64,000 nt of DNA, taken from a virus. The stretch lies in IMG/VR virus record IMGVR_UViG_3300015371_000021, positions 8,190-72,189 of that record; one strand, given 5' to 3'. The notes beneath the pieces were generated by a model, which did not search any database, had not been told where the DNA came from, and saw only the letters and a program-made list of their open reading frames with translations. The position numbers were made by a program, and so were the translations under genes. This document shows positions 1 to 64,000 of this stretch, piece after piece; positions within the stretch are counted from its first letter, which is position 1, and every line of letters begins with the position of its first letter.

Positions 1-526
1 GGCCGCCGGCAAACAGGACCATAGACGTCCAACCAGGATAATGCACCGACAGATCAGGTCGCGCCCAGATGCCCACGCCGTAGCGTGCAGCACACTCCTT
101 TGCGGTCGCGCATATCCCCGAATGCAACTCAGCATCGAGCGCGCGGCTCTCCCGTGGCCATAGATTATATGGATGCGCGATAATCAGAGTGTTCTTGAAC
201 GAACTCGGGCCGCGCGCGCCAAGCTGCCGATAGTGCTTCCAATGGTCCAACAGATCATGGTGATTGCCGGCAATGAACTCGCGATAGTATCCGCGCCTCA
301 CATAAAGGCCGCGCCCAGTTTCCCGCCACTCACCACCGAGAATGCGCGGCAGCATCTCTCGCGCATAGCAATTGCGGACACACTTCTCACTCTCGAGGTT
401 AGCCTCGCATGCCTCACGATAAGCGCGGCGCGATACAGGGTCCGTAGGATGGGGCGCCGCCTGCAGCGCCTTAAAAGCCACCTCGCGACGCTCCATCGCG
501 CCGTCGAGGGCGGAGTATTGCGTCAC
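1..526 (-). CDS. Phage hypothetical protein (3'-partial, runs off window)
   Basis: Hand-translated open frame from GTG at 526 (GTGA overlap with upstream stop): MTQYSALDG...LLDHWKHYR...IIAHPY...SVHYPGWTSMVLF. Not in the ORF track because it has no stop. Confidence 0.7.
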   Translation of the reverse strand, partial: MTQYSALDGAMERREVAFKALQAAPHPTDPVSRRAYREACEANLESEKCVRNCYAREMLPRILGGEWRETGRGLYVRRGYYREFIAGNHHDLLDHWKHYRQLGARGPSSFKNTLIIAHPYNLWPRESRALDAELHSGICATAKECAARYGVGIWARPDLSVHYPGWTSMVLFAGG

Positions 527-747
527 CGCGCTCTAGCCGTATGCAGGAGTACATACCGCGCCCAACGCTTGTCGGGGCTTTTTTCCCAATGCGTGATGAT
601 GTGGTGCCCAGCCTTACGCAGTTCATAAATCCGCGCGGCTAGGCGAAAGCAGTCAAAGCGACGCAGTGCAAGTTGCGGAGTGATTGCCCGCCCTTCCTGT
701 AACGCGGCGAGAATCCTGCGGTTTTGTGAGTCGGTGGCAGCACTCAT
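523..747 (-). CDS. Small helix-turn-helix protein (HTH_39-like)
   Basis: ILAALQEGRAITPQLALRRFDCFRLAARIYELRKAGH is typical of phage winged-HTH proteins. Confidence 0.8.
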   Translation of the reverse strand: MSAATDSQNRRILAALQEGRAITPQLALRRFDCFRLAARIYELRKAGHHIITHWEKSPDKRWARYVLLHTARAR

Positions 748-950
748 CGCACAACACGCTCCGGCATCGGCGTCACCTTCGGATGATCGGTCGCGATCTG
801 TGCCGGCTCGTCATCTTCGTTCACCGCCTTGCGAAACGTCTTGAGTCCGTGGCCGAAATCGGCCATCAGCTTGCTGACCTTGTTGCCACCGAACAGCAAC
901 AGCACGACAGCCAGCACGATCGCCCAGTGTGCGAGAGACATCGCGCCCAT
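744..950 (-). CDS. tatA: Twin-arginine translocase subunit TatA/E
   Basis: MGAMSLAHWAIVLAVVLLLFGGNKVSKLMADFGHGLKTFRKAVNED shows the N-terminal TM helix with HW, the FG hinge, and the amphipathic helix with conserved G and F of alphaproteobacterial TatA. Confidence 0.92.
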   Translation of the reverse strand: MGAMSLAHWAIVLAVVLLLFGGNKVSKLMADFGHGLKTFRKAVNEDDEPAQIATDHPKVTPMPERVVR

Positions 951-1072
951 CACTCAGCTCCCAAAGCACAGAGTATAAGGACAACGGTACCAACTAGCCC
1001 AAGGCCGGACACCAGCCCGACAAAAGCGTCACCCGTTACCTGCCACACGGCCAGGATGGCGTTGGTGCCCAT
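950..1072 (-). CDS. Small hydrophobic peptide (40 aa)
   Basis: Hand-translated MGTNAILAVWQVTGDAFVGLVSGLGLVGTVVLILCALGAE; its TGA overlaps the tatA ATG (TGATG). Confidence 0.5.
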   Translation of the reverse strand: MGTNAILAVWQVTGDAFVGLVSGLGLVGTVVLILCALGAE

Positions 1073-1088
1073 TGGATCGCTCCCAGGC

Positions 1089-1472
1089 TCACATGCCCAT
1101 GGCTTTTTTGAGCAATATCAAAAGTGCCCGCTGCTGGTCATCCGTCAGGTTGTCCGCGTTCAAGGTGCGCGGCTCCTCGTGAATCACATCCGGTTTGCCG
1201 ACGCCTCTATCCATGACAGCTTGCGCTGCCATGAGGCCAACACGCGTGTCAGAGTCCTCCATCAGCTCCACCAAGCGCGCAGCGGCGCGCGGCGAGGCTT
1301 CCCGGCAGATTCTCTGGCACTCCAGATAAGCCCCTGATTTTCCTGAAGGATTTCCGCGCTGGCCCTTTTTCCACGGAGGCGCAATACGACCACCATGCGG
1401 CTGCGGCAGCAGTTCCCTTCCGCTAGCCGAATTTCCGGTAGCCGATCCGCTTGATGTAGCGGTTTCGCTCAT
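1089..1472 (-). CDS. Terminase small subunit-like protein (DUF5681-type)
   Basis: PWKKGQRGNPSG motif, followed by helical AAARLVELM...AAQAVMDRGVGKP. Confidence 0.7.
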   Translation of the reverse strand: MSETATSSGSATGNSASGRELLPQPHGGRIAPPWKKGQRGNPSGKSGAYLECQRICREASPRAAARLVELMEDSDTRVGLMAAQAVMDRGVGKPDVIHEEPRTLNADNLTDDQQRALLILLKKAMGM

Positions 1473-1535
1473 TTCCCGCACTTACCACGACTTACAAGAA
1501 TTCCGCTACCTCACGAACACGTGATACACAGAACA

Positions 1536-1576
1536 GGGATATTTCCCTTGACTGTCTCGCTGTTCCTGACTATCTC
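1536..1576 (+). promoter_or_regulatory. Operator palindrome GGGATATTTCCC abutting a sigma70-like promoter
   Basis: GGGATATTTCCC (1536-1547), then TTGACT (1548-1553), then CTATCT/TATCTC 16-17 bp downstream. Confidence 0.6.
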
Positions 1577-1703
1577 AGATGCGAGACAGAACCCAACACC
1601 GAGGCTAAGGGAATACAGCAAGAGGCGAAGCGGCGGAACAGTCGATAGTGCTCTTGGGGAAGTCCCGAGTTGGTTGAAAAGCCTCAGAAGAACGGAGGGA
1701 ACA

Positions 1704-2012
1704 ATGAATAAGCCATACATCGAACAGGACTGCACCATCACACACGAAGGCAAGTCCTACACTTCTGGTGGAGCAGCTGTCACAGCAGATTACATCATCG
1801 CCTATCCGCTGAAGAATGGTGTCCTTGGAGACTGGCACGGTCGACCAATCGGCACATGGCGATCAGTTTCGACATGGCGCGTCAATTCGTGGATCAGCAG
1901 CCACATGCACCAAATCGAGGCCATCGTTAACAGTGTAACTTATACAGGACGCGGCTTCGGCGAAGGCATGGTCTATCGCGGCAAGCGCAAGGTATCGCGC
2001 TACGGCGGCTAA
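1704..2012 (+). CDS. Phage hypothetical protein
   Basis: ATG at 1704 preceded by GGAGGG; MNKPYIEQDCTITHEG... Confidence 0.7.
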   Translation: MNKPYIEQDCTITHEGKSYTSGGAAVTADYIIAYPLKNGVLGDWHGRPIGTWRSVSTWRVNSWISSHMHQIEAIVNSVTYTGRGFGEGMVYRGKRKVSRYGG

Positions 2013-2022
2013 CCCAGACACC

Positions 2023-2043
2023 GGGCAGCGTGGGGCGCTGCCC
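2023..2043 (+). terminator. GC hairpin (possible terminator or processing site)
   Basis: GGGCAGCG-TGGGG-CGCTGCCC just after the stop at 2012; no U-tract. Confidence 0.35.
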
Positions 2044-2095
2044 TAGCCTGGAGTAGCCGAAGCTAGCAGGAACGAAAATAACCGGGGACAAACCA

Positions 2096-2323
2096 ATGAA
2101 CGACAACGACCTTCGCTATGAAACTCAGCCCTCCGAACTCGACATCCGCGTGATGGGCATGCTGATCGACACCTACTCGGTGCCGCAGCTGTTAGAGCTC
2201 GTCGTGGACCACTGCGCGGAACGCGCAGACCGCGCGAAAGCGGCGGGATGCAGCGCCAAAGCCGCAGTATGGAACCGCTACGTTAACCGAATCGAGGCGG
2301 CAATCACCACGATTGCCGCGTAA
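2096..2323 (+). CDS. Hypothetical protein
   Basis: 75-aa ORF with purine-rich RBS. Confidence 0.65.
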   Translation: MNDNDLRYETQPSELDIRVMGMLIDTYSVPQLLELVVDHCAERADRAKAAGCSAKAAVWNRYVNRIEAAITTIAA

Positions 2324-2340
2324 GCAACGGAGACGGAGGA

Positions 2341-2544
2341 ATGAAACGCGCGGCGCTAATGGCGCTCCTATGCCTCGCTTTGGGCGGCTGCGTTGACCGG
2401 CACGCCCAATTCCAGGACGCGAACGGGCACTGGGTCGGGGGCTGCAGCGCCACCGGCTGGGGGATCATCGGGGCGATCGTCGCGGCCTCGAACTACAACA
2501 CGTGCATGGAGCGGGCGCAGGAGAAAGGTCTGCGACCGATCTAG
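2341..2544 (+). CDS. Small lipoprotein
   Basis: Signal peptide with lipobox (LALGG-C), GGAGGA RBS, and two more Cys. Confidence 0.75.
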   Translation: MKRAALMALLCLALGGCVDRHAQFQDANGHWVGGCSATGWGIIGAIVAASNYNTCMERAQEKGLRPI

Positions 2545-2563
2545 CTCGAGCAAGGAGGAAACA

Positions 2564-2881
2564 ATGACAGAAGAACCACACTGGCGCATCCGCCGGACGG
2601 CGGCGGGCTTTGTCGAACTACGCGACGAAGACTTCCTTGGCCGCGAGTGGCGGCGGCAATTCTGGGTGCCGCAGGAGGGTGGCGTCATCCGGGAGAGCAA
2701 TGACGGGCGATGGGGATACGACCACGAGGTGTGCGAGTTGCTGGCCCACGGCGGGAGGCCGCTGCAGGCGACGCAGTCCACCCTACTGGACGTAATCCGC
2801 CGCGAATACCGCCGTGCCGTCGCCCAGGAGCGCCGCCAGGGCGTTCTGGACTACAAGGGCACCCTACCCACCGGCCCATAG
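2564..2881 (+). CDS. Hypothetical protein
   Basis: AAGGAGG RBS before ATG 2564 (MTEEPHWRIRR...). Confidence 0.7.
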   Translation: MTEEPHWRIRRTAAGFVELRDEDFLGREWRRQFWVPQEGGVIRESNDGRWGYDHEVCELLAHGGRPLQATQSTLLDVIRREYRRAVAQERRQGVLDYKGTLPTGP

Positions 2882-2892
2882 CTCCGCCGCCA

Positions 2893-3069
2893 ATGTGGAG
2901 GCTTCTCCGGCCCGTTACGGCCAGCGCGCTCCTCTGGGGCGCGTTGCTGTTATGGGTGCTGGCGTGCTTCGGGATACTGGTGGCGCTGTATTTTGCCGAG
3001 AAGCAGCTGGGGAGCGATCTGCACTACGGCATGATCCCGATACGTTCAGGGGCCGAAGGCAGGGGGTAG
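2893..3069 (+). CDS. Small membrane protein
   Basis: MWRLLRPVTASALLWGALLLWVLACFGILVALYF: single TM segment. Confidence 0.5.
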   Translation: MWRLLRPVTASALLWGALLLWVLACFGILVALYFAEKQLGSDLHYGMIPIRSGAEGRG

Positions 3070-3188
3070 GTTTGGCCCCCACTCGCCTCTACCGCCCCGA
3101 TCCACAGCAGCAGGGCCAGGATCAGCACGAGTAGCACGATTAGGCCATAGGCCAGGACGCGGAACAAAGCGGCCGGGTCGAATGGCAT
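3024..3188 (-). CDS. Small membrane protein (54 aa)
   Basis: Hand-translated MPFDPAALFRVLAYGLIVLLVLILALLLWIGAVEASGG... Confidence 0.5.
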   Translation of the reverse strand: MPFDPAALFRVLAYGLIVLLVLILALLLWIGAVEASGGQTYPLPSAPERIGIMP

Positions 3189-3199
3189 TTACGGAATGC

Positions 3200-3472
3200 C
3201 GCGGACAAAAGGATTTTGTGTATACAAAACGGGGGTTCGTTGCATTTTAGTTCGTTTCATTTATCCCGTTCCCGGGGTGAACGGGTAAATGAAACGGGGA
3301 ACTTTTGCAAGTAGAAAATAAGGCCTTCTGTTTCGCCTGTTTCAGGCTGTTTCAAAACAGCCGAAACAGGCAGATTTCCGCCATTTTTTAGGGTGTAGGG
3401 GTCGCTGTTTCAGCGGTTTTTGTTTCAGCCTAATCTTCGGGGCGCTGTTTCAGCTCGATTTTGCCTGTTTCG
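3200..3472. repeat. AT-rich region with (C)TGTTTC iterons; putative replication origin
   Basis: CTGTTTC at 3328, 3337, 3347, 3405, 3445 and 3465; TGTTTC at 3421; inverted GAAACAG at 3363. Lies at the 3' end of the primase-helicase gene. Confidence 0.65.
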
Positions 3473-5274
3473 GTCAGCAGGTATTTGCCGCGAAACACCC
3501 GCACCAGCCTGTCAGTCGTCAGCTGCTGCAGGTGCCGGCGCACCTTGGAAAAATTGGGAATGCCGGCGTCATTGACCCAGCCGGCCTCTCTGGCCAGCTC
3601 CCGAAGCGAGATATCGGGACGCTGATTGAGCCAATAGAGCACCGCGTTCTCATCCGCGCGGGTTTGTTTGGCCGCATGTGCCGCGGCTTCAGAGCTGATC
3701 GGCTCAGCGACAACAGTCATAAAGGGCCGGCCATGTTTGTCGAGAAGCCCAGTCGGCACGGGTCGCAGGTCGTAGGTAAGCGGCGCAAAATCAGGACCGC
3801 GGATTTTCCCCTGCCAGTGCATTTCGGTTTTTTCGCGGGCGTCACTCGCCCACAAGGTGAGGTTGGCGTCCATCTCATTGAGAAAGCCGCCACCACCACG
3901 GGGTAAGAGGTTGTCTGCCGCCGCCCGCTTGATCGGATGACACAGTGGGATAACCGCGGGGTGGCCGGTGCATTCTGCGATGAACCGACGGAACGAACGG
4001 CCATAGGCACCCGCCTGCACGTTGTCGTTTTCATCGTCGCCGGGATAGAACGCTGCAGCGGTATCGCCAATAATCGCCGTAATCGGCACGCCTAGGGCGT
4101 TGATTTCCGCAATCAGCGCGTCAATCTCGCTGTCGCTTAAGGGAAACGAGTGCGGCATCACGTAGGGCATATCTTCGGCACGTAGGCTGAATGCCTGCGC
4201 CATTCCGACCATCCGCGCCTTGAGGTCTTCGGGGTTCTCGCCGGCCAGGTAGACGACGAAGCCTTTCGTCACTTCCATGTTCACAATCGGCCGGCCGGCC
4301 TGGATCATGCACGCATTGTAGAGCCACACCGCGGTTTTGCCGTGACCGGTATTGGAGGTGCAGGAATAAAGCCTGCTGCGCTGCACAATGCCATCGATCA
4401 GCCAGTCGGGGACGACGAGGCTCGACATGAACGTGGCACCCGTGACGATGCGGCTAGGGGGTGGGGCGGCGGGGCCTACTTCAGGCTGGGCTTCCGCCAG
4501 CTCGCGCAATTCCTCGACGTCATGGCCGGCGTCCAGCCAGTCAGACACGTCACCCTTTGGGGGCAGATCGGGCAGCAGCAGGACGCGCACCGAGGCGGCG
4601 GTGCCACGCAAGGCGTTGGCCACTTGGGCCGCGTGCTTTGCGCCGGGTGCGTCATTATCCTGCAGCACCACCACGGGCTTGCCGGCGAAGTGGGACGCGT
4701 AGTCAGCCCGCCACTTTTCCGCGCCACCGATATTGGTGGTGGCGATCAGTCCCTCGCCATGCAGACGATCGGCGTCCTTTTCCCCTTCGCATATCCAGAC
4801 GGTTTCCGCCCCGGAGTGAATCAGGCCAGGTAGGCGATAGAGCAGCCGGTCGTGGTTTGGGATATGGGCCACCGACCAACGGCCATCTGGGGCGCGCTGA
4901 CGAAAGCGCGGGCTGCCGGACAGCGTGCGAACCACCTGGAGGACCAGGCTTCCGTCCGCGTCGCGGTAATCGTAGAGGCGGGCGATGTCCTGCTCGTGGG
5001 GGAGGCGGGGGCCATGGCCATTAGTGCGCGGACGCGCATCGTTAGCGGGCGGTGGCACCCGGCGCGCCAGCATGTGGAGGTCGCGGTAGCCGCCGCCCTC
5101 GTTGGTCTCATTGTCAAACCAGACGTTCTTGTCCGTTCGGACGGATTTGCTTTCTTTCGCGCCGAACCGGAGTTCGTTGGGCGCGCGTCTGGTGGGCTGA
5201 CCCCATAGCTCGATCGCCAGTTCGACAATTGACGGCCACGATGGGTCAGGCGTGTAGCCGCTCATCGTGCGCAC
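3430..5274 (-). CDS. DNA primase-helicase (TOPRIM + AAA_25/RecA-like + C-terminal HTH)
   Basis: TOPRIM WICEGEKDAD...QDNDAPG...KGDVSDW; Walker A SNTGHGKT; Walker B IIGDT. Confidence 0.9.
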   Translation of the reverse strand: MRTMSGYTPDPSWPSIVELAIELWGQPTRRAPNELRFGAKESKSVRTDKNVWFDNETNEGGGYRDLHMLARRVPPPANDARPRTNGHGPRLPHEQDIARLYDYRDADGSLVLQVVRTLSGSPRFRQRAPDGRWSVAHIPNHDRLLYRLPGLIHSGAETVWICEGEKDADRLHGEGLIATTNIGGAEKWRADYASHFAGKPVVVLQDNDAPGAKHAAQVANALRGTAASVRVLLLPDLPPKGDVSDWLDAGHDVEELRELAEAQPEVGPAAPPPSRIVTGATFMSSLVVPDWLIDGIVQRSRLYSCTSNTGHGKTAVWLYNACMIQAGRPIVNMEVTKGFVVYLAGENPEDLKARMVGMAQAFSLRAEDMPYVMPHSFPLSDSEIDALIAEINALGVPITAIIGDTAAAFYPGDDENDNVQAGAYGRSFRRFIAECTGHPAVIPLCHPIKRAAADNLLPRGGGGFLNEMDANLTLWASDAREKTEMHWQGKIRGPDFAPLTYDLRPVPTGLLDKHGRPFMTVVAEPISSEAAAHAAKQTRADENAVLYWLNQRPDISLRELAREAGWVNDAGIPNFSKVRRHLQQLTTDRLVRVFRGKYLLTETGKIELKQRPED

Positions 5275-5447
5275 ACGGCACGGTGCAGGCGGAATAGGGT
5301 GGCGATCTCCACACTGACCAAGCAGGCGGCGACGAAAAGCGCCTCAGGCCCTTTTAGGGCGGCTTGGTGCTCCTCTTTTAGGTCGAATGCGCACTCCCAG
5401 GCACGCTGCGCCACGAGTGGCGGAGGCAGCACTGGGATTTTCGGCAT
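5262..5447 (-). CDS. Hypothetical protein
   Basis: MPKIPVLPPPLVAQRAWECAF..., coupled to the primase start. Confidence 0.5.
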   Translation of the reverse strand: MPKIPVLPPPLVAQRAWECAFDLKEEHQAALKGPEALFVAACLVSVEIATLFRLHRAVCAR

Positions 5448-5670
5448 CGGCACGTTCCTTCCGTTCGGGATCGGACGACCGCAAAGGTTGGGACCCCATA
5501 GGGTCGGACCGCAGAGGTTGAGACCAGCACGAGAGGCACAGCGCGCGGGGCGCCCTGGCGCGCCATTTACCGGGCAGTTCGAAAAGGGAGGTGGCGGGGG
5601 CCTCGCCAGGATCGACGATATGCAGGTCTGGCGTGCCACAGACGGCGCAGACGAGCCCTGGGAGGATCAT
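5344..5670 (-). CDS. Putative Zn-finger protein
   Basis: CAVC...CLSC Cys pairs from ATG 5670. Confidence 0.45.
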   Translation of the reverse strand: MILPGLVCAVCGTPDLHIVDPGEAPATSLFELPGKWRARAPRALCLSCWSQPLRSDPMGSQPLRSSDPERKERADAENPSAASATRGAACLGVRIRPKRGAPSRPKRA

Positions 5671-5731
5671 AGCGCGACAATGGTCATGGGGCCGCCTGGG
5701 AGCCTCACGGGGGTGGGGCCGTCCGGTAGGA

Positions 5732-6367
5732 TCACGGCAACAGGGCGCGCTGGGTAGCAGCAGAGCGGGCGAGCTGGCGCGCTGTAGGGCGGGTGCGCCG
5801 GCGGTGGCCTTTGGTTGGTGGCTCCGGGTCGTTGGCCGGGGCGGGCGGGGCGTTCTCGTCGGCGATGAAGGCCGTCGCGTTCTCTCGCCTTGTCTCCCAG
5901 CCGCTACTAGCACCACCAGGGCGGTGGCCCTTGGCTGCCTCTTTGGCTTCCTGCCGTCTGACTGCCGCGGCGTAGAGTTCGTCACCGACTTGCGCGACGG
6001 TGCGCCAGTTGGCCCGTAAGGGGACGCTGTGGCGCTCGCACGCCTCGCCGTAGGCCATGACGCTGTCGACCCATGTGGCGGGATGGCCGATAGCCGCGAG
6101 GCGGCCCAGTATGTGCTCTTGCTGGGAGCCTTCCTGTACCTTGTTCCCTGGCGCCTTCAGCTCGCAGCGGAACGTACGGCCACCGTTCAAGCACAACTCG
6201 GTGTCGGGCCAGCCGGAACGAATGCCGCGAGACGCTTCGTGCAGATGCTCAAGCGCGGAGCGGGCCGCTCCACGATCGTGACAAGCGAATTCATGTTCGA
6301 CGGCAATTGCCCGTGCCACAAACCACTTAATGCAGCTTTGCAATGACCATTCGCGATGAACAGCCAT
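5732..6367 (-). CDS. VRR-NUC domain nuclease
   Basis: EWSLQ...GIRSGWPD...CELKAPG...QQ: PD-(D/E)xK VRR-NUC signature. Confidence 0.85.
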   Translation of the reverse strand: MAVHREWSLQSCIKWFVARAIAVEHEFACHDRGAARSALEHLHEASRGIRSGWPDTELCLNGGRTFRCELKAPGNKVQEGSQQEHILGRLAAIGHPATWVDSVMAYGEACERHSVPLRANWRTVAQVGDELYAAAVRRQEAKEAAKGHRPGGASSGWETRRENATAFIADENAPPAPANDPEPPTKGHRRRTRPTARQLARSAATQRALLP

Positions 6368-6407
6368 CAGTGTGCGTTACCGAACATAAGGTGACGTTCC
6401 CTGGTGT

Positions 6408-6427
6408 GGGGATATTTCCCCTTGAAG
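6408..6427. promoter_or_regulatory. Operator palindrome GGGGATATTTCCCC
   Basis: 12-bp core identical to 1536-1547, also followed by TTGA. Confidence 0.6.
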
Positions 6428-6540
6428 TGATGCGGACGATAGGCAAAAAATACCGGCCTCAAGCCGGGGGGCGGCATAGAAGCCGGTCAGGCAACTTTGG
6501 AGGAAACGCTTTTAATCAACTCAAGGCGGTAAGTCACATA

Positions 6541-6569
6541 ACTGTCAGACTGGGAGGCCAACCTGTCAA
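6541..6569 (-). promoter_or_regulatory. Leftward sigma70-like promoter for the VRR-NUC/primase operon
   Basis: Minus strand TTGACA-N17-GACAGT. Confidence 0.5.
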
Positions 6570-6670
6570 GCCAAAAAAAGGTAGAGGGCTACGATTCGAA
6601 GGGAAACATCCCCGCTCAGCCGCGGCGTGGTGCGCGGCAGAAACAGCCCGAGCATTACAATTTGGAGGCG

Positions 6671-7063
6671 ATGTCGCCGATCGCGCGACAAATCTTTTAT
6701 CTTGCGATGGCTACGGGCAGAACGCCCTATCAGCTTTCGCACGAAATCGGCGACAAATACGGGACCTATTTTCGCGACCTGTTCAACGGGACATTCAAAG
6801 AGCCACAGGCAGACAAGCTGCAGCTGATCGCGCGCGCGCTGGACTGTTCGGTGGAAGACCTACTTCCCAGCCTCACGGAGCAACCGCATCGCCTCAGAAA
6901 TAGCCGCGCGAACGACCCGTTCTTTACCCGCCCCAGTCAAACTACGCCAAAAGTCCAGCAACGCAGCCTCCTCGAGCTGCTCCGTCGCGCTCGGCGTATT
7001 TGGCGTCGTACTGGGGTTCATTGGTCGATTGAACACGACCGGCTGAGAAGCAGAAGTTCTTGA
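6671..7063 (+). CDS. XRE/Cro-CI family HTH transcriptional regulator
   Basis: TPYQLSHEIG...KEPQADKLQLIARALDCSVEDLL; GGAGG RBS; divergent control region carrying operators. Confidence 0.85.
   Translation: MSPIARQIFYLAMATGRTPYQLSHEIGDKYGTYFRDLFNGTFKEPQADKLQLIARALDCSVEDLLPSLTEQPHRLRNSRANDPFFTRPSQTTPKVQQRSLLELLRRARRIWRRTGVHWSIEHDRLRSRSS
6860..7021 (-). CDS. Small antisense ORF resembling the C-terminal helix of phage repressors
   Basis: MNPSTTPNTPSATEQLEEAALLDFWRSLTGAGKERVVRAAISEAMRLLREAGK; lies inside the 3' half of the HTH gene on the opposite strand. Confidence 0.4.
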   Translation of the reverse strand: MNPSTTPNTPSATEQLEEAALLDFWRSLTGAGKERVVRAAISEAMRLLREAGK

Positions 7064-7089
7064 CACAGGGAAATTTCCCCGGTTATGAT
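7060..7089 (+). promoter_or_regulatory. Sigma70 promoter with operator GGGAAATTTCCC in the spacer
   Basis: TTGACA (7060-7065), 18 bp, TATGAT (7084-7089); perfect palindrome at 7068-7079. Confidence 0.75.
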
Positions 7090-7114
7090 CGTCGCCAACA
7101 GAGGAAACATCATC

Positions 7115-7474
7115 ATGCACAACGTCACCTGTATCGCGTGTGGCGCGCTGGTGGAAGAAGGAATCGTCAAGGATTGTATGGGCACGGGTCGCGTCGACCT
7201 TGACTGCCCTGGCCATCCAGATCAATGGGCGCTGCGTCATTTTATGGACCCGCACCGGGCCTACAATTTACGGAGCGCCGTCGATCGCATGGCGATACGC
7301 GCGGCGATCGAGCGGCGCATTCGGGCCTGCGGGCAGCATTTCGCCATCCTGCGTGAGGACGATGCCGATCGCATCGTGGTCGGTAGGCGGCGTCAGAGCT
7401 ACCTCGCGGCACTCGACGTGCTCGACCGCTACGAGCCGGTGCGCGTCAACTACGGCAGGACGCTGGAGCCATGA
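7115..7474 (+). CDS. Hypothetical early protein
   Basis: GAGGA RBS before ATG 7115; CxxC...C motif. Confidence 0.6.
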   Translation: MHNVTCIACGALVEEGIVKDCMGTGRVDLDCPGHPDQWALRHFMDPHRAYNLRSAVDRMAIRAAIERRIRACGQHFAILREDDADRIVVGRRRQSYLAALDVLDRYEPVRVNYGRTLEP

Positions 7475-7659
7475 GCTACGAAAGCGCGCACCAACTCGCC
7501 GACGAGTTGTTCGATTGGCTAATGGATAGTTCTGAGGGTGCGCCAGAGATCATGATGGCGATGACGCTGGTATTCGAAAGGCTGCTTCGGCGGTGCCCAC
7601 CGCCGATGCAGAGAAAGACCCTCAAAACGCTGGAGGAGGTATTGGAGATGGAGCCGTGA
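7471..7659 (+). CDS. Hypothetical protein
   Basis: ATGA-coupled ORF. Confidence 0.6.
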   Translation: MSYESAHQLADELFDWLMDSSEGAPEIMMAMTLVFERLLRRCPPPMQRKTLKTLEEVLEMEP

Positions 7660-7913
7660 GCGAGCCACTCTCCACGCAGTTGGAGGAGGCCAAGCGCCTC
7701 ATAGTAGCGCTAGCTAAGTACGAGGGGCCGTTCCAGCGTAAACTGATGGTGCTGGCGCAGGCGTTTACCGCCTATGCAGCGCTGGCGCGGCGCTTAGAGG
7801 AGCGCAACGAGAGCTTGGAAATCAGCAACGCCATGCAATACCAGCCACCGGAATACGAACCACCGCGCCACCGTTGGTGGCAGATGGTTAGCGTGACAAG
7901 GAAAGACACATGA
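7656..7913 (+). CDS. Hypothetical coiled-coil protein
   Basis: GTGA-coupled ORF. Confidence 0.6.
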   Translation: MSEPLSTQLEEAKRLIVALAKYEGPFQRKLMVLAQAFTAYAALARRLEERNESLEISNAMQYQPPEYEPPRHRWWQMVSVTRKDT

Positions 7914-8134
7914 CCCAAATTCCTCTCACCATCGACCTGGCAAACTGCAGCGAACACGAATTGCAGCTGATTGCCGATCGGCTACCGATGGCCAAGAAGG
8001 TGCCAGGCGTGGTCTGGGAGTTTCGCCCGCGCATCGCCCGGCCGTCGATGTTCAAGCGCTATCTCGAAGATCAGCAAAACGGTGCGGCGGCTGGTGCCGG
8101 TACAGAGCCACCGGAAGGGCCAGCGGTGCAGTGA
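7910..8134 (+). CDS. Hypothetical protein
   Basis: ATGA-coupled ORF. Confidence 0.6.
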   Translation: MTQIPLTIDLANCSEHELQLIADRLPMAKKVPGVVWEFRPRIARPSMFKRYLEDQQNGAAAGAGTEPPEGPAVQ

Positions 8135-8382
8135 ACACGAGCTACACCCTCGCGGAGATCGAGGCGCTACGTGGGCATCTGTATCACTACCTACGGTTCA
8201 GCCAATCGTATTGGCTGGATGACGGTTGGACTAGGGCTATGTACGAACCTCCCGATGAGCTACTTGAAGACCAACTTCGCACCTACATGCTCGCGGGCAT
8301 CAGACCAGAAGAAATGCAGCATAGATCGCAGGAAGCCTGCGATCGGTTTTTTGCGGCGGACCCCAAACGCGATGACCAATGA
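8131..8382 (+). CDS. Hypothetical protein
   Basis: GTGA-coupled ORF. Confidence 0.6.
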   Translation: MNTSYTLAEIEALRGHLYHYLRFSQSYWLDDGWTRAMYEPPDELLEDQLRTYMLAGIRPEEMQHRSQEACDRFFAADPKRDDQ

Positions 8383-8546
8383 CCCTGATCCGCGGCCCAA
8401 CCTCCTACTGGGCAACGACACTGTCATGAAGCGGTGCGCACGCCGCAGGTCCCGGATGTGCCACGGATCGGGCCGGGACCACTACTAAGGCGCAAGCCCC
8501 ATAAGAAACTGAGGGAACACCACCCTTTACTGAACCGAGGAAACAA

Positions 8547-9488
8547 ATGACTGCGCGTACATGGCTTGGCGGACGCGGCAATAATGCCAACGACGCTCGC
8601 GACTGGTCACCTGGCGGGGCGCCGCAGCCCGGCGACACTCTGACAATGAACCGCGGCACGATCAACATCGGCGCCGACAACCCGTTAGGAAGCGACTGGC
8701 TAACGGTCACCGGCAACGCGACACTCAATCTACGCGGCACCACCGGCGATCACTTGAATTTCACCGGCCGCTATGGGCCGGGAAACACGCCGATTAAGGA
8801 TACCGTTAACCTAATTAACTCTGACGCGTGGATTACCGGCCATCAGGCCAACGTTACGGTCCGCACGTCGGGCAACAGTCATCTATTCTTGTACCCTGAC
8901 GTGCCGCGCGGTTCAGGACTGACCGCGACGATCAAGAATAGCGGGGTGCTGGACGCAAGCTTTAGCGGCTACATGAGCTACCGGATCGACGGTGGCACAT
9001 TCCAAAACGAGGGGAGCGGCGGGGGCTTTGATGGCACCACCGCGGTGATCAATGCCGACGTGGTCGGCACCGGCTCATGGCTGGAAACGCCGGATCACGC
9101 GTCGTACGGCAAGCTTGAGTTCATGCAGTCAGTCAGCGCGGGGCAGACCGTGCAGATGATCAATGGCGCAGCCGGCGGCTACAGTTTGCTGCAAATCGAC
9201 CAGCCGGGACGGTTCGCCGGGGAGATCAAGTTTAACACATATATGGGGGTAATTGATCTGCCGAAGCTCGCAGCGGATAGCTACTCGTATGACGCGGCGG
9301 CAGGAGCTTTGGATTTCTGGCACGGCAACACGTTGCTCGCGGCTCTGCGATTTTCCACCGCCGAAAATTACACGGTGGCGAAAGGCACATCCACCGGAGG
9401 CGCGGGGGTGGAAATCTTTTCGACCGACACGGGGTGGCGCATCCCGCACGGTGCGCTGTTGGATACGCATTACGTGCCTACCGCATAG
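8547..9488 (+). CDS. Beta-helix/passenger-like protein resembling the N-terminus of alphaproteobacterial Hint-domain surface proteins
   Basis: TWLGG..NNANDARDWSPGGAPQPGDT, KLEFMQSVSAGQTV, LQIDQPGRFAGEI...IDL; no Hint domain follows. Confidence 0.6.
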   Translation: MTARTWLGGRGNNANDARDWSPGGAPQPGDTLTMNRGTINIGADNPLGSDWLTVTGNATLNLRGTTGDHLNFTGRYGPGNTPIKDTVNLINSDAWITGHQANVTVRTSGNSHLFLYPDVPRGSGLTATIKNSGVLDASFSGYMSYRIDGGTFQNEGSGGGFDGTTAVINADVVGTGSWLETPDHASYGKLEFMQSVSAGQTVQMINGAAGGYSLLQIDQPGRFAGEIKFNTYMGVIDLPKLAADSYSYDAAAGALDFWHGNTLLAALRFSTAENYTVAKGTSTGGAGVEIFSTDTGWRIPHGALLDTHYVPTA

Positions 9489-9492
9489 GGAG

Positions 9493-9681
9493 ATGGCGAT
9501 GGGATGGGTGTTCTTGATGGTCTGTCAGATGGGCACCGCGGTGTGTGTGCCTATCTGGTACGGCAATCACGTGCATCAGTTCTCATCGCTGACCTTATGT
9601 GCCCAGGCGGCAGCGTTGCTCACGCCCTCACCGGGGTTTGTGCTGCGCTGCCAGCCGGTGGCGATGGAGGTGGGGCGGTGA
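9493..9681 (+). CDS. Small Cys-rich hydrophobic protein
   Basis: MAMGWVFLMVCQMGTAVC...C...C. Confidence 0.55.
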   Translation: MAMGWVFLMVCQMGTAVCVPIWYGNHVHQFSSLTLCAQAAALLTPSPGFVLRCQPVAMEVGR

Positions 9682-9827
9682 AGATGATCAGTCCCATCAT
9701 AGTCGCTACTGGCGTCGGTTTATTCGCCTTCTCGAATGGCGGACTGTGGGCTCTCGTGCTCGCTGGTGGCTCATTCTTCATCGGCATGGGACAGGGGATG
9801 TTTATGGCGATGCAGGTGGGGCGGTGA
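9678..9827 (+). CDS. Small membrane protein
   Basis: Two hydrophobic segments; GTGA-coupled. Confidence 0.5.
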   Translation: MKMISPIIVATGVGLFAFSNGGLWALVLAGGSFFIGMGQGMFMAMQVGR

Positions 9828-9931
9828 GCCCCGCTAGACGTCAGCGCTGCCGGCGTGTCACGCTTTACTTCATCGAATACGTGCTGCTGGTCGGCGGTGG
9901 TGCGCTGGCCGTGCTGGTGTGGAGATTGTAA
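9824..9931 (+). CDS. Small membrane peptide
   Basis: Basic N-terminus plus TM segment; GTGA-coupled. Confidence 0.4.
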   Translation: MSPARRQRCRRVTLYFIEYVLLVGGGALAVLVWRL

Positions 9932-10485
9932 TGACGCGTTTTTACGAAACAAGTTTCGGTAGCACGGTAATCAACCTGGAGTTGGTTAGAAAAATCATCG
10001 TGAGGCGCATAAAGCGCCAGAACGATAGGGGAACGATCGCAACATTCTACGGCCCAGACGGTGATGTGATCGGTGAGGATGAGAGGTGGGGCAAGAGCAG
10101 CGAGCAACGATTTGATGACCTGACCGCACCGCTTATTCCCGCCGTCGCCGGCCAGGAAGTATTACTTCTCGTGCCGAATGTGCTTTATAGCGTTAAGCCA
10201 ACAGATATTATCGTTGAACGCTATGCCGTCGTGGCCTGGCGCATTGAACAGTTTAGCAATGCCCACCCCTATGCTGTTCCAATCGTTGCGTGCGATGTTG
10301 GTGATGACCCAACTTTTCTGACCCGTCGTCCAGACGGCTGGTATCAAGAGACGGGATTTCAGGGCGAAAGTTGGGAAACCCTCGATGCCGCCAAAGCGAG
10401 TGCCCTGGAAAGGGCACAGGATATCCACGAGCAATACGTTAGCCAAATGAAAGAAAAGAATGAAAGCGCTACTGGAAGAACTTGA
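9931..10485 (+). CDS. Hypothetical protein
   Basis: 184-aa ORF, TAATG-coupled. Confidence 0.7.
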   Translation: MTRFYETSFGSTVINLELVRKIIVRRIKRQNDRGTIATFYGPDGDVIGEDERWGKSSEQRFDDLTAPLIPAVAGQEVLLLVPNVLYSVKPTDIIVERYAVVAWRIEQFSNAHPYAVPIVACDVGDDPTFLTRRPDGWYQETGFQGESWETLDAAKASALERAQDIHEQYVSQMKEKNESATGRT

Positions 10486-10666
10486 GGCCAACGTCTTGCG
10501 CGGCGAGCAGATATCTGCCAAGGCGCCGTTGCGGCAATTGTCTGACACCTTGGAAGAAGCGGCGCGCGATCTTGACAGCGGAGGATACCGCCTACAACGA
10601 GACGAGAAGCGCCGGTTAGCGATGCTGTGCGCGACTATGGCCTTGCGGTATATACGCAAGTTGTAG
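10460..10666 (+). CDS. Hypothetical protein
   Basis: 68-aa helical ORF. Confidence 0.55.
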   Translation: MKALLEELEANVLRGEQISAKAPLRQLSDTLEEAARDLDSGGYRLQRDEKRRLAMLCATMALRYIRKL

Positions 10667-10743
10667 CGAAGGGGAGTTGTGCGCGGGCCTCACGTCTAAC
10701 AGCGCACATGCGACATGCGACATGCGACAGAAGGAATATAGAC

Positions 10744-11370
10744 ATGGCGTTTGGTCTGATTACTCAACAGCGCTCTAGTGGCGACTTTGCCGATATCGTC
10801 AAATACGATGCGAATGCAGGGAGATTGTTCAGGGTCGACTATGACCCGGCGCTGCGTGAGAAAGAGAGTATTGATATCACGTCACCACCACCTCGGTTTG
10901 CCATCGACTTCGGTTCCCTCGAAATCGGTTTTGTGCATTTTTCGGCTAACGGTCCTGACTTTCTAATGGTACCGGAGGGCTCACCGCCGCCGAAACAGCC
11001 GGAAGACGTCGATGATAAGGGTCGGCTGAAATATCAAGAGGCGTTTCGAGTCAAGCTGTTTGGTCGGGTGCTTAATGGATTACGGGAGTGGTCGTCGGCT
11101 GCTCGCTCGGTAGTGGATGTTGTCGAGCACATGTATAATGACTACCGCGTCGCTCCAGAGGCGAGAGAAGGTAAGATACCGATCGTCGAGCTGACCAAGA
11201 CTGTGCCCATTAACTACGGCTCGCGCACGGTATATGCGCCGCATTTCACTATTGTCGGCTGGACCGCGCGCACGAGTGAGTTTGGTAGGCGCACAGTGCC
11301 GGCTCCGGCCGCCCCCAAGCCGCCTGCCAATGGTGGTGTGGACGCCTTGGAAGACGAAATCCCGTTTTGA
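10744..11370 (+). CDS. Phage single-stranded DNA-binding protein-like
   Basis: Acidic C-terminal tip LEDEIPF after a Pro-rich linker; YAPHFTIVGW motif; AGAAGGA RBS. Confidence 0.7.
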   Translation: MAFGLITQQRSSGDFADIVKYDANAGRLFRVDYDPALREKESIDITSPPPRFAIDFGSLEIGFVHFSANGPDFLMVPEGSPPPKQPEDVDDKGRLKYQEAFRVKLFGRVLNGLREWSSAARSVVDVVEHMYNDYRVAPEAREGKIPIVELTKTVPINYGSRTVYAPHFTIVGWTARTSEFGRRTVPAPAAPKPPANGGVDALEDEIPF

Positions 11371-11380
11371 GGGCACAAAG

Positions 11381-11409
11381 CCCCCGTCAGCATTCGTCGC
11401 TGGCGGGGG
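11381..11409 (+). terminator. Stem-loop after the SSB-like gene
   Basis: CCCCCGTCAGC-ATTCGTC-GCTGGCGGGGG. Confidence 0.5.
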
Positions 11410-11422
11410 TGTGGAGGGACAA

Positions 11423-12019
11423 ATGAGCGATCGTGTGGCGACTCAAGGCGCGAGCTGGCGGCAGCGTGAAATTATCGAACATCTTAAGGGCGGATTTACC
11501 ATCGACTTCGACGGCAGTAAATCGATCGAAGATGCGCGCGTGGTTGCTGGCCTAATCCACCGTCGCTGGCCTGAAGTATCCCATCATCTGATAGAGTTGG
11601 AAAACACTGCGCGGTGGCTGGCGCGGCTGTCAGCGGAATTGGACAAGTGCGAAAGCGCGGCGCAGGTCGATGCGCTCCATGCGCGCGACACTGTGCAGGA
11701 GATGTTCAGCAGCAGGCCAGACGTGGCACACGATATGGAGGAGCTGTTCGAGCGTGCTCGTGCGCGGGTGGGCTACGTGGCGGCCGTTCAGGAAAAAAAG
11801 AAGAAGACGATCCGCATCATTTTTCCTCGCGATCCGCCAACCTTCGTTTCTGCTCTTGCGGCTTGGGATGCTGAGACACGCGATGCGATCGGCGATAGCG
11901 ACGAGTGCAAAGAGTGGCTGAAGACCTTGTCCGACGAGGACTACAAATACATTCAGCAGGCGGTTGCCGACCATGTCGCATTCCATAAGGCGCGACTCAA
12001 AGAGCCGGTGGGTAAGTAA
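11423..12019 (+). CDS. Hypothetical protein
   Basis: GGAGGG RBS before ATG 11423. Confidence 0.7.
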   Translation: MSDRVATQGASWRQREIIEHLKGGFTIDFDGSKSIEDARVVAGLIHRRWPEVSHHLIELENTARWLARLSAELDKCESAAQVDALHARDTVQEMFSSRPDVAHDMEELFERARARVGYVAAVQEKKKKTIRIIFPRDPPTFVSALAAWDAETRDAIGDSDECKEWLKTLSDEDYKYIQQAVADHVAFHKARLKEPVGK

Positions 12020-12054
12020 ACAGGGACTTTGAACCAACAAGAAGGGAGCGAAAA

Positions 12055-12651
12055 ATGAGTACTATAGTTGTATTGGGTGGAACGCGCAGCAAGCTGGAGC
12101 TGGTGGTCGATTTGCCGGCCTCGCCGCAAGGCACGTGGCTCGACATCGTGCAGGCGGCTGACGGGCGGTGTTTGTGCGTCGGTAAGGTGCCGCAGGAGAA
12201 GAAGCCGCCGGTATTTGTTCCGTTTGAGAAAAAGCCTGACCAGTTTGAGATGGACGGCACTCGGGTCATTCGGGCAAATAAACAACCGGACGACCATGGA
12301 GTTCCGGTGGCAGCAACGGGCACACCATTAGCTCGCGTCCACGACTTCGGACTCAAGGCGGCGCAAGCGCCGGCGGTTAGGACGGCTCCGCCACCGCCAG
12401 CCGCCGCCACAAATGGCGCTGGTCGCGCCAAGCATAGGCGCTACGCAGCCGGCGAGCATCCGCTAGACAAGAAAGCGCTGGCGTTCATGCGCAAAAAGCC
12501 GGTAACGGCTGACGAGATCGCCAAACATCTTGGTTTAGAGGGTAAGGAAAAGCATAGATACACCTACCGCATCGTGCGCACTTTGGTGCCGTACAAGCTG
12601 GTCGGCTCGCGCGCCAGGGGTAACGAGACGGTGTATTTCGCGAGAGCGTGA
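12055..12651 (+). CDS. Protein with C-terminal winged-HTH
   Basis: KKALAFMRKKPVTADEIAKHLGL...RGNETVYF. Confidence 0.65.
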   Translation: MSTIVVLGGTRSKLELVVDLPASPQGTWLDIVQAADGRCLCVGKVPQEKKPPVFVPFEKKPDQFEMDGTRVIRANKQPDDHGVPVAATGTPLARVHDFGLKAAQAPAVRTAPPPPAAATNGAGRAKHRRYAAGEHPLDKKALAFMRKKPVTADEIAKHLGLEGKEKHRYTYRIVRTLVPYKLVGSRARGNETVYFARA

Positions 12652-12675
12652 CACCGCCATCCGAGAGGGTATGAC

Positions 12676-13485
12676 ATGGAATTCTGGCCTTACAAACTCC
12701 GCGCCGGACATACCCGCAATCCGGCGGGTGGTGCTTGCGCCATGGCAGCGGTCAACTGGCTGGTACACGGCAAGCACAGCGATCGGCCGAAATGCGCCTG
12801 CCCGGTTGTCGGTCGCTTCGTCATGGCCGGTAACGACGCGATGGATGACGACGATCGGCAGCGCCTGTTGCCGTATCTGCACCGGATTGCTGGCAGCCGC
12901 AGCCCCGAGTACGCCCAGTCGCGGGCAGCCATCATCGTGAGCGCTGCACTGCGGATTTGGGCGCCGAAATGGCTGGATGATGCCGGGCTACCGATTCCCG
13001 CACGTCAGCTGCGCGAGTTGCCTGACCACGTGAGCGCCCAAGAAGCCTTCGAGGTCGCGAGGCAGGCTGAGCGTATAGCGCTGAAAAAGGCTATGCGGAC
13101 GAATACGACAGCGGAAAGAAAGTTTGGATCGTTGCAGGGTTTCTTAATGAAGACCCTGCAGACAGCTAAGGCAGAGAGGGCCGCCAACGTGGCACGGGGG
13201 GCTGGAGAGGCGATAGTGCTTCTGTCGCAGGTAGAGAATGCAAGCCGGGTGTTGCCCTGGTCGTTGTCACGCTGGCCAGCAGCGCAGGCGATATTGCTGT
13301 CGGCGGTGAATGAGGCGGTTATGGCGTTGCGTGCGCCGCGGAACTGCTGGGACGATTACTTCGTGGTCCTAGACGACGTGCTCAATGCCGGGCCGCAGGG
13401 CGAGCCATGGAGCGCTGACTTTATCGACCATGGGACGGCGGCGTATCGCGCTAAGGGCGGCAAGGCGGTGCTGACGGAGGCGTAG
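12676..13485 (+). CDS. Conserved phage hypothetical protein (putative metal-binding)
   Basis: GH...ACAMAAV...HSDRPKCACPV...NDA motif. Confidence 0.7.
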   Translation: MEFWPYKLRAGHTRNPAGGACAMAAVNWLVHGKHSDRPKCACPVVGRFVMAGNDAMDDDDRQRLLPYLHRIAGSRSPEYAQSRAAIIVSAALRIWAPKWLDDAGLPIPARQLRELPDHVSAQEAFEVARQAERIALKKAMRTNTTAERKFGSLQGFLMKTLQTAKAERAANVARGAGEAIVLLSQVENASRVLPWSLSRWPAAQAILLSAVNEAVMALRAPRNCWDDYFVVLDDVLNAGPQGEPWSADFIDHGTAAYRAKGGKAVLTEA

Positions 13486-13487
13486 GC

Positions 13488-13682
13488 ATGTGGCCGCGCT
13501 GGATGCAGAAGTCTTTCCTGCTGACCGCGGGGGCGTTGTATCTCTCGTTATGGGTGTTCTGGTGGTGGGTGATGGTAATCCTGTCACTCATCGCCTTCCC
13601 AATCGTTCTCCTTTGCGCGGTGCAGGACGTGCGTCGCCAGCTGGAGGACGAGGCACGACGGGGGGTCAGGGGGCCGGGCTAG
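13488..13682 (+). CDS. Small membrane protein
   Basis: Long hydrophobic stretch; last rightward gene before the convergent late operon. Confidence 0.5.
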   Translation: MWPRWMQKSFLLTAGALYLSLWVFWWWVMVILSLIAFPIVLLCAVQDVRRQLEDEARRGVRGPG

Positions 13683-13897
13683 GGCTTAGGCGGCGGCGTG
13701 GTCTTAGCGGTGTTGTCATCGGGGATCAGGTGGCCGAGCACGTAGACGATTAGTGCCACTATTGCATCCACCTTAGGGTCTCCGGTCACCACGTTGCTGA
13801 GCCCAGCTGACAGAGCGGTGCCCACGATGGTCAGCGCATGGATAGTGGTCGGCTGGCGCGCCCACGCAGAGAAGGTTTCCCCGCCGAATATTTTCAT
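13679..13897 (-). CDS. Putative holin
   Basis: 72 aa, two TM segments, WARQPTT motif, at the end of the late operon. Confidence 0.55.
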   Translation of the reverse strand: MKIFGGETFSAWARQPTTIHALTIVGTALSAGLSNVVTGDPKVDAIVALIVYVLGHLIPDDNTAKTTPPPKP

Positions 13898-13898
13898 C

Positions 13899-14345
13899 TC
13901 AGTGTTCCTTGCCGTTGCTATAGCGGCTCTGATCGAGAAGCCGTCCGGTCATTTCCATGTGCTTTTGGGTGAGCGCTTGTAGGTCGACCACCAGCTTTGC
14001 AGTGCCGGCGCTTTCTCTTTCCAATCCCGCCAAGCGCTGTTGGAAGTTCAGCATTACCTCGCGCTGCGCCGTGTATCCGGTTTCCACCGCACCGACCCGG
14101 CGATCGAGGTTGACCACCTGTTCGTCCTGACGCGCATTGATCAGGCTGCCGCGTTCGATTGCCGTATAGACCCGGTCGTTCAGCACGGTGAGGTGCTGTT
14201 CGATGGCGCGAATAGCGGCGGTGTCGACCTCGACTTCCCGCTTCATTTGGCCGACGAAGTAGATCGCGCCTCCGAGCGTGGAGATGATCGAGACGAGAAA
14301 TATGAGGTCTCGCCGCAACGTGGAAGGAGGACCGACACCGCTCAC
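13899..14345 (-). CDS. Membrane-anchored coiled-coil protein (lysis module?)
   Basis: N-terminal TM segment followed by heptad repeats. Confidence 0.6.
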   Translation of the reverse strand: MSGVGPPSTLRRDLIFLVSIISTLGGAIYFVGQMKREVEVDTAAIRAIEQHLTVLNDRVYTAIERGSLINARQDEQVVNLDRRVGAVETGYTAQREVMLNFQQRLAGLERESAGTAKLVVDLQALTQKHMEMTGRLLDQSRYSNGKEH

Positions 14346-14362
14346 GCTCGTTGCTCATGCTC

Positions 14363-14605
14363 CTATTTTATGGGGGGAGGCGGCGCGGCGTTTTTGGCTT
14401 GCAGCTCAGCAAGCTGGCGCTGATCAGACGCAACCTGTGCACGCAGGCGGCTGATCAGGCTGAGTAGCTCGGCGCCGGTGTTGTTGCAGGCGGTGATTTC
14501 GTCCTGCGGAGTCGCGCCGCCACTTTGTGCTGGCTGGGCCTGGACAGCGAAGGGGAGTAGTGCTGTCAAGGCAACGATTACTGTCAGCGAAGCGAGTTTT
14601 GCCAC
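14363..14605 (-). CDS. Small exported coiled-coil protein
   Basis: LTVIVALTALLPFAVQA-Q signal peptide; start uncertain. Confidence 0.55.
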   Translation of the reverse strand: MAKLASLTVIVALTALLPFAVQAQPAQSGGATPQDEITACNNTGAELLSLISRLRAQVASDQRQLAELQAKNAAPPPPIK

Positions 14606-16518
14606 GGAATACCTCTGGTTGTGTTCAGTCCGAAAATGAGCATAGGACGGCCTGGCGTTGCAACCCTTGGTGTAAACAGCAGCTGCTGCCACCAGGACCA
14701 TTGGCCGGATTTGACGCTGTTGTCGGCGTTCAGCGTGCCGTTCGGGTTGGAGCCCGGGCGGTTGCCCCAGACGAACCAGTTGGTCGACATCGGCTGATTA
14801 CGGCCGGGGAAGGCTGGCCCACCCGAGGCGACGCCGTTGGCGTAGGAGACGAAGGTGGCCATAAAGTTCGAGTCGTTCGGCAGGTTGCCGTTCGAGCCAT
14901 CGCAGGAGCAGCCAACCTCAGAGATGAACACCGGCGCGGTGCCGGCGATCTCCAGATAACCGAAGAAGGTGTTCCAGGCGGAGATGGCTGACGCGCCGTT
15001 GTCTGGGGTGACGCCCCACACGTTGCTGGGATAGAGGTCGACCGAATAGGCCACCTTGTTTGCTGGCGGTCCGTTGGTGACCCCGCCAACCGGAGACTGC
15101 GCGACCCCGGTGAGGTCCATCAGCCCCGCGCCACTATTCAGCGGCTGGCCGTTGAGCAGGGTGGAGGTGCGGTTAACCGGCCCCGGCACGATCATGATGA
15201 TGTTCGGGTTGACCGCGAAAACCAGGTTGCCGAGTTCCTGTGCAATACACATCCAGTCGGTATCGCCTGAGCCACAGTTCCAGCAAATGCCGGGATTGAC
15301 CCCGCCGCCTGGCTTGGCTTGGCCGGTAAATGAGCCGGTCACCAGCGGCCGGTGGTGGATTTGGTAGGCAATCACAGTTGGTTCGATAGTGTACCGCTGC
15401 ATTAGGGCGACGGTGTTGTTTTCCCACTGTACCAGCGTAACGTTGGACCCATTGCCGCAGCCGTCGTCGTTGCCGCTGGAGCCGCCGCTGTCATAGGGCA
15501 GGCCGTTAGCTTGCACCGACCAACACGGGCTGGCGGGCGAAGCAGGCAGCTCATTACCCTGATGTGAGAGGATGACCTTGAGGCCTGCGGCCTTGGCGTT
15601 CGCGACGCAGGCGTCGATCTGAGCGAAGGTATTGCAGCCGGTTGCCGGTAGCGTGCCGCCCGAGGATGGTCCGTTGGCCGGCGGCGCGGCGACAGGACCA
15701 CTGTAGGTCTGGGTATTGGGGTCGAAAATGTGCCAGGTGCTGTCGCGAGCGTCGGAGATGTAAACTGTGGTCTGGTTGTAGTAGGCCATTTGGAGAGCGT
15801 TGTGACCGATGTCGCTGAAGTTGCCGAGGCTGACTTCCGCGCCACCAGCCGGGGTCCAAAACGCGTTCAGCTCGGTATCCAGTCGGTAACTGTCCCCGGT
15901 GACCGTGGTGAAGCTCTGACCACCGTTGATAAAGATTGTCGCGATGCCAGGAGTCGAGCCGCCGCTTGGCGGACCAGTGGCAGGTGGGGCGGCGACAGGA
16001 CCGCCGACGCTAGGGCCGACTGGGTTGAAGATATGCCACGTGCTGTCGCGGATATCTTGGATGTAGACGGTCGTGTTGTTGTAGTACGCCATCGCGAAGG
16101 AGTTGAAACCGATATCGCTGATTGAGCCGATCGATTGCTCGCTGCCGCCAGAGGGCGTCCAGAACGCGTTGCCTTCGGTGTCCAGGCGATAGGAATTGCC
16201 CTGCACGTCGTTGAATGACTGGCCGGGGCCGATAAAGGTGGTGGGGATGCCAGGGCCGCCGGTGCCGGCGTTGAGCGCCATGTCGCGCCAAGGAATGACG
16301 ACGCAGTTGAACTGCCCGGTGCTGCGGATTGCCGCCATAGTGCCGTCGTTCGGCGAGCCCAAGAACTGGGTGCATGCCAGCCGCTGCTGATTGCCGGCGC
16401 TATCGATAAACTGGTTGCCGTTGGTCGACAGGAACCCGCTGGCGAGCGGCGAGCCGGTGATCTGCGCCCACGCGGGCTGCGCCACCAGCAGCAGTAGGAA
16501 GGCGAGGAACCGGATCAT
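14584..16518 (-). CDS. Secreted GH5 (cellulase-like) fold protein with duplicated insert and degenerate active site
   Basis: Signal peptide (AWA-Q); FLSTNGNQFIDSAG, AKAAGLKVILSH and APVFISEVG are GH5 landmarks; the NEP position reads HRP. Confidence 0.8.
   Translation of the reverse strand: MIRFLAFLLLLVAQPAWAQITGSPLASGFLSTNGNQFIDSAGNQQRLACTQFLGSPNDGTMAAIRSTGQFNCVVIPWRDMALNAGTGGPGIPTTFIGPGQSFNDVQGNSYRLDTEGNAFWTPSGGSEQSIGSISDIGFNSFAMAYYNNTTVYIQDIRDSTWHIFNPVGPSVGGPVAAPPATGPPSGGSTPGIATIFINGGQSFTTVTGDSYRLDTELNAFWTPAGGAEVSLGNFSDIGHNALQMAYYNQTTVYISDARDSTWHIFDPNTQTYSGPVAAPPANGPSSGGTLPATGCNTFAQIDACVANAKAAGLKVILSHQGNELPASPASPCWSVQANGLPYDSGGSSGNDDGCGNGSNVTLVQWENNTVALMQRYTIEPTVIAYQIHHRPLVTGSFTGQAKPGGGVNPGICWNCGSGDTDWMCIAQELGNLVFAVNPNIIMIVPGPVNRTSTLLNGQPLNSGAGLMDLTGVAQSPVGGVTNGPPANKVAYSVDLYPSNVWGVTPDNGASAISAWNTFFGYLEIAGTAPVFISEVGCSCDGSNGNLPNDSNFMATFVSYANGVASGGPAFPGRNQPMSTNWFVWGNRPGSNPNGTLNADNSVKSGQWSWWQQLLFTPRVATPGRPMLIFGLNTTRGIPWQNSLR
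15650..16255 (-). repeat. Tandem duplication of a ~101-aa module inside the GH5 barrel
   Basis: PGI..FI..GQSF..V.G.SYRLDTE.NAFWTP.GG.E...SDIG.N...MAYYN.TTVYI.D.RDSTWHIF.P occurs twice. Confidence 0.9.
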
Positions 16519-18300
16519 TCACACCGGCCGCCGGTAGTTTACTTGAATCGCGGTCGATGCTGGGGTGCCGGTGACGCCAGAAATCACCATCGTCACGTGC
16601 TGGCCGCTGTTGACGGTATTGGCCGCGCTGCAAGTGGACGTCGTGCGGCTTGCGGCTGAGACGACGATGGCGTTGCAGCCGGTTACCGGCGTACCGTTGA
16701 TCTGAATCGACACGGTAAAGGTGCCACCCGTTGTGTAATAGGTGATGGTGTCGATCGTGCCGGCGCCCCAGGGCCATGTGTCGATGACCGGGATCGTGTC
16801 ATTGCTGACAGCAACCGTCGCGCCCCACCAGGCGGTGAGGGTGCTGGTCGTGTTGCCGATGGTCAGCACAGCAGCGCCTGACAAAGCGAGCGGCGCGGTC
16901 GCGGTCAGCGTGCCGCCCGAGGCGCCGGCCAGGCAGGTCGGGCAGGTAAAGTTGCCGGTGCCGTTATTGTAGACCAGCGGTGCGGTGGCGCTGAATCCGG
17001 TGAGTGACGCGTATGGCCCTTGGGTAAAGCCATTGAACCGGCCGAACAGCCCCTGCGTGGTGCACCAGATCATGCCGTTGGTGGGAGATGTCGGCGCGGT
17101 GCCTTGCGGGCAGATCAGGTTGGCGCCAACGCCAGTCGAGGCCGCTGTGGTTAATGTGCCGGAGAAGGTGGCAGCGGCGATCGTGGCGGTGCCGCTGATG
17201 ACTGGATTGGTCAGTGTTGCTGTGGGAATGGTCAATGCTGTTGGCAGCGTGGTGGCGAACGCTGGCAGAGAGGCGCCATTGCTGACCAGCACGGCGTTGG
17301 GGAGTTGCCCCAGGCACGTTACCGACGTGCCGGACGCCGCGTAGTAAGCCAGCGCTGGCGCACTGCCGCAGTTGCCGACTGTGCCGCCGCCGCCTGACCC
17401 GCCGCCGGGAGGTGCGCCGCCGTCGATCGCCGTGCCGTTTGCCGAGGTGACGATGGCGTTGCCAGGAACGAAGGTACCGGTTGCGGTGAGCAGGCGCGGG
17501 CCGTTGCCTTGACCGTTGACGGTGCCGCCGAGCGCCACAACTTGGCCGGCGACGTTGATCTGCAGGTTGGACGGATTGGACAACTGCACCCAGGTGCCGG
17601 CGTTGTTGCGATAGCTGAAGCATCCAGTACCGGCGCCGGCACCTTCCGAGCCGTTGCGGCAATCGCTGGTCCAGACCCACAGGCTGGCGGCGCCCGAGCC
17701 GGGCAGCGCACCGATCGTGGTGGACAAGAATGACACCGGCCCGCCGAACGACGTGGTGGCGCCGTTATTGGCGATCTGGAAGGTCGGGCCTGTGCTGGTG
17801 ATCGAGGGCGCGGTGATTGCGCCGGTGACGCCAAGGGTTGAGCTTAGCGTGGTGGCGCCCGAGACGCCGAGCGTGCCGGTGATCGTGGTGTTGCCGGACG
17901 CTAGAGTCCCGACCAGCGTGGTGTTGCCGGTGACGCGGAGCGAGGACAGCGTGGTGAGGCCGGCGGGGATGTTCACCGGCGAGCTGAATGTGGTGACACC
18001 GGTGACGGAGAGGCTGCCGCCGATGATGGTATTGCCGGAGGCCGTGATGGTTGAGGCGACGACTGGGAAGCCCGAGCCGACCAGCGTGCCGAGGGTGAAC
18101 TTGACCGACTGGTTCGATCGCGTCGGGCCGACCGCCTGCTGGCCGAGCACAATGTCGTTGATCTGCGGATTGACCCCTTCCGCCTGGCAGGCGGTGGAAT
18201 TCGGCACCGTGGTGAGGCAGGCGGGCTGCGAGCGGGCGCTGGCGATCGACGCCAGGATCAGGGCTAGGGTGATGAAGAGGGCAGAGAGGTAGCGTCGCAT
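16519..18300 (-). CDS. Fibre-like G/T-rich protein with signal peptide
   Basis: MRRYLSALFITLALILASIASA leader; L.VTG.TT repeats and APTSPTNGMIW motif as in tail fibres; many paired Cys. Confidence 0.75.
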   Translation of the reverse strand: MRRYLSALFITLALILASIASARSQPACLTTVPNSTACQAEGVNPQINDIVLGQQAVGPTRSNQSVKFTLGTLVGSGFPVVASTITASGNTIIGGSLSVTGVTTFSSPVNIPAGLTTLSSLRVTGNTTLVGTLASGNTTITGTLGVSGATTLSSTLGVTGAITAPSITSTGPTFQIANNGATTSFGGPVSFLSTTIGALPGSGAASLWVWTSDCRNGSEGAGAGTGCFSYRNNAGTWVQLSNPSNLQINVAGQVVALGGTVNGQGNGPRLLTATGTFVPGNAIVTSANGTAIDGGAPPGGGSGGGGTVGNCGSAPALAYYAASGTSVTCLGQLPNAVLVSNGASLPAFATTLPTALTIPTATLTNPVISGTATIAAATFSGTLTTAASTGVGANLICPQGTAPTSPTNGMIWCTTQGLFGRFNGFTQGPYASLTGFSATAPLVYNNGTGNFTCPTCLAGASGGTLTATAPLALSGAAVLTIGNTTSTLTAWWGATVAVSNDTIPVIDTWPWGAGTIDTITYYTTGGTFTVSIQINGTPVTGCNAIVVSAASRTTSTCSAANTVNSGQHVTMVISGVTGTPASTAIQVNYRRPV

Positions 18301-18325
18301 ATCGCGCAGTCCATCCAGGATGTGC

Positions 18326-18345
18326 GCTTACGGGACGCCCGAAGC
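18326..18345 (-). promoter_or_regulatory. Leader hairpin with GGG-CGU-CCC core
   Basis: Plus strand GCTT-A-CGGG-ACG-CCCG-AAGC, ~25 nt upstream of ATG 18300. Confidence 0.5.
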
Positions 18346-18463
18346 CAGCCACCCTACCGCGCGCGGGTGTCACGGTTCAAGTTGCAGCGTCGTTAGGTTT
18401 GGGAGTATGCTGTGCGCCTGGACCTACCCCTTGCGCCGGCCGCGGTAATGGTCGGCGCTTCTT

Positions 18464-21400
18464 TTATGGCGCATGCTCCTGGGCGCGACGGAAACGCTCC
18501 TTTACTTCTGGCGTGCCGGTCTGTTCGATCATCCGCCTAGTCCGCCCTGATATCGTCGGGTTTTGTGTTTGGCGGATGAAGCGCCCGATCTCTCGCGGCT
18601 CCATGCCGAGACGGCGCAGCTCCACCCAGGCGCCCTCGGTGTCGCCGTTGATGATTTGCTTTCTGATGTCGGGCATCGCCTTTTGCAGCGCGTATTCGTT
18701 GCGCTGTCTCTGGGCAAGGGCCTCGCCCGCGGCCCGCCCGCCCGGCACACCCTGGCTGACCGTGAAGGCCCCGGTCAGCGGGCCCAGCAGCTTCATCGCT
18801 GAGACGCCGGGATCAGCCTGCGTCTTCTGCCCTAGCGCATACTGCTGGAATAGTTCCTTGCCGCCCTGGAGCATCATCGTCGGCCCCCAGTTGCTGGCCA
18901 GGTGCTGGACGATGGCGCCAGCGGTATCGAGCCAATCGCCCATGGTTTCTGGGTGCGGCGGTAACTGTGCCCGGCCCAGCGTGTCATAGCCCATGCCTAG
19001 TTCAAGGAACGGACGCACAGGGACCGGCCCGGGCGAGAGCTTGTTCATTAGCATCGGGCCGAAGTGGATTGGCCAATTGATGAACTCCTTGCCGACCTTG
19101 CCGGGCGGCAAGCTCAGGTAAATGCCGCGCCCGTTGCTGTCGACGCCGGCATAGACATGGTCCTGCTTGCCGGGCTCGTTCCAATGCTGCGGCAGCACAC
19201 CGAAGATGCTGAGCGGGTTATGCGTGACAGCGTCATGGAGTGAGAAGGCTGCCTGGTCATACCAGTCGTTGAAGACGTTTTGTGCCGTTTCTGGTAGGTT
19301 GCTTGCATACGACTTCATCTTGGTGACGAGCGGGTCGTCAGACGAACCTCCCACCGGATTGTCGCGCAGCACCTGCAGCCCGGCCTGCACAAGCGCGTTG
19401 GCGATGTAGAAGAAGCCGATGTCCAGCGCGACGGCAGCTCGCGCCTCACGCTTCATATGCTGCTTTGCCGACTTGGCTACATCAGGCCCAGCCATCTCCT
19501 CGATCCGGGCGCGGATATGCGACGGCGCGCCGTTAAACATATCCTTCAGCACGCCAGCGTTGCCCAGCGTGAACGAGCGCGAGAACAGCAGCAGGTTCGC
19601 CGCCATGTTGGCGCCCTTGCTGAGGTGCTCAGGCGGTAGCGCGCCGGCGTAGCGATTGGCAAAGTGCGCCCCTATCGTCGCGGCGACATCGGGAGCGAAA
19701 CCCTTTTTCTGAGCCTCTTTCGTCATATGGTTGTAGATGCCGACCTGGAGATCGAAAACCTTGTCCCACAGCAGCCGCTGGTGCACTTGTTCCCAGGCGT
19801 GCGGGATAGCCATAACCGCACGGCGAAACGCACCCTCAGACACCGGCTCGCGCGCCTCATCAGCAATCGAGGCAAGATCGACCCAACCGCTACGGGCACG
19901 GCCAAGTGGGGCGAGCCCGTGTTGAATTGCCCGATCCATGTAATCGAGGTCCTGCCGTAGTACCCGGCCATCGCGCAGCGCTTGGAGCGTCAGCACGCGC
20001 ATCGGCATGACCGCCAAAGCGCGCCCCATCTCGACGCCTAGATGGATGTAGGGGGAGGCCATAATGACCGACATTAGGCCACTCTTGCCGCTCTGCAGCG
20101 TCCTGTACCACTGCGGCGACTTCTCGGTGATGACCGCCTTTATGGGTCCTTCAAATCCAACTGGGATGCGGATATCGCGGTAGCCTGTGCCGGTCCATTC
20201 GCGAAATGCCGGATGGTTCGGCATGGTGGTGTAGTCGGCGGGGTTGAGCAGGCCGGGAATATCCCCCCGCACCACTGTCTGCACGCCGGTCTCTTTTCCG
20301 ACCCTATCGATCTTGTCGATCAGATCACGCGCAATGATTGCTCGCTGGATCGAGGATAGGACGTTCGGCAACGCGCGAATGTCACGCACCATCTGCGCCT
20401 CAGGCCCGAGCTTGGCCTGTGCTGCCGCCTCAGTTTCCTCCGGTGTCAGATGCTCACGTCGCATCGGCCCGGCGGTGCTGGACAGATTGCCGCGTTGGTC
20501 AATGGTGATCGACGCGCCCGTCCCGCCCTGCGGCCGGGTGAAGCCTTGCTCTTCGGACCACATCAACATGCGGCGCGGCATGTAATAGGGCAGACCTTGC
20601 GCCTCGGGCGCCACCATCCCGCGCTCTTGCATCTGATGCCAAAGGTTTTGCGAGATGGCGTCCAGCGCATCGATCATCTGGCGTTGTGGCTCGCTAAGGC
20701 CGGTGAGCCCGGTGTGGCCAGCATCAAACTCGGCGCGCGCCGCATCGCGCATGTCCGGCGGCATCTGCCGCACCTGCTGCTCGAACACAGACTGAGCGTC
20801 CATGGCCCGCCCCATGGCATCACGCTCTTGGCGACCGAACTTGCTTTTGATGCCGCGGTCGATCTCATTGAAGTGGTAGTTGTTCTGCCGCATCAGATTG
20901 GCGACGTCGGCGAGCGATGCTTGAGCGAATGTGTCGCCCTTGCCCATTGGAAAGAGCATGTCGTCGCGGAACGATTTGGCGATTGCGGCCGAGTTGTCTC
21001 GGAGACCCCGCAGGGGCTTTGCCAGCGGGCCGAATGCGCGCTTCCACGCCTCGGGATCGAACAGCGCGCCGGGGAATGAGTAGAGCTGCGCGCCGGGTGA
21101 CTGGTCCCTGCGAGCCTCTACCTCCGCCATAAACTGGTCGCGCGTCTTACCCTCAGTCTCGATGCCGTGTTGCGACGCGAGGCGGTCAATTTCGGAATTG
21201 GCGAATTTGGCGCGCTCATAATTGGCGACCGACGCGTCGTCGAGCATCGAGTAGCGCGGCCGATACTTCAGGTCATCGTTCAGCGCGTCGCGAAGATCAT
21301 TGATCGATGGGCGCTGATCGCCGAGATCGGGGAAGTAGCCAGCCTCCCAGGCGCGCAGCGCGGCTTCATCCATCGGCAAGCCGGTTTTGCTGATCAGGCC

Positions 21401-22999
21401 CGGCCGATATTTGGCGCCCCCGAGGGTGGAACGGACATCGCCCCCCTCATCGCTTATGCCGCCTTGGCGACGCAGGAATTGCGAAAGCCGTTCCGGCTCC
21501 TTGGGAGTTGGCTCGTAGGGTGTTATCTGCTCTAACGCTGGATTTTCGGCAGATTTGGCAAAATTTTCGGGAGCTTCTGTGGGCGGCGGTTCGCCGAAAG
21601 GCGGTTCCTCGGGGAGCTGGGTTTCGGCTTTCGGTGGGGCGGCTTGCGGCGGGGGCTCCGGCTCCGTCCCAGCCTTACGTTGCAGCGCATCAATCGCGCC
21701 TTCTGCCGGCTCACCAGCGGCGGCCTTCTGCAGATCGGCGACGCCTTCGGCTTCCGGCGCTGCCTCGCGTGCTGCGTTCCGCTCGCGCGCCTGTGCCGCC
21801 ATCCGATCGAGCGCGGGGATGCCTGTAGATTGAGCCGCGGGGGGACTTGGCTCTGCAGCAGCCGCGTCCCCCTTTGGAGCGGTGACGTGGACGGTAGGCA
21901 GCCCTTGCTCGACCTCGGGAACTGCCGCCGTTGGTTCGGCCCGCACCGCAGGACCACGCGCTCCGTGCAGTTCCGGCGCGCCGGTCTGCAGCCAGTCCAT
22001 CACCTCGCCAACGGCTTTCCCCGCGTCTTTGCCGCCAAAGTATTTGGCCGCCTGCGTGGCTGCTTCTGAGCCGGCAGCGATGACGGTATTGATCGCGCCT
22101 AGCGGCACGATGGGCTGGGTCAGTCCGGCCATGCCATGCTGCGATAGCCACTGGCCAGGTCCCGACTGAGGATTAATCAGCGGTGGCGCCGACGTGTAGC
22201 CCTTGGCTGCCGCCTCATTGACTGCTTCCCCTGCCTCAGCGAGCGCTGCGTGCCGCTGCTGCAATTCCTTTCCGTAGTTGGCCCATGGCATGGATGATGG
22301 CGCGGGTGCCGTGGCGGCATCGTTCGCCAGCTCGCCCTCGGATGGCCCGACGCCGGGCGGTGACTGCGGATGTTCTGCTGAAGTCGGCTGGTCTAGTTCC
22401 GCAGGTGGGAGCCGCCCGGGGCGCGGGTTAAGCCCGAGGTGCTTATAGACCGCGTCGTCGCCGTAGCCGGCCTGGCGTGCTGCCTCGAACTTCGGCCCCC
22501 AAGTCTTGGACTGGCGTAGGTAGTCGCCGATCTGCTGGTCGTTGAAGCCAGACTTGCGCGCAGTTTCGATCTGCTCACGGATGTTGGGCTGCTGCGGGGC
22601 TTCGGCGACCTGCTCCGGCTCGCGTTCACGCGCTGCTACGCGCCGGGTGTAGTCGGCATGGACCTTCCGTGCGTAGCCCTCGACATCGTCCGTCGCTCTG
22701 CCGCCAGGTCCAGCGTAGTAGGCCATGACCGCAGCCGCTGGGTCCCCGCCAAGTTTATCAGCGTTTTGGCGCAGGTAGCGTGCGGTGCCGTGGATGGCAT
22801 CCGGCGCCCAGGTCGGGTTGATACCAAGCTCGCGTGCGGTGCCCGGCATGAACTGGCCGCGCCCTAAGGCTCCGGTTGACGATATCGCGTTGTCGTTGTC
22901 ACCACCGCTTTCGACATGGTGCACAGCGCGGATCAGATCGGGGTCGATGCCGTTGGCCCGGCCCGCGTCTTCATAGACGCTGTCGTAAGTCTCGCTCAC
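18464..22999 (-). CDS. Large internal virion/ejection protein with N-terminal lytic transglycosylase (SLT) domain
   Basis: IDPDLIRAVHHVESGG...GALGRGQFMPGTA...AVMAYYAGPG; 1511 aa. Confidence 0.88.
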   Translation of the reverse strand: MSETYDSVYEDAGRANGIDPDLIRAVHHVESGGDNDNAISSTGALGRGQFMPGTARELGINPTWAPDAIHGTARYLRQNADKLGGDPAAAVMAYYAGPGGRATDDVEGYARKVHADYTRRVAAREREPEQVAEAPQQPNIREQIETARKSGFNDQQIGDYLRQSKTWGPKFEAARQAGYGDDAVYKHLGLNPRPGRLPPAELDQPTSAEHPQSPPGVGPSEGELANDAATAPAPSSMPWANYGKELQQRHAALAEAGEAVNEAAAKGYTSAPPLINPQSGPGQWLSQHGMAGLTQPIVPLGAINTVIAAGSEAATQAAKYFGGKDAGKAVGEVMDWLQTGAPELHGARGPAVRAEPTAAVPEVEQGLPTVHVTAPKGDAAAAEPSPPAAQSTGIPALDRMAAQARERNAAREAAPEAEGVADLQKAAAGEPAEGAIDALQRKAGTEPEPPPQAAPPKAETQLPEEPPFGEPPPTEAPENFAKSAENPALEQITPYEPTPKEPERLSQFLRRQGGISDEGGDVRSTLGGAKYRPGLISKTGLPMDEAALRAWEAGYFPDLGDQRPSINDLRDALNDDLKYRPRYSMLDDASVANYERAKFANSEIDRLASQHGIETEGKTRDQFMAEVEARRDQSPGAQLYSFPGALFDPEAWKRAFGPLAKPLRGLRDNSAAIAKSFRDDMLFPMGKGDTFAQASLADVANLMRQNNYHFNEIDRGIKSKFGRQERDAMGRAMDAQSVFEQQVRQMPPDMRDAARAEFDAGHTGLTGLSEPQRQMIDALDAISQNLWHQMQERGMVAPEAQGLPYYMPRRMLMWSEEQGFTRPQGGTGASITIDQRGNLSSTAGPMRREHLTPEETEAAAQAKLGPEAQMVRDIRALPNVLSSIQRAIIARDLIDKIDRVGKETGVQTVVRGDIPGLLNPADYTTMPNHPAFREWTGTGYRDIRIPVGFEGPIKAVITEKSPQWYRTLQSGKSGLMSVIMASPYIHLGVEMGRALAVMPMRVLTLQALRDGRVLRQDLDYMDRAIQHGLAPLGRARSGWVDLASIADEAREPVSEGAFRRAVMAIPHAWEQVHQRLLWDKVFDLQVGIYNHMTKEAQKKGFAPDVAATIGAHFANRYAGALPPEHLSKGANMAANLLLFSRSFTLGNAGVLKDMFNGAPSHIRARIEEMAGPDVAKSAKQHMKREARAAVALDIGFFYIANALVQAGLQVLRDNPVGGSSDDPLVTKMKSYASNLPETAQNVFNDWYDQAAFSLHDAVTHNPLSIFGVLPQHWNEPGKQDHVYAGVDSNGRGIYLSLPPGKVGKEFINWPIHFGPMLMNKLSPGPVPVRPFLELGMGYDTLGRAQLPPHPETMGDWLDTAGAIVQHLASNWGPTMMLQGGKELFQQYALGQKTQADPGVSAMKLLGPLTGAFTVSQGVPGGRAAGEALAQRQRNEYALQKAMPDIRKQIINGDTEGAWVELRRLGMEPREIGRFIRQTQNPTISGRTRRMIEQTGTPEVKERFRRAQEHAP

Positions 23000-25900
23000 T
23001 GGCCGAAGATGTTCTCAAGCGATGGGCCGCCTTCCGGCGGAGTGCCGACAGCACCAGTCGCGGGCGGACTAAGTTCCTGCTTGATCTGGCGGTTAATGTT
23101 GAGAGCCTTTTGCTTGGCCTGATCCGGCGTCATCTTGCCGCCCATCAGCATGTCGTTCGTCAGGATTTTGATGGCGTCCGTGGTGAGCTTGGAGACTTCG
23201 GTGCTGTAAGCCTTCTCCTGCGCGCTACCCTTCTGCCAGCCGAACTTTTGACGCGCCAGGTCGAGTGCCTGATCGCGTGTCTGCTGCGCGGCCATCTGCT
23301 GCTCGTGACGCTGCTGCCTCCAATCCTGGAGGTCGGCGTGCTTTTGAGCGTCTTGGTTAAGCTTCGTGCCTCGGTAATCCTTCAGGTCCATAGCTTTGCC
23401 AAAATCGAGGCCGAGGTGTTGCTCGCGAAGGTTCACGCCCTGCTGGCGAATGTCCCTGTCCTGCTGCCGGAGCGGATACAGGGCCTTGAACTCTTCGTCG
23501 CGCCGGGTCTCGCGCTTGTCCTCCATGATCAGCTGCTGGCGGTGCCACTCGACTTCGTTCGCCAGCCGCTCCGCCGCCTGCTGCTCAGTCTCGCGCATGT
23601 GCCGCTGCTGCGAGTATTGCTGCAGCCCGGCCAGCGCACCGCGGCCGATGTTGGTCAGTGCGTTGGGTGATGTGCCGCCCATCGTGCCGAGCCCGGCATA
23701 TAGCAGCGCTTCCCATGGATTGCCGGCTGCAGGCTGACGCACTTGTGGGGCGGCCATCTGGGGCGGTCCGGCCAGCATGCCGTTGCCGGGTGGTCCGCCC
23801 ATCGGCATTCCGCCACCCATCGGCCCGATCTGCGGCGCGGGTGGTGGCCCCATGCCCATCGGGGGGCGCACGGGCGGTGCCGCCATGCCCTGACGCTGCG
23901 GTGGAATCGGTGGTGTGGGCAGCACCATGTCGCTCGGCGCCCCTTGCGTGCCTGGTATTGGCTGCGAGGGAGCGAATGAACCAGGCACTTGATCATAGAG
24001 CGGACGCGGTACGTCGACCGCATTAGGCGGCATGGCGGGGGTGAACTGGGGAGGCGCCTGCGGCTTGTCGTAGATTGCCCAGTCCGGCAGCCCGACCGTA
24101 GGCTCGTCGTCCTCCGGCGAGCCGCCGCCTGCCATGCCACCGCGGGCGCGGTTCAGCATCGGCAGCCAGCCGTCCGCTGTCGGATACGGGCCACGATAGT
24201 CCGCGCCAGCACCTGCCGCTGGATCGATGCCCGGCACCCCAGCGGTATTGGCCTGGGTCAGCGGTGTGTAGTTCATCGACGGCATGGTTGGGCCGGGGCT
24301 CGCCTGCGGCGGGCCACCCATCGGCAGCGAGGCGAACGAACCGGGCAGAGGCGCGTTGGGCACGGGCGTCGGAGTAGTGGGCGGAGCCTGACCCGAGCCG
24401 GCCGAAGCAGTAGCCGGCGGTGGTGCTGCCCCAGGCGGTGGGGCCGGGGGTATAGCGGACGCCCTGACGGCATCCAAGTAATCGTTGACCGCGCCCATGC
24501 CGCCTGACCCCACGTTCAGGTGCGGCACTCCCGACTGGACGGAAACTGAGACCGGTGCCGCGCCGCCCGAAGCGCGGCCGGGATAGAAGCTTGGGTTGAA
24601 GCCACGATAATCCGCCGCCGCGACGGCTGCCGGATCGATGCTCTGCACTCCGGCGTTGGCCAGGGTCGACAATGTGTAGCCGATCGGCTGCCCGCTGGGT
24701 CCGACTTGCGGCAGATTGGAGGTGGCAGCAATCCAGCTGGGTGGGATAGGCGCGAACTGGCCGGGCAAAGGTGCACCCGGAGCTGGCGCTGGAGCCGGGG
24801 CTGCTGCTGGTGCGGGAGCTGGCGCGGGTGGTGCAGGTGGAGCGGGCGGCGGTGTGGCCGACGCCTTGGTGCTTGCCAGGTAATCGTTGATCGACCCCAT
24901 ACCGGGGGCTTCAGTGCGTCCGACGTTTAGCTGCGGGATGCCTGGCGAGCCGGCATACGACCCCGGCTTGATGGTAACCGACACCGGCGCCTCGCCGCCC
25001 GAGGCGCGACCTGGAATGCGCCCGCCGCGTGCGGCCAGGGCCAACGCCCCGCCTATAGCGCCAGCGCCGGCAGCGGCTGCAGGCGCCGCATCAGCGGCGA
25101 TGGCGGTCATCAGCGCCGCATCGCCCAGACCGACGCCGCCGTATGCCAGGCTGGCATCGGTAGCGGCAGCGCCAGCGCCCATACCAAGGGCACCTCCCAA
25201 CCCGCCAGCTCCAAACAGTCCGGCTTGGTTCGCTAAGGCAGCCCCACCCAATGCGGTCATACCCGCGCCGGCGATCTGCGAGGCCGGCGACGCGCCAGGA
25301 TACCTGGTCGATGACGTGCCGCCCGCCGCGCCGCCCAGGCCTGAGGCGATGCCCGCCTCCCAGCCGGCTGTCTGGTACGGCCAGGACTGCGCCGCGAGCC
25401 ACTGCTGGTAGGGGATGTTGAGCGACTGCTGCGCCTGCTGTTGTTCCAGGTTGCCGGCGCCCATCAGCGCGTTTGCGCCGGTCAACGTGTTGTTCAGCGC
25501 TTGGTTGCCGAGCCCGGCCATACCGGCTGCGGCCTGATTGTTTAGCCAGGCGTTAGCCTCGCGCGCCCCCAGCTGCATCTGCGCTTGCTGCGCCGCAGCA
25601 TTGGCGGCGTTCTGATACAGTCCACCGGCTGCTTGGCTTCCCTGGATGCCGAGCGGGCCCTGCTGCAGGGCGTTCTGCATCGTCTGGCCATAAAGGCTTC
25701 CTTCGAGCCCCAGCGTCTGATTGCTCAGCCCGGCCTGCTGCAAGGCGTTCTGTGCGCCCTGACTATAGAGGCTGCCCTGTAGCTGCTGGCCCTGGAGACC
25801 AAGGCCTGCCTGTTGCAGTGCTTGCTGTGCTCCCTGGTTGTAGATGTTGCTCTGCAGCTGCTGGCCCTGCAGGCCGAGGCCGGCTTGCTGGAGCGCGTTC

Positions 25901-27207
25901 TGTGCTGCGTTTTGGTAGAGCTGGCCTTGCAATCCGGCACCCTGCAGGCCCTGTCCGGCTTGTTGGAGTGCGTTCTGTGCCGCTTGATTGTAGATGCCGG
26001 CCTGCCCCAACTGACCCTGTAGTCCGAGCTGGCCTTGCGCCAGGCCGGTCTGGGCCGCTTGACCGTAGAGCCCACCGGCCAGCCCAAGGCTCGATAGCTG
26101 CGCCTGTTGGTTCGCCAGGTGCGCCTGCTGCTGTTGCTGCGCCGTCGCGACCGCCTGCTGGTAGCCCTGGCTTTCCAGTCCGGCGATGACGGGCGCCTGT
26201 GCCAGCTGCTGTTGGTTCGCTAGCGTGCTTTGCGCGATCGCCTCACGGTCGCCGCCAAAGGCGCCGGCCGACACCGCGTTACCCGACAGCTGGTTGGACT
26301 GCTGGCGGTTCTGGTTGTTGAACTGCGCCTGGGTCTTGGCGACGACATTGTCCAGGTAGGGATTGAGGTACTGATTGATCTGCTGCGGACCGAGCTGCTG
26401 GAATTGCCCGATCGTGTCAGGGGCGATGCCGGCAATGCCGCGCATTCCGCCGACGTCCATGCCGGACTGACCGATCGCACCGCCCGTGATGCCGGGGATG
26501 CCACCAGCAGCCTGCTGCATCGCAGCAACGTTCGCGTTGCTCTGGTTATTATAGCCCTGCAGCATGCCAGGGATGCCGCCTGCTACCCCATACTGCGCAC
26601 CAATGCCGGCATTGCTCTGGCCAAAATAGTTCTGCAGTGCCGGCTGCACCGCATCGGCGATACCATACATCGAGCCGACGGCAGCGTTGTTCTGCCCGAA
26701 GTAGTTCTGCAGCGCCGGCTGCACCGCATCGGCGACGTTCTGCATGCCGCCGACGTACTGATTGCTCTGGCCTAGGTAGTTCTGTAGCGCAGGGTAGGCC
26801 GAGCCGGCGACAGTATTGATCGCTCCAGCACTGTTATTCGCGTCGGTGAAAGCGTTGGTGAGGTAGCCGCCAATGCCGTTGGCAATGGCCTGCTGCATGC
26901 CGATGCTGGTGTTCTGGTTCTGAAAGTATGGATCGAGGCTGCCGGCTAGCGGCGTGGTCGCCGCGTTGTAGTAGTCGGCGGCAGCATTGATGTAAGGCGC
27001 GGAAATGCCCTGCGCTGACTGGATGTTGCCGATCGCCGCCTGCTGGTCGGGCGACAGCGGCGCCTGGAGATTTCCGCCGTACTGCTGGTAGGGCTGGGCC
27101 GCGAGACCCTGTGCGTTCTGAACCGCGTGGGTATAGGCGTCGAGGAACTGCTGCGGCGGCTGCTGGTTCTGGACTACTGTATTAGTGCCGCCGCCACCCT
27201 TGCACAT
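22996..27207 (-). CDS. Ejection/DNA-pilot protein with Q/A/G 22-aa repeats, TM region and Pro-rich modules
   Basis: MCKGGGG start; YLNPYLDNVV...AGAFGGDR core typical of podovirus pilot proteins. Confidence 0.8.
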   Translation of the reverse strand: MCKGGGGTNTVVQNQQPPQQFLDAYTHAVQNAQGLAAQPYQQYGGNLQAPLSPDQQAAIGNIQSAQGISAPYINAAADYYNAATTPLAGSLDPYFQNQNTSIGMQQAIANGIGGYLTNAFTDANNSAGAINTVAGSAYPALQNYLGQSNQYVGGMQNVADAVQPALQNYFGQNNAAVGSMYGIADAVQPALQNYFGQSNAGIGAQYGVAGGIPGMLQGYNNQSNANVAAMQQAAGGIPGITGGAIGQSGMDVGGMRGIAGIAPDTIGQFQQLGPQQINQYLNPYLDNVVAKTQAQFNNQNRQQSNQLSGNAVSAGAFGGDREAIAQSTLANQQQLAQAPVIAGLESQGYQQAVATAQQQQQAHLANQQAQLSSLGLAGGLYGQAAQTGLAQGQLGLQGQLGQAGIYNQAAQNALQQAGQGLQGAGLQGQLYQNAAQNALQQAGLGLQGQQLQSNIYNQGAQQALQQAGLGLQGQQLQGSLYSQGAQNALQQAGLSNQTLGLEGSLYGQTMQNALQQGPLGIQGSQAAGGLYQNAANAAAQQAQMQLGAREANAWLNNQAAAGMAGLGNQALNNTLTGANALMGAGNLEQQQAQQSLNIPYQQWLAAQSWPYQTAGWEAGIASGLGGAAGGTSSTRYPGASPASQIAGAGMTALGGAALANQAGLFGAGGLGGALGMGAGAAATDASLAYGGVGLGDAALMTAIAADAAPAAAAGAGAIGGALALAARGGRIPGRASGGEAPVSVTIKPGSYAGSPGIPQLNVGRTEAPGMGSINDYLASTKASATPPPAPPAPPAPAPAPAAAPAPAPAPGAPLPGQFAPIPPSWIAATSNLPQVGPSGQPIGYTLSTLANAGVQSIDPAAVAAADYRGFNPSFYPGRASGGAAPVSVSVQSGVPHLNVGSGGMGAVNDYLDAVRASAIPPAPPPGAAPPPATASAGSGQAPPTTPTPVPNAPLPGSFASLPMGGPPQASPGPTMPSMNYTPLTQANTAGVPGIDPAAGAGADYRGPYPTADGWLPMLNRARGGMAGGGSPEDDEPTVGLPDWAIYDKPQAPPQFTPAMPPNAVDVPRPLYDQVPGSFAPSQPIPGTQGAPSDMVLPTPPIPPQRQGMAAPPVRPPMGMGPPPAPQIGPMGGGMPMGGPPGNGMLAGPPQMAAPQVRQPAAGNPWEALLYAGLGTMGGTSPNALTNIGRGALAGLQQYSQQRHMRETEQQAAERLANEVEWHRQQLIMEDKRETRRDEEFKALYPLRQQDRDIRQQGVNLREQHLGLDFGKAMDLKDYRGTKLNQDAQKHADLQDWRQQRHEQQMAAQQTRDQALDLARQKFGWQKGSAQEKAYSTEVSKLTTDAIKILTNDMLMGGKMTPDQAKQKALNINRQIKQELSPPATGAVGTPPEGGPSLENIFGQ

Positions 27208-27695
27208 GCTGCCTCATCCTCCATCGGCACTTTGCCGAACAGGTATGAGGCGCCAACACGACGGGCGTAGCGCCCAAACAACGCTTCCTTCGCACCGAGG
27301 CGGTCGAACGTTTCGATCGACATCACCACCGGCGCGCCACAGGGAGCGCCGACGACGTTAGCCCACCACTCAACGAAACGGAATAGTCGGAACGCATGGC
27401 GCGACCGCCGGTGCGCGGGGTGCACGTAGAGAAACCGGTCCGACCAGTAGAGGTCCTCGGAGTACCAGTGCGACCCGAGCATCAGGCAGACCGCGGCCTC
27501 GATCCGCTCCGGCCCGTCGATCAGCCCGATGACCGCGTCAGGATTGCGCCAGCAGGCGCGCTTGAGCACGGCGATAATTTTGTGCGGTGCAATACGAAAC
27601 GCACCATTGGTCGCATGGCCGACGAGGCACAGGTCCCAAAGGCGGTCTAGGTCGGCGGGCTCGGCGATGCGGACGCCGCGAGGCGGTTCAGTCAC
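27174..27695 (-). CDS. GNAT-fold phage protein
   Basis: VRIAEPADL...FLYVHPAHRRSRHAFRL. Confidence 0.7.
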   Translation of the reverse strand: MTEPPRGVRIAEPADLDRLWDLCLVGHATNGAFRIAPHKIIAVLKRACWRNPDAVIGLIDGPERIEAAVCLMLGSHWYSEDLYWSDRFLYVHPAHRRSRHAFRLFRFVEWWANVVGAPCGAPVVMSIETFDRLGAKEALFGRYARRVGASYLFGKVPMEDEAACARVAAALIQ

Positions 27696-27778
27696 CGCAC
27701 CGGGCGACGACAGGTGTCGGCGATCATCCACAGCGTGGCGAAGAAGAAGACGAGCACTAGCCCGAGGATTAGTTCCAT
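27692..27778 (-). CDS. Tiny TM peptide (28 aa)
   Basis: Hand-translated MELILGLVLVFFFATLWMIADTCRRPVR; GTGA-coupled to the next gene. Confidence 0.4.
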   Translation of the reverse strand: MELILGLVLVFFFATLWMIADTCRRPVR

Positions 27779-27794
27779 CATGCCAGTGGGATAG

Positions 27795-27974
27795 TCACAT
27801 CCATACCCTCGCGCCAGGCACGAGATAGGCCAGAATGGTGAGCAGCGCGATCAGCAGGAGTACCAGTCGCGCGACCAATCCGAACGGATCGGGCAACGGC
27901 AGATGCTCGATGATCACCCACACCACCGCAAAGACGATAATCAGAACGAGCAGCTGGACCAGGACCATAATCAT
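27795..27974 (-). CDS. Small two-TM membrane protein
   Basis: Hand-translated MIMVLVQLLVLIIVFAVVWVIIEHLPLPDPFGLVARLVLLLIALLTILAYL; ATGA-coupled. Confidence 0.7.
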   Translation of the reverse strand: MIMVLVQLLVLIIVFAVVWVIIEHLPLPDPFGLVARLVLLLIALLTILAYLVPGARVWM

Positions 27975-28537
27975 GCCGCTTCTCCCTCCAGTGCCGCGGC
28001 CACCATTTGACCCTGGAAATTGCCCTCCGCGCCAAACGCGTAATACGCGCCGATCTGCGGCACATGCCGCGCGTGTAACGCCATTTTGTTGGTCAGACCG
28101 TCGAGCGTGAGCACATCCCAGCGCATGATGATGCGGTGACCGGCTGCCTGCTGCATGCCGTTATGTGCCCAGCGGGCAAAGCCGAACAGCCGTCGGCCGT
28201 AGTGGCGACGCGGGTGATGCAGGTCGTGTTTGATTTCCTCCGGCAGCTTACGCGCTGCTGGCGACATGCCGCACCAGACGACCGAGATGAATGGTTCGTC
28301 GCTCACTTCCGAGGTCGCGAAGGTCATGCCGATCGAGGCGTCGATCGCGCCATGCTCGCCATCGATGACCCCAGCGATGGCGCCGCTCCTCTGCAGGCAG
28401 CAGCGCTCCACCAGGTCCTGGATTTTCGGCGCGGACAGCGTCAGCACTTCGCTCTCGACCAGAATTTGCGGCACCAGCTCGAATAGCGGTTCGATGTCGC
28501 TTTCCGTCGCGCGACGGACCCCGTGTGGATTGTTCAT
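27971..28537 (-). CDS. GNAT-fold phage protein (paralog of 27174-27695)
   Basis: GVRRATESDI...AIAGVIDG...IDASI...RLFGFARW. Confidence 0.65.
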   Translation of the reverse strand: MNNPHGVRRATESDIEPLFELVPQILVESEVLTLSAPKIQDLVERCCLQRSGAIAGVIDGEHGAIDASIGMTFATSEVSDEPFISVVWCGMSPAARKLPEEIKHDLHHPRRHYGRRLFGFARWAHNGMQQAAGHRIIMRWDVLTLDGLTNKMALHARHVPQIGAYYAFGAEGNFQGQMVAAALEGEAA

Positions 28538-29490
28538 GCTGCTTTGGCCCCGACCGGTCCCTTCAGTTCCTTGAGTTTCTTGATGTGCCGTTTGCGCAGG
28601 ATCATGGTGAACAGGTCGAGCACCCGTTTGCCGCGCGCCATATCGCCGTCGCCGAATACCCATTGTACCTGCTCGGGCGTGAACGAAAATTCCCCGTGGC
28701 TGAGCGCCACTGGCTGATGTTCGGCGGCCGCGTTGTCGTTGGCGACGCCACCTTCCGCTAGAGCTTCGGGGGCCTGCGGTGCTTCCTGTCCGGTGGGCGG
28801 ACGCGGGAGACCGCGCCCACTCCCGTGCATCGCGGGCAGCGCGATGCCACGCGGGCCAGTTGACAGCATGCGCTGGATGGCGCGCGCGCCATTCAGGCCG
28901 TTGCCCTCGCCAATGTAGGCCACTTCCTCGGACGGCAGGATGTAGCTGTCGGGCATCGCGGTGCCCTTGATCGCGTCGGCCCGTCCGGATGTGTGGCCCT
29001 CCAGGTATCCGGTCATCGGCTTCTCGGGCCCCATCAGGGGCGCGGTCGATGGCATAGCCCCGCCGGCGTCATAGCCCTGGATCGCCCCAGACGGTGGCGC
29101 CATGCCGAGCATGCCCGGCATCGCTGGGTTGGTCTCGGCCATGCCCATGTTCCGCTGGCGCAGTAGCTGGCGGATGATCCCGCCCTGCGGCGAGGTGCCC
29201 GTCCTGACCGCCAGCTCGCGCAGCTTCTCGGTCGGCAGCTGGGAAAACTTTTGCAGGTTCGCCTGGTAGTTCGGCGACGTGGTCTGTGCCGTCGGCTCGA
29301 TCGGGCCGTTGTCGTTCATCATCCCGCCGTCGGCGCGATGCTTCCCGGCCCATTTGTTGGCGACTGCCAGCGCCATCCCTTCATCGCCCGAACTTTTCAG
29401 CACGGCGTTGGCGATGCGCGCGGCGTGCCCCGCTTTCTCACCGTGCAAGGCATGATTATGCGATGCCATGCCCCTTGCGTCCCAAGGCAT
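28534..29490 (-). CDS. Internal virion protein with xAxGG motifs
   Basis: RADGG, YDAGG, LAEGG; SGRADAI...YILP and VALSHGEF motifs. Confidence 0.65.
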   Translation of the reverse strand: MPWDARGMASHNHALHGEKAGHAARIANAVLKSSGDEGMALAVANKWAGKHRADGGMMNDNGPIEPTAQTTSPNYQANLQKFSQLPTEKLRELAVRTGTSPQGGIIRQLLRQRNMGMAETNPAMPGMLGMAPPSGAIQGYDAGGAMPSTAPLMGPEKPMTGYLEGHTSGRADAIKGTAMPDSYILPSEEVAYIGEGNGLNGARAIQRMLSTGPRGIALPAMHGSGRGLPRPPTGQEAPQAPEALAEGGVANDNAAAEHQPVALSHGEFSFTPEQVQWVFGDGDMARGKRVLDLFTMILRKRHIKKLKELKGPVGAKAA

Positions 29491-29792
29491 CAGCGTTTTC
29501 CCTTTTTCTGCGGTGGCTGCAGAAACCAGCGGTCTTCCAGCGCTTCCCACACGTCGATGCCGTCCGCCCGTCGCCGCCTAGCCCCGGTTTTATCGCCTTT
29601 GCGGAAATTGTGGCTCTTCGCCATCGGCGTGCCGTCGATCTCGATGATGACGCTGTTCGCGTCGATCACGCGATCGACCCGGCAGCGCATGATCTCGCCC
29701 GGCAGATGCACAACGAGGAGCCCACCCACTTTGGGGCGGATCAGCGGATAACCCGACGTAAAACGTTGCAGCACAGGCACGATGATCACCAT
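29490..29792 (-). CDS. Hypothetical protein
   Basis: ORF coupled on both sides. Confidence 0.6.
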   Translation of the reverse strand: MVIIVPVLQRFTSGYPLIRPKVGGLLVVHLPGEIMRCRVDRVIDANSVIIEIDGTPMAKSHNFRKGDKTGARRRRADGIDVWEALEDRWFLQPPQKKGKR

Positions 29793-30760
29793 AACACTTG
29801 CGGTCGTAGCGGCGCTACACGCGGACGCCGCACCGTGCCGCGCATGGTAATCGTCTGGTCAGCTTGGGTTTGGATAATCGCGCCATGGTTCGCCACCTGC
29901 CCCTGCATGCTTATTGTTTGGTCGGCTTGCGTTGCGACAATCTGCAGTACTGGCGTGAGCACGCCGCGCATGTCGATCGCCTGGTCGTCCTGCGTTTGAA
30001 CGATGGCGCCGGTGGCGGGGCCGATGACTATTACTGGCGTGGGCCAGAAGACCGCCTGCTGTTGGGCGGCACGAAGACCTGCTCGGGCCGGCGGCTGAAT
30101 CGAAAGCGGTTGCCACCAGCGGTCTACAGTGGTCGCCTCTGGCCGCGTGGAGACGTGCCAGAAGAAGGTTTGTTGGCTGGCGACTCGCAGACCAGGCTTT
30201 GGCGCCGGTGGCAGTGAGAGTGGCGGCAACCATCGATCGACGGTTGTCCTCTCCGGTACAGATGGCAGGCTCCAGGAGAACGCTAGCTGGTTTGCAGCAG
30301 AGAGACCGCGCTTTGGGGGTGGTGGTGTTGCAAATGGCGCGAACCAGCGGTCGAGGGTTGTGGCCTCGGGCGCTGTGGAAACGTGCCAGGAGAACGCCAG
30401 TTGTTCGGCCGTCGGCAGACCGCGTTTTGGCGCAGGCGGTGTTTGTAGCGGAGCGAACCACCGATCGAGGGTGGTGGTCTCTGGCGCCGTGGAGACGTGC
30501 CAGAAGAATGCTTGCTGCTCTGCCGCGGGAAGGGCGCGCTTGGGAGCCGGTGGTGTAGCGAGTGGGGCGTGCCAGCGATCGAGGGTCGTTGCCTCTGGCG
30601 CTGTAGACGGTGGCGCGGTGAGACCGGAGGCGAGCGCTGCGGCGAGCGCAGAACGACGGACGACGGGAGTGGCAAGCGGCTGGAGCCAGCCAATAGACGT
30701 CGTGGTCGTCGGCGGTGTGAAGACCGGTTCAAAATGCGTGGGGTAAAGAAGTCTAGGCAT
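29786..30760 (-). CDS. Protein with five 38-aa (114-bp) tandem repeats
   Basis: STAPEATTLDRWxAPLxTPPAPKRGLxxAxQxAFxWHV x5. Confidence 0.75.
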   Translation of the reverse strand: MPRLLYPTHFEPVFTPPTTTTSIGWLQPLATPVVRRSALAAALASGLTAPPSTAPEATTLDRWHAPLATPPAPKRALPAAEQQAFFWHVSTAPETTTLDRWFAPLQTPPAPKRGLPTAEQLAFSWHVSTAPEATTLDRWFAPFATPPPPKRGLSAANQLAFSWSLPSVPERTTVDRWLPPLSLPPAPKPGLRVASQQTFFWHVSTRPEATTVDRWWQPLSIQPPARAGLRAAQQQAVFWPTPVIVIGPATGAIVQTQDDQAIDMRGVLTPVLQIVATQADQTISMQGQVANHGAIIQTQADQTITMRGTVRRPRVAPLRPQVLW

Positions 30761-30763
30761 TCA

Positions 30764-31060
30764 TTACCCCTCGTAGGATTTGCGCGTCCGCTCCCTCTCC
30801 AGGCCGCGCTCGATCATCTCAAGCAGCTTTTCTACCGGACGGCAGATATCCTTATCGACGCACGGGCCGCAGATATTTTTGCCGCATGCGCGACAGAACC
30901 CACCGATATCGGCGGCACGCTCACGGGCGTTGACGAAAACCACACCGCTGCAATGCGCGCAGGTAAAGGTGTCGTGCTCGACATCAATCAGACGCCCATG
31001 GCGATCACGTGCGACAATCGGATCATCGCAAATGATCTGCCCATAGCCAGCGCCTCTCAC
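30764..31060 (-). CDS. Zn-finger protein
   Basis: CAHC, CRAC, CGPC and further Cys. Confidence 0.75.
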   Translation of the reverse strand: MRGAGYGQIICDDPIVARDRHGRLIDVEHDTFTCAHCSGVVFVNARERAADIGGFCRACGKNICGPCVDKDICRPVEKLLEMIERGLERERTRKSYEG

Positions 31061-31530
31061 TGCTCTTCAAACCAGAACGCAGCAGTCGAGGTCGCCGTGC
31101 CGCCAGACACCGAGCGGGTGCGGAGGCCAAGCCCGTTGAGGTTTGTTGCTGGCCAGACCATCTCGCCACCCGGCGGGCAAACCCAGCGGTAACTCGCGCG
31201 CTGGTTCGTGCCGAGATAGAACAGCGAGCTGGTCGCGGTGACAGTCGGCTCGACCGTGTGATTTGCCGTTCCGACAGTAAATGCCGCGGCATCCGCCGGA
31301 TCGAGCGCGAGCGGCGTCACCGCCGTTCCGGTGCCGATCGTGGTGTAGCGAGAGATGTCCCATTCATAGGTCTGATCAGCCGCTGTGCCGATCGTGCCGA
31401 AGGTGAAGTCGTACAGCTTCCCGCGCTTGAGGGAAGTCGTCTGCGCGGTCACTTCCAGCAGCGACTTGTAAGTCGAAGTGATCGCCTGGAGCGTACCGGC
31501 GAGACCGTTGTTGACTGCGAACTTGGCCAT
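31057..31530 (-). CDS. Virion structural/accessory protein
   Basis: T/A-rich beta protein; AGGAAAGGA RBS. Confidence 0.7.
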   Translation of the reverse strand: MAKFAVNNGLAGTLQAITSTYKSLLEVTAQTTSLKRGKLYDFTFGTIGTAADQTYEWDISRYTTIGTGTAVTPLALDPADAAAFTVGTANHTVEPTVTATSSLFYLGTNQRASYRWVCPPGGEMVWPATNLNGLGLRTRSVSGGTATSTAAFWFEEQ

Positions 31531-31543
31531 GTATCGTCCTTTC

Positions 31544-32380
31544 CTAGTAAGGGATTATTTCCAGGCGACGTGCCGGCGGCGTTTCCAGGAAGGCCGGTGG
31601 AGAGTTTATCACCATAGCCGCTATATCGATACGTCCAGGGTTATAAAGCGGCGCCAACGGGTCTCCATAAAGCCGCCGGATTTCGGTGAGTTTTAGCGCA
31701 CGGTTCCAAATTGCGACGTTCGCTATGCCGCCCGCGTGCCAGGCATTCGCCAGGCCGTTGTCTCCGAACCTCAGTGATTGCGTTGGCTGCGTGTTGTTGA
31801 CCGTAGTGACGGCGGCGGCGGTGGCCCCTTGCTGGCCATTGACGTAAACCGTGACGTTAGCGCCGTCGAACAAGCCGACCACGTGGTTCCACGCATTCTC
31901 GATCATTAAGACCGAGCTGTCGCTGGTGCTGAAATGTGCGCCGCCGCTGGCGGAGACCCCGAATTTCGGGGCGCCTGTGACATTGTCGCTGTAGGACAGC
32001 GCGAACTGATCAGACGTCGTGGCGGCGTCGTTTAGAGCGGTGACCGGGAAGCTCCAATGTGCTGGCGCGAAATTCGGCCGCAGCCACACCGATACCGTTA
32101 TTGCGTTGAGCGGCAGTTTGACTGAGTAATTTGTGTTTATAGAATTGGTCGAACCATTAGACGGGAAGTTGAGAGTGCGGCCCCACTTGCTGCCACCGCG
32201 ATTGACGGTGCCGGTCCAGGTTGCCGATGTCTTGCAGCGGCCACAGGTGTCAACAACTTTGGTGCCAACGTTCTCGTTCAAAGGAAAGAAGTGCAGCAGT
32301 CCTTTGGCTAGACTGTCATTCCAGTCGATCGTGGCGGCGCCACTATCCTGATGGACTGCAAGTCGGTTTATGTGGTCCAT
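31544..32380 (-). CDS. LamG-like jelly-roll domain protein
   Basis: ITVSVWL...WNHVVGLFDG...VYVNG...IANVAIWNRAL..EI..LY. Confidence 0.9.
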   Translation of the reverse strand: MDHINRLAVHQDSGAATIDWNDSLAKGLLHFFPLNENVGTKVVDTCGRCKTSATWTGTVNRGGSKWGRTLNFPSNGSTNSINTNYSVKLPLNAITVSVWLRPNFAPAHWSFPVTALNDAATTSDQFALSYSDNVTGAPKFGVSASGGAHFSTSDSSVLMIENAWNHVVGLFDGANVTVYVNGQQGATAAAVTTVNNTQPTQSLRFGDNGLANAWHAGGIANVAIWNRALKLTEIRRLYGDPLAPLYNPGRIDIAAMVINSPPAFLETPPARRLEIIPY

Positions 32381-32869
32381 CTAGATCACCGTGTACGTGA
32401 CGCCGGTGTACGTCTTCTGATGATTGCCCTCCGTGGCGTCGAGCGCCTGCCCTGTAAAGTTCTGTAACACGAAGCCCCACTTTAACGGCAGCACTCCACC
32501 AAAGAAACTTGCGACAGAGATCACCGTTCGGTATGTGACGCTCACAGCTGGACAGCTCAGTACTACCGGCCCCTTCATATTGGACGGGCTGTCTATCGTC
32601 ACCGAGGCATTTGTCCCAACCGCTTCCGCCGACGATGCGCTGTAGTTGGTGCCGTCTTCAGACCCGTATATATAAATGTAACATGCCTTATCATTTGCGA
32701 GCGCGGATGAGCTAGTCTTGACCGCTATCGTCAATAAAGCGTCGTCGAATAGATTGCTCGTGTTGTCAACTACGGCGCTACCTTGTCCCACAGTAGACGA
32801 CGAAGCCTTAGAGGCCAAAGTACACGAAATGGCCGTGGAAGTTCCAAAAGCAATCTTGACTACTGCCAT
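32381..32869 (-). CDS. Virion accessory protein
   Basis: Beta-rich; YIYGSEDGTNY motif. Confidence 0.7.
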   Translation of the reverse strand: MAVVKIAFGTSTAISCTLASKASSSTVGQGSAVVDNTSNLFDDALLTIAVKTSSSALANDKACYIYIYGSEDGTNYSASSAEAVGTNASVTIDSPSNMKGPVVLSCPAVSVTYRTVISVASFFGGVLPLKWGFVLQNFTGQALDATEGNHQKTYTGVTYTVI

Positions 32870-33223
32870 CTACGCCACCGTCACCTGGGTCCACGATGTA
32901 CCGTCATAGAACGAGCCATAACGATTCCACGGGTTTTGGTTGTTAACCGCCTGCTGCAACGTGGTGAATCGCGTCACCAAAGCATTGCTGATCGCAGGAA
33001 ACCCTGTCCCCACCGCGAAAGAAAATTCCTCCACCCTCTCCAGCACCTGCCCGGCCTGCAATGCGGTTAGTTCTCCAGCAGACAGACCGATGACGCGGCT
33101 CTTGAATGTCGCGTCGGCGTTGAACTGTTGACGGGCCGCAGGCACGGTCAGCCAGAAACATACGTTGTACCGCAAATCGCTGGGCAAACCAGGCTGATCA
33201 AGAATGATGATCTGTCGCGCCAA
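32870..33223 (-). CDS. Hypothetical virion protein
   Basis: Ends YDGTSW, typical of fibre-associated proteins. Confidence 0.65.
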   Translation of the reverse strand: MARQIIILDQPGLPSDLRYNVCFWLTVPAARQQFNADATFKSRVIGLSAGELTALQAGQVLERVEEFSFAVGTGFPAISNALVTRFTTLQQAVNNQNPWNRYGSFYDGTSWTQVTVA

Positions 33224-33235
33224 GGTGCATCTCCA

Positions 33236-33634
33236 TCAGGCGTTGCCGGCGGTGATCGTGTAGGTGGTGACAGTGACCGCCTGACCCGCGGTGATGGACA
33301 GGTTGTCGAGCGTCAGGTTGCCGCCGCCACCAGTTATCGTGACGTTGCCCTGCTGGTGACAGGTACCGCCGCCGGAATACATGCGCCACGATGCTGCGCT
33401 TCCACTTCCTGACGCCGCCACAGTCCATGAACCAGCGATCGTGGTGACGCCGCTGGCGCTGGTCATAAACGTCGCGGGCAGTGTGATCGTTGCCAACAGG
33501 CCGGACGGATCGGCCGCCGCGCAATTCACCGGCTCTGTGCCAGAGAATATTTTGACCGTGCCGGAACTACCCACCACAGTCTGGATGGCTGAGGTCTGCG
33601 CGTCCCGCAGGGCAGTCGAATACTGGAGCGCCAC
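33236..33634 (-). CDS. Conserved phage tail-associated protein
   Basis: KIFSGTEP..C...LLATITL...GSAASWR...QG...GGGNLTLDN.SI.AGQ.VTV. Confidence 0.75.
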   Translation of the reverse strand: MALQYSTALRDAQTSAIQTVVGSSGTVKIFSGTEPVNCAAADPSGLLATITLPATFMTSASGVTTIAGSWTVAASGSGSAASWRMYSGGGTCHQQGNVTITGGGGNLTLDNLSITAGQAVTVTTYTITAGNA

Positions 33635-33645
33635 AGGTCAGGTCC

Positions 33646-34254
33646 TCACGGTGTGCGATTAAAGGCGGTTACGCTCGCGCCGGTCTCGTACTGCGCTGCG
33701 CCGAGCCGGAGGGTGCAGTCCACTGCCGTTCCGTTATCAATGAAGGCGACGCACTGCATATCGACAAAAACGCCACCCACCGGCGTGAGCACGTTGGTGT
33801 ACGATGTCCGCACGAGCGGCCCACTAGCAGGCGTGATGCCAAAGCCCGGGGTAGATGAAGCAAGGTAGGCATTGCCGCTATCCTGCCAGTCGATCTGCAT
33901 GCCCCATTCAAGACTGCCGATCGAGCCACTTACCAACGCATAATAAAATGAGTAGGAATACTGAGCGCCCGCGGTGGACGGGGTATCCGAGTCATCCGAT
34001 ATCATGAATACCTGGAGATAGCCGTCGGCGTCGGCTGTGCCGTTGAACCGTATGTCACAGGTGGGGAGGCCGTCACGGTCGGTACGGCGGTCAACCAGCG
34101 TGACGGTGATGCCGCCAGGGGTGGCTTGGACAAGCCAAGGAAGCACACTTGGTGCCGACCCGCCTGAGCCAATGACACCGACCACTGCGCTGGCAACCTC
34201 AGTTGTCGCAATCAGATTGGTGCGCAGCTGATAGCGTCCAGCGCGAGCGAGCAT
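33646..34254 (-). CDS. Tail-associated carbohydrate-binding-like protein
   Basis: RTNLI...GAAQYETGASVT framing motif; TGATG-coupled start. Confidence 0.6.
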   Translation of the reverse strand: MLARAGRYQLRTNLIATTEVASAVVGVIGSGGSAPSVLPWLVQATPGGITVTLVDRRTDRDGLPTCDIRFNGTADADGYLQVFMISDDSDTPSTAGAQYSYSFYYALVSGSIGSLEWGMQIDWQDSGNAYLASSTPGFGITPASGPLVRTSYTNVLTPVGGVFVDMQCVAFIDNGTAVDCTLRLGAAQYETGASVTAFNRTP

Positions 34255-34694
34255 CAGGCAAGGTCCCCGAACACGTACCAGGTGTTCGTCGAATACTGCC
34301 AAGCCCAAATGATCGAACCAGCGGCGCGCGCGGTGGTCGTCCCTGTGCCCGACACGAGCGTCACACCGCTACCCGCCACGAAGCCTGGACGCCCAGCCGC
34401 ACCCGAGAGCCAGACCAGCCCTAGCACGTTGCCGACGGCATAGGCGTTCGAGCTGTTGGGCGGGATGGTGAAGTTGGCGGCCGATGCCGCGTTGAACGGC
34501 ACGATACAGCCGCGATCATCGAGGTTCGCGGCGGCCGGTGTGTAGTTGCCCGTCTTCACACCGTTCGGCGAGACACTGATGGAGAACGCGCTTTCCGAAG
34601 CGTTGCGGATTGCTCCCTCATTGATCGCGTTGGTGTTGTTGTCCTGCTGCTCCGTGGAGAGCGCCGAGGGCGCTTTGACGGTTCCGATCGCCAT
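34254..34694 (-). CDS. Tail-fibre-associated protein
   Basis: TIPPNSSNAYAVG...AGSGVTL...TNTWYVFGDL domain. Confidence 0.75.
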   Translation of the reverse strand: MAIGTVKAPSALSTEQQDNNTNAINEGAIRNASESAFSISVSPNGVKTGNYTPAAANLDDRGCIVPFNAASAANFTIPPNSSNAYAVGNVLGLVWLSGAAGRPGFVAGSGVTLVSGTGTTTARAAGSIIWAWQYSTNTWYVFGDLA

Positions 34695-34696
34695 AC

Positions 34697-35191
34697 CTAT
34701 GCCCTCAGTGCCATCAGGGTGATGCAGCCGTCCGCCAACGTGGGGTCCTCCACGGCGGGGGCGACGCGCTGCAGCACGTCACCTACAATCAGCGACGCGC
34801 CAGGACCAGCCAGGACAGCGGACGTGTTGGTTGCCGGCGTGATAGTCACCGTGCCGATCAGCGTGGTCACCCCGCCGCGGATGCGGTTAAAGGTGAACAC
34901 CGCGTTCGCTGTCGGCGGGGTCACGTCATACACCTGAGACCCGGCCAGCACAGCAGGGATCGAGATGCTGGACGCCATTACGATGTGCTGCATCTCGCCG
35001 GCTGCCGGCACGCCGGTAAATGGAAACGCGATGGGCACCTGCTGCAGCGAGGCCGGCAGCTGTGCATAGCCGATGCTGCCGGTCGCGACGCTGACTCCGC
35101 GCAGCACCAACGCCAATTCGGCCAGCAGCTGGTTGCCGTTGATCTGCTGAGCAACGATGCTGGACACGTCGGGTGGAAGAAACCCGGACAC
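34697..35191 (-). CDS. Tail-associated protein
   Basis: IGTVTI...LIVGDVL...APAVEDPTLAD domain. Confidence 0.65.
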   Translation of the reverse strand: MSGFLPPDVSSIVAQQINGNQLLAELALVLRGVSVATGSIGYAQLPASLQQVPIAFPFTGVPAAGEMQHIVMASSISIPAVLAGSQVYDVTPPTANAVFTFNRIRGGVTTLIGTVTITPATNTSAVLAGPGASLIVGDVLQRVAPAVEDPTLADGCITLMALRA

Positions 35192-37248
35192 TAATAACCC
35201 CTGCCATCTGCCGCGACACGATAGCGAAACTTTCCCAGCCGGTTGAAGGAGCCGATGTCGTTGCCCTCCACCAAGATCGCCATCTGACGACCGCGCCCGG
35301 CGAACGGCGGGATGTACGCCGCGTGCGGCGACCAGGCGAACGGCCCGACGACGCTGTAATCGTCCGACGGTAGGTTGCGAAACAGCAGCGAGATGCGAAT
35401 TTGCGGCTCGCCCAAGGTGATGAAGTCCGGAATGAACTGATCGACGAACTCCATGTCCTCGCCCTCGCCGAGGAAGAAGTCCGCGGTCTGCCAGGACCAG
35501 GCTATGCCTGTGCCATTGTCATCGCGCCCAATCTCGTGCTGCAGCATCAGTCCCGACGGATCGGTGCCAAGCGGGATGCCTGGCGCGGAGCCAGCCTGCA
35601 GCGTATGGCCGACCCAGGCGGTGCGCTGCAGCTGCGGCGAGATCGAGTAATCCCAGGCGTTTTCCACCACGTTGAACTTGACTGAGCCGCGGGTGACGCT
35701 GCCCGCAACGTAGAGGTCTGACGCAGGGTCGATCGGAAAGAACAGCTCGAATTCGTTGTAGGTCGCGTTGACGCCCATGTGAAACAGGCCGGGTTGGTTG
35801 AGGTCCCAGTTGTTGTAGAGGATGTCCCAGACCGAGCACGGCACCGGCTGCGGCGCGCCGCCAGCGATGCTCATCATGTAGAAGCCATGCGGCGATAGCC
35901 AGAACACGACCTGTCCGAGCACCGCAAAGCAGCGCATGCCGAGCAGCCCGCAACGCTGCGCGATCGGCTGAAATCCAAACACGAACGGCAGGCCCATATA
36001 GGTCATCGACCAGGCGCCAAGATCAGTCCAGAGGATGGCACCGAGGCCGGTGGGAAGGCCGCCAACCAGGCGGTTGCCTTGCGGGATGGTAAACGAGCCG
36101 GCCTGATTGAACTCGGTCGGCACCCAGTCGGTGTAGTCGCCGTTGGTCGACCAGCGCACCAGCATCGGCTGCTGCTGGCCAAACACTTCGGCGCCCAGCG
36201 CCACCACCATCCGGGCCTGCGACATGACGAAGACCGCGGTATTCGCGGTCGGCGCGTCGGGAGAGACAATGGCGGCCGGCACGATGGCCGGTGGGGTCCA
36301 CTGATAAATTCCACCGCCGCTCGGGCTGGCGATTAGCACCGCGCCCCAGTTGGTCAGCGACCACTGCCGCATCGGTTGGATCGCCTGCTCGGACGCGAGC
36401 GACCCACCATAGTCTCCGGCGCCGTAGTCGCCGCCGCCATAACCAGAGAGCGCGGTGTCCTGCGCAAAGCCGGTCTGCAGCAGGTAGCGAATTTGCGCCG
36501 CACCGCCGTTGAGCGGCACGGTGGCGCCGCCAGAGGCGGTGTCAGTAACGCTGATGGTAAAGTGCGAACTGTCCGGCACAGTCTCCACGGCATAGAGCCC
36601 TTCGACTGTCACTCCGGAGAACGTGGTCGGGACCACCGCATTATAGGGCGAGCCGACGGCAAGACCGTGTTGCGGGAATTCCACCGTGATCACCGCGCTG
36701 CCGCCGGTCGACGTGTAGGTCGGCACCACCCCGCCCGACGTGGTAAACGTCGCGGGTGTCGCTGCCTCGACGGTGTATTCCGTGCCGCCGCCGGCACCCG
36801 ATACCTGGTAGATACCAAACAGGATCAGCCCGTCGATCGAGACCGGTGTGGCGATGCTGATCCAGTCGCCAATCTGCGGCGCGTGGTCCGGGTCATCGAT
36901 GGTGACCGCGGTGGACCCACCCTGCGTCGAGAAGGCCGGCAGCGGATTGGTGGTCGCCTGTAAGGGCGTAATGTCATCGATCACGCCGCCGGTGAACACT
37001 TCCAGCCGCTGCTCAGTACCGGCGACGATGTAGGAGTTGCCCTTGAGATCATCGAAGGCATGCAGCCCGCTACAGGTGCCGATCAGACGTTCGGCGGTCA
37101 GTTGCTGCCACCCGCCACGCTTTTCCGGCAGACCCGAACGGAACCGGATTAGCCGAGATGTATTCAGCTTGGTCTGGTTAGTCGTCGGGGTGTTCTGGAC
37201 GTCGACCCCTGGCTCCAGGGTGAGGTCACGGTAAGCCACGGGTGTCAC
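35191..37248 (-). CDS. Tail tubular/nozzle protein (P22 gp10/T7 gp12-like) with inserted beta domains
   Basis: IRFRSGLPEKRGGW N-terminus; VRWS..DYTDW; beta-propeller-like; position in the operon. Confidence 0.8.
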   Translation of the reverse strand: MTPVAYRDLTLEPGVDVQNTPTTNQTKLNTSRLIRFRSGLPEKRGGWQQLTAERLIGTCSGLHAFDDLKGNSYIVAGTEQRLEVFTGGVIDDITPLQATTNPLPAFSTQGGSTAVTIDDPDHAPQIGDWISIATPVSIDGLILFGIYQVSGAGGGTEYTVEAATPATFTTSGGVVPTYTSTGGSAVITVEFPQHGLAVGSPYNAVVPTTFSGVTVEGLYAVETVPDSSHFTISVTDTASGGATVPLNGGAAQIRYLLQTGFAQDTALSGYGGGDYGAGDYGGSLASEQAIQPMRQWSLTNWGAVLIASPSGGGIYQWTPPAIVPAAIVSPDAPTANTAVFVMSQARMVVALGAEVFGQQQPMLVRWSTNGDYTDWVPTEFNQAGSFTIPQGNRLVGGLPTGLGAILWTDLGAWSMTYMGLPFVFGFQPIAQRCGLLGMRCFAVLGQVVFWLSPHGFYMMSIAGGAPQPVPCSVWDILYNNWDLNQPGLFHMGVNATYNEFELFFPIDPASDLYVAGSVTRGSVKFNVVENAWDYSISPQLQRTAWVGHTLQAGSAPGIPLGTDPSGLMLQHEIGRDDNGTGIAWSWQTADFFLGEGEDMEFVDQFIPDFITLGEPQIRISLLFRNLPSDDYSVVGPFAWSPHAAYIPPFAGRGRQMAILVEGNDIGSFNRLGKFRYRVAADGRGY

Positions 37249-39013
37249 CTGCCGTCGCGGCCTTCAGTTCATCCAGCTCACGCATGACGTGTTGCAGTGC
37301 AGCAGTTAGGTAGGCGACGTCGTGCGCATAGTCGCGCGTCAGGCGATAGCCGCCCGCTACAGTGCCGTCGCTCTCGGCGTATTCGGGGCGCGCGTCCGGC
37401 ACCGGCACCAGCGCGGCGCCGCGTCCGTTGATCCATTCCTCTTGGGCGATAAAGCCCGAGGAGTCCTTGCCGCCCTTCCAGGTAAAGGTGACCGGCCTGG
37501 CACGGTCGATCCACTCGCGCGCTCGCGCGGGGGAGATGGTTTCGATGGCTTCCTTGGCGCGGGCATCAGACGTGGTGAAGAAACCCTGGCCGACATAGGA
37601 GTTCGATGCGTTGCAACCGATCGCGACCGGACCCCATGCGCCTGGCGTGGTCGCAACGGATGGTTGGATGACGTAGCAGCCGTTGCCACTGATCGCGGCT
37701 GCGCCGCCGAGAGAGACCAGGCCACTAACATTGAGGGTAGTGCTGACCGATACACTCCCGGTCACGGCGAGGGTCGTCAGGAAGGCCCCGGACGCATTGA
37801 GTATGTGCGCGCCGCTGCCCGCATTGATCGTCGGCGCGGTGACAGTTGGAGCGGTGAGCAAATTCCCCGAGACCGTGCCGGACGCAGTGAGCGATGGGGC
37901 GGTGATTGCCGGGGCGGTGAGGTCCGTCGCGGTGAGCGTAATGCCGCCCGAGGTGTTGACGGTGAACCCGGCGCCCCCGCCGCCATGGTACTGTATATAC
38001 TGACCGGAGGCGAAGTTGAGCTGCTGATTACCCGACGCGTTCGGCTCGGCGTAGAACTGCGCACCGGTGCCGAAATTCGTTCGACCGTTGACGGTCAGGT
38101 TGCCGGTAATGGTCTGGCTGCCGTTGACCGTGCCACCCGAATTGGTGGCGGCTGAGCCGGTGATGTTGATCGCGTAAGTGCCGCCGTCGTTCAACACCGG
38201 CTGCGCGCCGGAGACTGTCAGGCCGCCATTACACGCCGTCGTACCGCCCACGATAAGCGCGCCGCCGATCGATGTTCCGGCGTGGGTACCGTCGATCGAC
38301 ACCGCGCCGGTGCTCATGTTCCAAGAGAACGGCCGGAGACTGTCCCACGACCCGAACGGTTGGCCAGCCGCCGTCTGCATGAAGAACGTGGAGGAGCCGT
38401 CGTTATGGATGAACATGGCGCGCCCGCCACCGATGGCGCGGAATTGAGCGCCGCCTTGGTCGGTGCCCTGTGCGGTGATGCCACCTGACGCGGAGAACAT
38501 GCCGCCACCCGAGGCGATAGCCCCGCCGGCGGAGATGTTCGCGGTGACGTTTGCGCTGCCGCCGACGGTCAGATCGCCGGTCGTGGTTTGTCCGCCGACG
38601 CCGACGTTCAGCGACGAGACATTGGTGAAGCCGTCGGTCCAGTAGAGATACCAGAGATTGTCGTTGGGCACGGTCAGCGTTGTCCCGCCGCCAGCAGTCA
38701 GGGTCAGTATCTGCCCACCGGTGGTCGCGTTCCGCACGTAGCCGATTTTCTGCACGTTCGGCATGTGAATATTGCAGGCGCTCGCCAACGTGCCGATGAA
38801 AGTCTTCATCCGATAGCGCCGCTCGTCGGGCACACCATTGCCAACGGTGAGCGTGTAATCGAGCCGGTTGGAGATATCGATTGTCACGAGCCCGTCGAGC
38901 GACTGGTCCTCCAAGGTCGCGTTGGTGCTGTTCGGCGCGCCCCAGGAATTGCGAATCGACGGATCGAACGGCTGCAGCACCGCAAAGCCGTTCGACTGGG
39001 TATACGTAGTCAT
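37226..39013 (-). CDS. Tail fibre with C-terminal intramolecular chaperone (peptidase S74)
   Basis: TTSDARAKEAI...PVTFTW...GFIAQE...DY..VAYLTAALQ. Confidence 0.88.
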   Translation of the reverse strand: MTTYTQSNGFAVLQPFDPSIRNSWGAPNSTNATLEDQSLDGLVTIDISNRLDYTLTVGNGVPDERRYRMKTFIGTLASACNIHMPNVQKIGYVRNATTGGQILTLTAGGGTTLTVPNDNLWYLYWTDGFTNVSSLNVGVGGQTTTGDLTVGGSANVTANISAGGAIASGGGMFSASGGITAQGTDQGGAQFRAIGGGRAMFIHNDGSSTFFMQTAAGQPFGSWDSLRPFSWNMSTGAVSIDGTHAGTSIGGALIVGGTTACNGGLTVSGAQPVLNDGGTYAINITGSAATNSGGTVNGSQTITGNLTVNGRTNFGTGAQFYAEPNASGNQQLNFASGQYIQYHGGGGAGFTVNTSGGITLTATDLTAPAITAPSLTASGTVSGNLLTAPTVTAPTINAGSGAHILNASGAFLTTLAVTGSVSVSTTLNVSGLVSLGGAAAISGNGCYVIQPSVATTPGAWGPVAIGCNASNSYVGQGFFTTSDARAKEAIETISPARAREWIDRARPVTFTWKGGKDSSGFIAQEEWINGRGAALVPVPDARPEYAESDGTVAGGYRLTRDYAHDVAYLTAALQHVMRELDELKAATAGDTRGLP

Positions 39014-39723
39014 GCGGCTCTCCTATCCGCGTCGGACATGCCGCGGCGGCGCATCTCCTCACCCTTGGCCGCGGCTAGGTGTTTCGTGAAGAGCGCTTCC
39101 CAGCTGAGCGCCTGGCCGGTTTCGTCGGCCGCAGCGCCGTAGTTACGATTGAGCGCGCCCGCAAGAAATACGCAGATCGCCGCCTGCAGCAGCTCGGGAT
39201 ACTGACGCGACAGATAGGTTGAGGGATTGGTTACGCTCATCGGTGAGGCGGCAAACAACCCACCGAGTCTGACCGTGTAAGCATTGTCCGGCGTTGGTGC
39301 GATCACCACGCTGGTCGCGTCACGCAGCGCCCAATAGCGCCCGCCCTGCCAGGTCAGCGATGGCATCATGGTGGTGAATTCGTTGGGCCAGACGCGATCG
39401 ATGAAATCGATGCTGACCCGATCGAAGGGAATCAGCCCGCCATTGACCACCAGGCGAAGCACTTCCGGCGTAACCAGCGGCAGCGGGGTCGCGGACAGAT
39501 CGATGACACGCGATCCCGTGGTGGTCGACGCAGAACTGTCCTCGACATACGACGCGATGAAAGGAATTTCATGGTAGATGCGCGTCTCGGCGGTACTTAC
39601 GGCAATCGGGAACTGGGCGAGGAACAGCGTGTCGTAGACCGGTGTGGTTGGCACAGGCGACGGCAAACGCCCCATTGCAATGGCACAGGATTGCATCAGC
39701 GAGGACCAGGTTTGCTCAGCCAT
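39010..39723 (-). CDS. Head-tail adaptor/tail tubular A-like protein
   Basis: AETRIY...IAPTPDNAYTV...TYLS..YPELL. Confidence 0.8.
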   Translation of the reverse strand: MAEQTWSSLMQSCAIAMGRLPSPVPTTPVYDTLFLAQFPIAVSTAETRIYHEIPFIASYVEDSSASTTTGSRVIDLSATPLPLVTPEVLRLVVNGGLIPFDRVSIDFIDRVWPNEFTTMMPSLTWQGGRYWALRDATSVVIAPTPDNAYTVRLGGLFAASPMSVTNPSTYLSRQYPELLQAAICVFLAGALNRNYGAAADETGQALSWEALFTKHLAAAKGEEMRRRGMSDADRRAA

Positions 39724-39735
39724 CGTGGATGTCCA

Positions 39736-39933
39736 TCAACGCGCCCGCCAGCCGATTGTCGTCGGACGCACCTGACTGCCGATGTTGAACCCCTGAGTGA
39801 ATGCGTCGCGCTTAAACCCGCCAGCCGCACCTCCGCCGGCACCGATCGCGCCCTCTGACCGCCGCGCGCGCCAGGGCAGCAGAAACGCCAACAAAAGTGC
39901 GCCTAGCGAACGGCGACTAAGTAACGCTCTCAT
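39736..39933 (-). CDS. Small protein with twin-arginine-like leader
   Basis: MRALLSRRSLGALLLAFLLP; ATGA-coupled to the upstream gene. Confidence 0.55.
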   Translation of the reverse strand: MRALLSRRSLGALLLAFLLPWRARRSEGAIGAGGGAAGGFKRDAFTQGFNIGSQVRPTTIGWRAR

Positions 39934-42668
39934 CCGGTGCGTCCGTTGATAAAGGCGGTGATGGTGCCAGTCGTCTTGGTAAAGCAGGTCGTTGCACTGG
40001 AAACCACCGCAGTGATGCCGGTGGAGAACACCTGCGGTGGCCCCGGGGAATAGTCGATCTGTGCGTAGCTCGACGCCGGTAGCGGCACGCACGCGAGTGG
40101 CGTGACTGCGCCATCTGCTGGTGACGTGGTGGAATTCAGCACCAGCAGGAACCCAGCAGTCGATGTCAGGTTGGTCGCGTAGACGCTGTACAGATTGCCA
40201 GCGCTGGCCTTCAGCACGTGATTATTCTCAGCCGCACTGGAAACCACAGAAGTAATACCGGCGGCGGAGGCGGACGTCGGCGCGACGGTGGTCTGCACCG
40301 GCGTCATGCCGGACGAGCCCTGCACCGTCCACGGACCAGACGCCTGAGTGACGGCGCCGATCGTGTTCGAGCCCGGCGGCAACTGGGTATTCACGGTGAC
40401 CAGCGTGTTGCCGCCGCTGTCACACTGCACCGGCGAAGAGCGGGTGGAGGTAATAGCGGTCGGCGCGGTGTTGAACTGACAGCCGGTGAGAATGGCGTTG
40501 GCCGGGGACACCGCGTTCTGCCCGGCAAAGTCCAGCACCGCCCCACCATTGCCGAGCAGGTTCACCGTCGCCTTCAGATTAGCCGCAGTCGCCTGCGCCA
40601 CGGTGGCATTCAGGTTGGCCGCGGTGGATTGGCTGACTACGAGCGCCGTGCCGTTGGCACCGGTGTTGGCGAGCGACACCTGCAGGGGAGTGGTGGACGT
40701 GCCGACCTCGGTGCCGGAGGCGTCACGCAGGTTGGAAAACAGCGCCCGCTGCGCCGTCACCTGAAACGCACCCTGCTGCCCGGTAGTGAGTGCGTTGGAG
40801 GTGGCGGTGGTCTGGAAAAAGCCGCCCACCAGGGTCTGCGGCGAGGTGCTGGCGGTGAAGGTACTCTTGTCCGCCGCTGTCGTGGTCGTGCAGCCGCTGT
40901 CGCAGACGATGTGCAGATTGGTGCCGGTGGCCTGGGACACCGTCGCATTCAAGTTCGACGCCGTCGACTGGCTTACCTGGATCGGCGTCATTGAGGCGAT
41001 GCCCTGGACTGTCATCACGCCGGTGTCTGACGTCCCGGCAGTGCCTGCTCCCGTCGCCTGCGTCTTTAGGTTCGACGCGGTGGCCTGGCTGACATTGGCA
41101 TTGAGGTTCGCCGCCGTGCTCTGCACCACAGTCGCGTTCAAGTTGGCCGCTGTGCTCTGCGCCGCCGTCACCAGCACCGCCGTGCCATTGGCTGCCGTGT
41201 TAGCCAGTGAGACCTGTACCGGCGTGGTCGAAGTGCCGATTTCCGTGCCCGACGCGTTGCGCAGGTTGGTGAACAGCGCGCGATTCGCGGTGACCTGAAA
41301 CGCGCCCATCTGGCCGGTGGTCAGCGCGTTGTTTGTCGCGGTGGTCTGAAACACGCCACCGATTGGCGTCTGCGAGGTGGTGCTGAATGTAAAGGTCGAC
41401 GCGTCGGCCGGTGCGGTCGAGGACGAGCAACCGCTGTCGCAGGAAACATGCAGGCTGGCGCCAGACGACTGTGCCACGGTGACCGCCGTCCCCGAGGCGA
41501 TGCCCTGGATGGTCTGCACGCCGGTGTCAGGCGTGCCTGCAGTACCCGCGCCGGTGACCTTAGCGTTCAGGTTCGCTGCGGTACTCTGCACCACGGTCGC
41601 GTTAAGATTCCCGGCCGTCGCCTGCGACACCTGCACCGGCGTCATTGACGCGATGCCTTGGACCGTCAGCACGCCCGCGTTGGCCGTGCCGGCGGTGCCG
41701 GCACCGATAACGGTCGCGTTCAGATTGGCCGCCGCGGCCTGACTGACGGTGACCGGTGTGGCGTTGGAAGCAGTGTTGGCAAGCGAGACCTGCAGCGGCA
41801 CAGCAGCGACCCCGGCCTCAGCCCCCGTTGCGTTGCGCAGGTTGACATGCAGTGCGCGGTTAATCGTCGCTTGCACCGCGCCCATCTGACCCGAGGTCAA
41901 TGGATTGGACGTCGCCGTCGTCTGATATACCGCGCCGATCGGCGTCTGCGATGACGAGCCGAAGGTAAATGCCCCCTGATCGGCCGGCGCTCCGGTAGCC
42001 GAGCAGCCACTATCGCAGACCATGTGCAAATTGGACCCGGTGCCTTGGACAGCGGTGACCGTGCCGGATACCGTCGCCAGCAAATTGCCGGCGCTGGCAT
42101 TGTTGACGATCAGCGGGGTCATCCCCGAGATGCCTTGCACCGTCTGCACCCCGGTGTCAGCGGTGCCTGCGGTGCCGGCGCCAGTCGCCTGCGTCTTCAA
42201 ATTCGCCGCGGTGGATTGGATTGCCGTCACAGACCCGCCGGCTTGCACCGAGACAGAGACCGGGGTCATGCCCGCGATACCCTGGACGGTCATCACGCCA
42301 GCATTCGCCGTACCCGCTGCCCCAGCACCGACCACGGTCGCGTTCAGATTTGCCGCCGTCGCGTTGTTGACGATCACCGGCGTCATCGACGCGATGCCCT
42401 GAATCGTCAGCACGCCAGCGTCAGCAGTTCCTGCGGTACCCTTACCGGTCGCGAGCACAGAGAGTCCAAGCGTCGCAGAAACCGGCGCGCAGGTGTTCGG
42501 ATCAGTCGCGTCGCAGGTAATACCGCGGTTAGAGAACTGGCCGCCGATATTGGCCTTCACGTTCATCTGCTGATTGGCGCCGTCGGCGTCTTTGATCTTC
42601 AGTCCGTCGGCGTGCGCCGGGACCGATACCAAGAGCAGGAGAAGAGCAACGATCCATCGCGCCATCAC
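39930..42668 (-). CDS. Signal-peptide-bearing repetitive fibre/adhesin-like protein
   Basis: MMARWIVALLLLLVSVPAHA-D leader; GAGTAGT.D.GV.TVQGIASMTP and QATAANLNATV repeats; three CDSGC blocks. Confidence 0.8.
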   Translation of the reverse strand: MMARWIVALLLLLVSVPAHADGLKIKDADGANQQMNVKANIGGQFSNRGITCDATDPNTCAPVSATLGLSVLATGKGTAGTADAGVLTIQGIASMTPVIVNNATAANLNATVVGAGAAGTANAGVMTVQGIAGMTPVSVSVQAGGSVTAIQSTAANLKTQATGAGTAGTADTGVQTVQGISGMTPLIVNNASAGNLLATVSGTVTAVQGTGSNLHMVCDSGCSATGAPADQGAFTFGSSSQTPIGAVYQTTATSNPLTSGQMGAVQATINRALHVNLRNATGAEAGVAAVPLQVSLANTASNATPVTVSQAAAANLNATVIGAGTAGTANAGVLTVQGIASMTPVQVSQATAGNLNATVVQSTAANLNAKVTGAGTAGTPDTGVQTIQGIASGTAVTVAQSSGASLHVSCDSGCSSSTAPADASTFTFSTTSQTPIGGVFQTTATNNALTTGQMGAFQVTANRALFTNLRNASGTEIGTSTTPVQVSLANTAANGTAVLVTAAQSTAANLNATVVQSTAANLNANVSQATASNLKTQATGAGTAGTSDTGVMTVQGIASMTPIQVSQSTASNLNATVSQATGTNLHIVCDSGCTTTTAADKSTFTASTSPQTLVGGFFQTTATSNALTTGQQGAFQVTAQRALFSNLRDASGTEVGTSTTPLQVSLANTGANGTALVVSQSTAANLNATVAQATAANLKATVNLLGNGGAVLDFAGQNAVSPANAILTGCQFNTAPTAITSTRSSPVQCDSGGNTLVTVNTQLPPGSNTIGAVTQASGPWTVQGSSGMTPVQTTVAPTSASAAGITSVVSSAAENNHVLKASAGNLYSVYATNLTSTAGFLLVLNSTTSPADGAVTPLACVPLPASSYAQIDYSPGPPQVFSTGITAVVSSATTCFTKTTGTITAFINGRTG

Positions 42669-43294
42669 GAGATCACCGGTAGGTATTGCGTATTGTCTGG
42701 GTCGGAGAAATCCAACTGCCCTTGCTGCCCACCCGGAGGCACCGGCGTCGTTCCAGGTCCCGCGTCGACCATGATCGGGACGCCCTGATCGTCGGTGATG
42801 ATGTTGCCCTGATCGTCGGTGAGATACGCGAACAGCTCAGCCGGCGGTGGTGGCGGGGGTGGTGGTGGCGCCGCCTGTCCCCGGTCAAGCATGATCGGCT
42901 TGCCGAGATCATCGGTGATGACGTTCCCCAGGTCGTCGGTCAGGAAGTCAAACAGCGGTTCGACGAACGGCGGCACCGCCTCGAATGGCTCGAATGGGAA
43001 GAACGGCGGCGGCGCGGGGCCTGCCTGCTGCGTCACATAACCAGGGCGCGGGTGCTTCAGTGGCCGCGGATCAGGCGGGATGACGATCGGTCGTAGGTGA
43101 TGGTGCGGCCGGTCCTCACAGGTCCCGCACACCAGAATGCGCAGATTAGCCAATTGCGGGCCGCGAAAGTCGTGCTGCCAGCGCAGATCACCGAGCCAAT
43201 AGCGATGGTTGCAGCGGTCGCAGTAGCCGATCGGCTGCGGCTTATTGAGGTCAGCATAGTTGCGGGTGAGGCCCTTACCCATAGTAGGCCGCAA
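42665..43294 (-). CDS. Virion protein with Zn-ribbon and LTDD.GN repeats
   Basis: CDRC...CGTC.D.P...PPDP.P...PRP; two LTDDxGNxITDDxG repeats joined by poly-Pro. Confidence 0.75.
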   Translation of the reverse strand: MRPTMGKGLTRNYADLNKPQPIGYCDRCNHRYWLGDLRWQHDFRGPQLANLRILVCGTCEDRPHHHLRPIVIPPDPRPLKHPRPGYVTQQAGPAPPPFFPFEPFEAVPPFVEPLFDFLTDDLGNVITDDLGKPIMLDRGQAAPPPPPPPPPAELFAYLTDDQGNIITDDQGVPIMVDAGPGTTPVPPGGQQGQLDFSDPDNTQYLPVIS

Positions 43295-44483
43295 AATCTG
43301 GCACGATGTAGGTCGATACCCGTTCGCGGTCCTCGCCCGCCACCTCTTGCCATTTCATGCCCGCATAGGCCGTCAGCGGCACCGCGCGGTCGGGTGCAAA
43401 CTTGGTCGCCAGCATGGCGGCCAGCTCCGCGGTGTAGGCCTCCAGAAACCGGAACGGCGCCTGCAGCTGCAGGCCGTTGATGATATCGGCGTCCTGGATT
43501 TGCCGCGAGCGGCGATAGCGCAGCTCGAACGGTCCGGTGTTGTCCGGCGCTGGCCAGACGTTGATCACCGGCACGACCTGCCGATCGATCCAAAACGAGG
43601 TCGGCCGTGCCTGCTGGGATTTATTCGGAATCGCCATGTATTCGTCGCGACTAATTGCCCATAGCAATAGATCAGTCGGATTGGATGCGAACCCGATCCC
43701 AGCCACCTGCGACGACAAGAGCGTCTTGCCGCCGTTCTCGGCCAGATTGGTGTTAAACCCCGCCTTAAACGAAGCGAGGATTTGGAACGTGGAGCCGGTC
43801 AGGCTGGTCGGCTGCACGGTATAGGGGCCGAACAGCTGACCACCGCCGATCGCCGTTGGCCGCTCGACGGTGAACGTCTGTCCCGCCAACTTGCCGTGAT
43901 TGGCGAAGGTGACGGTGACAACGTTCGAGGCCTGCGTCATAGCAAACACCGGCACCGAGCCGCCTGGCGTCGAGATGCTGATAGTCGCCGGCTTGCCGGC
44001 ATTGATCACCGCATAGCCCGAAGACGGCACAGACTGCACCTGATAGGTGCCGCTAATGATCAGGCCACCAACCGAAACCTGCACCCCGACATTGATGTAG
44101 CTGCCGACCGTCGGGGTGACCGGGAACCCGCCGATGGCGACATTGGCTGAACCGAGATTGGTGGCAAACGCCGGGGTCACCGAGGTCGGCGCGCCCATCA
44201 TGTATTGGCGCATGGTGACCGAGGCCGGCAGGATATCAACGCAGGACGCGTCGTCGAAATACTGCGTCACCCCTTGCGGCATCGGCTGCACAACCTCTTG
44301 CACCGTCCAGAGGTTGATGCCGCGATTGCTCCAGCTCGACAGCACGAAATTCATCGAGCGGCGCACCGAGGTCGTGCGCTCGTTATTCAGCGAGGTCGCT
44401 GGCAACCCGCACCGCTCAAGCGCGTCGATCGCTATCTCGCTCAGAGCGGGCGCGAAGGCGTAGGTGCCCGTCGTGCCGCTCAT
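43275..44483 (-). CDS. Head-tail connector protein with inserted beta domains
   Basis: EIAIDALERCG...WSNRGINLW...ISRDEY..IPNK...RP...WPAPD. Confidence 0.8.
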   Translation of the reverse strand: MSGTTGTYAFAPALSEIAIDALERCGLPATSLNNERTTSVRRSMNFVLSSWSNRGINLWTVQEVVQPMPQGVTQYFDDASCVDILPASVTMRQYMMGAPTSVTPAFATNLGSANVAIGGFPVTPTVGSYINVGVQVSVGGLIISGTYQVQSVPSSGYAVINAGKPATISISTPGGSVPVFAMTQASNVVTVTFANHGKLAGQTFTVERPTAIGGGQLFGPYTVQPTSLTGSTFQILASFKAGFNTNLAENGGKTLLSSQVAGIGFASNPTDLLLWAISRDEYMAIPNKSQQARPTSFWIDRQVVPVINVWPAPDNTGPFELRYRRSRQIQDADIINGLQLQAPFRFLEAYTAELAAMLATKFAPDRAVPLTAYAGMKWQEVAGEDRERVSTYIVPDFAAYYG

Positions 44484-44492
44484 GGCCCAGGA

Positions 44493-44720
44493 CTACCCCT
44501 TGCCGATGTCGGGATACTTCCGATGCACTGCGGCGCGCACCCGAGCCTTTTCCGACGATGAGCCGTGCTGGCTAACGCGCGCCAATGCGTTAGCCGCGTG
44601 GCTTCGGTCTGGAATAGGATAGCTCCCGGCGCCCGCACCTTTCGGTCCTTTCCCGTGGCCAGGTAAGGCAAAGCTCGACTTCGGCATCGTCTGCCGCTGC
44701 TTCGCGGTCAGCCGGCTCAT
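44493..44720 (-). CDS. Small basic conserved phage protein
   Basis: LTAKQR..MPKSSFALP...YPIPDRSHAANALARV. Confidence 0.75.
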   Translation of the reverse strand: MSRLTAKQRQTMPKSSFALPGHGKGPKGAGAGSYPIPDRSHAANALARVSQHGSSSEKARVRAAVHRKYPDIGKG

Positions 44721-45034
44721 ACCGTCGGCGCCTGCTCGCCCGGACCGCAGCTGCTGTTCTTGCCCTTGGGCGCGGTCGCAGAGCGGTCCGCCGAGTATGG
44801 CGAGCTGGAGCCGCCACGCGCCCGGCCCTTGCGGATCGCACCGCCACGCGCACGCCCCATGTGATGCTTGCCGCCTTCGCCTTCGACCGCGCCGCCATCG
44901 GCCCGACATTTGCTGCCGCCGCGCTTGAAGCCCTCGCTCTTGGCATCGATGTTCTCCGCCGCTGGCGAGCCCTTCGCGTTGTAGAGGTTCATCGAGCCGC
45001 CTGACTTGCGCGACCGCCGGTTTTTGTATGCCAT
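44717..45034 (-). CDS. Basic disordered protein with multiple RAxGG motifs
   Basis: RKSGG, FKRGG, RADGG, RARGG x2. Confidence 0.7.
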   Translation of the reverse strand: MAYKNRRSRKSGGSMNLYNAKGSPAAENIDAKSEGFKRGGSKCRADGGAVEGEGGKHHMGRARGGAIRKGRARGGSSSPYSADRSATAPKGKNSSCGPGEQAPTV

Positions 45035-45055
45035 TCGGATAGCTCCTGCCTTCCG

Positions 45056-45706
45056 TTAGCGGTTAGTGATGCCGGCCTGGACCACCTGCGCGGTGAGCGT
45101 GCCGGTGCCGGCGGTAATCGTAAGACGCACGCCGGTGATGGGGTTGGTAAGCGCCGTGACACCGGCGGCGCTCCCCGAGGCGATCGGTGTCGCCACGTTG
45201 ATCGTCGAGGTGACGTTCAGCGTCGGGCCGGACGGCGCTGACCAGAAGTCGTCGCAGGTGCTCTCGCCCTGATAGGTCACAGACCCACTCAACTGGGTCG
45301 AGACATTAACTGCGAACGGCGTCAGGTTGGTGTTGCACCGCCCCCACCGGGTCGAGCCGGTGGTGGTAGTGCCGATGCTGATCGTCGTGGCGATCGCCCC
45401 GTCCACCCCGACCCTGGTGACCGTTTTGTAGTCCAGCACCGAGTTGGCGGTGCCGGCGCTGGTCAGCTGCACAGTCTCGGAGATGATCGCCCCGTCGTCG
45501 TTGGTGCCGACCACCGTCGCGCGGCGCGCGCTGTCATTGCCGCCCGACGTAAGCGCCAGCCGGCGCTGGGTGGTAAACGTCGCCACCCCGCCAGAGACTG
45601 ACCCGCCATTCAGGGTCAGATTGCCGGCCGCCGCGAGCGCCCCAGCGTTAACGACCGCGGTTGCGGACGCCGCGGTCATCACCTTGGTCAGGTTAACCGG
45701 GATCAT
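45056..45706 (-). CDS. Virion structural protein
   Basis: T/G-rich beta protein downstream of the capsid gene. Confidence 0.75.
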   Translation of the reverse strand: MIPVNLTKVMTAASATAVVNAGALAAAGNLTLNGGSVSGGVATFTTQRRLALTSGGNDSARRATVVGTNDDGAIISETVQLTSAGTANSVLDYKTVTRVGVDGAIATTISIGTTTTGSTRWGRCNTNLTPFAVNVSTQLSGSVTYQGESTCDDFWSAPSGPTLNVTSTINVATPIASGSAAGVTALTNPITGVRLTITAGTGTLTAQVVQAGITNR

Positions 45707-46161
45707 GAGACCCCGAGTGTGGTCTGCACCGTCTGCAGGTAGACGACAGTCACGATAGTCGTGCCCGCCGAAGTCGCGCCCGACGGTGTCGCGGTGATGT
45801 AGAGCGTTGCGGTCGGCGTCGTGGTGCCGACGTTAGACATCGCGTTCAGCTGTGCCGCCGTCCAGGCCGGACGTTGTCGCGCCGTCGCGCTCTTCAGATC
45901 GACCGATCCCCCATACTGCGTGCCGGCAGCTGCGGTACCGATACTCAGCGTGGCCGAGGTGCCGCTGTTCCACGCGACAGTGCTATCGGAGATGATGTCG
46001 ATGATCGCCGATCCGCCAGGCACCACGATCGTATTGGTGACCGCCGTGGTGCTGTTCTGAACGAGCGTGGTTTGCTGCGCGAGAACGACACCGCCGAAGT
46101 CGGTGCCGATCTTACTGCCGACCTGTAGAGGACCGTTGAATGAAGTGCCAGGGCCGGGCAT
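45703..46161 (-). CDS. Capsid decoration-like protein
   Basis: TSFNGPL...P.GSAIIDI...ATLSIG...AGT..VTV.Y; directly after the capsid gene. Confidence 0.7.
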   Translation of the reverse strand: MPGPGTSFNGPLQVGSKIGTDFGGVVLAQQTTLVQNSTTAVTNTIVVPGGSAIIDIISDSTVAWNSGTSATLSIGTAAAGTQYGGSVDLKSATARQRPAWTAAQLNAMSNVGTTTPTATLYITATPSGATSAGTTIVTVVYLQTVQTTLGVS

Positions 46162-46172
46162 CTAGGTTCTCC

Positions 46173-47081
46173 CTACGAAGTCGGAGTGCTGCCGAACACC
46201 GCACGTGGATTGGTGTAGGCAGTTCCATACCTCTCGTAGCCGACGCACAGCAGGTTGCCGGTCGTCGCATCCACCTGAATGTCCATTTCGTATGGCACGC
46301 GATCGAATACCCGCAGCCCCTTCACGTTGGTCATCACGAACCAAGCGAACTGGCTAGTCAGGAACTCGCTCACCACATAGCTCTCAGGCACCGCGCCCGA
46401 GGTGATGATCGCGCTCACATCGTTGTTCGCAGTGTTGGTGCGCAGTTCGGTTTTGAACAGACGCTCCGCAGCCCATGACAGGCCCACAGGCACCACGATC
46501 TTGCGCGCGCGCACCATAGCGAGCAGCCCAGCTTGGTCGGGCCACAAGCGAATAGTGTTCAGCGCACTTTCGACGCTCGCTTCGTTGAAGCCAAGCTGCG
46601 TGGTGAACGTGTTGGCATAGGTGCCGTTGTCGATCGGATGCGCCGTCGACAGCAACGCCACGCCATCCGCAACGATGCTGGAGTTGTATGTGGTCGCAGT
46701 GTTCAAGAGGTTGTGGACGTAGACCTCTTTGAACTGGCTGAAGGCTTCAGCCAAGCCCATGCTCGTCGGGCCGAACTGCTCTTTGTAGAGATTGTCATCC
46801 AGCAGTTCACGGGTCATCGCGAAGCCGAGACCCACGTTGATCATGTTGGCGACGTAGGTAAAGCGCTGGCCGGACGCGTTGTCGAAGGTGGTTGCCGCAC
46901 CTTCGCCCTTCAGCTGCGGCAGGCCGATGTAGCGCATCTCGTCGATACGCTCCATTGCCATCTTCGACGTACTGACCGCCGCCCATTCCTTATAGCGCGT
47001 GGGCAGTTGTGGATACTTGCCCTCGATGTCCGCCAGACCAGGAAGTAGACCGTCGCGGAAACTTGCTCTGTTGATCGGCAT
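46173..47081 (-). CDS. Major capsid protein
   Basis: LLPGL...KGEGA...LGFAMTRELLDDNLY...DGVALLSTAHP...ERYG...NPRAVFGS; HK97-type phage MCP pattern. Confidence 0.9.
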   Translation of the reverse strand: MPINRASFRDGLLPGLADIEGKYPQLPTRYKEWAAVSTSKMAMERIDEMRYIGLPQLKGEGAATTFDNASGQRFTYVANMINVGLGFAMTRELLDDNLYKEQFGPTSMGLAEAFSQFKEVYVHNLLNTATTYNSSIVADGVALLSTAHPIDNGTYANTFTTQLGFNEASVESALNTIRLWPDQAGLLAMVRARKIVVPVGLSWAAERLFKTELRTNTANNDVSAIITSGAVPESYVVSEFLTSQFAWFVMTNVKGLRVFDRVPYEMDIQVDATTGNLLCVGYERYGTAYTNPRAVFGSTPTS

Positions 47082-47096
47082 TGCCCCCGCTCCCCG

Positions 47097-47732
47097 TTAT
47101 GCCTGACCGACGCGAGTGCGCAGGTCGTGCGTGTTCATCACCACCGCGAGCCACTGGTTGTCGTTGGTCGCGACGTAACCAGGCGCGATGCAGGGGGCGT
47201 TGGCCGAGAATCCAGGGGTCAGACCGACGATGCCGACCAGACGGAACGGCAGCGTCGACGTGGTTGAGCCGCTGGCGGCATCGAGCGCGCAGACACTGAG
47301 CCCAGAGCCGGTGACGGGCGCGCCGGAGGTGCCGGTGTAGATATCGAAGTTCTTGCCGATCGAGGAAACGGTCAGCGCAGTGCCACGTCCTTGGACGTAG
47401 AACACCGCCTGCGGGTCGGCGATCACCTTGACCTCGACGATCGTGGCGGAGTTTAGCCCCGACGGTTGCAGCCACGCCGGCCGGTAGCGGCCCGACATAA
47501 TGTTATTCGGGTCGAAATATTCGACGCCGAGAGCAATGCCATCGATCGAGGTGCCGCCGTTGGCGACGGTTTTCACGTAGCCGTCGGTCGACAGGTACAC
47601 CGGATCGCCGAAAGCGACGTTGGAGGCGTAGTTGTAGGTGAGTTGCCGGTATTCCAGCGCGTAGTTCGGAGGACTGGACCCCCACTGACGCGTATGATGG
47701 AACCCGCTGGGTGCTAGGGTGTTAGCGGCCAC
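47097..47732 (-). CDS. Capsid-associated (minor head) protein
   Basis: ANTLAPSGF...FGDPV...DPQAVFYVQ; usual gene upstream of MCP in this phage type; AAGGAG RBS. Confidence 0.75.
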   Translation of the reverse strand: MAANTLAPSGFHHTRQWGSSPPNYALEYRQLTYNYASNVAFGDPVYLSTDGYVKTVANGGTSIDGIALGVEYFDPNNIMSGRYRPAWLQPSGLNSATIVEVKVIADPQAVFYVQGRGTALTVSSIGKNFDIYTGTSGAPVTGSGLSVCALDAASGSTTSTLPFRLVGIVGLTPGFSANAPCIAPGYVATNDNQWLAVVMNTHDLRTRVGQA

Positions 47733-47938
47733 GGGCGCGCCACTCCTTGCTTCGCAGCACCCCGGCCGGAGCACAGTTCTCCCGGCCGGGGACGCACGGT
47801 TTCAGGGATGGCTGGGACGCCCAGCTGCAGACCGACGACGGGCCGGCCTGGTCTCCTTGCCTGCGCTCTACGTCAGGACGTCCAACGGAGCGCGCGACAA
47901 CGGCCCGGACGTTAGGCGCGAGTAATGGCCCGCGTCAA
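47733..47938 (-). promoter_or_regulatory. Capsid-operon promoter and structured leader
   Basis: Minus strand TTGACG (47938-47933), 18 bp, TAACGT; hairpins at 47811-47825 and 47760-47791. Confidence 0.55.
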
Positions 47939-48195
47939 TGTGCAGAAGCGCACAGCTGGGGCACGGCTCGATGCTTCGAGAAATCTACAAATCTGGAGCC
48001 GCGGGAAATATGTCAGGGTAAATTAGCCGTCGTTCACCAGAAGTTCGGCTTTTCCCGGGCAGCGGCTCCTGATAATGAAGCCATGCTGCCCGGCCGGTTC
48101 CTACCGGGTAGTGATAGCGAAACTTGGCCGGCGCTGACGTCGTGTGAAGCGAAGCCCCGAACGCCTTAGCGCCGGCCGCCCTTTTATGCCCATGT

Positions 48196-48945
48196 TTGCT
48201 ACAAGACAAACGATACCTGCACGCGATAGAAGCGCGCATGTCAGATGACCTCATTCCGCTAACCGATCAGGGCCGCAACAACGCCGAGCTGGGCGAAACC
48301 GTGCGGCGCCTATCCGAACAGGCGACCTGGAAGGACAGCCGTACTGTCATTGTCAGCCCCTGCGGCACGTCCGTGCCAATGCGGACGGTAGCCGCCTGGA
48401 CCTCGTTGCAGAGACCGCCCAACTCGGCCTGCGCGCGGCTGTTCACCCAGAATCTGGAGGTCGGCCAAGCTTACACCCAGATGGTCGAGGACATCCTGGG
48501 CAGTCCAACGCTACGTGATCTGCCGTTCATGTGCACCGCCGAGCACGACAACCTGCCACCGCCGCGCGGGCTAATCGATCTGATCGGCCAGCTGCACAAC
48601 CACCCAGAGTTATCCGCAGTCTCCGGACTATACTTTCTCAAGAGCAGGGATGGATTTGCGCACATCTACGGCGAGCCAGGCCAGGACCATCTCCGCCCAA
48701 TGCTGCCAGACCCGAACGGCGGACTGGTCGAATGCCGCGCCATTGCCATGGGGTTTGCCGTTTTCCGGCTCGATATGTTCCGTGACGACCGGCTACGGCG
48801 CCCATGGTTTCTCAGCGGACAGCACCCAGTCGGCACCCAAGACCTATATTTCTGGGACGACGCAGCAAGGTTCGGCTACCGCTGCGCGGTCGACTGCAGT
48901 GTCCGGGTTGGGCACTTAGATGTGGACAGCGGGATAGTTTGGTAA
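48196..48945 (+). CDS. GT-A fold (GT2-like) glycosyltransferase
   Basis: EHD at the DxD position, VSGLYF, MGFAVFR..MF, PWF, QDLYF, VD.SVRVGH. Confidence 0.75.
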   Translation: MLQDKRYLHAIEARMSDDLIPLTDQGRNNAELGETVRRLSEQATWKDSRTVIVSPCGTSVPMRTVAAWTSLQRPPNSACARLFTQNLEVGQAYTQMVEDILGSPTLRDLPFMCTAEHDNLPPPRGLIDLIGQLHNHPELSAVSGLYFLKSRDGFAHIYGEPGQDHLRPMLPDPNGGLVECRAIAMGFAVFRLDMFRDDRLRRPWFLSGQHPVGTQDLYFWDDAARFGYRCAVDCSVRVGHLDVDSGIVW

Positions 48946-48961
48946 TGATGATCCGCGTAAC

Positions 48962-50332
48962 ATGATCAGCGTTCTGCACGGTGACTGCCGCGATCTGCTG
49001 CCGACGATGGAGGCGGACACCTTCGACGCTATCGTAACTGATCCGCCCTACCATCTAAACAGCATTGTTAAGCGGTTTGGCAGTACCACTAGCGAAACGC
49101 CTGGAAAGGTAGTTGAACGAATTAACGCCCGAGCAGACGGCTATGCCCGTGTTGCTCGTGGCTTCATGGGTAAACAATGGGACGGTGGCGACGTAGCCTT
49201 CCGTCCCGAGACATGGGCCGAGGTGTTTCGTGTTCTTAAGCCCGGCGGCTATCTCGTAGCATGCGGTGGCACACGCACGTATCACCGCATGGTCTGCGCA
49301 ATTGAGGACGCCGGTTTCATAATCCACCCAATGCTGGTCTGGGCCTTTGGGCAGGGATTCCCGAAAGCTACGAATTTGTCAAAAATGTTCGACCGAGTGG
49401 CTGGTGCTGAGCGGGAAGTTGTTGGGCAGCGTGATCGCTACCTAGACGGCAAAGTTCGGAAGAACTTGGGGCCAGCCAATAATTGGCATGGTGGTGCGAC
49501 ATTCAGCACGAATGGTGTTGCCGATATAACCGCCCCAGCCACGCCAGAGGCCCAGCAATGGGACGGCTGGTTCTACGGGGGTCAGGCGCTTAAGCCGAGC
49601 TTGGAGCCAATTTGCGTAGCACAGCGTCGGCCTGAGGGCCGTATGGTTGATAATGTGCGGAAGTATGGTACTGGGGCGATCAACATTGCGGCGTGTCGGG
49701 TTGCTGCGCCCGATGCCCCAGAGGAAGCACGAATCAGCCATGGCGCCGGTAGTCGCTATGTTGGTGTGCTGAACGGCGGCGCTGTCAGCGAAGCCGAGCC
49801 GCGCACAACCACCGCAAGCCAAGCCGGCCGTTGGCCGCCTAATTTATTGCACGACGGCAGCAAGGAACTGGAAGCGGCGTTCGCGGCGTTTGGGGAGAGG
49901 CCCGGCGCTGTTAGCAACGGGCGCAAAACTGGCGGCGACGAATATTTCAGCGGCAAAGGTCCGCAGCCGCAGACTCCCGGACGTGCCGACTCCGGTAGCG
50001 CATCCCGATTCTTCCAACGCTGCGAGTTCACGCCCGACGAATTGCGTATGTTCTACTCGCCTAAGGCTGGTGGCGCAGATCGTGCCGACAGCAAGCACCC
50101 CACAATCAAGCCTGTGTCGCTACTGCGCTGGTTGGTGCGGCTGATCACGCCGCCCGGCGGCCACATACTAGATCCATTCGCCGGCAGCGGCACGACCGCC
50201 GAGGCAGCCATGCTCGAAGGTTTCGGCTGCACGCTGATCGAGCGTGAGGCTGAGCATGTCGCTGACATTCAGCATCGCATAAAGCGCTGGCGTGGCGATG
50301 ACATGCCGCTATTCACTGCCGAAGGCTTATGA
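48962..50332 (+). CDS. N6-adenine/N4-cytosine DNA methyltransferase (beta class)
   Basis: TDPPY, RVLKPGG, HPTIKP, LDPFAGSGTT. Confidence 0.95.
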   Translation: MISVLHGDCRDLLPTMEADTFDAIVTDPPYHLNSIVKRFGSTTSETPGKVVERINARADGYARVARGFMGKQWDGGDVAFRPETWAEVFRVLKPGGYLVACGGTRTYHRMVCAIEDAGFIIHPMLVWAFGQGFPKATNLSKMFDRVAGAEREVVGQRDRYLDGKVRKNLGPANNWHGGATFSTNGVADITAPATPEAQQWDGWFYGGQALKPSLEPICVAQRRPEGRMVDNVRKYGTGAINIAACRVAAPDAPEEARISHGAGSRYVGVLNGGAVSEAEPRTTTASQAGRWPPNLLHDGSKELEAAFAAFGERPGAVSNGRKTGGDEYFSGKGPQPQTPGRADSGSASRFFQRCEFTPDELRMFYSPKAGGADRADSKHPTIKPVSLLRWLVRLITPPGGHILDPFAGSGTTAEAAMLEGFGCTLIEREAEHVADIQHRIKRWRGDDMPLFTAEGL

Positions 50333-50488
50333 TTATATACGCGTGTCATGGCTTGACTAATGCCACACTTTCGCTGTATACACAATCGCCATGATAGATG
50401 ATGACCTGACCGTCACCGAGCGGCTAACCGCGCGCATGACTGAGTTCGCTGCACTGTTCCGCCGCAAGCCAGAGATCGATGAGCAATC

Positions 50489-50749
50489 CTATGTGGCGGC
50501 GTCGGGTTCCTCGGGGGGTGCGTCGCCAGCAGCCGCCTGTAGCGCCTTAAGGATACGATGCAACTGGCGACACACTTCGTCCTGCTCCAATAGACTACGC
50601 CGGCCCGGCTGCTCCAGCCGATCAATCTCAGCGACGATCTGGTCGCGTAGCGCCTGACTGCCCCGCATGGCCGCGATCGCCCGCTCGCGCCGGTTGGCCA
50701 CCCAATCCGCTATCAGCGCGTTAAGGCCAGGACTGCTACTGCCGGTCAT
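50489..50749 (-). CDS. Hypothetical protein
   Basis: Helical 86-aa ORF in the late operon. Confidence 0.55.
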   Translation of the reverse strand: MTGSSSPGLNALIADWVANRRERAIAAMRGSQALRDQIVAEIDRLEQPGRRSLLEQDEVCRQLHRILKALQAAAGDAPPEEPDAAT

Positions 50750-50757
50750 TCAACCCA

Positions 50758-51243
50758 TCATCCTTCGACCACATCGTCATTGGCCGCCACGGTGACCGGA
50801 CTACGCTCGCGCCTGACACCACCACGGCGCCCGCCAAGATGCCGGGCCTCCAGGCCGAGCCGCGCGATCTGGCTCTCTAGCGGGTCCATCGCAGCGTGCC
50901 GGTCCAACGCCAACATCTGCTGATACCATTCAGTGGGTATTTGCATGAGCATCTGATCGCCACGGATGATCGGCGCGCTCGCTTCCTCTTTGGCGCGGCG
51001 CTGACCTACCAATTCAGGATGACGACCGGACGGCACCGGCTCCCAGCCGTTCAGTTCGGCCTGCACGATGGCCTCCGTCCACTCCATGCCGGCAACCTTC
51101 AGCACCTTCCACTCATAAGTATAGCCCGGCGGCTTTTTGCTCTCGTCGAGATCAAAGCGGCTAAGCGCATTGAATATCTTCTGTCGCTGGGGTAGCCGCT
51201 GCTCCTGCCGCTGCTGACCCAAGCGAACGTTGTTATCTGCCAT
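50758..51243 (-). CDS. Conserved head-module protein
   Basis: PPGYTYEW...GWEPV...HPEL...I.RG..MLM.IP.E. Confidence 0.75.
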   Translation of the reverse strand: MADNNVRLGQQRQEQRLPQRQKIFNALSRFDLDESKKPPGYTYEWKVLKVAGMEWTEAIVQAELNGWEPVPSGRHPELVGQRRAKEEASAPIIRGDQMLMQIPTEWYQQMLALDRHAAMDPLESQIARLGLEARHLGGRRGGVRRERSPVTVAANDDVVEG

Positions 51244-52136
51244 TATATCCTCCCCGCTGCGCGCATCGCTTCTTTGTTCTTGAAGTAGTGCTCATAGCGC
51301 TCGGCCGGGTTTTGGATGTAGTTGATCGCCGTATTGGGATCACCGTACATCGCATCAGCGATCTCGCGCTCTGTGGCCGTCAGTTCGACCCGCCCCCTCC
51401 CGGCCGGCGCGGCTCCTGGTGCTGAGCGTCGCGTCGGCGCCAGGTCGGCAGACGGGCGGCGGGCCGGTGGCTCGTCTGCATCATAACCGTTACCGGATTG
51501 GCTCTGAGACGCCTGACGAGTCTCGCCCATGATCTCCTCGATGCGGCGGAGATATCCTTCTGAGCCACGCTCGTGATCCATGTTTGCTATCGAGGAGGCG
51601 CGAATGACGCGCTCGCGATAACTCGGGTCAGTACGAAACCGTGGCCGGCTCGCGACCCACTCGCGTTCGCTCGGCAGCAGCTGCGCGTCGATATCATCCG
51701 ATGGACGCTGCTGCGGTGCAGCAAATTGCGGCTTGTTGCTCTCCAGATACGCCTTACGTTGCTGCCACTGCGTCTCTGCTGCGGCAGCACGCGTCAACAT
51801 CACGTGAGCTTCGGCTGCCCTGGCGTGCTCGCCCTGCTCCATGGCGTTTTGATACGCCGCCTTAGCCGCGCCGATCGTGTCAGTCAGCGACGATAGCTGC
51901 GAATTAGCCGCAGCCAACTCAGCGTTGTAGCGCTGCTCCGCCTCACTGACGACGCGGATTTGTGCTTCATCGCGCTCTCGCTCAGCAGATCGAAAACGGC
52001 TCCGGTAGTCGTCGCGTTCGCGTTCCAGGCTGGTGTTGCGGCTGCGTGACTCAGCCAACATACGAGCCAGGTCCTCTTGAGTAACCTGACCGTCATCCAC
52101 TGGCTCAGAGACGTTCTGAGCCGGAAGATCAGACAT
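51243..52136 (-). CDS. Putative capsid scaffolding protein
   Basis: Coiled coil, WV..RP.F motif, C-terminal VELT..EREIA; lies between portal and capsid. Confidence 0.7.
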   Translation of the reverse strand: MSDLPAQNVSEPVDDGQVTQEDLARMLAESRSRNTSLERERDDYRSRFRSAERERDEAQIRVVSEAEQRYNAELAAANSQLSSLTDTIGAAKAAYQNAMEQGEHARAAEAHVMLTRAAAAETQWQQRKAYLESNKPQFAAPQQRPSDDIDAQLLPSEREWVASRPRFRTDPSYRERVIRASSIANMDHERGSEGYLRRIEEIMGETRQASQSQSGNGYDADEPPARRPSADLAPTRRSAPGAAPAGRGRVELTATEREIADAMYGDPNTAINYIQNPAERYEHYFKNKEAMRAAGRI

Positions 52137-52149
52137 TTTTCACTCCCCT

Positions 52150-52164
52150 ACCGGGACGCCCGGT
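52150..52164 (-). promoter_or_regulatory. Hairpin ACCGGG-CGU-CCCGGU next to the scaffold RBS
   Basis: Perfect 6-bp stem directly 5' of AGGGGAG-TGAAAA-ATG. Confidence 0.55.
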
Positions 52165-52168
52165 GCGG

Positions 52169-52606
52169 TTACCAAATCGCGTCAAAGGTTTCGTCGGGCA
52201 CGATTGCCTCGACGTAGATGTCCTGTACGAAGCGCGCACGTCGCCCTCCAGGCAGGTCGAACGGCGATGTGTTGTTGGTCTCAAACATCACCCAGTCGAA
52301 CAGCTTAGGGAGCTTGTCGCCCCAATGGTGATTGTCATCGTCTTGGAACGCCAAAGGCCCCTTGGCCACAAGCAACCCAACGCGGCCTTGCCATTTATCC
52401 TCTCCCAACACGCCCGTCCGCACGTCCGGCACAATGATGCCACCAGCCGTGCGGGCGTCTTCTTTGTCCTTCTGCTTACCGCGCTCGTAGACCACCACCA
52501 GGATGCGAGCACCCATCGGCTGGAAACCATCGAGCAGGTCTTTAACGTCATCCCAGATGACGTCCTTGGGATTGTCCGTGTGTAGAACGCGAATAGGGGT
52601 GGGCAT
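52169..52606 (-). CDS. Phage GroES-like co-chaperonin
   Basis: QPMGARILV...RTAGGIIVPD...VGLLVAKGPLAF. Confidence 0.82.
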   Translation of the reverse strand: MPTPIRVLHTDNPKDVIWDDVKDLLDGFQPMGARILVVVYERGKQKDKEDARTAGGIIVPDVRTGVLGEDKWQGRVGLLVAKGPLAFQDDDNHHWGDKLPKLFDWVMFETNNTSPFDLPGGRRARFVQDIYVEAIVPDETFDAIW

Positions 52607-52800
52607 CAGGCGGCCTCTTGTGGCTGTGGCTTATCGAATTCTGCGATAACCCAATCGAACGCCGTAATGTAACCCCTAAGATAATGCAAAGCCTCCAGGT
52701 TGTTCGCCCGTAACAGCCCGGCATACGCGTCGGCTCTTTGCTGCTCGATCGCCCGTCGCACCTCCCGCAACTCATCAGTGCCGATGATATGCAGCGTCAT
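52606..52800 (-). CDS. Small helical head-module protein
   Basis: YLRGYI motif; coupled on both sides. Confidence 0.65.
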   Translation of the reverse strand: MTLHIIGTDELREVRRAIEQQRADAYAGLLRANNLEALHYLRGYITAFDWVIAEFDKPQPQEAA

Positions 52801-53462
52801 GCGATACGCTTCCGCTTGGGCTTGAAGCCGCCCTCGCCATATTCCTCCATCTTCTCAAGGCGCCCCGGCCCCGAGCCAGCACCGCCCTCCATCTTAACTA
52901 TCCCGCCACCCCGCGCCCGCATCATCCCCGGCGGCGCGGCCCCAGGCGGCAACATCGGCGGCCGTTGCAAAGCCGCGGGCGGGGGGCCAGCCATCGGCCC
53001 GCCCGGAGGCATCGGCCCCCCAGGCGGTAGTCCGGGCGGGCCAGCACCAGGGGGCATCCCACCCATCGGGCTAGCCCCAGGCGGCATACCGCCAGGAGGC
53101 GCCCCAGGCGCCATCGGCGGCCGCGGCGCTCCCATCATCGGTGGCCGAACAGGCATCGGCGGCGCACCGCCTCCACCCTGTGGAGCGACGATCACGTTGA
53201 CCTTGGTATGACGCGGCCCGCGCGACTTGGCCTTGCCGCCGCGGGCGCGACCAACGTGGTGCTTGCCAGACTCACCATCGACCATACCGCCCGAGGCAAG
53301 CTTGGTTTTCGGCTCGCCTTTGTGCAGGTGGCTTTCGTGCTTGTGCACCGCCATCCCGCCGATGGCACCACCACGAGCAAATCCCGCGTTGCCGGTGCGC
53401 GAGATCAGCGAACTCGCCTTACCACGACGGTCGCTGCACTCAGATGCATAGGGATGTGCCAT
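52797..53462 (-). CDS. Basic, Pro/Gly/Met-rich protein with xAxGG motifs
   Basis: FARGG, LASGG, RARGG x2; PPG-rich tract. Confidence 0.75.
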   Translation of the reverse strand: MAHPYASECSDRRGKASSLISRTGNAGFARGGAIGGMAVHKHESHLHKGEPKTKLASGGMVDGESGKHHVGRARGGKAKSRGPRHTKVNVIVAPQGGGGAPPMPVRPPMMGAPRPPMAPGAPPGGMPPGASPMGGMPPGAGPPGLPPGGPMPPGGPMAGPPPAALQRPPMLPPGAAPPGMMRARGGGIVKMEGGAGSGPGRLEKMEEYGEGGFKPKRKRIA

Positions 53463-53638
53463 TACAACAAATCCTTCTCGACGTTGTTCTTCGTCTCACG
53501 CGGCGCGGGGGGCTCTTTGACTGGCATCTTCGGCGCGTGGTCCTTCACGTCGCTGACCTTTCCGTAGCCCGTCCGTCGCACCACTGCCTCCGCCTCAGAT
53601 TGGCGCTTAGCGTGGCTATCGAGATATGGATGGGTCAT
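53462..53638 (-). CDS. Small hypothetical protein
   Basis: MTHPY...; N-terminus resembles the next gene (MAHPY...SRTG vs MTHPY...RRTG). Confidence 0.55.
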   Translation of the reverse strand: MTHPYLDSHAKRQSEAEAVVRRTGYGKVSDVKDHAPKMPVKEPPAPRETKNNVEKDLL

Positions 53639-53793
53639 TGGAGTTGCTGCCTCATCGCTGCATTCTGTTCGGTAAGCTGTTGCGCCGTGGCTTTCTCGGG
53701 CAACTGAGGCGGCAGGGACAGGCCACGTCCCGTCATCTGCATGCGCAGAAAGTAGTTCTCTTTCTGCAGCCGCCGCTCCTCGGTCTCTGACAT
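53635..53793 (-). CDS. Small hypothetical protein (52 aa)
   Basis: Hand-translated MSETEERRLQKENYFLRMQ...; ATGA-coupled. Confidence 0.5.
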   Translation of the reverse strand: MSETEERRLQKENYFLRMQMTGRGLSLPPQLPEKATAQQLTEQNAAMRQQLQ

Positions 53794-53795
53794 CG

Positions 53796-56105
53796 CTAAA
53801 TCCCCTCTCCGCCAAACGAGCGCCGCTGCCCGCCTTGGCCGCCGCCTTGCCCAGGGGGCAGCCGCTGCGCTGCCATCTGCTGGTCGTGCGCCATGCGGGT
53901 GTGCTCTAGCGCCTGGTTCGCCTGCATCTCCTGGGCATGCAGCTGGTGATCCATCTGCGCCTGCTGGACGTCGTGCACGTGCTGCCGCTCGGCGAGCTGC
54001 TGATCGTGCGCCAGCTTCAGCGTCTCGATCTGCATCTTCTGCGCGCCGAGGGCCATCTTGTTCTGCCGCTCCGCCGCATCGTTGGCCGCCTTACGTTGGC
54101 TATCGCGCTCACGCTGTTGCATGTCCGCCAGCTGCGACGCGGCCTTGCGCTGGCTGTCCTGGGTCTTCTGCTGGTTGGTCATCTCGGTCGTCTTGATCTT
54201 GGCTGCCGCCGCCGCCGCCCCGGGATCAGTCCCCGGTGCCTGTGGCGGCGGCTGTACCACGATCTTGTCGGCATCCGAGATACCGACCATCCGCATGATA
54301 CGCTTCAAGATATCGTCCATATCGAGACGCGGCATGAACTGCGGCATCGAACTCAGGGTCGCGAGCGCAGTGGCCAGCATAGTGCGATGCACCTGGGATG
54401 GCACGTTGGGATCGGACGCCGGCACCAGGTTCAGATTGGCGAACTCGGACGCTGCCGCCCAGGCTCGCTTAGGGTTGTCCAGCACCTCAGGAAACGACTT
54501 TGGGTCCTCCATAAACAGCTCGCGGAGCATTACCAGCTCCTGCCGCATCGCTTCGTGCAAGCGCTTATGGATCGCGCTCATCACCATGGTCTTTTCTTCG
54601 AGCATGGCCATAATCGTACCAACTGGAGTGTTGGCCCGCCCTTCACCAACCTCCAACTGGGCCGCCGCGCCAACACGCTGTGCCGCTTGTTGGATCAGCT
54701 CGTAAAACTGGATAGCGACCGGGGATAGGTCCTTATACGGCAGCGCCATCACCGCATCGCGCAGGTTGGTGATAGTGGCCGGAACCGCGACGTCGACGAA
54801 CTCGCCCGGCCCTGGATTTAGATCATTACGCTCGGTGCGAGCGTCCTTGATCTTCAGCCCGCCCGGAAACGTCGCGAACAGCATGCAATCGGTCAGCTGC
54901 CGCACGATACCGGTCAGTGTCGCGACGTTATTGCCCTGTAGGTGCAAAAAGCCATACGCCAGAAAGCCGAAGCCAGGTACCATTTGATAGTGAACGCAGC
55001 GGCGCTTACGGGCGAATTTTTTGTCACCCTGCTTCCAGAACCGCTCAATACGCAAAATCTCCCGGCTCGACCTTTCCAACGTCACCCGATAGGGCAACGG
55101 CAGGCCACGCTTGGCGCCCTTCTCACGCAGCCCATACATCGCTAGATCGAGGTCGGTCACCGTCGCATAGACCTCGAATGGCTGGTCCTGCGGGCGCTGC
55201 CCGTGCGGCGTGATGCCGGCTGTCTGGTCTAGCTTGGCCCTAGCCGGGTCGGTGGACGGCAATGGAATGCCCAGAGCGCAATCGCGCCACAACCCATAAT
55301 GCTGCCGCCGCCGCATCTCCACGGGAGAAACGATGCTGCGCATAGTCCAGCGCGTGGCGGTCTCCAGGCTAGTCGCTTCCTCGGAGACAATCAGGTCCTC
55401 GACCCCCACCGTATCGACCCGGGGCCGGCGCCTGACCGGACAGTGGTAGCCGTAGCGAAACAGATTCCCGCTATAAAACAGCGAAAACAGCCCCCGATCG
55501 AGATCAGGGACGTATTCCGGCATTCCTTGAGTGAGAGCCAGGTTGAAGTCCTGTTCGAAGTCGGCGGCCAGCTGGTCATCGGCTTCCGCCGACCCTGCCA
55601 CTTCCTGAACTTTAGCGGGGCCGCCAGCCGGCAGCAGCTCGCCACGCGCCTGTGCCTGCGCCTTGACCACCGACTCTAACATCGTCGTGTCTTTTAGCTG
55701 ACTGACCTTGCGGCCGGTCGTCGCGGCCTTGCTGTCGCCAGAGTGGCCGGGCCACTCAGTACTCAAACCCAGCGCGTCGATGCCGGCGCGGTAGTTGTCG
55801 ATGAACCCCTGCCGCGAGCGAATGTCGGTCTCGATGCCGTCGAGCAGATCGTGCGCGATCAGGGAAAGCGAGCCTTCCAGCTCCCGCCGCTCCGCCAGAT
55901 TCTCGTCGAACCCCATATCGCGCGCGGGGGCGTCGTCCGGCGCAACCTCGCGCACCTTGACGCTACCGTCGTCCCCGACCTCGACGATCGTGGAGCCTGG
56001 TGGCGGCTTATCCTCCGGTATCCACCCCGACCATGGCTCGACAGGCTCCCGCGGCGGAGGAGCCTGCCGAATAGTGCCGTCAAAAGCATTGTCTAACGGT
56101 GGCAT
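53796..56105 (-). CDS. Portal protein
   Basis: FDENLAE...ELLPAGGPAK...PGFGF..YGF..L...RQL.D...PGEFVDV...PVGT..A..E...SAIHKRLH; Q-rich barrel tail. Confidence 0.92.
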   Translation of the reverse strand: MPPLDNAFDGTIRQAPPPREPVEPWSGWIPEDKPPPGSTIVEVGDDGSVKVREVAPDDAPARDMGFDENLAERRELEGSLSLIAHDLLDGIETDIRSRQGFIDNYRAGIDALGLSTEWPGHSGDSKAATTGRKVSQLKDTTMLESVVKAQAQARGELLPAGGPAKVQEVAGSAEADDQLAADFEQDFNLALTQGMPEYVPDLDRGLFSLFYSGNLFRYGYHCPVRRRPRVDTVGVEDLIVSEEATSLETATRWTMRSIVSPVEMRRRQHYGLWRDCALGIPLPSTDPARAKLDQTAGITPHGQRPQDQPFEVYATVTDLDLAMYGLREKGAKRGLPLPYRVTLERSSREILRIERFWKQGDKKFARKRRCVHYQMVPGFGFLAYGFLHLQGNNVATLTGIVRQLTDCMLFATFPGGLKIKDARTERNDLNPGPGEFVDVAVPATITNLRDAVMALPYKDLSPVAIQFYELIQQAAQRVGAAAQLEVGEGRANTPVGTIMAMLEEKTMVMSAIHKRLHEAMRQELVMLRELFMEDPKSFPEVLDNPKRAWAAASEFANLNLVPASDPNVPSQVHRTMLATALATLSSMPQFMPRLDMDDILKRIMRMVGISDADKIVVQPPPQAPGTDPGAAAAAAKIKTTEMTNQQKTQDSQRKAASQLADMQQRERDSQRKAANDAAERQNKMALGAQKMQIETLKLAHDQQLAERQHVHDVQQAQMDHQLHAQEMQANQALEHTRMAHDQQMAAQRLPPGQGGGQGGQRRSFGGEGI

Positions 56106-56158
56106 TTGCGGTGCGGATCATTACTGATCCGGCCGCGTCGGCGCAATCGCCACAGTAT

Positions 56159-56503
56159 TTACGGCGTCGGTGCGGCCTTGGGCACCGCTGGGCCGAGGTT
56201 GATGGTCATCACTGAAGCCTGCTGTGTCGGATCGAGCGTAACCATGATATCCTCGGATACGCCTGTAATCGTTGACACGCCGGAGCCGAGATCGGCATCC
56301 GCCGAGACGGTGATGCGGGCCGGTCCGCCTGGAGCAACCGAGGCGACAACCGCACTCATGCCATCTGCGGCGGCGGTGACAGTAACGATAGTCGCGTCAG
56401 AAGTTGCCCATACCGGCACGCCATCGACCTGCGCAGGCTGACCGGCAGCGTTGGTGATGGCAAGCGTAGGATTGAACTGTTGGGCAGTCGTTAGATCAGC
56501 CAT
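56159..56503 (-). CDS. Ig-like (Big_2-type) protein
   Basis: PVWATSDATIVTV...G.A.ITVSAD. Confidence 0.7.
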   Translation of the reverse strand: MADLTTAQQFNPTLAITNAAGQPAQVDGVPVWATSDATIVTVTAAADGMSAVVASVAPGGPARITVSADADLGSGVSTITGVSEDIMVTLDPTQQASVMTINLGPAVPKAAPTP

Positions 56504-56534
56504 AGGTATGTTCCCTTTTCAGGATAGAAGCCCC

Positions 56535-56942
56535 TCATCCCGCAGGGGCGGCGGGTTTCGGCACTGGCTTGCCGAGGTCGATGGTCATCGCCGACGCTTC
56601 CTTCTGGAAAACGCCAAGCCCAGCCTCGATGTCGAACAGCTGGCCTTGCATTTCGGTATAGAGATCATCGGGCAGCGAGGCAGCAATCACTTCCGGATAG
56701 CCGTCATTCAGCAACGCGGCATGTGCCGAATTGCAGGCATCCATGGCATGAAGCTCGGCCTGGATGAGATCACGCCGATGCTTCAGGCGGTCACTTAGCT
56801 CAGTAACTTCCCGCTTCAACTCGGCAGTTATTGTATCGTTCTTCGTGTCATCAAGACCGCGGATTTGCGGCTGGATAAGCGCCAACGCCGCCTCCAACTC
56901 AGTGCGTCTGGCGGCATTGATGTCCTCGACCATCTCAGTCAC
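56535..56942 (-). CDS. Coiled-coil hypothetical protein
   Basis: 135 aa; C-terminus ASAMTIDLGKPVPKPA resembles ASVMTINLGPAVPKAA of the next gene. Confidence 0.65.
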   Translation of the reverse strand: MTEMVEDINAARRTELEAALALIQPQIRGLDDTKNDTITAELKREVTELSDRLKHRRDLIQAELHAMDACNSAHAALLNDGYPEVIAASLPDDLYTEMQGQLFDIEAGLGVFQKEASAMTIDLGKPVPKPAAPAG

Positions 56943-57123
56943 CTTCCTCGTAAATACGCCGGATGTTTAGCCCACCCGCCTCGCAATTGATCAGCAAGTC
57001 CGGATCGCACTGCAGGTGGTGGATCACCTGATAAAGTAACGCCACCAGGCCCGTCTTGCCGACGTAAGTCTCGACCGTAACGTCACGTTCATCTACTTCC
57101 ACAAATTCGACAACAAAGTCCAT
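56935..57123 (-). CDS. Hypothetical protein
   Basis: TAATG-coupled ORF. Confidence 0.55.
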   Translation of the reverse strand: MDFVVEFVEVDERDVTVETYVGKTGLVALLYQVIHHLQCDPDLLINCEAGGLNIRRIYEEGD

Positions 57124-57668
57124 TACCACAGCTCCCGCATTGCCCGCGCCGGATCGGCCGTAAACCAACTCAGCACCGAATGCCGGGCGCCCCCATCGAT
57201 CGGATAGACCTGGTGCTTGAACTCACGTCCCGAAGGAAACGCTAGCAGCATTCCAGGCGTCGGCACCATCTCGATGCCCAGCTCAGGAAAGGCGAACTCG
57301 CCACCTGTATAGTTATCATCGAGGTAAAGATTACAGGTGTGTGACCGCCACGGCGTATGGTTCGGGCTGCCGTCGTCGAGGCAGTTGTCGCAATGCGCCA
57401 CGTGACTGTCGCCAGTATAGTTGCTGGTCAGCACGCAGTATTCCATTCGCACCCAGTCCGCAAAATGCTCGCGCAACAACGCAGTAGCCTGCGTCTGGAA
57501 CTCGCGAATAATCGTCCGCCCCGCGGCCGGCATCTCCCATGCAGGTATCTCAACGCGATTCGCGGCTAAAGCACCGATGCGAAACTCCGCCGCCTGGCTC
57601 AACATATAGACCAAATCGACACACTTCTCCGGCGCGAGAAAGTTAGGGACTATCAGAATGCCGTTCAT
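57123..57668 (-). CDS. 2OG-Fe(II) oxygenase, prolyl-hydroxylase-like
   Basis: HCD...LYL..NYTGGEF.FP...P..GML..FPS...H.V..I..G.R.S...WF: complete HxD...H triad and RxS. Confidence 0.88.
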   Translation of the reverse strand: MNGILIVPNFLAPEKCVDLVYMLSQAAEFRIGALAANRVEIPAWEMPAAGRTIIREFQTQATALLREHFADWVRMEYCVLTSNYTGDSHVAHCDNCLDDGSPNHTPWRSHTCNLYLDDNYTGGEFAFPELGIEMVPTPGMLLAFPSGREFKHQVYPIDGGARHSVLSWFTADPARAMRELW

Positions 57669-57769
57669 GGCCTATTCACCCACCAATCCACCAGCCAGAC
57701 CACGACAAACACCACCGCGCCACACGCCACGGTCAGCAGAATCAGCGCACAAAGTTCGATCCAGGTCAT
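57665..57769 (-). CDS. Small TM peptide
   Basis: MTWIELCALILLTVACGAVVFVVVWLVDWWVNRP; ATGA-coupled on both sides. Confidence 0.55.
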   Translation of the reverse strand: MTWIELCALILLTVACGAVVFVVVWLVDWWVNRP

Positions 57770-59478
57770 ACACCGTATTGCTCGGCGATCGTCAGCTGCC
57801 GTCCGTGCCACACCTTGCGCCGGGCTTCCTCGCGATCGACTTCCTCCGCCAGCCGGATTAGCCCTGAGCGCCGCAGATACCCGAGCGCCCCCGATACCGT
57901 ATCGGTCAGGTCCTTCCACCGCCCCTTGGGAAACGCTGACGCCTCGGCGATCACCATCTCCGCCCATGTCGTGTCTGGCGCGTAGACCATGCCGTTCTCG
58001 AACAACACCGAAACCGCCCGTAGCCGCGCCACCTTGTCGCCGCGCACATCATCCAGCGCGATCGAGCACTCACCCGGCTCCATCAGGCGCAACAACTCCT
58101 GCTTGGCCCACTCGCCACCCGCCTTGTTCTCGATTACCACGACGTCCAACTGCCGCCGCCGCACGGTCTCCAGCATCTTCAGCGCCAGCCCGCGCAGGGT
58201 CGGGCGGTCGCGCCAGGCGCCAGTCATGGCGATCTTCGGCCGGTTCATGCTGTCGGCAAACACCCCCCAGGTGGTCATCGCGCACCAGGCGTTTTCCTTG
58301 TCATCCTGCGCAGAGAGCGCGGTATCGACGTAGCCGATCTGGTATTCCCACGCCGGCCACGCGGTCACGTAGGCCAGCCGGCCGTCCTCGCTCTTCGCCG
58401 GCCGCAGCCACTTCTCCTCTTCGTCATCCGGCGGCCAGCGCTGCCACCATTCGCTGCGTATGATACCGCCGCCACGTGGCGCCGGACGCTGCTGAAACTG
58501 CGCCGCCCAGGCGAACTCGCCCACCTGTTTCTGCTGCTTACCGCACCAGTCACTGTCAAACCGTACCGGCCATAGCGGCTCACCATCGTCGCGACGCCAG
58601 TCGGCGAACTTGTAACGGGTGCGCCCAAGCTCCTCACCCCAGGCGTTAATCCACCGCCCGCCGGACGCCGTCACGCAGCGCCGGTCAGCCTCGAACTCGC
58701 AGGGTAGGCAGAGGTGCACGATCTCGCCTCCCTCATTGTCCAACAAGAAACCCGCCAGGTCCGCCTCGCCCAGCCGCTGCATGATGATCACTTCGGCGCC
58801 CTGCGACGGGTCGTTCGATCGGGTGCGCCACACCTCATTGTAAGCTCTGACCTGGCTTTCGATTACCGCCTGGCTTTCCACCTGATCGGTCTTGTGCGGA
58901 TCATCCACAATGCGAATCAGCCCACCCTTACCCAGGCTTTCGGGGATACCAGTGCTGATGCGCGAACCACCCGCCTCGGTGTCGTACTGCCCAGCATTAT
59001 CGCGGTCGCCGCGGATGCGGCAGTGATCGCCCCAGCGATCCTGCCACCAGTTCGAGCCGATCAGACGGCGCGCAGTAACTGCATCCTCTTCGGCCTTCTT
59101 CGCGCCATAGCTCGCACACAGAAACCGCACCCCAGGCCCAACCAGCGGATTGTCTGGGTCGCGCTGCCGCGCCCAGGTCCAGGTCGGCCAGGCGATCGAC
59201 ACCGCACTCGTCTTACACATTCGCGGCGGGATGTTGATGATCAGCCGCCTAATTTCGCCGCGGCTGACCGCCTCCAGATGCTCGCAGATCGCCTCCAGAT
59301 GCTTCGAGCCACAAAACTCCGCTGGATCGAATTGCGGCCAGGCGCGCTGCAGATACGTGTAAAGCGAGGCTTCGCATTCACGCCGATCGCGCTCCAGATC
59401 GGCCCACTCTAAAGCGTCGATGGTCACCATCGGCGGAAGACCGATGTTTTCCAAAAAGTCTGCTAGCTCAGGAATCAT
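57766..59478 (-). CDS. terL: Terminase large subunit
   Basis: RRLIINIPPRMCKT (Walker A), IVDDPH (Walker B), IMQRL, QFQQRP, DTA, IENKAGG, DKVAR, FPKG..KDLTD. Confidence 0.95.
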   Translation of the reverse strand: MIPELADFLENIGLPPMVTIDALEWADLERDRRECEASLYTYLQRAWPQFDPAEFCGSKHLEAICEHLEAVSRGEIRRLIINIPPRMCKTSAVSIAWPTWTWARQRDPDNPLVGPGVRFLCASYGAKKAEEDAVTARRLIGSNWWQDRWGDHCRIRGDRDNAGQYDTEAGGSRISTGIPESLGKGGLIRIVDDPHKTDQVESQAVIESQVRAYNEVWRTRSNDPSQGAEVIIMQRLGEADLAGFLLDNEGGEIVHLCLPCEFEADRRCVTASGGRWINAWGEELGRTRYKFADWRRDDGEPLWPVRFDSDWCGKQQKQVGEFAWAAQFQQRPAPRGGGIIRSEWWQRWPPDDEEEKWLRPAKSEDGRLAYVTAWPAWEYQIGYVDTALSAQDDKENAWCAMTTWGVFADSMNRPKIAMTGAWRDRPTLRGLALKMLETVRRRQLDVVVIENKAGGEWAKQELLRLMEPGECSIALDDVRGDKVARLRAVSVLFENGMVYAPDTTWAEMVIAEASAFPKGRWKDLTDTVSGALGYLRRSGLIRLAEEVDREEARRKVWHGRQLTIAEQYGV

Positions 59479-60668
59479 CCAGTTAGGTTCTTTGAGCCGT
59501 CTTTCTGCCAAACATCGACCGAGTAGATTTGCAGCGGGTTTTTGCCTCCCGTTCCTAGGATCAACCGTGAATGCTGAATATCGATCACCGACATCCACGG
59601 GCATTGCGATGTATTTGGTGTGCTACCCCCTTTGTAGATATCCCACGTGTAGGTGGCACCGACCTGCTGCCGATCGAAGAAATTCTTAATGTAGCCCTTC
59701 GTGTTATTCGTCGCCGGCACCCACAGCCAGCCGTATTTGTGTCGCTGGCCCATGTTCGTGCCGGCCGGCAGATTACATTTGACGTTGACCCCCATATTGG
59801 CGTCGTTGAAGTCCTGACCGCCATACCAGTGATGTACCGCCGCGGCATACATCAGGTTTGAGTGGTCCATAAACTCGGACGCATCATACTCCAGGTTCTG
59901 ATTGTTGTTTAGCTGCGGCAGACCGTTATAACCGACGCTTTCAGCCGCATTCATCCACCACGCCGGCCAACCGGAATTGTCGTTTCCCCAGCCGGACGGC
60001 GGCGCATTCTCAATCAGCATGTCGACTTCAAAATACCCGCCGCCACCAAACGCGATGCCGGCAAAGCGACCATTGTCGCCGCCGTGATCGGTGCGCATGT
60101 GATCGTTGGCCGCATAGTTGCCATCGCCAGTAATGCGCACCCCGTAGCTGGTCTGCGTCACTCCCGAATGCGATATGAACCAGTTCTGCCCCAACGTCAC
60201 CGCTGGGCCAAAGGTACGCGTGTTGTAACCGACCGCGGCGGCCATCGACGGCGCGCCACTCGGCGGTGGTGCCGGTGGTGGCGCGACACCGGTCGGATCA
60301 GGACACGCCACCCAGTCGTCATCGCTATCGACCGGCCCGTCCTTCGGCGCATTCCACCAGTTCTTGTGCGCATTCTGCTGATAACATAAGCCACCTTTGG
60401 CGTAGAGCCGTTCGACCAGCGCGCCAGTGACCTTGCCGTCGCAATCGATCTTATAGCTACCCGCCGCCCCGACTAAACGGAACGTCCGATGCCGGCTATC
60501 TACCAGCGTCCCCGACGGATTGGTCACCTGCGTGCCGTCCGGCGATGGTGTCGCCGGCGGCGGTGGAGATGGGGGAGGTGGTGGCGCACCGTCAGCCACC
60601 ACAGTGCCACGCAACGTTTGTCCTGTGTTCAACGTGACGACGACGGTTCCAGTCAATGTTCCCGACAT
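59475..60668 (-). CDS. GH16-like protein with poly-Pro linkers and small accessory domain
   Basis: GGYFE...WPAWW...EYDASE...HKYGWLW; ExDxxE intact. Confidence 0.8.
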   Translation of the reverse strand: MSGTLTGTVVVTLNTGQTLRGTVVADGAPPPPPSPPPPATPSPDGTQVTNPSGTLVDSRHRTFRLVGAAGSYKIDCDGKVTGALVERLYAKGGLCYQQNAHKNWWNAPKDGPVDSDDDWVACPDPTGVAPPPAPPPSGAPSMAAAVGYNTRTFGPAVTLGQNWFISHSGVTQTSYGVRITGDGNYAANDHMRTDHGGDNGRFAGIAFGGGGYFEVDMLIENAPPSGWGNDNSGWPAWWMNAAESVGYNGLPQLNNNQNLEYDASEFMDHSNLMYAAAVHHWYGGQDFNDANMGVNVKCNLPAGTNMGQRHKYGWLWVPATNNTKGYIKNFFDRQQVGATYTWDIYKGGSTPNTSQCPWMSVIDIQHSRLILGTGGKNPLQIYSVDVWQKDGSKNLTG

Positions 60669-60679
60669 GAGTGTTCCCC

Positions 60680-63600
60680 TTATGGCGGCAGCGGTACGCC
60701 CACCCGAATGTTCGAGGCATCATTGCGCTGCCATACGGTGATTGTATATACAGTCAGCGCATTACCAGCGTTCGCCCCTATCAGCAGACGGCAATGCTGT
60801 AGATCGAAAATCGAAAACGGCGGACATCCGGCTTGTCCCGGCACCGTGCCGCCGCCATAGCGGTCCCAGGTATGCGTTCTCCCCACCTCGACGTTGTCAT
60901 AGAACAGCTTGGAATAGCCCTGAGTCGTCGCCGTCGCCGGCACCCACAACAGGCCGTACTTATGGCGCGCTCCAAATGTATTACTCCCTGGATTAGGCAC
61001 CGTAAGATTACCGTTCGGGAAACCGGCGGTCAGATCACTATAGTTGCCACCAGTGTACCAGTGGATAGGTCCGGTCGAAAACACGCTGTTCGACACCACC
61101 AGAAACTCAGCCATGTCGTATTCAAGATTCTGATTATTGGACAAGCTGGCGAGATTGTTATAGCCGACACTCTCCGCAGCATTCAGCCACCACGCTGGCC
61201 AACCAGGTCCGCCCTTACCAGACTCCGGCGGTGGATTGGCCATTGAAAAGTCAGCCTCAAAATACGCCCCGCCACCAAACGCCACGCCGCCGATATTACC
61301 ATTCGGCAACATATGATCACTCGCGATGTTCTCGTTGAAGTGATACACGTCCTGCGACAAGAATACTGAACCATCGCTGTTTTGACTCGCCGTCTGCTGC
61401 GACACGAACCAATTAGTACCCAATGTGATAGCCGGCCCATGTGTGCGCATGGTGTAGCCCACCGCAACCGCCTGCGGCGGTGCGCCACTCGACGGCGGGG
61501 GTGGCGGAGGCGTGGGCGGCGGTGCTGTCCCCAGATTCCCAGTCAAGATGACCACAGTTTCCGACGGCACTGAGATCGTCGCGAGCGAGGTCTGATTGCT
61601 GTTCGCCGGCACCGGTGAAGTAGGCGCGCCCGACGACGATTTACCAATCTCCCAGCGCGCCACCGTGCCAGAGAACCCCACACCACTTTGCGCCAGATTG
61701 ACCGTGCGATTGGTCGTCAGATTGTAGTTCACCAGCATGATCGCGCCAGTGTTCGTCGTCGGCTTCACCGCCACGATCGCCATGTCGGGGAACGTCGTCG
61801 ACGACGTAAACTCAGGCCCAAACACCGACTGGCCGGCCTTGCCAAGCACATAACCAAACGCACTGACCGCACTATTCGAGCCGCCCTGCGCAGGATTACC
61901 GACCGCCCCGATCACCCCCATGTTGTTGATGTTCTCAAGCGCCCCCACCTCGAACCCGGTGGTACCCTTAAAACATCCGAGCAAATACAAAGCGGCAAAC
62001 ACCCCGCCCATGTAATGCCCAGTCTCATTGGCGAACTCGCTCATATTCCAGTCGATGACACCCAGCGGAACGTTCGCCAACGGCGTCCCCACCAAAGCGT
62101 TGCGCTGCGTTGCCGACTTGCCAGAGTTGTAACCCTTCGGACCATAAGCAGTGGTCAAACTGTCGGCTATCGGCACGCCGACCGGCCCGTTAACCGGATT
62201 AACCGGAAAGTCCATCCACGGCACGCCGACATTAGGTGCCCGACCCGATCCAACCGCAGACGCGAAAGAGCTGTTAGCACCGAACCCCGGATTCCACTGC
62301 GCCGGTCCCCAAATCCGATAATTCGGATTGACCGCCTTGAGCGCATCGAAAATCGTATTGAAATAAGTATTGACCGTGCCCTGCGACTGGCCCTCGCCAT
62401 TACCGAGGCCACCGTCATCCATCCAGATCGAACCGATGGCAAAGTCCATAAACATCGCGCCGTAGCCATTATTATTCAGCCACGTCGCAAGGGTAGCGGC
62501 GCGTGATGCCAGCGTGCTCGCACTGCCGTCACCGATCTTATTGGCCACCCCCATGATTCCACGCACGCCAGGCTGCGAGAACCCGGCAATGAACGGCACC
62601 AGGTTGTTGATGTCGGTCATATCCCCAGCCGCAACCTTACGATCAAGCGCCCAATCTGAGTTGATCGAGATCAACGCCGGCTTAAGGAAGTTGTTTACCG
62701 TGGTGCGGAAAGTCGCGTTGGCAAAGTTCTGGCCAAAGATCGACGAACGAAAACCCCAGATCGTCTTTTGCAGCGTCTTGCCCGTACCCGTCGACCAGTC
62801 AACCGAGGCGTTCGCCCCAGGCGGCGGCGGGGGTGGGGTCGGAGGCGGCCCTGCCGGTGGGGGCGATGGCGGCGGTGGGGCAGGCCCCGTTCCGACAAAA
62901 AACACGTTCGAGGTCGCAGTAATCGCTGTGCGTGCCGCATCACGCACACTCACCACATACTGCCCCGCCGCCTGCGGTGGAGGCGGAGCAGGTGGAGGCG
63001 GCACCGGTACCGGCGGAGGCGGCGTCGGCGGAGGCGGCGTCGGTGGAGGCGGTGTCGGTGGTGGAGGTGTCGGTGGCGGCGGAGGCGAGCCGGGCGTAAA
63101 CGGCAGCACCGTATCAACGGTGCACTTATACAGATGCGCGTAGGCCGGCAAGCTAGACGGATTGGCGTTCGAGCTAAGCGGTCCATACCCCGTCTGACAC
63201 GCCGTCTTGTGATAAAATGGCCCCGCCCCCTGGAATTCACCACCAGGATTAGGAAAATCAACCACCAACGCTCGGTCGCGATAAAACTGCACACGCGACG
63301 ACGTCCAATTTACTCCCAACGTATGAATCTGTCGCGCATCATATCCGTCGTTCGACGTGATCTCGAAAGTCGCGCCGTTACCGGTGCACCCCTGCAGAGT
63401 GTGCTGCACCCCGGAACTGTCGGTCCAAATATAAAATAGAAATGCTTGCCACGATCGTCCTGCCGTCGGCGTCGTCAGTATCTGCACTTCCCAGATCAGC
63501 CCAGGCACCCGGTCGACCGCGACGGTAAACTCCCAATAGCCGTACTGCTGGGTAAAATTGCTCGGCGCGTTGAAGGTATCGATCAGACCCGACAGGAATT

Positions 63601-63796
63601 GCCGACCAGTGCCGCCATCGTCGGCACCCGCCGGCTTATTGATCAGCGCAAGATCGAGATGTCCGGGATAGGTGTAAATCTGATCGACGTAAGGCGACTG
63701 CGTGGTCCACCACGCGTTGCCACCGTCGTCATAGCTCTCACGGTTCCAAAGAGTGGAATTGAACGAAGTAAAATTGTCGATGAAAGTCTGTGCCAT
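60680..63796 (-). CDS. Multidomain protein: degenerate GH16 + poly-Pro + degenerate GH39-like barrel + GH16
   Basis: SGLIDT..FTQQYGYWE...HTLGVNWT...FYRD; LKAVNPNYRIWGP; C-terminal WPAWW...EYDMAE. Confidence 0.8.
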   Translation of the reverse strand: MAQTFIDNFTSFNSTLWNRESYDDGGNAWWTTQSPYVDQIYTYPGHLDLALINKPAGADDGGTGRQFLSGLIDTFNAPSNFTQQYGYWEFTVAVDRVPGLIWEVQILTTPTAGRSWQAFLFYIWTDSSGVQHTLQGCTGNGATFEITSNDGYDARQIHTLGVNWTSSRVQFYRDRALVVDFPNPGGEFQGAGPFYHKTACQTGYGPLSSNANPSSLPAYAHLYKCTVDTVLPFTPGSPPPPPTPPPPTPPPPTPPPPTPPPPVPVPPPPAPPPPQAAGQYVVSVRDAARTAITATSNVFFVGTGPAPPPPSPPPAGPPPTPPPPPPGANASVDWSTGTGKTLQKTIWGFRSSIFGQNFANATFRTTVNNFLKPALISINSDWALDRKVAAGDMTDINNLVPFIAGFSQPGVRGIMGVANKIGDGSASTLASRAATLATWLNNNGYGAMFMDFAIGSIWMDDGGLGNGEGQSQGTVNTYFNTIFDALKAVNPNYRIWGPAQWNPGFGANSSFASAVGSGRAPNVGVPWMDFPVNPVNGPVGVPIADSLTTAYGPKGYNSGKSATQRNALVGTPLANVPLGVIDWNMSEFANETGHYMGGVFAALYLLGCFKGTTGFEVGALENINNMGVIGAVGNPAQGGSNSAVSAFGYVLGKAGQSVFGPEFTSSTTFPDMAIVAVKPTTNTGAIMLVNYNLTTNRTVNLAQSGVGFSGTVARWEIGKSSSGAPTSPVPANSNQTSLATISVPSETVVILTGNLGTAPPPTPPPPPPSSGAPPQAVAVGYTMRTHGPAITLGTNWFVSQQTASQNSDGSVFLSQDVYHFNENIASDHMLPNGNIGGVAFGGGAYFEADFSMANPPPESGKGGPGWPAWWLNAAESVGYNNLASLSNNQNLEYDMAEFLVVSNSVFSTGPIHWYTGGNYSDLTAGFPNGNLTVPNPGSNTFGARHKYGLLWVPATATTQGYSKLFYDNVEVGRTHTWDRYGGGTVPGQAGCPPFSIFDLQHCRLLIGANAGNALTVYTITVWQRNDASNIRVGVPLPP
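62975..63088 (-). repeat. Poly-proline minisatellite (TPPPP)n
   Basis: 15-bp units such as GGCGGAGGCGGCGTC encoding SPPPPPTPPPPTPPPPTPPPPTPPPPVPVPPPPAPPPP. Confidence 0.9.
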
Positions 63797-63826
63797 GTGC
63801 TGTCCTAAGTCGGCATTAGGTGTGGC

Positions 63827-64000
63827 TCACGGCGGCAGCGCCACGCCAACGCGGATGTTCCTGCTGTCGTCCCGCTGCCATACAGAGAAGGAATGCAGAG
63901 TAAAGGCATTTACGTTGGAGGTCCCCCACATAATTCGGCAGTGCTGCAGATCGATAATCGATCCAGGAGAGTTGTTCGCCTGACCCGGCGTGCTGCCGCC
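63827..64000 (-). CDS. Third GH16-like paralog (5'-partial)
   Basis: Hand-translated GGSTPGQANNSPGSIIDLQHCRIMWGT...SVWQRDDSRNIRVGVALPP matches the C-terminus of 60680-63796. Confidence 0.85.
   Translation of the reverse strand, partial: GGSTPGQANNSPGSIIDLQHCRIMWGTSNVNAFTLHSFSVWQRDDSRNIRVGVALPP

Follow-up and report, generated by a model that had tools for sequence, protein, structure and literature searches.

Why would a bacteriophage carry a gene for TatA, and what could the protein do in a virus that encodes neither TatB nor TatC? To our knowledge, Tat has been treated as a purely cellular or organellar machine. The question is raised by a viral stretch of 64,000 nucleotides (hereafter the window; bases 8190-72189 of the 72,189-bp IMG/VR record IMGVR_UViG_3300015371_000021), in which a sequence-only reading had recognised an intact TatA, translationally coupled between a hydrophobic peptide and a helix-turn-helix (HTH) gene within a "TerS-like operon". 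Three functions had been offered for it: boosting or hijacking of Tat export, poisoning of the host Tat system, or a holin-like activity. The gene and its surroundings are laid out as follows.

2..526, minus strand: gene downstream of the HTH gene, 175 aa in the window and 192 aa in the whole record, with no Pfam or PHROG match
523..747, minus strand: winged-helix gene, 74 aa, Pfam HTH_39 (PF14090), E 1.1e-17
744..953, minus strand: phage tatA, 69 aa from a GTG at 953 or 68 aa from an ATG at 950
950..1072, minus strand: pep40, a 40-aa hydrophobic peptide with one predicted transmembrane segment (residues 17-35; Kyte-Doolittle window 2.46)
1089..1481, minus strand: 130-aa gene with a DUF5681-like motif, first of the leftward operon
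1482..1703, no strand: intergenic region between the leftward operon (p130-pep40-tatA-HTH and on) and rightward small genes

The gene product, whose 68-aa ATG form is present in a public protein collection (entry P0001), passes the cut-offs of both Pfam PF02416 (TatA_B_E; 38.4 bits, E 7.3e-10, cut-off 21) and NCBIfam TIGR01411 (tatAE; 57.5 bits, cut-off 53.9). Its NCBIfam matches are exclusively TatA/TatE models, the same scan returned no TatB model at E 0.1, and by these models the protein reads as a TatA rather than a TatB. The NCBIfam TatE model NF002960 aligns to residues 1-56 with 45.8 bits, below its 92-bit cut-off. The sole PHROG match (E 1.6e-6) is phrog_29532, a family that the collection already contains, unannotated, under the label "unknown function". 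The protein is laid out as an N-out transmembrane helix (TMH; W9-F20), a hinge (F20-G21), an amphipathic helix (about residues 23-44), an acidic patch (E45-D46-D47-E48, read off the sequence) and a variable tail. These elements can be set beside the TatA features given in PMC9527704: the polar residue that forms a hydrogen bond with TatC, a TMH 12 residues long with a terminal Phe, a hinge Gly that is strictly conserved, the amphipathic helix, the acidic patch, and a tail that can be dispensed with. In the phage protein the polar residue is H8, and the 12 hydrophobic residues W9-F20 and the hinge G21 come after it. The hydrophobic moment of its amphipathic stretch (residues 22-45) is 0.48-0.53, a value equalled or exceeded by 245 of 5000 shuffles, and F39 and K41 are both present.

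All the invariant columns of 25 aligned TatAs are carried by the phage protein, which shares the invariant H8, W9, VVLLLFG, M29, D31, G35 and F39 with cellular TatAs. Furthermore, a profile combining the phage and alphaproteobacterial TatAs fits the E. coli TatA structures (2MN7, 2MN6, 2LZS, 2LZR and chain F of 9E07) without a gap over residues 1-58, with E-values of 3e-13 to 5e-12. In this gap-free alignment H8 corresponds to E. coli Q8, and F20-G21, F39, K41 and the acidic patch are in register. At position 8 the phage protein has H where E. coli TatA has Q, at position 7 it has A where E. coli TatA has W, and its tail is shorter, the two proteins measuring 68 and 89 aa overall, respectively. 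With both family cut-offs passed, and with the HW-containing TM helix, the FG hinge and the amphipathic helix named by the sequence-only reading all present, we conclude that the gene is an intact member of the TatA/TatE family. The protein itself is an ordinary TatA, and the novelty lies in its phage setting.

This setting was supported by several independent assemblies. The viral record has direct terminal repeats of 123 bp, and its CheckV estimate is 100%. A 28.4-kb metagenome contig that was assembled independently matches it with 99.98% identity and crosses the repeat junction, and contigs of two further independent runs (2012 and 2016) cover the operon with 0 differences, which together rule out a chimeric assembly or a host flank. 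Reads aligned to the window show zero variants inside 744-1072. Runs from 11 rhizosphere and soil metagenome studies, spanning 2012-2023, contain the same phage genotype; no RNA run was among the listed runs carrying the stretch. The flanks, which could have proved to be host chromosome with tatBC, consist of phage genes instead. Encoded in the record are a large terminase (TerL; phrog_38, E 2.7e-68), a portal, an SU10-type adaptor, a tail fibre, two giant internal proteins (one with an SLT domain), a primase/helicase and a DNA methylase, and the phage looks lytic, podovirus-like and at home in soil or the rhizosphere. A Pfam TatC search found no tatC in the 72,189-bp record, and tblastn with the Bradyrhizobium TatB and TatC over its whole length gave best E-values of 0.15 and 0.85, with no tatB or tatC. 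The absence of both genes, originally remarked on for the window, thus extends to the entire record, so that any TatBC partner of the phage TatA would have to be the host's.

Has such a gene been seen in phages before? Literature searches for phage-, virus- or viral-encoded TatA brought up no description of one, and only TATA-box papers stood among the matches listed. In a 2026 review on Tat evolution (PMC13673990), a term search through the complete text met phages only in connection with PhiX174 lysis, the phage-shock protein and T4 RI. By tblastn, seven of 50,697 deposited phage records were matched, and no convincing phage tatA was among them. A tatA annotation is present on four "Acinetobacter phage MD-2021a" contigs, and the two of these that were checked carry tatABC together with housekeeping genes. 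Another two records are contigs of the Salmonella chromosome with a tatE annotation, and the last is an unannotated 1,849-bp "Salmonella phage" record that matches the same tatE stretch.

Within the phage, tatA is embedded in its operon at the level of single bases. The TGA stop of pep40 and the ATG of TatA overlap by one base (TGATG), the TGA stop of TatA overlaps the ATG of the HTH_39 gene (ATGA), and a GGGAG precedes the ATG of pep40 and that of TatA alike by 7 nt. These overlaps confirm the proposed translational coupling of tatA between a hydrophobic peptide and an HTH gene. The peptide is an orphan: it alone was recovered among 1.84 billion representative proteins, and it matched nothing in Pfam, PHROG or NCBIfam. 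A complex prediction for TatA(1-52) with pep40 scored 0.01 and gave no verdict either way. The 74-aa HTH_39 protein matches phrog_4973 (E 9.3e-19), a family with no annotated function. Intergenic positions 1482..1703 are presumed to be a divergent control region; a consensus promoter and terminator scan of window positions 1-3500 detected nothing above shuffles.

The naming of the operon as TerS-like found little support. The 130-aa protein has no PHROG match, and its match to DUF5681 (E 0.0098, 16.9 bits) lies below the cut-off of 27.5. Its residues 34-61, a 28-residue motif, are 57% identical to a 157-aa protein of another complete phage (G001/L168), where that protein directly precedes TerL (phrog_5989) and the portal (phrog_146). 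However, the TerL gene of the tatA phage itself lies about 13 kb downstream of the operon, on the same strand. The label is thus possible but weak, because the DUF5681 match is sub-threshold and what is left is a short motif and the position of a relative in a different phage. The interval between the operon and TerL holds small ORFs, a 2OG-Fe(II) oxygenase, a pectate-lyase-like protein and three GH16-like paralogues.

We then asked whether the gene is maintained and from where it may have come. Three metagenomic relatives of the phage TatA (P0002-P0004; 77-88% identical, on contigs of 729-2021 bp) differ from it by 0/46 positions in the core and 8/22 in the tail, 0/43 and 15/24, and 5/46 and 15/25, respectively, with Fisher p-values for the contrast between core and tail of 4e-5 to 4e-9. 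A conserved core with a drifting tail fits purifying selection on the functional part of the protein, and the relatives, far from carrying decayed copies, have intact genes. In a set of 160 cellular TatA matches from 159 loci, picked by likeness to the query, H8 occurs in 159/160, and FG and F39 in 160/160; the phage protein retains all three. Measured against this set, the phage clade has A7 where 157 of the 160 cellular sequences have W, and A30 where 159 have G. The substitutions of W7 and G30 by A, both fixed in the clade, could signal an altered function.

Among the best 80 of 258 relatives in reference genomes, identity to the phage TatA ranges from 37 to 66% and is highest for Rhodospirillales-type sequences. 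All of these 80 belong to Alphaproteobacteria or unclassified Proteobacteria, save one metagenome-assembled genome titled Steroidobacteraceae and one titled "bacterium". In 74 of the 80 loci tatC lies within 5 kb of tatA; two of the other six are cut short, and four are orphan chromosomal tatA genes with neighbours that look like housekeeping genes by their translations. Homologues of the phage tatA neighbours were absent from all 80 cellular loci. The phage TatA therefore shares family, length and architecture with the alphaproteobacterial TatAs of tatA-tatB-tatC-serS loci, such as that of Bradyrhizobium, with 37-66% core identity; by contrast, the phage copy has no tatB or tatC beside it, carries A7 and A30 instead of W and G, and sits among phage genes. 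A TatA tree (53 rows and 60 columns, L058 omitted, after deduplication of identical cores had reduced 90 rows to 54) contained no well-supported branch; it hinted weakly at a Rhodospirillales-type origin and at L178, a TatA from another phage described below, as sister. Phylogeny against host TatA, proposed earlier as a check, thus yielded a gene that appears alphaproteobacterial in type and well diverged from every cellular copy found, but no supported placement and no donor.

Is this phage alone in carrying such a gene? A single-sequence scan of viral contigs with the window's TatA returned zero relatives. Pattern scans of IMG/VR with two TatA profiles retrieved seven other contigs. One of them, L164 (TatA-like, GC 0.73), probably represents host DNA flanking a prophage, judging from the translations of neighbouring ORFs only, and was left out of the count. 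L165 and L166 represent one lineage, which leaves five further unrelated lineages with a TatA-like gene; in the following list, RR denotes a twin-arginine signal.

L163: 45 aa, between tail and neck genes, no adjacent RR-signal protein; passes the Pfam and TIGR01411 cut-offs
L165/L166: 50 aa, between a 1284-aa protein and a P22-type coat protein, RR-signal neighbour present; L165 passes Pfam and falls short of TIGR01411 by 0.8 bits
L167: 70 aa, in a replication module, RR proteins on both sides (TSPSRRGFLG and APTRRGFIQG); slightly under both cut-offs
L178: 62 aa, in a RecT/exonuclease-like module (from translations), no adjacent RR-signal protein; assigned by tblastn only
L179: about 49 aa, in a replication module, RR protein just upstream (MVEFSRRGFLGG); assigned by tblastn only

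As read from the sequences, the spacing from the His to the FG hinge is exactly 12 residues in all six phage lineages, and Trp7 is missing in the window's clade and in four of the five others. TatC was absent from all six TatA-bearing viral records (6/6), two of which are at least 98% complete.

In three of the five other lineages (L165/L166, L167 and L179), ORFs with a canonical [ST]RRxF[LI] signal adjoin the TatA-like gene. The neighbour in L165/L166 is a 160-aa ORF that starts with MVDISRRFFLGG and overlaps the TatA stop. The cargos of L165 and L179 are homologous (42% identity, E 1e-22), in genomes with a GC content of 0.38 and 0.58, respectively, and are members of a 62-protein family, about 170 aa in length and free of Pfam domains. 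R6-R7 and the h-region are kept in 31 of 31 aligned members, drawn from the 62 plus L165. An AlphaFold2 model of the family had a mean pLDDT of 63.9 and found no PDB match at E <= 0.001; the family had no match in deposited phages, and in viral contigs its own contig alone was recovered.

Does the window's phage also encode a Tat cargo? Scans against Pfam and NCBIfam assigned the canonical RR proteins of L165 and L167 to no family at all, Tat-signal families included. Being blind to these proteins, the two collections are unfit as cargo detectors, and RR-signal ORFs were therefore counted by one explicit rule with a reversed-sequence control. Among the TatA-bearing records, this rule found two ORFs in each of G004 and G005, one in each of G007 and G003, none in G006, and one in the window's phage (G000); the records without TatA, G001 and G002, had none. 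The reversed-sequence controls gave 0 everywhere except in G000, where the count was 1. Because control and observed counts are equal there (1 against 1), the window's phage has no Tat cargo above chance. Its single passing ORF is the following.

39736..39933, minus strand: 65-aa ORF with SRRSLG and a hydrophobic N-terminus; no other ORF of this phage passes the uniform RR rule

Two further candidates were considered and rejected. The best-looking one, by its RRRR and hydrophobic N-terminus, is a 588-aa GH16-like protein starting with MLRRRRLLGG; it fails the stricter rule, and it was downgraded since its closest homologues (P0006-P0009 and P0012) begin without a signal. A 593-aa protein (window 16519-18300) carries RR at residues 2-3, yet its very hydrophobic h-region is Sec-like.

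Known cellular systems offer two points of comparison. E. coli TatE and B. subtilis TatAc are stand-alone TatA paralogues, whose TatBC or TatC partner is encoded elsewhere. Like them, the phage tatA is small and unlinked to tatC, and its product would depend on a receptor encoded elsewhere; unlike them, the phage TatA would find its receptor in the product of another genome, that of the host, and the analogy carries no claim of orthology with TatE. The B. subtilis phoD-tatAd-tatCd operon is a cargo-linked Tat operon, and L165/L166, L167 and L179 likewise set a TatA-like gene directly beside an RR cargo; by contrast, these phage cassettes have no TatC, and the window's phage has no adjacent cargo.

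Taken together, these data lead us to favour the view that the phage TatA acts as a TatE-like spare protomer feeding the host TatBC. A protomer of the TatA/TatE type would have been captured from an alphaproteobacterial host lineage and retained by the phage as a functional, selected gene, expressed as the third of a tightly coupled leftward operon. From the conserved features we infer that the protein would insert in the inner membrane with its N-terminus out and its C-terminus in, and that the polar H8 and the short 12-residue helix would recruit it to the host TatBC receptor, as with E. coli TatE. The pool of TatA that forms the membrane-weakened passage would thereby be enlarged, and Tat export of folded proteins kept up or raised during infection; the beneficiary may be one of the host's Tat substrates, or else a phage protein whose signal is non-canonical. 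Of the three functions proposed for the gene, boosting or hijacking is favoured because the TatC-contact and hinge residues are all retained and because TatA-like genes adjoin twin-arginine proteins in three lineages. The poisoning and holin-like functions persist at lower probability since no cargo above chance was found in the window's phage, and for the same reason we put the odds of the spare-protomer reading for this phage at roughly even. The absence of an adjacent RR protein in L163 and L178 as well counts against that reading, as does the change of the near-invariant W7 and G30 to A in the phage clade.

The most substantial competitor, which we nevertheless consider unlikely, is a weakening of the membrane independent of TatBC, in which TatA made at a high level, perhaps with pep40, would cluster, thin the inner membrane and leak protons. 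The consequence, with the same low likelihood, could be the timing of lysis (as a holin, an antiholin or in a pinholin-like manner), a shutdown of host energy or superinfection exclusion. TatA is indeed the membrane-permeabilising Tat component, whose clusters thin the membrane and whose transport is tied to proton leakage, according to PMC9527704, which also describes TpeE/BhlA small holins with the same architecture of a TMH and an amphipathic helix and proposes membrane thinning as the shared principle. In the same source, however, these holins are sequence-unrelated to TatA, have no FG hinge and come from Firmicutes, whereas the phage protein is a true TatA homologue. The translational coupling of tatA to an orphan hydrophobic peptide, the replacement of the interfacial Trp7 by a small residue in the window's clade and four of the five other lineages, and the lack of both TatB/TatC and an identified cargo in this phage are also in line with membrane weakening, as is the fact that PHROGs and Pfam recognised no holin or stand-alone endolysin. 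Putative lysis regions, read from small TM and coiled-coil ORFs only, lie at window 13679-14701 and genome 2001-4438. tatA is located outside both of them; it has no lysis PHROG, and its neighbours are the winged-helix gene, the orphan peptide and the DUF5681-like protein. Moreover, the residues for TatC contact and for a reversible hinge are all kept in a constrained core, and the bona fide RR-signal proteins found next to TatA in other phages argue for genuine Tat transport.

The changes W7A and G30A bring up a further possibility, to which we assign a low probability: the phage protomer might bind the host TatBC or join TatA oligomers and so poison Tat export in the host. The substrates blocked in this way, equally improbable in our estimate, could for example be envelope proteins, respiratory proteins or a receptor-related factor. 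Interference is favoured by the fixation of two substitutions at sites that hardly vary among the closest cellular TatAs, and the host Tat status can alter phage infection: as described in PMC13412088, Klebsiella tatC mutants gained fitness against three phages without Tat-signal proteins. Both substitutions are nevertheless conservative, E. coli TatA having Ser at position 30, and hydrophobic TMH positions tolerate Cys (PMC9527704). Every known essential position is intact in the phage TatA, and poisoning sits badly with the phages in which TatA and an RR cargo of the phage itself are encoded side by side. We give similarly little credence to a neutral passenger, that is, a host tatA caught recently by illegitimate recombination and with no role for the phage. 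A short gene such as tatA is easily captured, its GC3 of 0.77 is above that of its four operon neighbours (0.59-0.66), and the only two distant relatives of this phage that were found, one of them a 28% fragment, both lack it. Yet the gene is 34-63% diverged from the best 80 of 258 cellular TatAs, it is embedded in the phage operon by overlapping start and stop codons with its own Shine-Dalgarno sequence, its core is unchanged or nearly so in three diverged relatives while the tail drifts, the genotype persisted across 11 studies between 2012 and 2023, and five other phage lineages contain a gene of this kind; all of this makes a passenger less likely.

The spare-protomer reading can be extended, tentatively and with somewhat more doubt than belief, to tailed phages at large. 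These would carry a portable "Tat booster", a minimal TatA of 45-70 aa, usually without Trp7, that moves between unrelated phages, often paired with an RR cargo in a cassette of two genes, and the window's phage would use it for an unrecognised cargo or as a TatBC-dependent timer of permeabilisation. The TatA of the window, co-translated with a 40-aa membrane peptide, would accordingly serve that cargo or time the permeabilisation of the membrane. If this holds, phages push folded proteins of their own into the periplasm through the host TatBC before lysis, and the phage gene would give the Tat pathway its first virus-encoded component, implying an unrecognised periplasmic stage of infection that precedes lysis. 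If phages do supply TatA, its abundance would be a control point of export capacity worth hijacking, with folded proteins sent to the periplasm ahead of lysis. Minimal variants of 45-50 aa in which Trp7 is replaced, as they occur in nature, would offer ready-made probes of TatA recruitment and membrane thinning, and the cassette of TatA and RR cargo renders the idea directly testable in laboratory strains. In conclusion, our results suggest that this phage adjusts the protein export of its host during infection.

No holin or stand-alone endolysin was recognisable in the window's phage with Pfam or PHROGs. Two candidate lysis regions (window 13488-14701 and genome 2001-4438, the latter numbered on the whole record) were called solely from small transmembrane (TM) or coiled-coil ORFs:

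Window 13679-14701, candidate region 1: a trio of 72, 148 and 112 aa.
Genome 2001-4438, outside the window in the record's first 8 kb, candidate region 2: a 68-aa two-TM protein and a 201-aa phrog_3108 protein.

Also outside the window, a 72-aa ORF carries overlapping direct repeats with a unit of ~36 bp (genome 4505-4603, corresponding to L083:14540-14638), which are 92% identical over 63 bases and encode the repeated peptide MWQDRWALRGTS.

Four further genes drew attention by their products or positions:

Window 16519-18300, minus strand: 593-aa protein of the late region.
Window 59475-60668, minus strand: GH16-like paralogue, 397 aa.
Window 60680-63796, minus strand: GH16-like paralogue, 1038 aa.
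Window 63827-64000, running on past the window's end (genome 1-1716), minus strand: GH16-like paralogue, 588 aa.

The 593-aa protein begins with MRRYLSALFITLALILASIASA/RSQ, a Sec-like, cleavable-looking signal peptide, unusual for a gene flanked by tail-spike-like and internal-virion-protein genes; its family matches did not extend beyond a weak one to phrog_36281. The three paralogues lie between the TerS-like gene and terL and have in common a ~260-aa C-terminal domain; by the ESM Atlas (feature score 0.95, TM 0.70-0.85), this domain groups with the GH16 glycoside hydrolases. The 588-aa paralogue has an N-terminus, MLRRRRLLGGIGAGVFLGA, that is absent from its homologues.

Turning to TatA itself, position 7, directly before the polar His, is an interfacial Trp in 157 of the 160 cellular matches, a sample biased toward relatives of the window's TatA. 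Ala, Ser or Thr takes the place of this Trp in the window's TatA clade and in four of the five other phage lineages (L163, L165, L167 and L178), and the near-invariant Gly30 is Ala in the window clade and in L165. Two INPHARED records filed as 'Acinetobacter phage MD-2021a' (CAKLQH020000005.1 and CAKLQH020000024.1) were rejected as phage tatA carriers: they are bacterial chromosome contigs with tatABC, rdgB, ssu genes and phoX, and give false 'phage tatA' matches in the phage collection.

Three unrelated viral contig lineages pair a TatA-like gene with one or more neighbouring twin-arginine-signal (RR-signal) proteins, adjacent and partly overlapping:

L165, 5995-6629.
L179, 3253-4150.
L167, 5578-6562.

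The cargos of L165 and L179 are homologues of each other, with 42% identity. All 31 aligned members of their family, which comprises 62 proteins of ~170 aa, keep the RR pair. This family received no domain assignment, and its AF2 model (pLDDT 63.9) had no PDB match at E <= 0.001. L167 has a second RR-signal ORF (6203-6562), whose C-terminal part shares 50% identity over 52 aligned positions with the N-terminus of the L165 P22-type coat protein (tblastn E 2.7e-10); its product looks like a coat-like fragment fused behind a signal peptide.

Follow-up and report, generated by a model that had tools for sequence, protein, structure and literature searches.

A podophage with large, predicted Sec-exported, cysteine-paired fibre-like and glycanase-like late proteins

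Assembly of tailed-phage particles is assumed to take place entirely in the reducing cytoplasm. Certain late phage proteins, namely Sec-exported or SAR endolysins, the antiholin RI and spanins, use the Sec system of the host and act in the periplasm, and free phage depolymerases and other late-operon cargo are made late, freed by lysis and act outside the cell; to our knowledge, the free depolymerases normally carry no signal peptide. One report names the Sec-exported or SAR endolysins of fOg44 and P1 as exported lysis proteins and describes XepA of Bacillus subtilis PBSX, whose gene immediately precedes the holin genes, as a late product that builds up until lysis, is exported across the membrane and does not occur in the particles (PMC6834076). 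A cleavable leader is likewise reported for the antiholin RI of T4 (PMC8385771). WceF of Pantoea stewartii, a trimeric, phage-fibre-like protein that binds or cuts glycans and bears an export signal, is proposed to target exopolysaccharide within the periplasm or further out (PMC7949094).

Our window is a stretch of 64,000 nucleotides (positions 8,190 to 72,189 of IMG/VR record IMGVR_UViG_3300015371_000021) from a complete 72,189-bp phage genome with terminal repeats. The phage is a podophage, and it encodes an SU10-type adaptor, an S74 tail fibre (37226-39013) and a 685-aa tail protein, matches of which in other phages are annotated as 'stabilization protein'. Four late genes on the minus strand carry Sec-type leaders: gp912 (39930..42665; 911 aa from its ATG), gp593 (16519..18300; 593 aa, with fibre-like repeats and a jelly-roll C-terminus), gp644 (14584..16518; 644 aa, with a barrel of the cellulase family GH5) and gp80 (14363..14605; 80 aa, a short coiled-coil and Pro-rich protein). 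For gp912, the ATG at 42665 is a likelier start than the GTG at 42668, since the former overlaps, as TGATG, the stop of gp209 (42665..43294, minus strand), which encodes a protein with a zinc ribbon (CxxC..CxxC) and Pro-rich repeats. The GC3 of gp912 equals that of the neighbouring genes.

Several of these proteins resemble the described systems in part. The beta-sandwich domain of XepA is matched by the C-terminal domains of gp593 (Z 9.0, rmsd 2.8, 99 aligned residues) and gp912 (Z 6.7), and gp593 and gp644 lie upstream of a holin-like gene, their export being a prediction. Yet XepA belongs to a Gram-positive host, forms a pentameric dumbbell of 279 aa, shows no sequence similarity to the window proteins and has no fibre region, Cys pairs or partner glycanase. 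The small proteins gp80, gp148 and gp72 share the general look of exported lysis proteins, whereas gp912, gp593 and gp644, at 590-910 aa, are fibre- or glycanase-like and, unlike exported endolysins, carry no peptidoglycan-hydrolase domain. WceF differs in being encoded by a bacterial chromosomal gene unrelated to a phage late operon, in its Tat rather than Sec signal and in its beta-helix fold. Compared with free depolymerases, the window proteins add a leader and conserved Cys pairs, a combination that suggests obligatory folding in the periplasm. Finally, gp593 has fibre-like repeats in common with the S74 fibre of the phage itself, but gp593 and gp912 bear a leader and 12 Cys each and lack the S74 domain (PF13884, none at E<=0.01) that is present in the latter.

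A Sec/SPI signal peptide has a positively charged n-region, then a hydrophobic h-region, roughly 7-15 residues long or longer, and small residues at -3 and -1. Leaders were called with a crude heuristic of our own. All four proteins display a positive n-region, 10-17 hydrophobic residues and a small-x-small site, with predicted cleavage (slash) at MARW..VPAHA/DG in gp912, ..ASIASA/RS in gp593 (or ARS/QP from the alignment with homologs), ..QPAWA/Q in gp644 and ..AVQA/Q in gp80. Across the 72-kb genome, six-frame translation gave 441 ORFs of >=60 aa, 12 of them positive, and the three highest of the 441 scores (7.0, 6.2 and 5.7) belong to the three large proteins; the curated late-strand set contained six positives among 34 proteins, with gp912, gp593, gp644 and gp80 at 5.7-7.0. 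Because positives are so few and the three large proteins rank on top, the leaders exceed chance, and both the scores and the small-x-small sites bear out the earlier note, which had pointed to cleavable-looking leaders on these four genes. The conservation in homologs that the note had proposed as a check is also apparent from the heuristic counts, which gave a leader in 93 of 119 gp912 homologs among the matches listed (the 26 negatives include several fragments without a start Met), in eight of nine close gp593 homologs and in 10 of 15 gp644 homologs; only four of 22 distant gp593 matches, which share the fibre repeat alone, have one. It is the position of the leader, not its sequence, that is conserved among homologs, and leaders are kept across families at 30-87% identity.

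The same large proteins are, as had been noted, rich in paired cysteines relative to the S74 fibre, which has four Cys and no leader. The 12 Cys of gp912 form six close pairs, those of gp593 also fall into six pairs, and gp644 has 11, against one and none in the giant internal proteins of 1403 and 1511 aa, respectively. Three of the gp593 pairs (C214/C227, C453/C456 and C542/C557) are invariant in the homolog alignment. Of the gp912 homologs, 89 begin with a hydrophobic stretch and 86 of these have an even, non-zero Cys count; the six complete leaderless members have 0, 0, 1, 3, 2 and 1 Cys. A further 100 representatives retrieved with the gp912 repeat profile included 81 with a leader, the Cys count being even in 76 of these, odd in five and zero in none. 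Thus, leader and even Cys count co-vary over about 170 leader-bearing homologs, although, the sequences being related, these counts are not independent events.

The locus L034 offers a comparison within the lineage of the window, to which it is linked by the MCP (46% identity), tail hub (37%), adaptor (32%) and zinc-ribbon protein (48%). At the syntenic place it encodes a leaderless gp912 homolog of 539 aa with two Cys, preceded by in-frame stops immediately 5' of its ATG. Residues 2-102 of this homolog align with residues 19-123 of gp912, that is, with its mature N-terminus, and the positions of the gp912 Cys are occupied by other residues. The simplest view of this leaderless protein is that it forms part of the virion. 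Judged from these alignments, leader and Cys pairs come and go jointly in the gp912 family, even at the same gene position in related phages. The prediction of export and oxidative (disulfide) folding has strong support, because leaders are conserved, leader and Cys co-vary and the syntenic L034 homolog is both leaderless and Cys-poor; we infer that export, cleavage and disulfide formation do take place.

The gene pair gp593-gp644 stands apart from gp912. The features of gp593 are an N-terminal C-x9-C loop, a repeat stretch (residues ~76-173) resembling the fibre repeats of cyanophage structural proteins, six conserved Cys pairs and a C-terminal jelly roll (residues 479-593). Full-length AlphaFold models of gp912 and gp593 were poor (mean pLDDT 53.6 and 46.1, respectively), only the C-terminal domains being usable; besides XepA, that of gp593 matched capsid-entry chains of cyanophage Pam1 (Z 10.5) and phage GP4 (Z 9.5), CBM36 (Z 8.9) and the tail fibre of phage 7-7-1 (Z 8.9). 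At the sequence level, tblastn against 50,697 phage records recovered seven records for gp593, through the fibre repeat only, searches against Pfam, PHROGs and NCBIfam yielded just a weak match to phrog_36281, and the DNA of 14363-18300 had no similarity to the same phage records.

Residues 358-595 of gp644 match endocellulase E1 (6.5e-11), and the match to PF00150 (E 5e-5, 23.4 bits) falls just below the cut-off of 23.5; homologs carry the PF00150 annotation, and tblastn of gp644 against the 50,697 phage records at E<=1e-3 found no GH5 relative. Two tandem repeats of ~100 aa interrupt the barrel. We take the catalytic residues to be a nucleophile Glu on beta-7 and the acid/base Glu of an N-E-P motif on beta-4. 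The former is kept, FISEVG in gp644 aligning with WLGEFG in E1, whereas at the acid/base place HHRP stands against HNEP, with Arg390 (CGG, 15349-15351) in place of the Glu; in nine aligned homologs this position is Glu in eight and Asp in one. Because of this replacement, an enzymatic role of gp644 in the present phage is doubtful: it is perhaps a GH5-fold protein rather than an active GH5 enzyme and, lacking the acid/base residue, may only bind.

A gp593-like gene paired with a GH5 gene, both with leaders, recurs in L023, of the same lineage, and in L060 and L061, three genes upstream of the portal gene in L060 and directly before the large terminase gene in L061; in L062, a leader-bearing GH5 protein adjoins an endolysin. 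The pair was not found in the record holding L034 (G002), which is only 63% complete. Judged by these contexts, gp593 and gp644 are a mobile pair and not core morphogenesis genes, and since elsewhere the pair or its glycanase adjoins terminase, portal or endolysin genes, we favour a free, lysis-linked exported module.

The gene order in the window agrees in part with the 'morphogenesis operon' to which the earlier note had assigned all these genes. The description holds for gp912, which lies between head and tail genes, but not for gp593, gp644 and gp80, which belong to a tightly coupled block of membrane- and lysis-type genes beyond a GC-rich hairpin (18433..18458) directly 3' of the stop of the gene for the 1511-aa internal protein. 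The hairpin and a gap of 163 nt before gp593 form the border between virion genes and the exported/lysis block; as the T-run of the hairpin is on the plus strand only, it is no more than a putative terminator of the minus-strand operon. From gp593, the block runs through gp644, which starts straight after the gp593 stop, gp80, gp148 (13899..14345) and gp72 (13679..13897), all on the minus strand; it comprises five genes, all with products predicted to be envelope-targeted, and the holin-like gene, gp72, comes last. The latter encodes a small protein of hydrophobic helices that is conserved, at 47% identity, beside the homologous pair in L023.

An i-spanin has an N-terminal anchor and a periplasmic coiled coil, and an o-spanin is a lipoprotein with a lipobox Cys. 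By eye, gp148, with its N-terminal membrane anchor and coiled coil, fits the i-spanin topology; its family searches gave no match except a weak one to phrog_1863. As an o-spanin, gp80 was considered and rejected because it lacks a lipobox at the end of the leader, its only Cys lying 17 residues past the predicted cleavage site, and its 86-aa homolog in L023 has a leader and no Cys. No muramidase or amidase domain was detected in any scanned ORF, nor any endolysin beside the holin-like gene, and the genome has a single SLT domain, N-terminal in the 1511-aa internal protein. The label 'lysis block' is thus drawn from topology and from a single small membrane protein that is conserved.

The architecture of gp912 comprises a conserved N-terminal strand and Cys loop, three repeats of ~125 aa, each with a CDSGC motif, and a predicted jelly-roll knob (residues ~800-911). 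In the AlphaFold model, the C-terminus reaches a pLDDT of about 90 and the remainder is poor. The best fold match of the knob, the C-terminus of Pgp3 (Z 7.0, rmsd 3.0, 91 aligned residues), is below the noise bar of 8, and other matches include TNF/C1q-like entries. The knob is predicted to be a trimer: the three-copy model of residues 720-911 reached an ipSAE of 0.61 against 0.00 for the best control, on a mark that was calibrated on two copies only (reached by 21 of 30 solved pairs and none of 23 single chains). No match to gp912 was found in Pfam, PHROG, NCBIfam or PDB sequences, and the PDB sequence searches with gp912, gp593, gp402, gp209 and the repeat profile returned nothing (best E 0.11). 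Against the 50,697 phage records, tblastn gave one weak partial match covering 15% of the query ('glycoprotein repeat domain'), and no cultivated phage with a family member turned up among them; the ESM Atlas held nothing for the repeat at >=0.9, and for the knob it gave unnamed viral clusters alone. The repeat profile nevertheless recruited 2,145 representative clusters at E<=1e-3, and gp912 is, by these sequence matches, a member of a big, previously unnamed phage family. A genome scan with a single protein returned six loci with little context, four of them in MAGs of Acidobacteriota (three under that title, one as Terriglobia) and another in an Aestuariivirga MAG.

The reading that we prefer, with about an even chance of being right, is that the proteins are exported to the periplasm, undergo oxidative folding there and do their work outside the cell once it has lysed. 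Late in infection, the podophage would export at least four proteins through Sec, their leaders being genuine Sec signal peptides; the conserved Cys pairs would be oxidised in the periplasm, and the proteins would then act outside the cytoplasm. Two separate units would be involved. The first, the fibre- or lectin-like gp593 and the GH5 protein gp644, perhaps with gp80, would be a lysis-linked accessory set that is absent from the particles and freed when the cell bursts; it might bind or cut a glycan of the host envelope or matrix and so help progeny to be released and spread, or hide the receptors on debris. Here, the gp593/gp644 pair is probably free and not virion-bound, and a glycan would be its target. 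The second, gp912, would be a trimeric, knobbed fibre in a form that is exported and stapled by disulfides, whereas its counterparts in related phages, encoded at the same position between the head and tail genes, are leaderless and nearly Cys-free; being exported, gp912 too would do its work after lysis.

The strongest competitor, which we regard as possible but clearly less probable, is that gp912, and possibly gp593, are virion fibres matured in the periplasm, where they would be exported, trimerised and disulfide-bonded before docking onto particles through the N-terminal domain at holin opening or cell burst. Decoration proteins offer a precedent of a kind, being added last, onto mature capsids. 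Indeed, gp912 has the features of a virion fibre: it is start-stop coupled to its neighbour within the head-to-tail block, it keeps its place, with gp209 beside it, in L001, L002 and L034, its N-terminal domain is conserved in the lineage and its knob is a predicted trimer, with the two-copy calibration noted above. Moreover, the match between the L034 homolog and the mature N-terminus begins at the very first residues of the former, as if both used the same docking site, homologs in nine other viral contigs are also among structural genes, and the C-termini of gp912 and gp593 resemble the jelly rolls of phage cement, capsid and fibre-tip entries. Against this, the strand and Cys-loop module recurs in contigs with a tail sheath (L004 and L022), with the tail-protein families phrog_394/376 (L017) and with phrog_3287 tail proteins (the window and L009), a distribution that does not suit a single specific docking site, and the gp593/GH5 pair shifts between genome positions away from tail genes. 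A literature search, mainly at abstract level, found no particle protein of a tailed phage that is known to be added from the periplasm, and nothing on tailed-phage virion or fibre proteins with signal peptides. We therefore retain, from the proposal that these fibres are matured by disulfides in the periplasm and added to virions at lysis, or displayed or secreted, the part on export and disulfide maturation, which the conserved leaders, the Cys covariation and the L034 homolog favour; for gp593 and gp644, the contexts in other phages favour a free module over addition to virions. For gp912, joining the virions after the holin has opened remains a minority prospect. Equally tentative is the wider route that it would imply, in which many lineages gained a Sec leader and disulfides and the fibre is loaded onto finished particles after the holin has joined the two compartments, with the leaderless, Cys-free orthologs representing, at the same low likelihood, the ancestral or an alternative route.

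An improbable alternative is that the N-termini remain uncleaved and anchor the proteins in the inner membrane, for assembly there or for a surface or exclusion role. The long h-regions of gp593 and gp80 (16-18 residues) and the true membrane anchors of the adjacent gp148 and gp72 would suit such a role. However, a small-x-small site comes after the h-region in each of the four proteins and in the majority of homologs, and many predicted mature ends have Gln right behind A-x-A, a pattern of exported proteins. Exclusion functions tend to be early or lysogenic, whereas gp912, gp593, gp644 and gp80 are late. That there is no export at all, the starts being miscalled or the leaders inert and the proteins ordinary cytoplasmic fibres, is very improbable: a sequence collection does give gp593 and gp644 of the window as 508 and 565 aa, but its contigs are short and the 508-aa gp593 entry begins with the same leader, the leaders are conserved across families, the start contexts are good (AGAGG before the GTG of gp80, stop-start coupling for gp912 and gp644), and the leader/Cys covariation would lack an explanation unless the proteins are exported.

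Under the preferred reading of export and action after lysis, about 6.5 kb of a 72-kb phage codes for large predicted-exported, Cys-paired, fibre- or glycanase-like proteins, and the pair of fibre and GH5 protein is a candidate for a new accessory that serves phage lysis and release in hosts from soil and fresh water. If gp912 did join virions after holin opening, this would be new biology, amounting to a two-compartment assembly route for tailed phages. The contrast between family members with and without a leader makes it testable whether the periplasm hardens phage extracellular proteins and whether virions can still incorporate these. Whichever way it turns out, there are consequences for phage annotation, in which leader-bearing "tail fibres" are routinely labelled structural, for host-range prediction and for the search for stable glycan-binding proteins.

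Tat signals conform to an S/T-R-R-x-F-L-K-like motif before a mildly hydrophobic h-region. Downstream of gp912, the small Gly-rich ORF65 (39736..39933, minus strand) has a hydrophobic N-terminus with an SRRSLG motif, followed by a 13-residue h-region and RARR, and had been credited with a twin-arginine leader; its heuristic score is weak (3.6) and there is no small-x-small site. The motif is not conserved: in L001, an 87%-identical relative, the homolog has an ordinary Sec-like leader with one Lys and no RR (MKAL..SALA/A), and a counterpart sought in L002, a 68% relative, was absent. With the RR absent from one relative and the ORF missing from the other, the Tat reading is doubtful and finds no support. 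The phage genome also encodes a TatA homolog. Possibly, ORF65 is a small exported peptide.

Classical export leaders, which the earlier note had read at the start of several morphogenesis-operon proteins, are borne out for four of them by an n/h/c-region rule and by conservation in homologs. The 911-aa fibre-like protein gp912 (39930–42665, minus strand) starts at an ATG at 42665 sharing one base with the upstream stop codon (TGATG), and its predicted leader ends in PAHA/DG. The leader of the fibre-like protein gp593 (16519–18300, minus) ends in ASA/RS or, by alignment, ARS/QP; that of the GH5-fold protein gp644 (14584–16518, minus), whose ATG directly follows the gp593 stop, in AWA/Q; and that of gp80 (14363–14605, minus), which has a GTG start at 14605 with AGAGG in front, in VQA/Q. 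The rule is a simple one written for this analysis rather than a dedicated predictor; among 441 six-frame ORFs of at least 60 aa genome-wide, it picked out 12, with gp912, gp593 and gp644 at ranks 1–3. Six of 34 curated late proteins were flagged; the four leader proteins scored 5.7–7.0, the membrane anchor of gp148 (13899–14345, minus) 4.5 and ORF65, a small ORF 3′ of gp912 (39736–39933, minus), 3.6.

The leaders are conserved in the gp912, gp593 and gp644 families. Among the scored candidates, 560 are homologs of gp912 (E ≤ 1e-3), and 93 of the 119 listed, the window's own protein left out, carry a leader by the rule; among the 26 that do not are several fragments lacking a start Met, as well as some leaders missed for want of net charge. 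A leader is present in eight of nine close gp593 homologs, the ninth resembling a leader without a basic residue, and in 10 of 15 gp644 homologs. Only 4 of 22 distant gp593 matches have one; these are ordinary S74-type fibres, and the common part is the fibre repeat.

The paired cysteines noticed in the large leader proteins are confirmed by the counts. There are 12 in gp912, forming six near pairs (51/59, 217/221, 409/413, 588/592, 729/748 and 859/894), 12 in six pairs in gp593 and 11 in gp644, against four in the S74 fibre and, in the two giant internal proteins, one (1403 aa) and none (1511 aa). Leader and cysteines covary tightly in the gp912 family. A strongly hydrophobic N-terminal segment is found in 89 of the 119 homologs, and the cysteine count beyond it is even and non-zero in 86 of these and zero in none (binomial p of about 4e-22 against one half, counted over related and thus not independent sequences). 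Six complete members without a leader contain 0, 0, 1, 3, 2 and 1 cysteines and lack CxxGC motifs. In 70 of 94 leader-bearing homologs (window's entry included), a cysteine pair follows the conserved first strand and lies among the first 80 residues of the mature protein. A profile of the gp912 repeat, which is about 125 aa long and bears the CDSGC motif, matched 2,145 representative clusters among 1.84 billion proteins at E ≤ 1e-3 (944 at E ≤ 1e-10); of 100 previously unseen representatives, 81 have a leader, and the cysteine count of these is even in 76, odd in five and zero in none.

The strongest evidence for a working leader comes from L034, a locus of the same lineage by identity (major capsid protein 46%, tail hub 37%, adaptor 32%, zinc-ribbon protein 48%, and 40% over the C-terminal part of the phrog_12985 protein) and with a gene order that agrees with the window. 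Two small genes past its zinc-ribbon gene lies a leaderless 539-aa gp912 homolog with two cysteines; the 13 codons in front of its ATG contain two in-frame stops, the closer one two codons upstream. Residues 2–102 of this homolog align with gp912 residues 19–123, a stretch that starts at the predicted cleavage site, and the cysteines of the gp912 CDATDPNTC loop and CDSGC motifs fall on non-cysteine positions, so that leader and disulfide pairs would be add-ons to one protein. The leaderless homolog also implies that the task of gp912 could be performed from either compartment, hence after lysis.

gp593, gp644, gp80, gp148 and gp72 (13679–13897, minus) form one tight block, with a stop-start contact, a 22-nt overlap and spacers of 17 and 1 nt. 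A GC-rich hairpin and a gap of 163 nt separate it from the 1511-aa gene that it follows; all five products have a leader or a membrane helix. gp593 contains a fibre-repeat stretch resembling cyanophage structural proteins, conserved cysteine pairs and a C-terminal jelly roll best matched by phage capsid-entry chains, XepA, CBM36 and a phage tail fibre (Z 8.9–10.5). gp644, assigned to the GH5 fold by sequence match, has two inserted tandem repeats of about 100 aa (residues ~90–290) and lacks the C-terminal domain of about 200 aa found in close homologs. Its nucleophile Glu is present, and the acid/base Glu is replaced, in this phage only, by Arg390 (CGG, 15349–15351); the nine aligned homologs have Glu (8/9) or Asp (1/9) there.

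The related genome L023, in which, as in the other comparison loci, genes were called by ORF length and GC3, keeps the block: a fibre and a GH5 protein, both with leaders and the latter with the Glu, are followed by a coiled-coil protein of 86 aa with a leader, a holin-like protein and a lipoprotein. The last (14227–14658, plus; 143 aa, ..LLAGC) follows the holin-like gene in place of a gp148-type anchor, and a convergent 267-aa ORF (14655–15458, minus) has the look of a papain-type cysteine protease, its motifs being judged by eye. The lysis block thus appears variable within the lineage. In unrelated contigs, the pair of leader fibre and leader GH5 protein is located directly before the large terminase gene (L061) or upstream of the portal gene at a distance of three genes (L060), and a leader-bearing GH5 protein adjoins an endolysin in L062; from these contexts, the pair is a mobile cassette tending toward lysis-gene sites, not a fixed part of the tail module. 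The gp593-to-gp72 block and gp912, in the head-to-tail block, are two separate units.

Exported phage late proteins are already known, among them signal-peptide and SAR endolysins, RI, spanins and XepA, and the present case is therefore a variant in kind. What is new is the large size and fibre nature of the predicted exported proteins, a nameless family of 2,145 representative clusters, the tight covariation of leader and cysteines, the syntenic pair with versus without a leader and the fibre and GH5 export cassette. Late in infection, Sec would export the leader proteins, which would undergo oxidative folding in the periplasm and act after the cell is opened. The gp593/gp644 cassette would most likely assist release as a free accessory that binds or cuts glycans. 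Its closest precedent is XepA of PBSX, described as an exported late protein, encoded before the holin gene and absent from particles (PMC6834076).

The long late operon lies on the minus strand and comprises the large terminase (57766–59604), portal (53796–56105), major capsid protein (46173–47081), a 402-aa phrog_12985 protein (43275–44483), the zinc-ribbon protein (42665–43294), gp912, an SU10-type adaptor (39010–39723), the Peptidase_S74 fibre (37226–39013), a 685-aa virion protein (35191–37248) matching proteins annotated 'stabilization protein' in other phage records, small fibre-like proteins and the two giant internal proteins, of which the 1511-aa one has an SLT domain. gp912 has no family match and no PDB sequence match. 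In its predicted structure, only the last ~110 residues, a jelly roll, are confident, and the fold matches (the Pgp3 C-terminal domain, XepA, several TNF, BAFF/APRIL and C1q heads) reach a Z of 7.0, below the noise bar and a lead at most. Three copies of residues 720–911 are predicted to associate, with an ipSAE of 0.61 against 0.00 for the best of three controls (in calibration on two copies, 21 of 30 solved pairs attained the mark and none of 23 single chains did); the runs agree in at least 86% of their contacts, and pLDDT is at least 80, which is model confidence and not proof. From these models, gp912 is read as a putative trimeric knobbed fibre.

The data on gp912 fit two readings, a free trimeric lectin-like fibre and a fibre loaded onto particles once the holin joins cytoplasm and periplasm, the second with a rather low probability. 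Loading is favoured by the leaderless homolog in L034, by an N-terminal domain conserved in the lineage and by operon position: the gene is coupled to its upstream neighbour inside the head-to-tail block, a place kept in three loci of the lineage (L001, L002 and L034), and structural genes also surround the leader-bearing relatives in nine other viral contigs, which include a tail sheath (L004, L022), tail-protein families phrog_394/376 (L017) and a phrog_3287 tail protein (L009). Yet the same N-terminal module recurs in phages with different tail types, and the open-access literature searched yielded no precedent for loading. In six viral contigs (L004, L006, L009, L011, L015 and L022), gp912 relatives are followed by one to three more leader-bearing ORFs of 124–892 aa, so the structural modules of such uncultivated phages seem commonly to hold clusters of exported proteins, and ORF65 may be a small version of one. 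Throughout the lineage (L001, L002, L034), the gene for the 911-aa protein comes after the zinc-ribbon and phrog_12985 genes, and L005 has a similar pair. The zinc-ribbon protein has Pro-rich stretches and twice-repeated LTDD.GN.ITDD.G.PI motifs, and the phrog_12985 and 685-aa proteins have an inserted domain in common; neither the zinc-ribbon nor the phrog_12985 protein has a PDB sequence match.

The twin-arginine leader proposed for ORF65 is not supported. SRRSLG is followed by a 13-residue hydrophobic stretch and RARR, and a small-x-small site is lacking; the RR is not kept in L001, whose 911-aa protein is 87% identical and whose homologous ORF has a Sec-like leader that contains a single Lys and an ALA/A site; and the ORF is missing from L002, a 68% relative. 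On these grounds, ORF65 was not accepted as a Tat substrate. A 69-aa TatA/TatE-family protein is encoded at 744–953 (minus; PF02416, 38.4 bits, cut-off 21; TIGR01411, 57.5, cut-off 53.9), and the genome yielded no convincing substrate for it. The protein has no counterpart in G001, a related and complete genome, and tblastn against 50,697 phage records gave only seven matches, resembling bacterial contigs filed as phage.

The virus record (72,189 bp), of which the window covers bases 8190–72189, is complete, with direct terminal repeats; GC content is about 62%. The nearest cultivated relatives, phages of Roseobacter, Pelagibacter, Ochrobactrum and Sinorhizobium, share only ~25–35% identity in the terminase and 685-aa tail protein; family members are present in Acidobacteriota and Rhizobiales MAGs. 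Directly 3′ of the large terminase gene lies a 2OG-Fe(II) oxygenase gene (57123–57668, minus; PF13640, 1.3e-10), and upstream a 1038-aa ORF (60680–63796, minus) with no Pfam or NCBIfam match and a GC3 of 0.66, below that of the structural genes. Outside the window, a run of ORFs at G000 2001–4438 (minus) encodes a 68-aa membrane protein and proteins of 182, 375 and 201 aa, the 375-aa one with an N-terminal motif that we take to be that of pectate-lyase-type tailspikes; no SLT domain was detected in these ORFs, and the run may form another cluster directed to the envelope or contain the missing endolysin. Distant from the lysis block, a 67-aa ORF (2341–2544, plus; GC3 0.87) with a lipoprotein-like leader (..CLALGGC) may encode a small lipoprotein, for exclusion or as part of a spanin. 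Among the tail genes, 30764–31060 (minus) encodes a zinc-finger-like protein of 98 aa with eight cysteines in CxxC pairs.

Follow-up and report, generated by a model that had tools for sequence, protein, structure and literature searches.

A predicted prolyl hydroxylase-type oxygenase and polyproline-linked, glycanase-like appendage proteins in a podovirus-like phage

Results

We found that a podovirus-like phage encodes a predicted Fe(II)/2-oxoglutarate (2OG) dioxygenase of prolyl-hydroxylase type in the same late gene run as putative glycanase appendage proteins in which polyproline linkers connect the domains. We tentatively propose that the phage hydroxylates the prolines of its own fibre linkers, a plausible and partly supported reading that falls somewhat short of probable.

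The window analyzed here is a stretch of 64,000 nt, positions 8,190 to 72,189 of virus record IMGVR_UViG_3300015371_000021, and all coordinates refer to it. The whole genome is ~72 kb, and the phage is of a high-G+C, soil type. The genes of interest form a minus-strand run comprising a 1038-aa ORF (60680-63796), a 397-aa ORF (59475-60668), the terminase large subunit gene terL (57766-59604; phrog_38, E 2.7e-68, residues 56-587 matched), and a 181-aa ORF (57123-57668), hereafter oxygenase 1. The tightly packed, co-oriented arrangement of oxygenase, terL, and Pro-tract genes described in an earlier note on this DNA is therefore present in the sequence. The listed start of terL overlaps the 397-aa gene by 130 nt, and the true start may be further downstream. 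From orientation and tight packing, we infer that the run may be co-transcribed; in a promoter and terminator scan, sites were no more numerous than in shuffled sequence. This setting places the oxygenase 1 gene in a late packaging/appendage gene run, where terL is the one gene separating it from the glycanase genes; it lies ~5.4 kb from the (TPPPP)n tract and is not adjacent to it.

The 181-aa ORF is intact and matches PF13640 (2OG-FeII_Oxy_3; E 1.3e-10, 42.5 bits, the cut-off being 27) and phrog_61 (E 8e-14), in agreement with its previous description as a complete 2OG-Fe(II) oxygenase. A likeness of its motifs to the catalytic domain of animal prolyl 3-hydroxylases had been pointed out earlier, and this proved real. 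In a phmmer search of PDB sequences, human P3H1 (8k0e) ranked first (E 1.1e-8), with query residues 85-178 aligned to P3H1 580-685 and exactly those motifs paired. A profile built from 61 family sequences also had P3H1 as its best PDB match (E 4e-26 over the full length, 181 residues), followed by PKHD (1e-12), B. anthracis P4H (4.5e-12), and PHD2 and PBCV-1 P4H (3e-11). The metal triad H92, D94, and H152 and the 2OG-binding R162 were invariant or nearly so among the 61 homologues. For the structure model of oxygenase 1 (pLDDT 96.6), P3H1 was the top Foldseek match (TM 0.83), and the three best VIA matches, P3H1 (Z 18.6, rmsd 1.9 over 170 residues), PBCV-1 P4H (Z 18.2), and EF-Tu P4H (4iw3, Z 18.1), were all peptidyl-prolyl hydroxylases. 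The structure comparison against P3H and P4H enzymes that had been suggested as a check thus supports the prolyl-hydroxylase branch. Collectively, the sequence and the model place this protein, as an intact Fe(II)/2OG dioxygenase, in the branch of the peptidyl-prolyl hydroxylases. By sequence profile and fold alike, its nearest solved relative is the human P3H1 catalytic domain.

The likeness to human P3H1/leprecan (8k0e/8k0m) includes the same HxD...H triad and Arg, with surrounding motifs in common. However, the phage enzyme is a bare 181-aa core that matches only residues 470-684 of the 736-residue P3H1 chain, so that the rest of P3H1 has no counterpart. The P3H1 PDB entries are complexes with CRTAP/PPIB, whereas the phage protein is without such partners, and a search of the phage genome for a collagen-like substrate (at least five G-X-Y, X and Y non-Gly) found none but one 15-residue run in a 1403-aa protein. 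"P3H1-like" denotes a sequence and fold class only and implies neither 3- nor 4-hydroxylation for the phage enzyme. Some of the close predicted structures in BFVD are auto-named procollagen-proline 3-dioxygenase. Few members of the oxygenase clade occur in the viral contig collection (3 loci with close-family patterns, 5 with a wider pattern). Three close lineages have gene context, and in each of them the gene is located in a late/structural region.

Upstream of oxygenase 1, sequence and structure models point to three tandem glycan-hydrolase-like appendage proteins, all GH16-like and one also GH39-like. The 1038-aa protein is laid out as a GH16-like N-domain, a (TPPPP)n linker (62960-63109), a short segment, a Pro linker (62801-62896), a GH39-like middle domain, a further Pro linker (61469-61537), and a GH16-like C-domain. 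A 15-nt tandem repeat on the minus strand (63011-63082; 4.8 copies, 89% matches, score 95 in Tandem Repeats Finder) encodes the (TPPPP)n tract. Homologues P0008 and P0011 match PF00722, and the GH39-like identity of the middle domain is a lead only, from the ESM Atlas (GH39 at 0.96 for residues 325-770). The 397-aa protein, which shares 47% identity with the 1038-aa protein at the latter's C-terminus, has a short N-terminal beta segment, a Pro linker (60531-60599), a small domain, a second Pro linker (60243-60302), and a C-terminal GH16-like domain. This last domain bears E260-x-D262-x-x-E265, with ExDxxE invariant, and its profile matched a GH16 kappa-carrageenase (E 0.0029). In the model of the 397-aa protein (pLDDT 69.5), both Pro linker stretches were among the segments below pLDDT 50, and the ten best Foldseek matches in the PDB were GH16 enzymes or GH16-fold Crh transglycosylases. 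The third GH16-like gene, which has P8 linkers, enters the window with its 3′ end (63827-64000, minus strand); its 5′ part lies at the opposite record end (G000:1-1716), and the product is 588 aa when read across the 123-bp terminal repeat. The family of this third gene is also represented by P0164. These matches bear out the view of the Pro-tract proteins as glycan-acting appendage proteins. The name "extensin-like" was rejected, as the (T/S)PPPP tracts are interdomain linkers joining globular glycanase-like domains.

Poly-Pro in the genome is far above chance. Across the 72-kb genome (82 ORFs, 22,757 aa, 7.0% Pro), there were 18 runs of at least four Pro in 7 ORFs, against ~0.5 PPPP starts expected, and the three glycanase genes account for 14 of the 18, with 10 runs in the 1038-aa and 2 in the 397-aa product. 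Three further genes had been listed as containing poly-Pro: 42665-43294 does have a P9 run, but 22996-27207 and 52797-53462 are only Pro-rich, of PAPPAP and PPG/PPM types, with PPP as the longest run. The linkers vary freely among homologues, being poly-Pro, fn3, or Ser/Gly-rich. A second, distant PF13640 gene, oxygenase 2, lies just outside the window; the two PF13640 genes bracket the glycanase block.

The pairing was also present in G001, an otherwise unrelated 77-kb myovirus-like phage in which BLASTP found no match to the terL, portal, and capsid genes of this phage. The G001 oxygenase is 56% identical to oxygenase 1, the domains of the 1038-aa protein match separate G001 genes (43-66% identity in a six-frame search, up to 73% by BLASTP), and the (TPPPP)n linkers are near-identical, with the G001 oxygenase and glycanases situated in a tail-fibre module. 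Among the few other genes common to both phages are those for a Laminin_G_3 protein (PF13385, E 2.2e-21) and two small genes (31544-33223, minus strand; 63-74% identity by BLASTP), which from context would form a host-recognition module. The two phages probably have a common host, and this by itself could account for the genes they share.

Co-occurrence of oxygenase and poly-Pro genes, proposed earlier as a check, held for G001 and for some loci with both on one strand, but did not hold generally. Among 28 viral records with a GH16-like domain, the P3H1-like oxygenase was found in G001 only and was missing from 27; PF13640 of any kind occurred in 1 of the 27 others. Four oxygenase-free records, G007 (100% complete), G010 (92% complete), G008, and G009, have P7-P9 linkers in homologous proteins, which means that such linkers function without modification. 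Outside G001, the nearest homologue lineage (46% identity; L004/L009, L005, L008) had no PPPP run or Pro-rich window within ~10 kb, its neighbours being DUF6065, a second oxygenase, a beta-helix tail protein, and a sulfotransferase. A loose Pro-rich criterion gave no enrichment (3/6 oxygenase loci versus 16/26 control loci).

We also scanned viral contigs independently for (TPPPP)x3-coding DNA, obtaining 40 loci, with controls that differ in habitat and G+C. PF13640 was found in 7 of the 38 records searched versus 1/28 controls, PF11397 (which we take to be the Gnt1 family) in 4/39 versus 0/28, and DUF6065 in 7/39 versus 0/28. With this phage and G001 left out, any of the three occurred in 8/37 records versus 1/28 controls (one-sided Fisher p 0.038), but once related records were collapsed into lineages the enrichment was not significant (~5/27 versus 1/21, p 0.16); with the same two phages left out, 1 of 8 records at least 90% complete was positive. 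In at least two oxygenase lineages, the gene lies 1-3 kb from a (TPPPP)n tract on the same strand. The one-strand order in G057 is tail fibre, (TPPPP)n protein, a 146-aa protein, PF11397, GT2, and PF13640; in G044, it is fn3-(TPPPP)n protein, two small genes, PF13640, and DUF6065, an order also seen in G065, where it adjoins an SU10 adaptor gene. G039, G049, and G052 carry PF11397 close to (TPPPP)n-fn3 genes.

Discussion

The proposal that the phage hydroxylates its polyproline linkers draws support from the P3H1-like enzyme, the concentration of PPPP runs in the glycanase genes, the bracketing of that block by two PF13640 genes, the G001 pairing, and the loci at 1-3 kb, and is weakened by the surveys of general co-occurrence, the lineage-collapsed enrichment, and the lack of a PF11397 gene in this phage. 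Several known systems offer comparisons. The prolyl 4-hydroxylase of chlorovirus PBCV-1 (vCPH, 5c5t; TM 0.74) likewise comes from a virus and is a P4H-type enzyme that stands alone and is similar in size. It reportedly acts on Pro-rich repeat peptides from the virus's own genome (Eriksson et al. 1999), the logic proposed here. However, PBCV-1 is a eukaryotic giant virus, the sequence match is much weaker (E 3.3e-11 versus 4e-26 for P3H1), and its proposed substrates are repeat proteins, not glycanase linkers. Bacterial modular cellulases and xylanases such as CenA/Cex of Cellulomonas fimi have Pro/Thr-rich linkers, similarly extended tethers joining the catalytic and other modules of glycan-degrading enzymes. 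In their native host, those linkers carry O-linked glycans on Thr/Ser and are not known to be Pro-hydroxylated; here, in contrast, the linkers belong to phage appendage proteins.

In the Skp1 pathway of Dictyostelium and Toxoplasma, a cytoplasmic P4H (PhyA) is followed by a Hyp-GlcNAc transferase (Gnt1) (PMC3515798, PMC11570480). The PF11397 genes beside or near (TPPPP)n genes in the four records above recall this pathway, but this phage is without PF11397, and its target would be many contiguous linker prolines rather than one regulatory proline. Oxygenase 1 shares its family with the PHROG 61 genes, annotated "2OG-Fe(II) oxygenase", that cyanophages and other marine phages carry, whereas the present case concerns a high-G+C, soil-type phage and a rare clade paired with glycanase fibres. 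PHROG 61-type oxygenases are described as widespread among marine phages and as resembling human EGLN3 in structure (PMC12774648); elsewhere, their function is called cryptic, and the role of viral P4H genes "remains cryptic" (PMC9301287).

That cryptic role would suit an alternative that we consider unlikely, though deserving of weight, in which oxygenase and linkers are unrelated neighbours: an accessory host-takeover enzyme would hydroxylate a host protein (e.g., a translation factor or ribosomal protein), and the poly-Pro tracts would be ordinary unmodified linkers. Bacterial PPHD acts on EF-Tu, and the EF-Tu prolyl hydroxylase ties with the top structural matches; phages with common host-recognition genes would also have common host-directed genes; and both the oxygenase-free GH16-like-domain records and the 46% lineage fit this account. 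However, the family sequence is far closer to P3H1 than to PPHD (profile E 4e-9), and the gene is late/structural in its location. Recurrent same-strand nearness to (TPPPP)n fibre-region genes and fusions with the presumed Hyp-GlcNAc-transferase domain (PF11397 fused to two PF13640 domains in 4 of 22 long homologues scanned) point to phage-encoded substrates.

A non-protein substrate, whether a small molecule or DNA/RNA bases in the manner of AlkB and Tet/JBP enzymes, seems improbable. Oxygenase 1 also matches phrog_2297, annotated "DNA endonuclease" (2e-10), some homologues occur as fusions with TP_methylase or with GT9 plus methyltransferase domains, and the small-molecule oxygenases 6n1f and PolD stand at VIA ranks 4-5 (Z 16.6-17.4), so the model-based fold ranking would still accommodate such enzymes. 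Yet prolyl hydroxylases head both the profile list and the structural matches, while Tet-like enzymes reached only E 4e-3 and AlkB was absent from the profile-versus-PDB matches at E ≤ 0.01.

We regard it as very doubtful that the 249-aa protein at 48196-48945 (plus strand) goes on to attach O-linked sugars to linker hydroxyprolines in this phage. For its earlier designation as a GT-A enzyme the only lead comes from the ESM Atlas, which places it in a GT2-like phage family whose clusters include some with 25-49% GT2 members; no Pfam or PHROG match was found at E ≤ 0.001. The G057 gene order, the PF11397 genes near (TPPPP)n-fn3 genes, and the PF11397-PF13640 fusions would fit such a pathway. 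Against it, neither PF11397 nor DUF6065 was matched in this genome, and the 48196 gene lies 8 kb off on the opposite strand, adjoining a DNA methylase. The gene has no homologue in G001 by BLASTP, and its product does not resemble the transferases of G057 (E 1.4 and 0.049). The protein is at most a candidate member of the oxygenase/linker system, and sugar addition to linkers in this phage is unsupported.

It is likewise very doubtful that the oxygenase leaves the PPPP linkers alone and instead modifies another residue or phage structural protein, such as Lys, Asp, or Asn of a fibre or tailspike, or the 221-aa Pro-rich protein (52797-53462). In favour of this reading, L005 has two homologues directly upstream of a beta-helix tail protein without a Pro-rich tract, oxygenase 2 is directly upstream of a gene for a pectate-lyase-like protein, and lysyl hydroxylases share the fold (VIA Z 15.6 and 14.4), but LH3 matched the profile at only E 1e-4, and no specific candidate site can be named.

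Hydroxylation of the phage's own linkers, the reading we prefer, would take place late in infection in the host cytoplasm, where oxygenase 1 would use O2 and 2-oxoglutarate to hydroxylate prolines in polyproline-II linkers, with H92, D94, and H152 holding the iron and R162 the 2OG. Oxygenase 2, at the other end of the block, may hydroxylate linkers likewise. The exposed tethers would thereby become stiffer or more protease-resistant, on enzymes that would work in the polysaccharide-rich cell envelope.

Identity of oxygenase 1

The gene at 57123–57668 (−) encodes a 181-aa protein, hereafter oxygenase 1, that matched PF13640 (42.5 bits against a cut-off of 27, E = 1.3e-10) as well as phrog_61. 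Human prolyl 3-hydroxylase 1 (P3H1) was the top solved structure in a single-sequence search (E = 1.1e-8), and the alignment paired exactly the motifs that an earlier note had likened to those of animal prolyl 3-hydroxylases, confirming that the likeness is real. A profile built from 61 oxygenase homologues was then searched against the PDB, where P3H1 came far ahead, at E = 4e-26 over the full length of oxygenase 1, followed by a PKHD-type hydroxylase (1.1e-12), the B. anthracis P4H (4.5e-12), PHD2 and the PBCV-1 P4H (both ~3e-11), LH3 (1e-4), and Tet (4e-3). The homology is to the catalytic domain of the Leprecan/P3H1-3 enzymes, with the 181 aa corresponding to residues 470–684 of the 736 in P3H1, whereas the large N-terminal non-catalytic region of these enzymes is absent.

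Structural comparison gave a similar picture. The AlphaFold model (pLDDT 96.6) has the double-stranded β-helix fold, and Foldseek returned at least 500 matches at E ≤ 0.001 with prolyl hydroxylases at the top, P3H1 first (TM 0.83) and the PBCV-1 P4H next. By VIA-align, P3H1 (Z 18.6), the PBCV-1 P4H (18.2), and the Pseudomonas EF-Tu P4H (18.1) were tied, and two oxygenases of non-protein or unknown substrate followed closely (17.4 and 16.6); fold by itself leaves the substrate undecided. The HxD...H iron triad, aligned to the triad region of P3H1, and the basic residue for the 2OG C5 carboxylate are present, with D94, H152, and R162 invariant among the 61 homologues and H92 nearly so. From the profile and fold matches and these conserved active-site residues, we therefore place oxygenase 1 as an intact enzyme of the prolyl-hydroxylase branch and, on homology and gene context, annotate it as a putative peptidyl-prolyl hydroxylase.

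The wider family is large, with 1790 representatives at E ≤ 0.001 that are mostly stand-alone proteins of 170–220 aa. Close relatives are few (seven at E ≤ 0.001 in a word-indexed search), and patterns of the close family found no relative among genome contigs. Searching the phage collection with oxygenase 1 gave just eight weak records, from cyanophages or marine viruses. Many phage look-alikes were present in BFVD, some auto-named procollagen-proline 3-dioxygenase. One paper describes PHROG 61 as similar to human EGLN3 and widespread across marine phages (PMC12774648), and another states that the use of viral P4H genes “remains cryptic” (PMC9301287).

Polyproline-linked glycanase-like proteins in the same gene run

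The source record is 72,189 bp long, of which the window covers bases 8190–72189; it is rated 100% complete, has a G+C content of ~62%, and carries one identical 123-bp repeat at both ends. The phage looks podovirus-like, with an SU10-type adaptor, a tail fiber with a Peptidase_S74 chaperone, an SLT-domain internal protein of 1511 aa, a portal, and terL. No near-identical DNA was present in the phage collection, and a terL-based relative (L002, record just 28% complete) had no oxygenase and no PPPP runs. Oxygenase 1 lies in a co-oriented minus-strand run comprising a 1038-aa ORF (60680–63796), a 397-aa ORF (59475–60668), terL (57766–59604), oxygenase 1 itself, and then small ORFs and the portal gene (53796–56105). 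With the start as listed, terL and the 397-aa gene share 130 nt (59475–59604); this overlap, and a PHROG match beginning at terL residue 56, make a true start further downstream probable. We identified no terS in the vicinity of terL, and a promoter and terminator scan showed no excess over shuffled sequence.

The 1038- and 397-aa products had been described as extensin-like, a description that did not hold up: they are modular glycanase-like appendage proteins with Pro tracts between domains. Extensins and hydroxyproline-rich glycoproteins consist chiefly of repeated S/T-PPPP modules, whereas the PPPP runs of the 1038-aa protein are confined to three stretches, each 23–50 residues long (230–279, 301–332, and 754–776) that sit between globular GH16-like and GH39-like domains. 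Both proteins share a C-terminal domain of ~256 aa (47% identity) with a β-jelly-roll fold and an ExDxxE motif (E260, D262, E265) that is invariant across 13 sequences. Its profile matched a GH16 kappa-carrageenase (E = 0.0029), and the best Foldseek matches, from a model with pLDDT 70–95 across the domain, were GH16 glucanases (E = 3.4e-7) or GH16-fold Crh transglycosylases. Neither protein matched the Pfam GH16 model, PF00722, at E ≤ 0.01, a model matched just by two longer homologues (P0008 and P0011), and so we call these domains GH16-like rather than members of GH16. The N-terminal domain of the 1038-aa protein is 66–73% identical to proteins of a second phage, G001, and the middle domain is GH39-like in the ESM Atlas (0.96). 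A PDB sequence search with this middle domain was not significant (GH39 xylosidase, E = 2.5) and returned repeated recA matches, none of whose individual stretches passed; the GH39-like label is therefore that of the ESM Atlas lead alone.

In the model of the 397-aa protein, the Pro tracts belong to the regions with pLDDT under 50, and at the tract positions homologues have poly-Pro, fn3 modules, or Ser/Gly-rich stretches. Interdomain position, low pLDDT, and this free exchange of sequence identify the tracts as linkers. The 397-aa protein had no tblastn match in the phage collection. The GH16-like domain was also found at 47 bacterial loci (L064–L110) in soil-type MAGs, and six of the 47 loci have a PPPP run; the closest of these homologues are from Acetobacteraceae/Rhodopila (38–40% identity), at most a hint to the host, and the family as represented at these loci matched no Pfam model. 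The family (FGGGGYFE … ExDxxE … YGxLWVPAT) is widespread there, spanning Verrucomicrobia, Acidobacteria, Capsulimonadaceae, and other soil MAGs besides those of Acetobacteraceae, and the bacterial proteins often begin with a signal- or lipoprotein-like N-terminus.

Three further proteins were noted. A 221-aa Pro/Gly/Met-rich protein (52797–53462, −; 17.6% Pro) with PPG/PPM motifs and a basic C-terminus is encoded just 3ʹ of the portal gene; it may serve as a scaffold or an internal protein, and it is also conceivable as an alternative hydroxylase substrate. A 209-aa protein (42665–43294, −) has a Cys-rich zinc-ribbon-like N-terminal segment and a duplicated unit, LTDD.GN.ITDD.G.PIM.D, with a P9 run between the copies. 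A 324-aa protein (29786–30760, −) contains ~5 copies of a ~40-residue unit (…TTLDRW.APL.TPPAPKR.L…FSWHVST.PE…) and has no family match.

A second oxygenase

Outside the window, at 3697–4245 (−) of the full record (locus L021), the phage encodes a 182-aa PKHD/PiuC-like protein, oxygenase 2, that matches PF13640 (E = 3.1e-16) and has no BLAST similarity to oxygenase 1. Its gene lies immediately 5ʹ of a pectate-lyase-like gene (L021 2603–3730; PF12708, E = 1.1e-13), followed by a 201-aa gene and a third GH16-like gene. The product of this third gene has two P8 linkers; the gene spans the record ends and stops at about window position 63827, 30 nt short of the 1038-aa gene. Read as a circle, one strand carries oxygenase 2, the pectate-lyase-like gene, the 201-aa gene, three glycanase genes, terL, and oxygenase 1. 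With oxygenase 2 5ʹ of it and oxygenase 1 at its other end, the glycanase block is bracketed by two oxygenases.

Oxygenases and polyproline proteins in other phages

G001 is a 77-kb record, 93% complete and myovirus-like, with baseplate wedge and hub genes and with terL, portal, and capsid genes that differ from those of this phage. At E ≤ 1e-5 in BLASTP, 12 of 82 ORFs of this phage matched G001, and those at ≥49% identity were the oxygenase (56%), the 1038- and 397-aa glycanases, a three-gene Laminin_G cluster (63–74%), and a 313-aa protein. The (TPPPP)n linkers are near-identical between the two phages, and in G001 the glycanases lie between baseplate and tail-fiber genes, with the oxygenase at the end of that module. 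The mosaic set shared with G001 (66894–69933) includes the Laminin_G cluster (window 31544–33223, −) and the 313-aa gene (window 8547–9488) alongside the glycanases and the oxygenase. Such a small shared set despite unrelated structural backbones points to exchange between phages that infect one host. The two phages probably share a host, and for that reason their common genes represent no more than a single event.

In an independent scan, viral contigs were searched for DNA encoding (TPPPP)x3, which yielded 40 loci on 39 contigs. Controls (n = 28) were the viral records with a GH16-like domain minus G001, plus L002, and are unlike the (TPPPP)3 set in G+C and habitat; family counts leave out one (TPPPP)3 contig (L119), and sets of 39 take in this genome. 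PF13640 was found in 7/38 (TPPPP)3 records (6 above the cut-off) and 1/28 controls, PF11397, the Skp1-type Hyp-GlcNAc transferase family, in 4/39 and 0/28, and DUF6065 (PF19541) in 7/39 and 0/28. The co-occurrence of oxygenase and Pro-rich genes, which the earlier note had proposed as a check, gave a mixed picture: both features are present in G001 and, with this phage and G001 excluded, any of the three families occurred in 8/37 records against 1/28 controls (one-sided Fisher p = 0.038), but with related records collapsed the figures were roughly 5/27 against 1/21 (p = 0.16). With the (TPPPP)3 set limited to records of ≥90% completeness, and again leaving aside these two phages, one of eight was positive (G044). 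In many of the negative records, the frame that carries the tract is short and may not be a gene. Restricting the scan to tracts in stop-to-stop frames of ≥180 aa gave 7/17 positive records; because this filter was chosen after the data had been seen, it carries no weight as a test.

Gene order in several of the positive records is telling. In a low-G+C phage fragment (G057; L143 3017–16418, −), genes on the same strand encode a 1922-aa tail fiber with Peptidase_S74, a 245-aa (TPPPP)n protein, a 146-aa protein, a PF11397 transferase (1.3e-37), a GT2, a 368-aa PF13640 oxygenase, and a 1146-aa cytidylyltransferase-like protein, an arrangement resembling a complete candidate cassette for hydroxyproline glycosylation. 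In both G044 and the related G036, an fn3-(TPPPP)n protein is followed by two small genes and then by PF13640 and DUF6065. G065 has this same order next to an SU10 adaptor gene; its oxygenase and that of G044 share 58% identity and therefore represent one oxygenase lineage. In a lineage of G+C 0.35 (G039, G049, and G052), a (TPPPP)n-fn3 protein is encoded ~2 kb from DUF6065 and ~4 kb from PF11397. Among 22 long homologues scanned for fusions, four joined PF11397 to two PF13640 domains and five joined DUF6065 to PF13640. DUF6065, for which no PDB sequence matched at E ≤ 1, is a steady neighbor or fusion partner of PF13640 oxygenases (L005 8702–10555, L149 842–2162, and L152 2840–4082).

The earlier note had also envisaged glycosylation of the linkers, a step that is unsupported in this phage. 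Neither PF11397 nor PF19541 had a match in the whole 72-kb genome or in G001; unlike Skp1-type Hyp glycosylation (P4H plus Gnt1/PF11397), the phage lacks the transferase partner, and it also lacks the oxygenase–DUF6065 pair of other phages (L005, G044, and G065). The supposed GT-A enzyme, a 249-aa protein at 48196–48945 (+), is at best a lead as GT2-like in the ESM Atlas, but had no Pfam or PHROG match. Its gene is on the opposite strand and adjoins a DNA methylase, and the protein has no homologue in G001 and is unlike the G057 transferases.

Alternative substrates

The main rival explanation is that the genes are unrelated neighbors, with the oxygenase acting on a host protein and the linkers a separate matter. 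Among 28 viral records with a GH16-like domain (42 loci), a P3H1-like oxygenase accompanies the glycanases in G001 but in none of the other 27, and the count is one in eight for records at least 90% complete. Homologous proteins in four oxygenase-free records, G007 (100% complete), G010 (92%), G008, and G009, have P7–P9 runs. Beyond G001, the nearest oxygenase homologues (46% identity; L004/L009, L005, and L008) lie in a DUF6065-oxygenase-oxygenase cluster followed by a beta-helix tail protein and a sulfotransferase; within ~10 kb of them, in records 39–43% complete, there were no PPPP runs or Pro-rich windows. A looser criterion (≥6 Pro in 12 residues) showed no enrichment, with 3/6 oxygenase loci against 16/26 control loci. 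Against these stand the gene orders of G057, G044/G036, G065, and G039/G049/G052, and overall we consider the unrelated-neighbor explanation unlikely. As separate observations on L005, a low-affinity iron permease gene (7268–7636; PF04120, E = 3.3e-46) lies near two Fe-dependent oxygenases, and a sulfotransferase-like gene (12863–13426) follows the beta-helix tail protein.

A role in DNA modification, prompted by a match to phrog_2297 (“DNA endonuclease”), ranks low because in the profile search Tet reached only 4e-3 and AlkB did not appear. Collagen-type G-X-Y repeats, the substrate of Leprecan/P3H1-3, were rejected, as this genome and G001 together hold just one 15-residue run among G-X-Y runs of ≥5 with non-Gly X and Y.

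Discussion

We tentatively favor a reading in which oxygenase 1, as a late-expressed peptidyl-prolyl hydroxylase, would hydroxylate the polyproline-II linkers of the phage’s own glycanase fibers, a serious possibility that stops short of being probable. The benefit may be tethers that are stiffer or protease-resistant. The sequences establish the class of the enzyme and its intact active site, the arrangement of domains and linkers, the order of the genes, the gene set shared with G001, and the cassettes of other phages; substrate, timing, and benefit are inferences. More doubtful, though still possible, is a broader proposal that many tailed-phage lineages modify Pro-rich linkers of receptor-binding or depolymerase fibers with their own prolyl hydroxylases, some together with a Skp1-type Hyp-GlcNAc transferase, in what would amount to hydroxyproline(-glycan) modification of virions in the manner of eukaryotes. 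Under this proposal, the two PF13640 oxygenases would serve the (TPPPP)n-linked glycanase fibers of a high-G+C soil phage, and one of them would be the nearest relative of the animal P3H catalytic domain so far known from the prokaryote world. The phage would then be a looser variant, with two oxygenases and no transferase, distinct in its P3H1-like clade, its bracketing oxygenases, and putative substrates that are glycanases rather than plain fibers.

The enzyme family and viral P4Hs are already known. A literature search, with most subscription journals beyond its reach, found no experimental report of a phage enzyme hydroxylating its own fiber linkers or of hydroxyproline in fibers. P4H-like 2OG oxygenases rank with the most common phage accessory genes that lack an explanation. 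If the favored reading is false, this is an ordinary accessory oxygenase next to ordinary linker-rich enzymes. The polyproline linkers provide a defined candidate substrate, which would open the role of phage P4H-like genes to a simple peptide assay. If true, the reading would be relevant to engineering stable phage depolymerases, the animal P3H catalytic domain would have close stand-alone relatives in phages, and hydroxyproline chemistry would reach bacteriophage virions, beyond eukaryotes and giant viruses.
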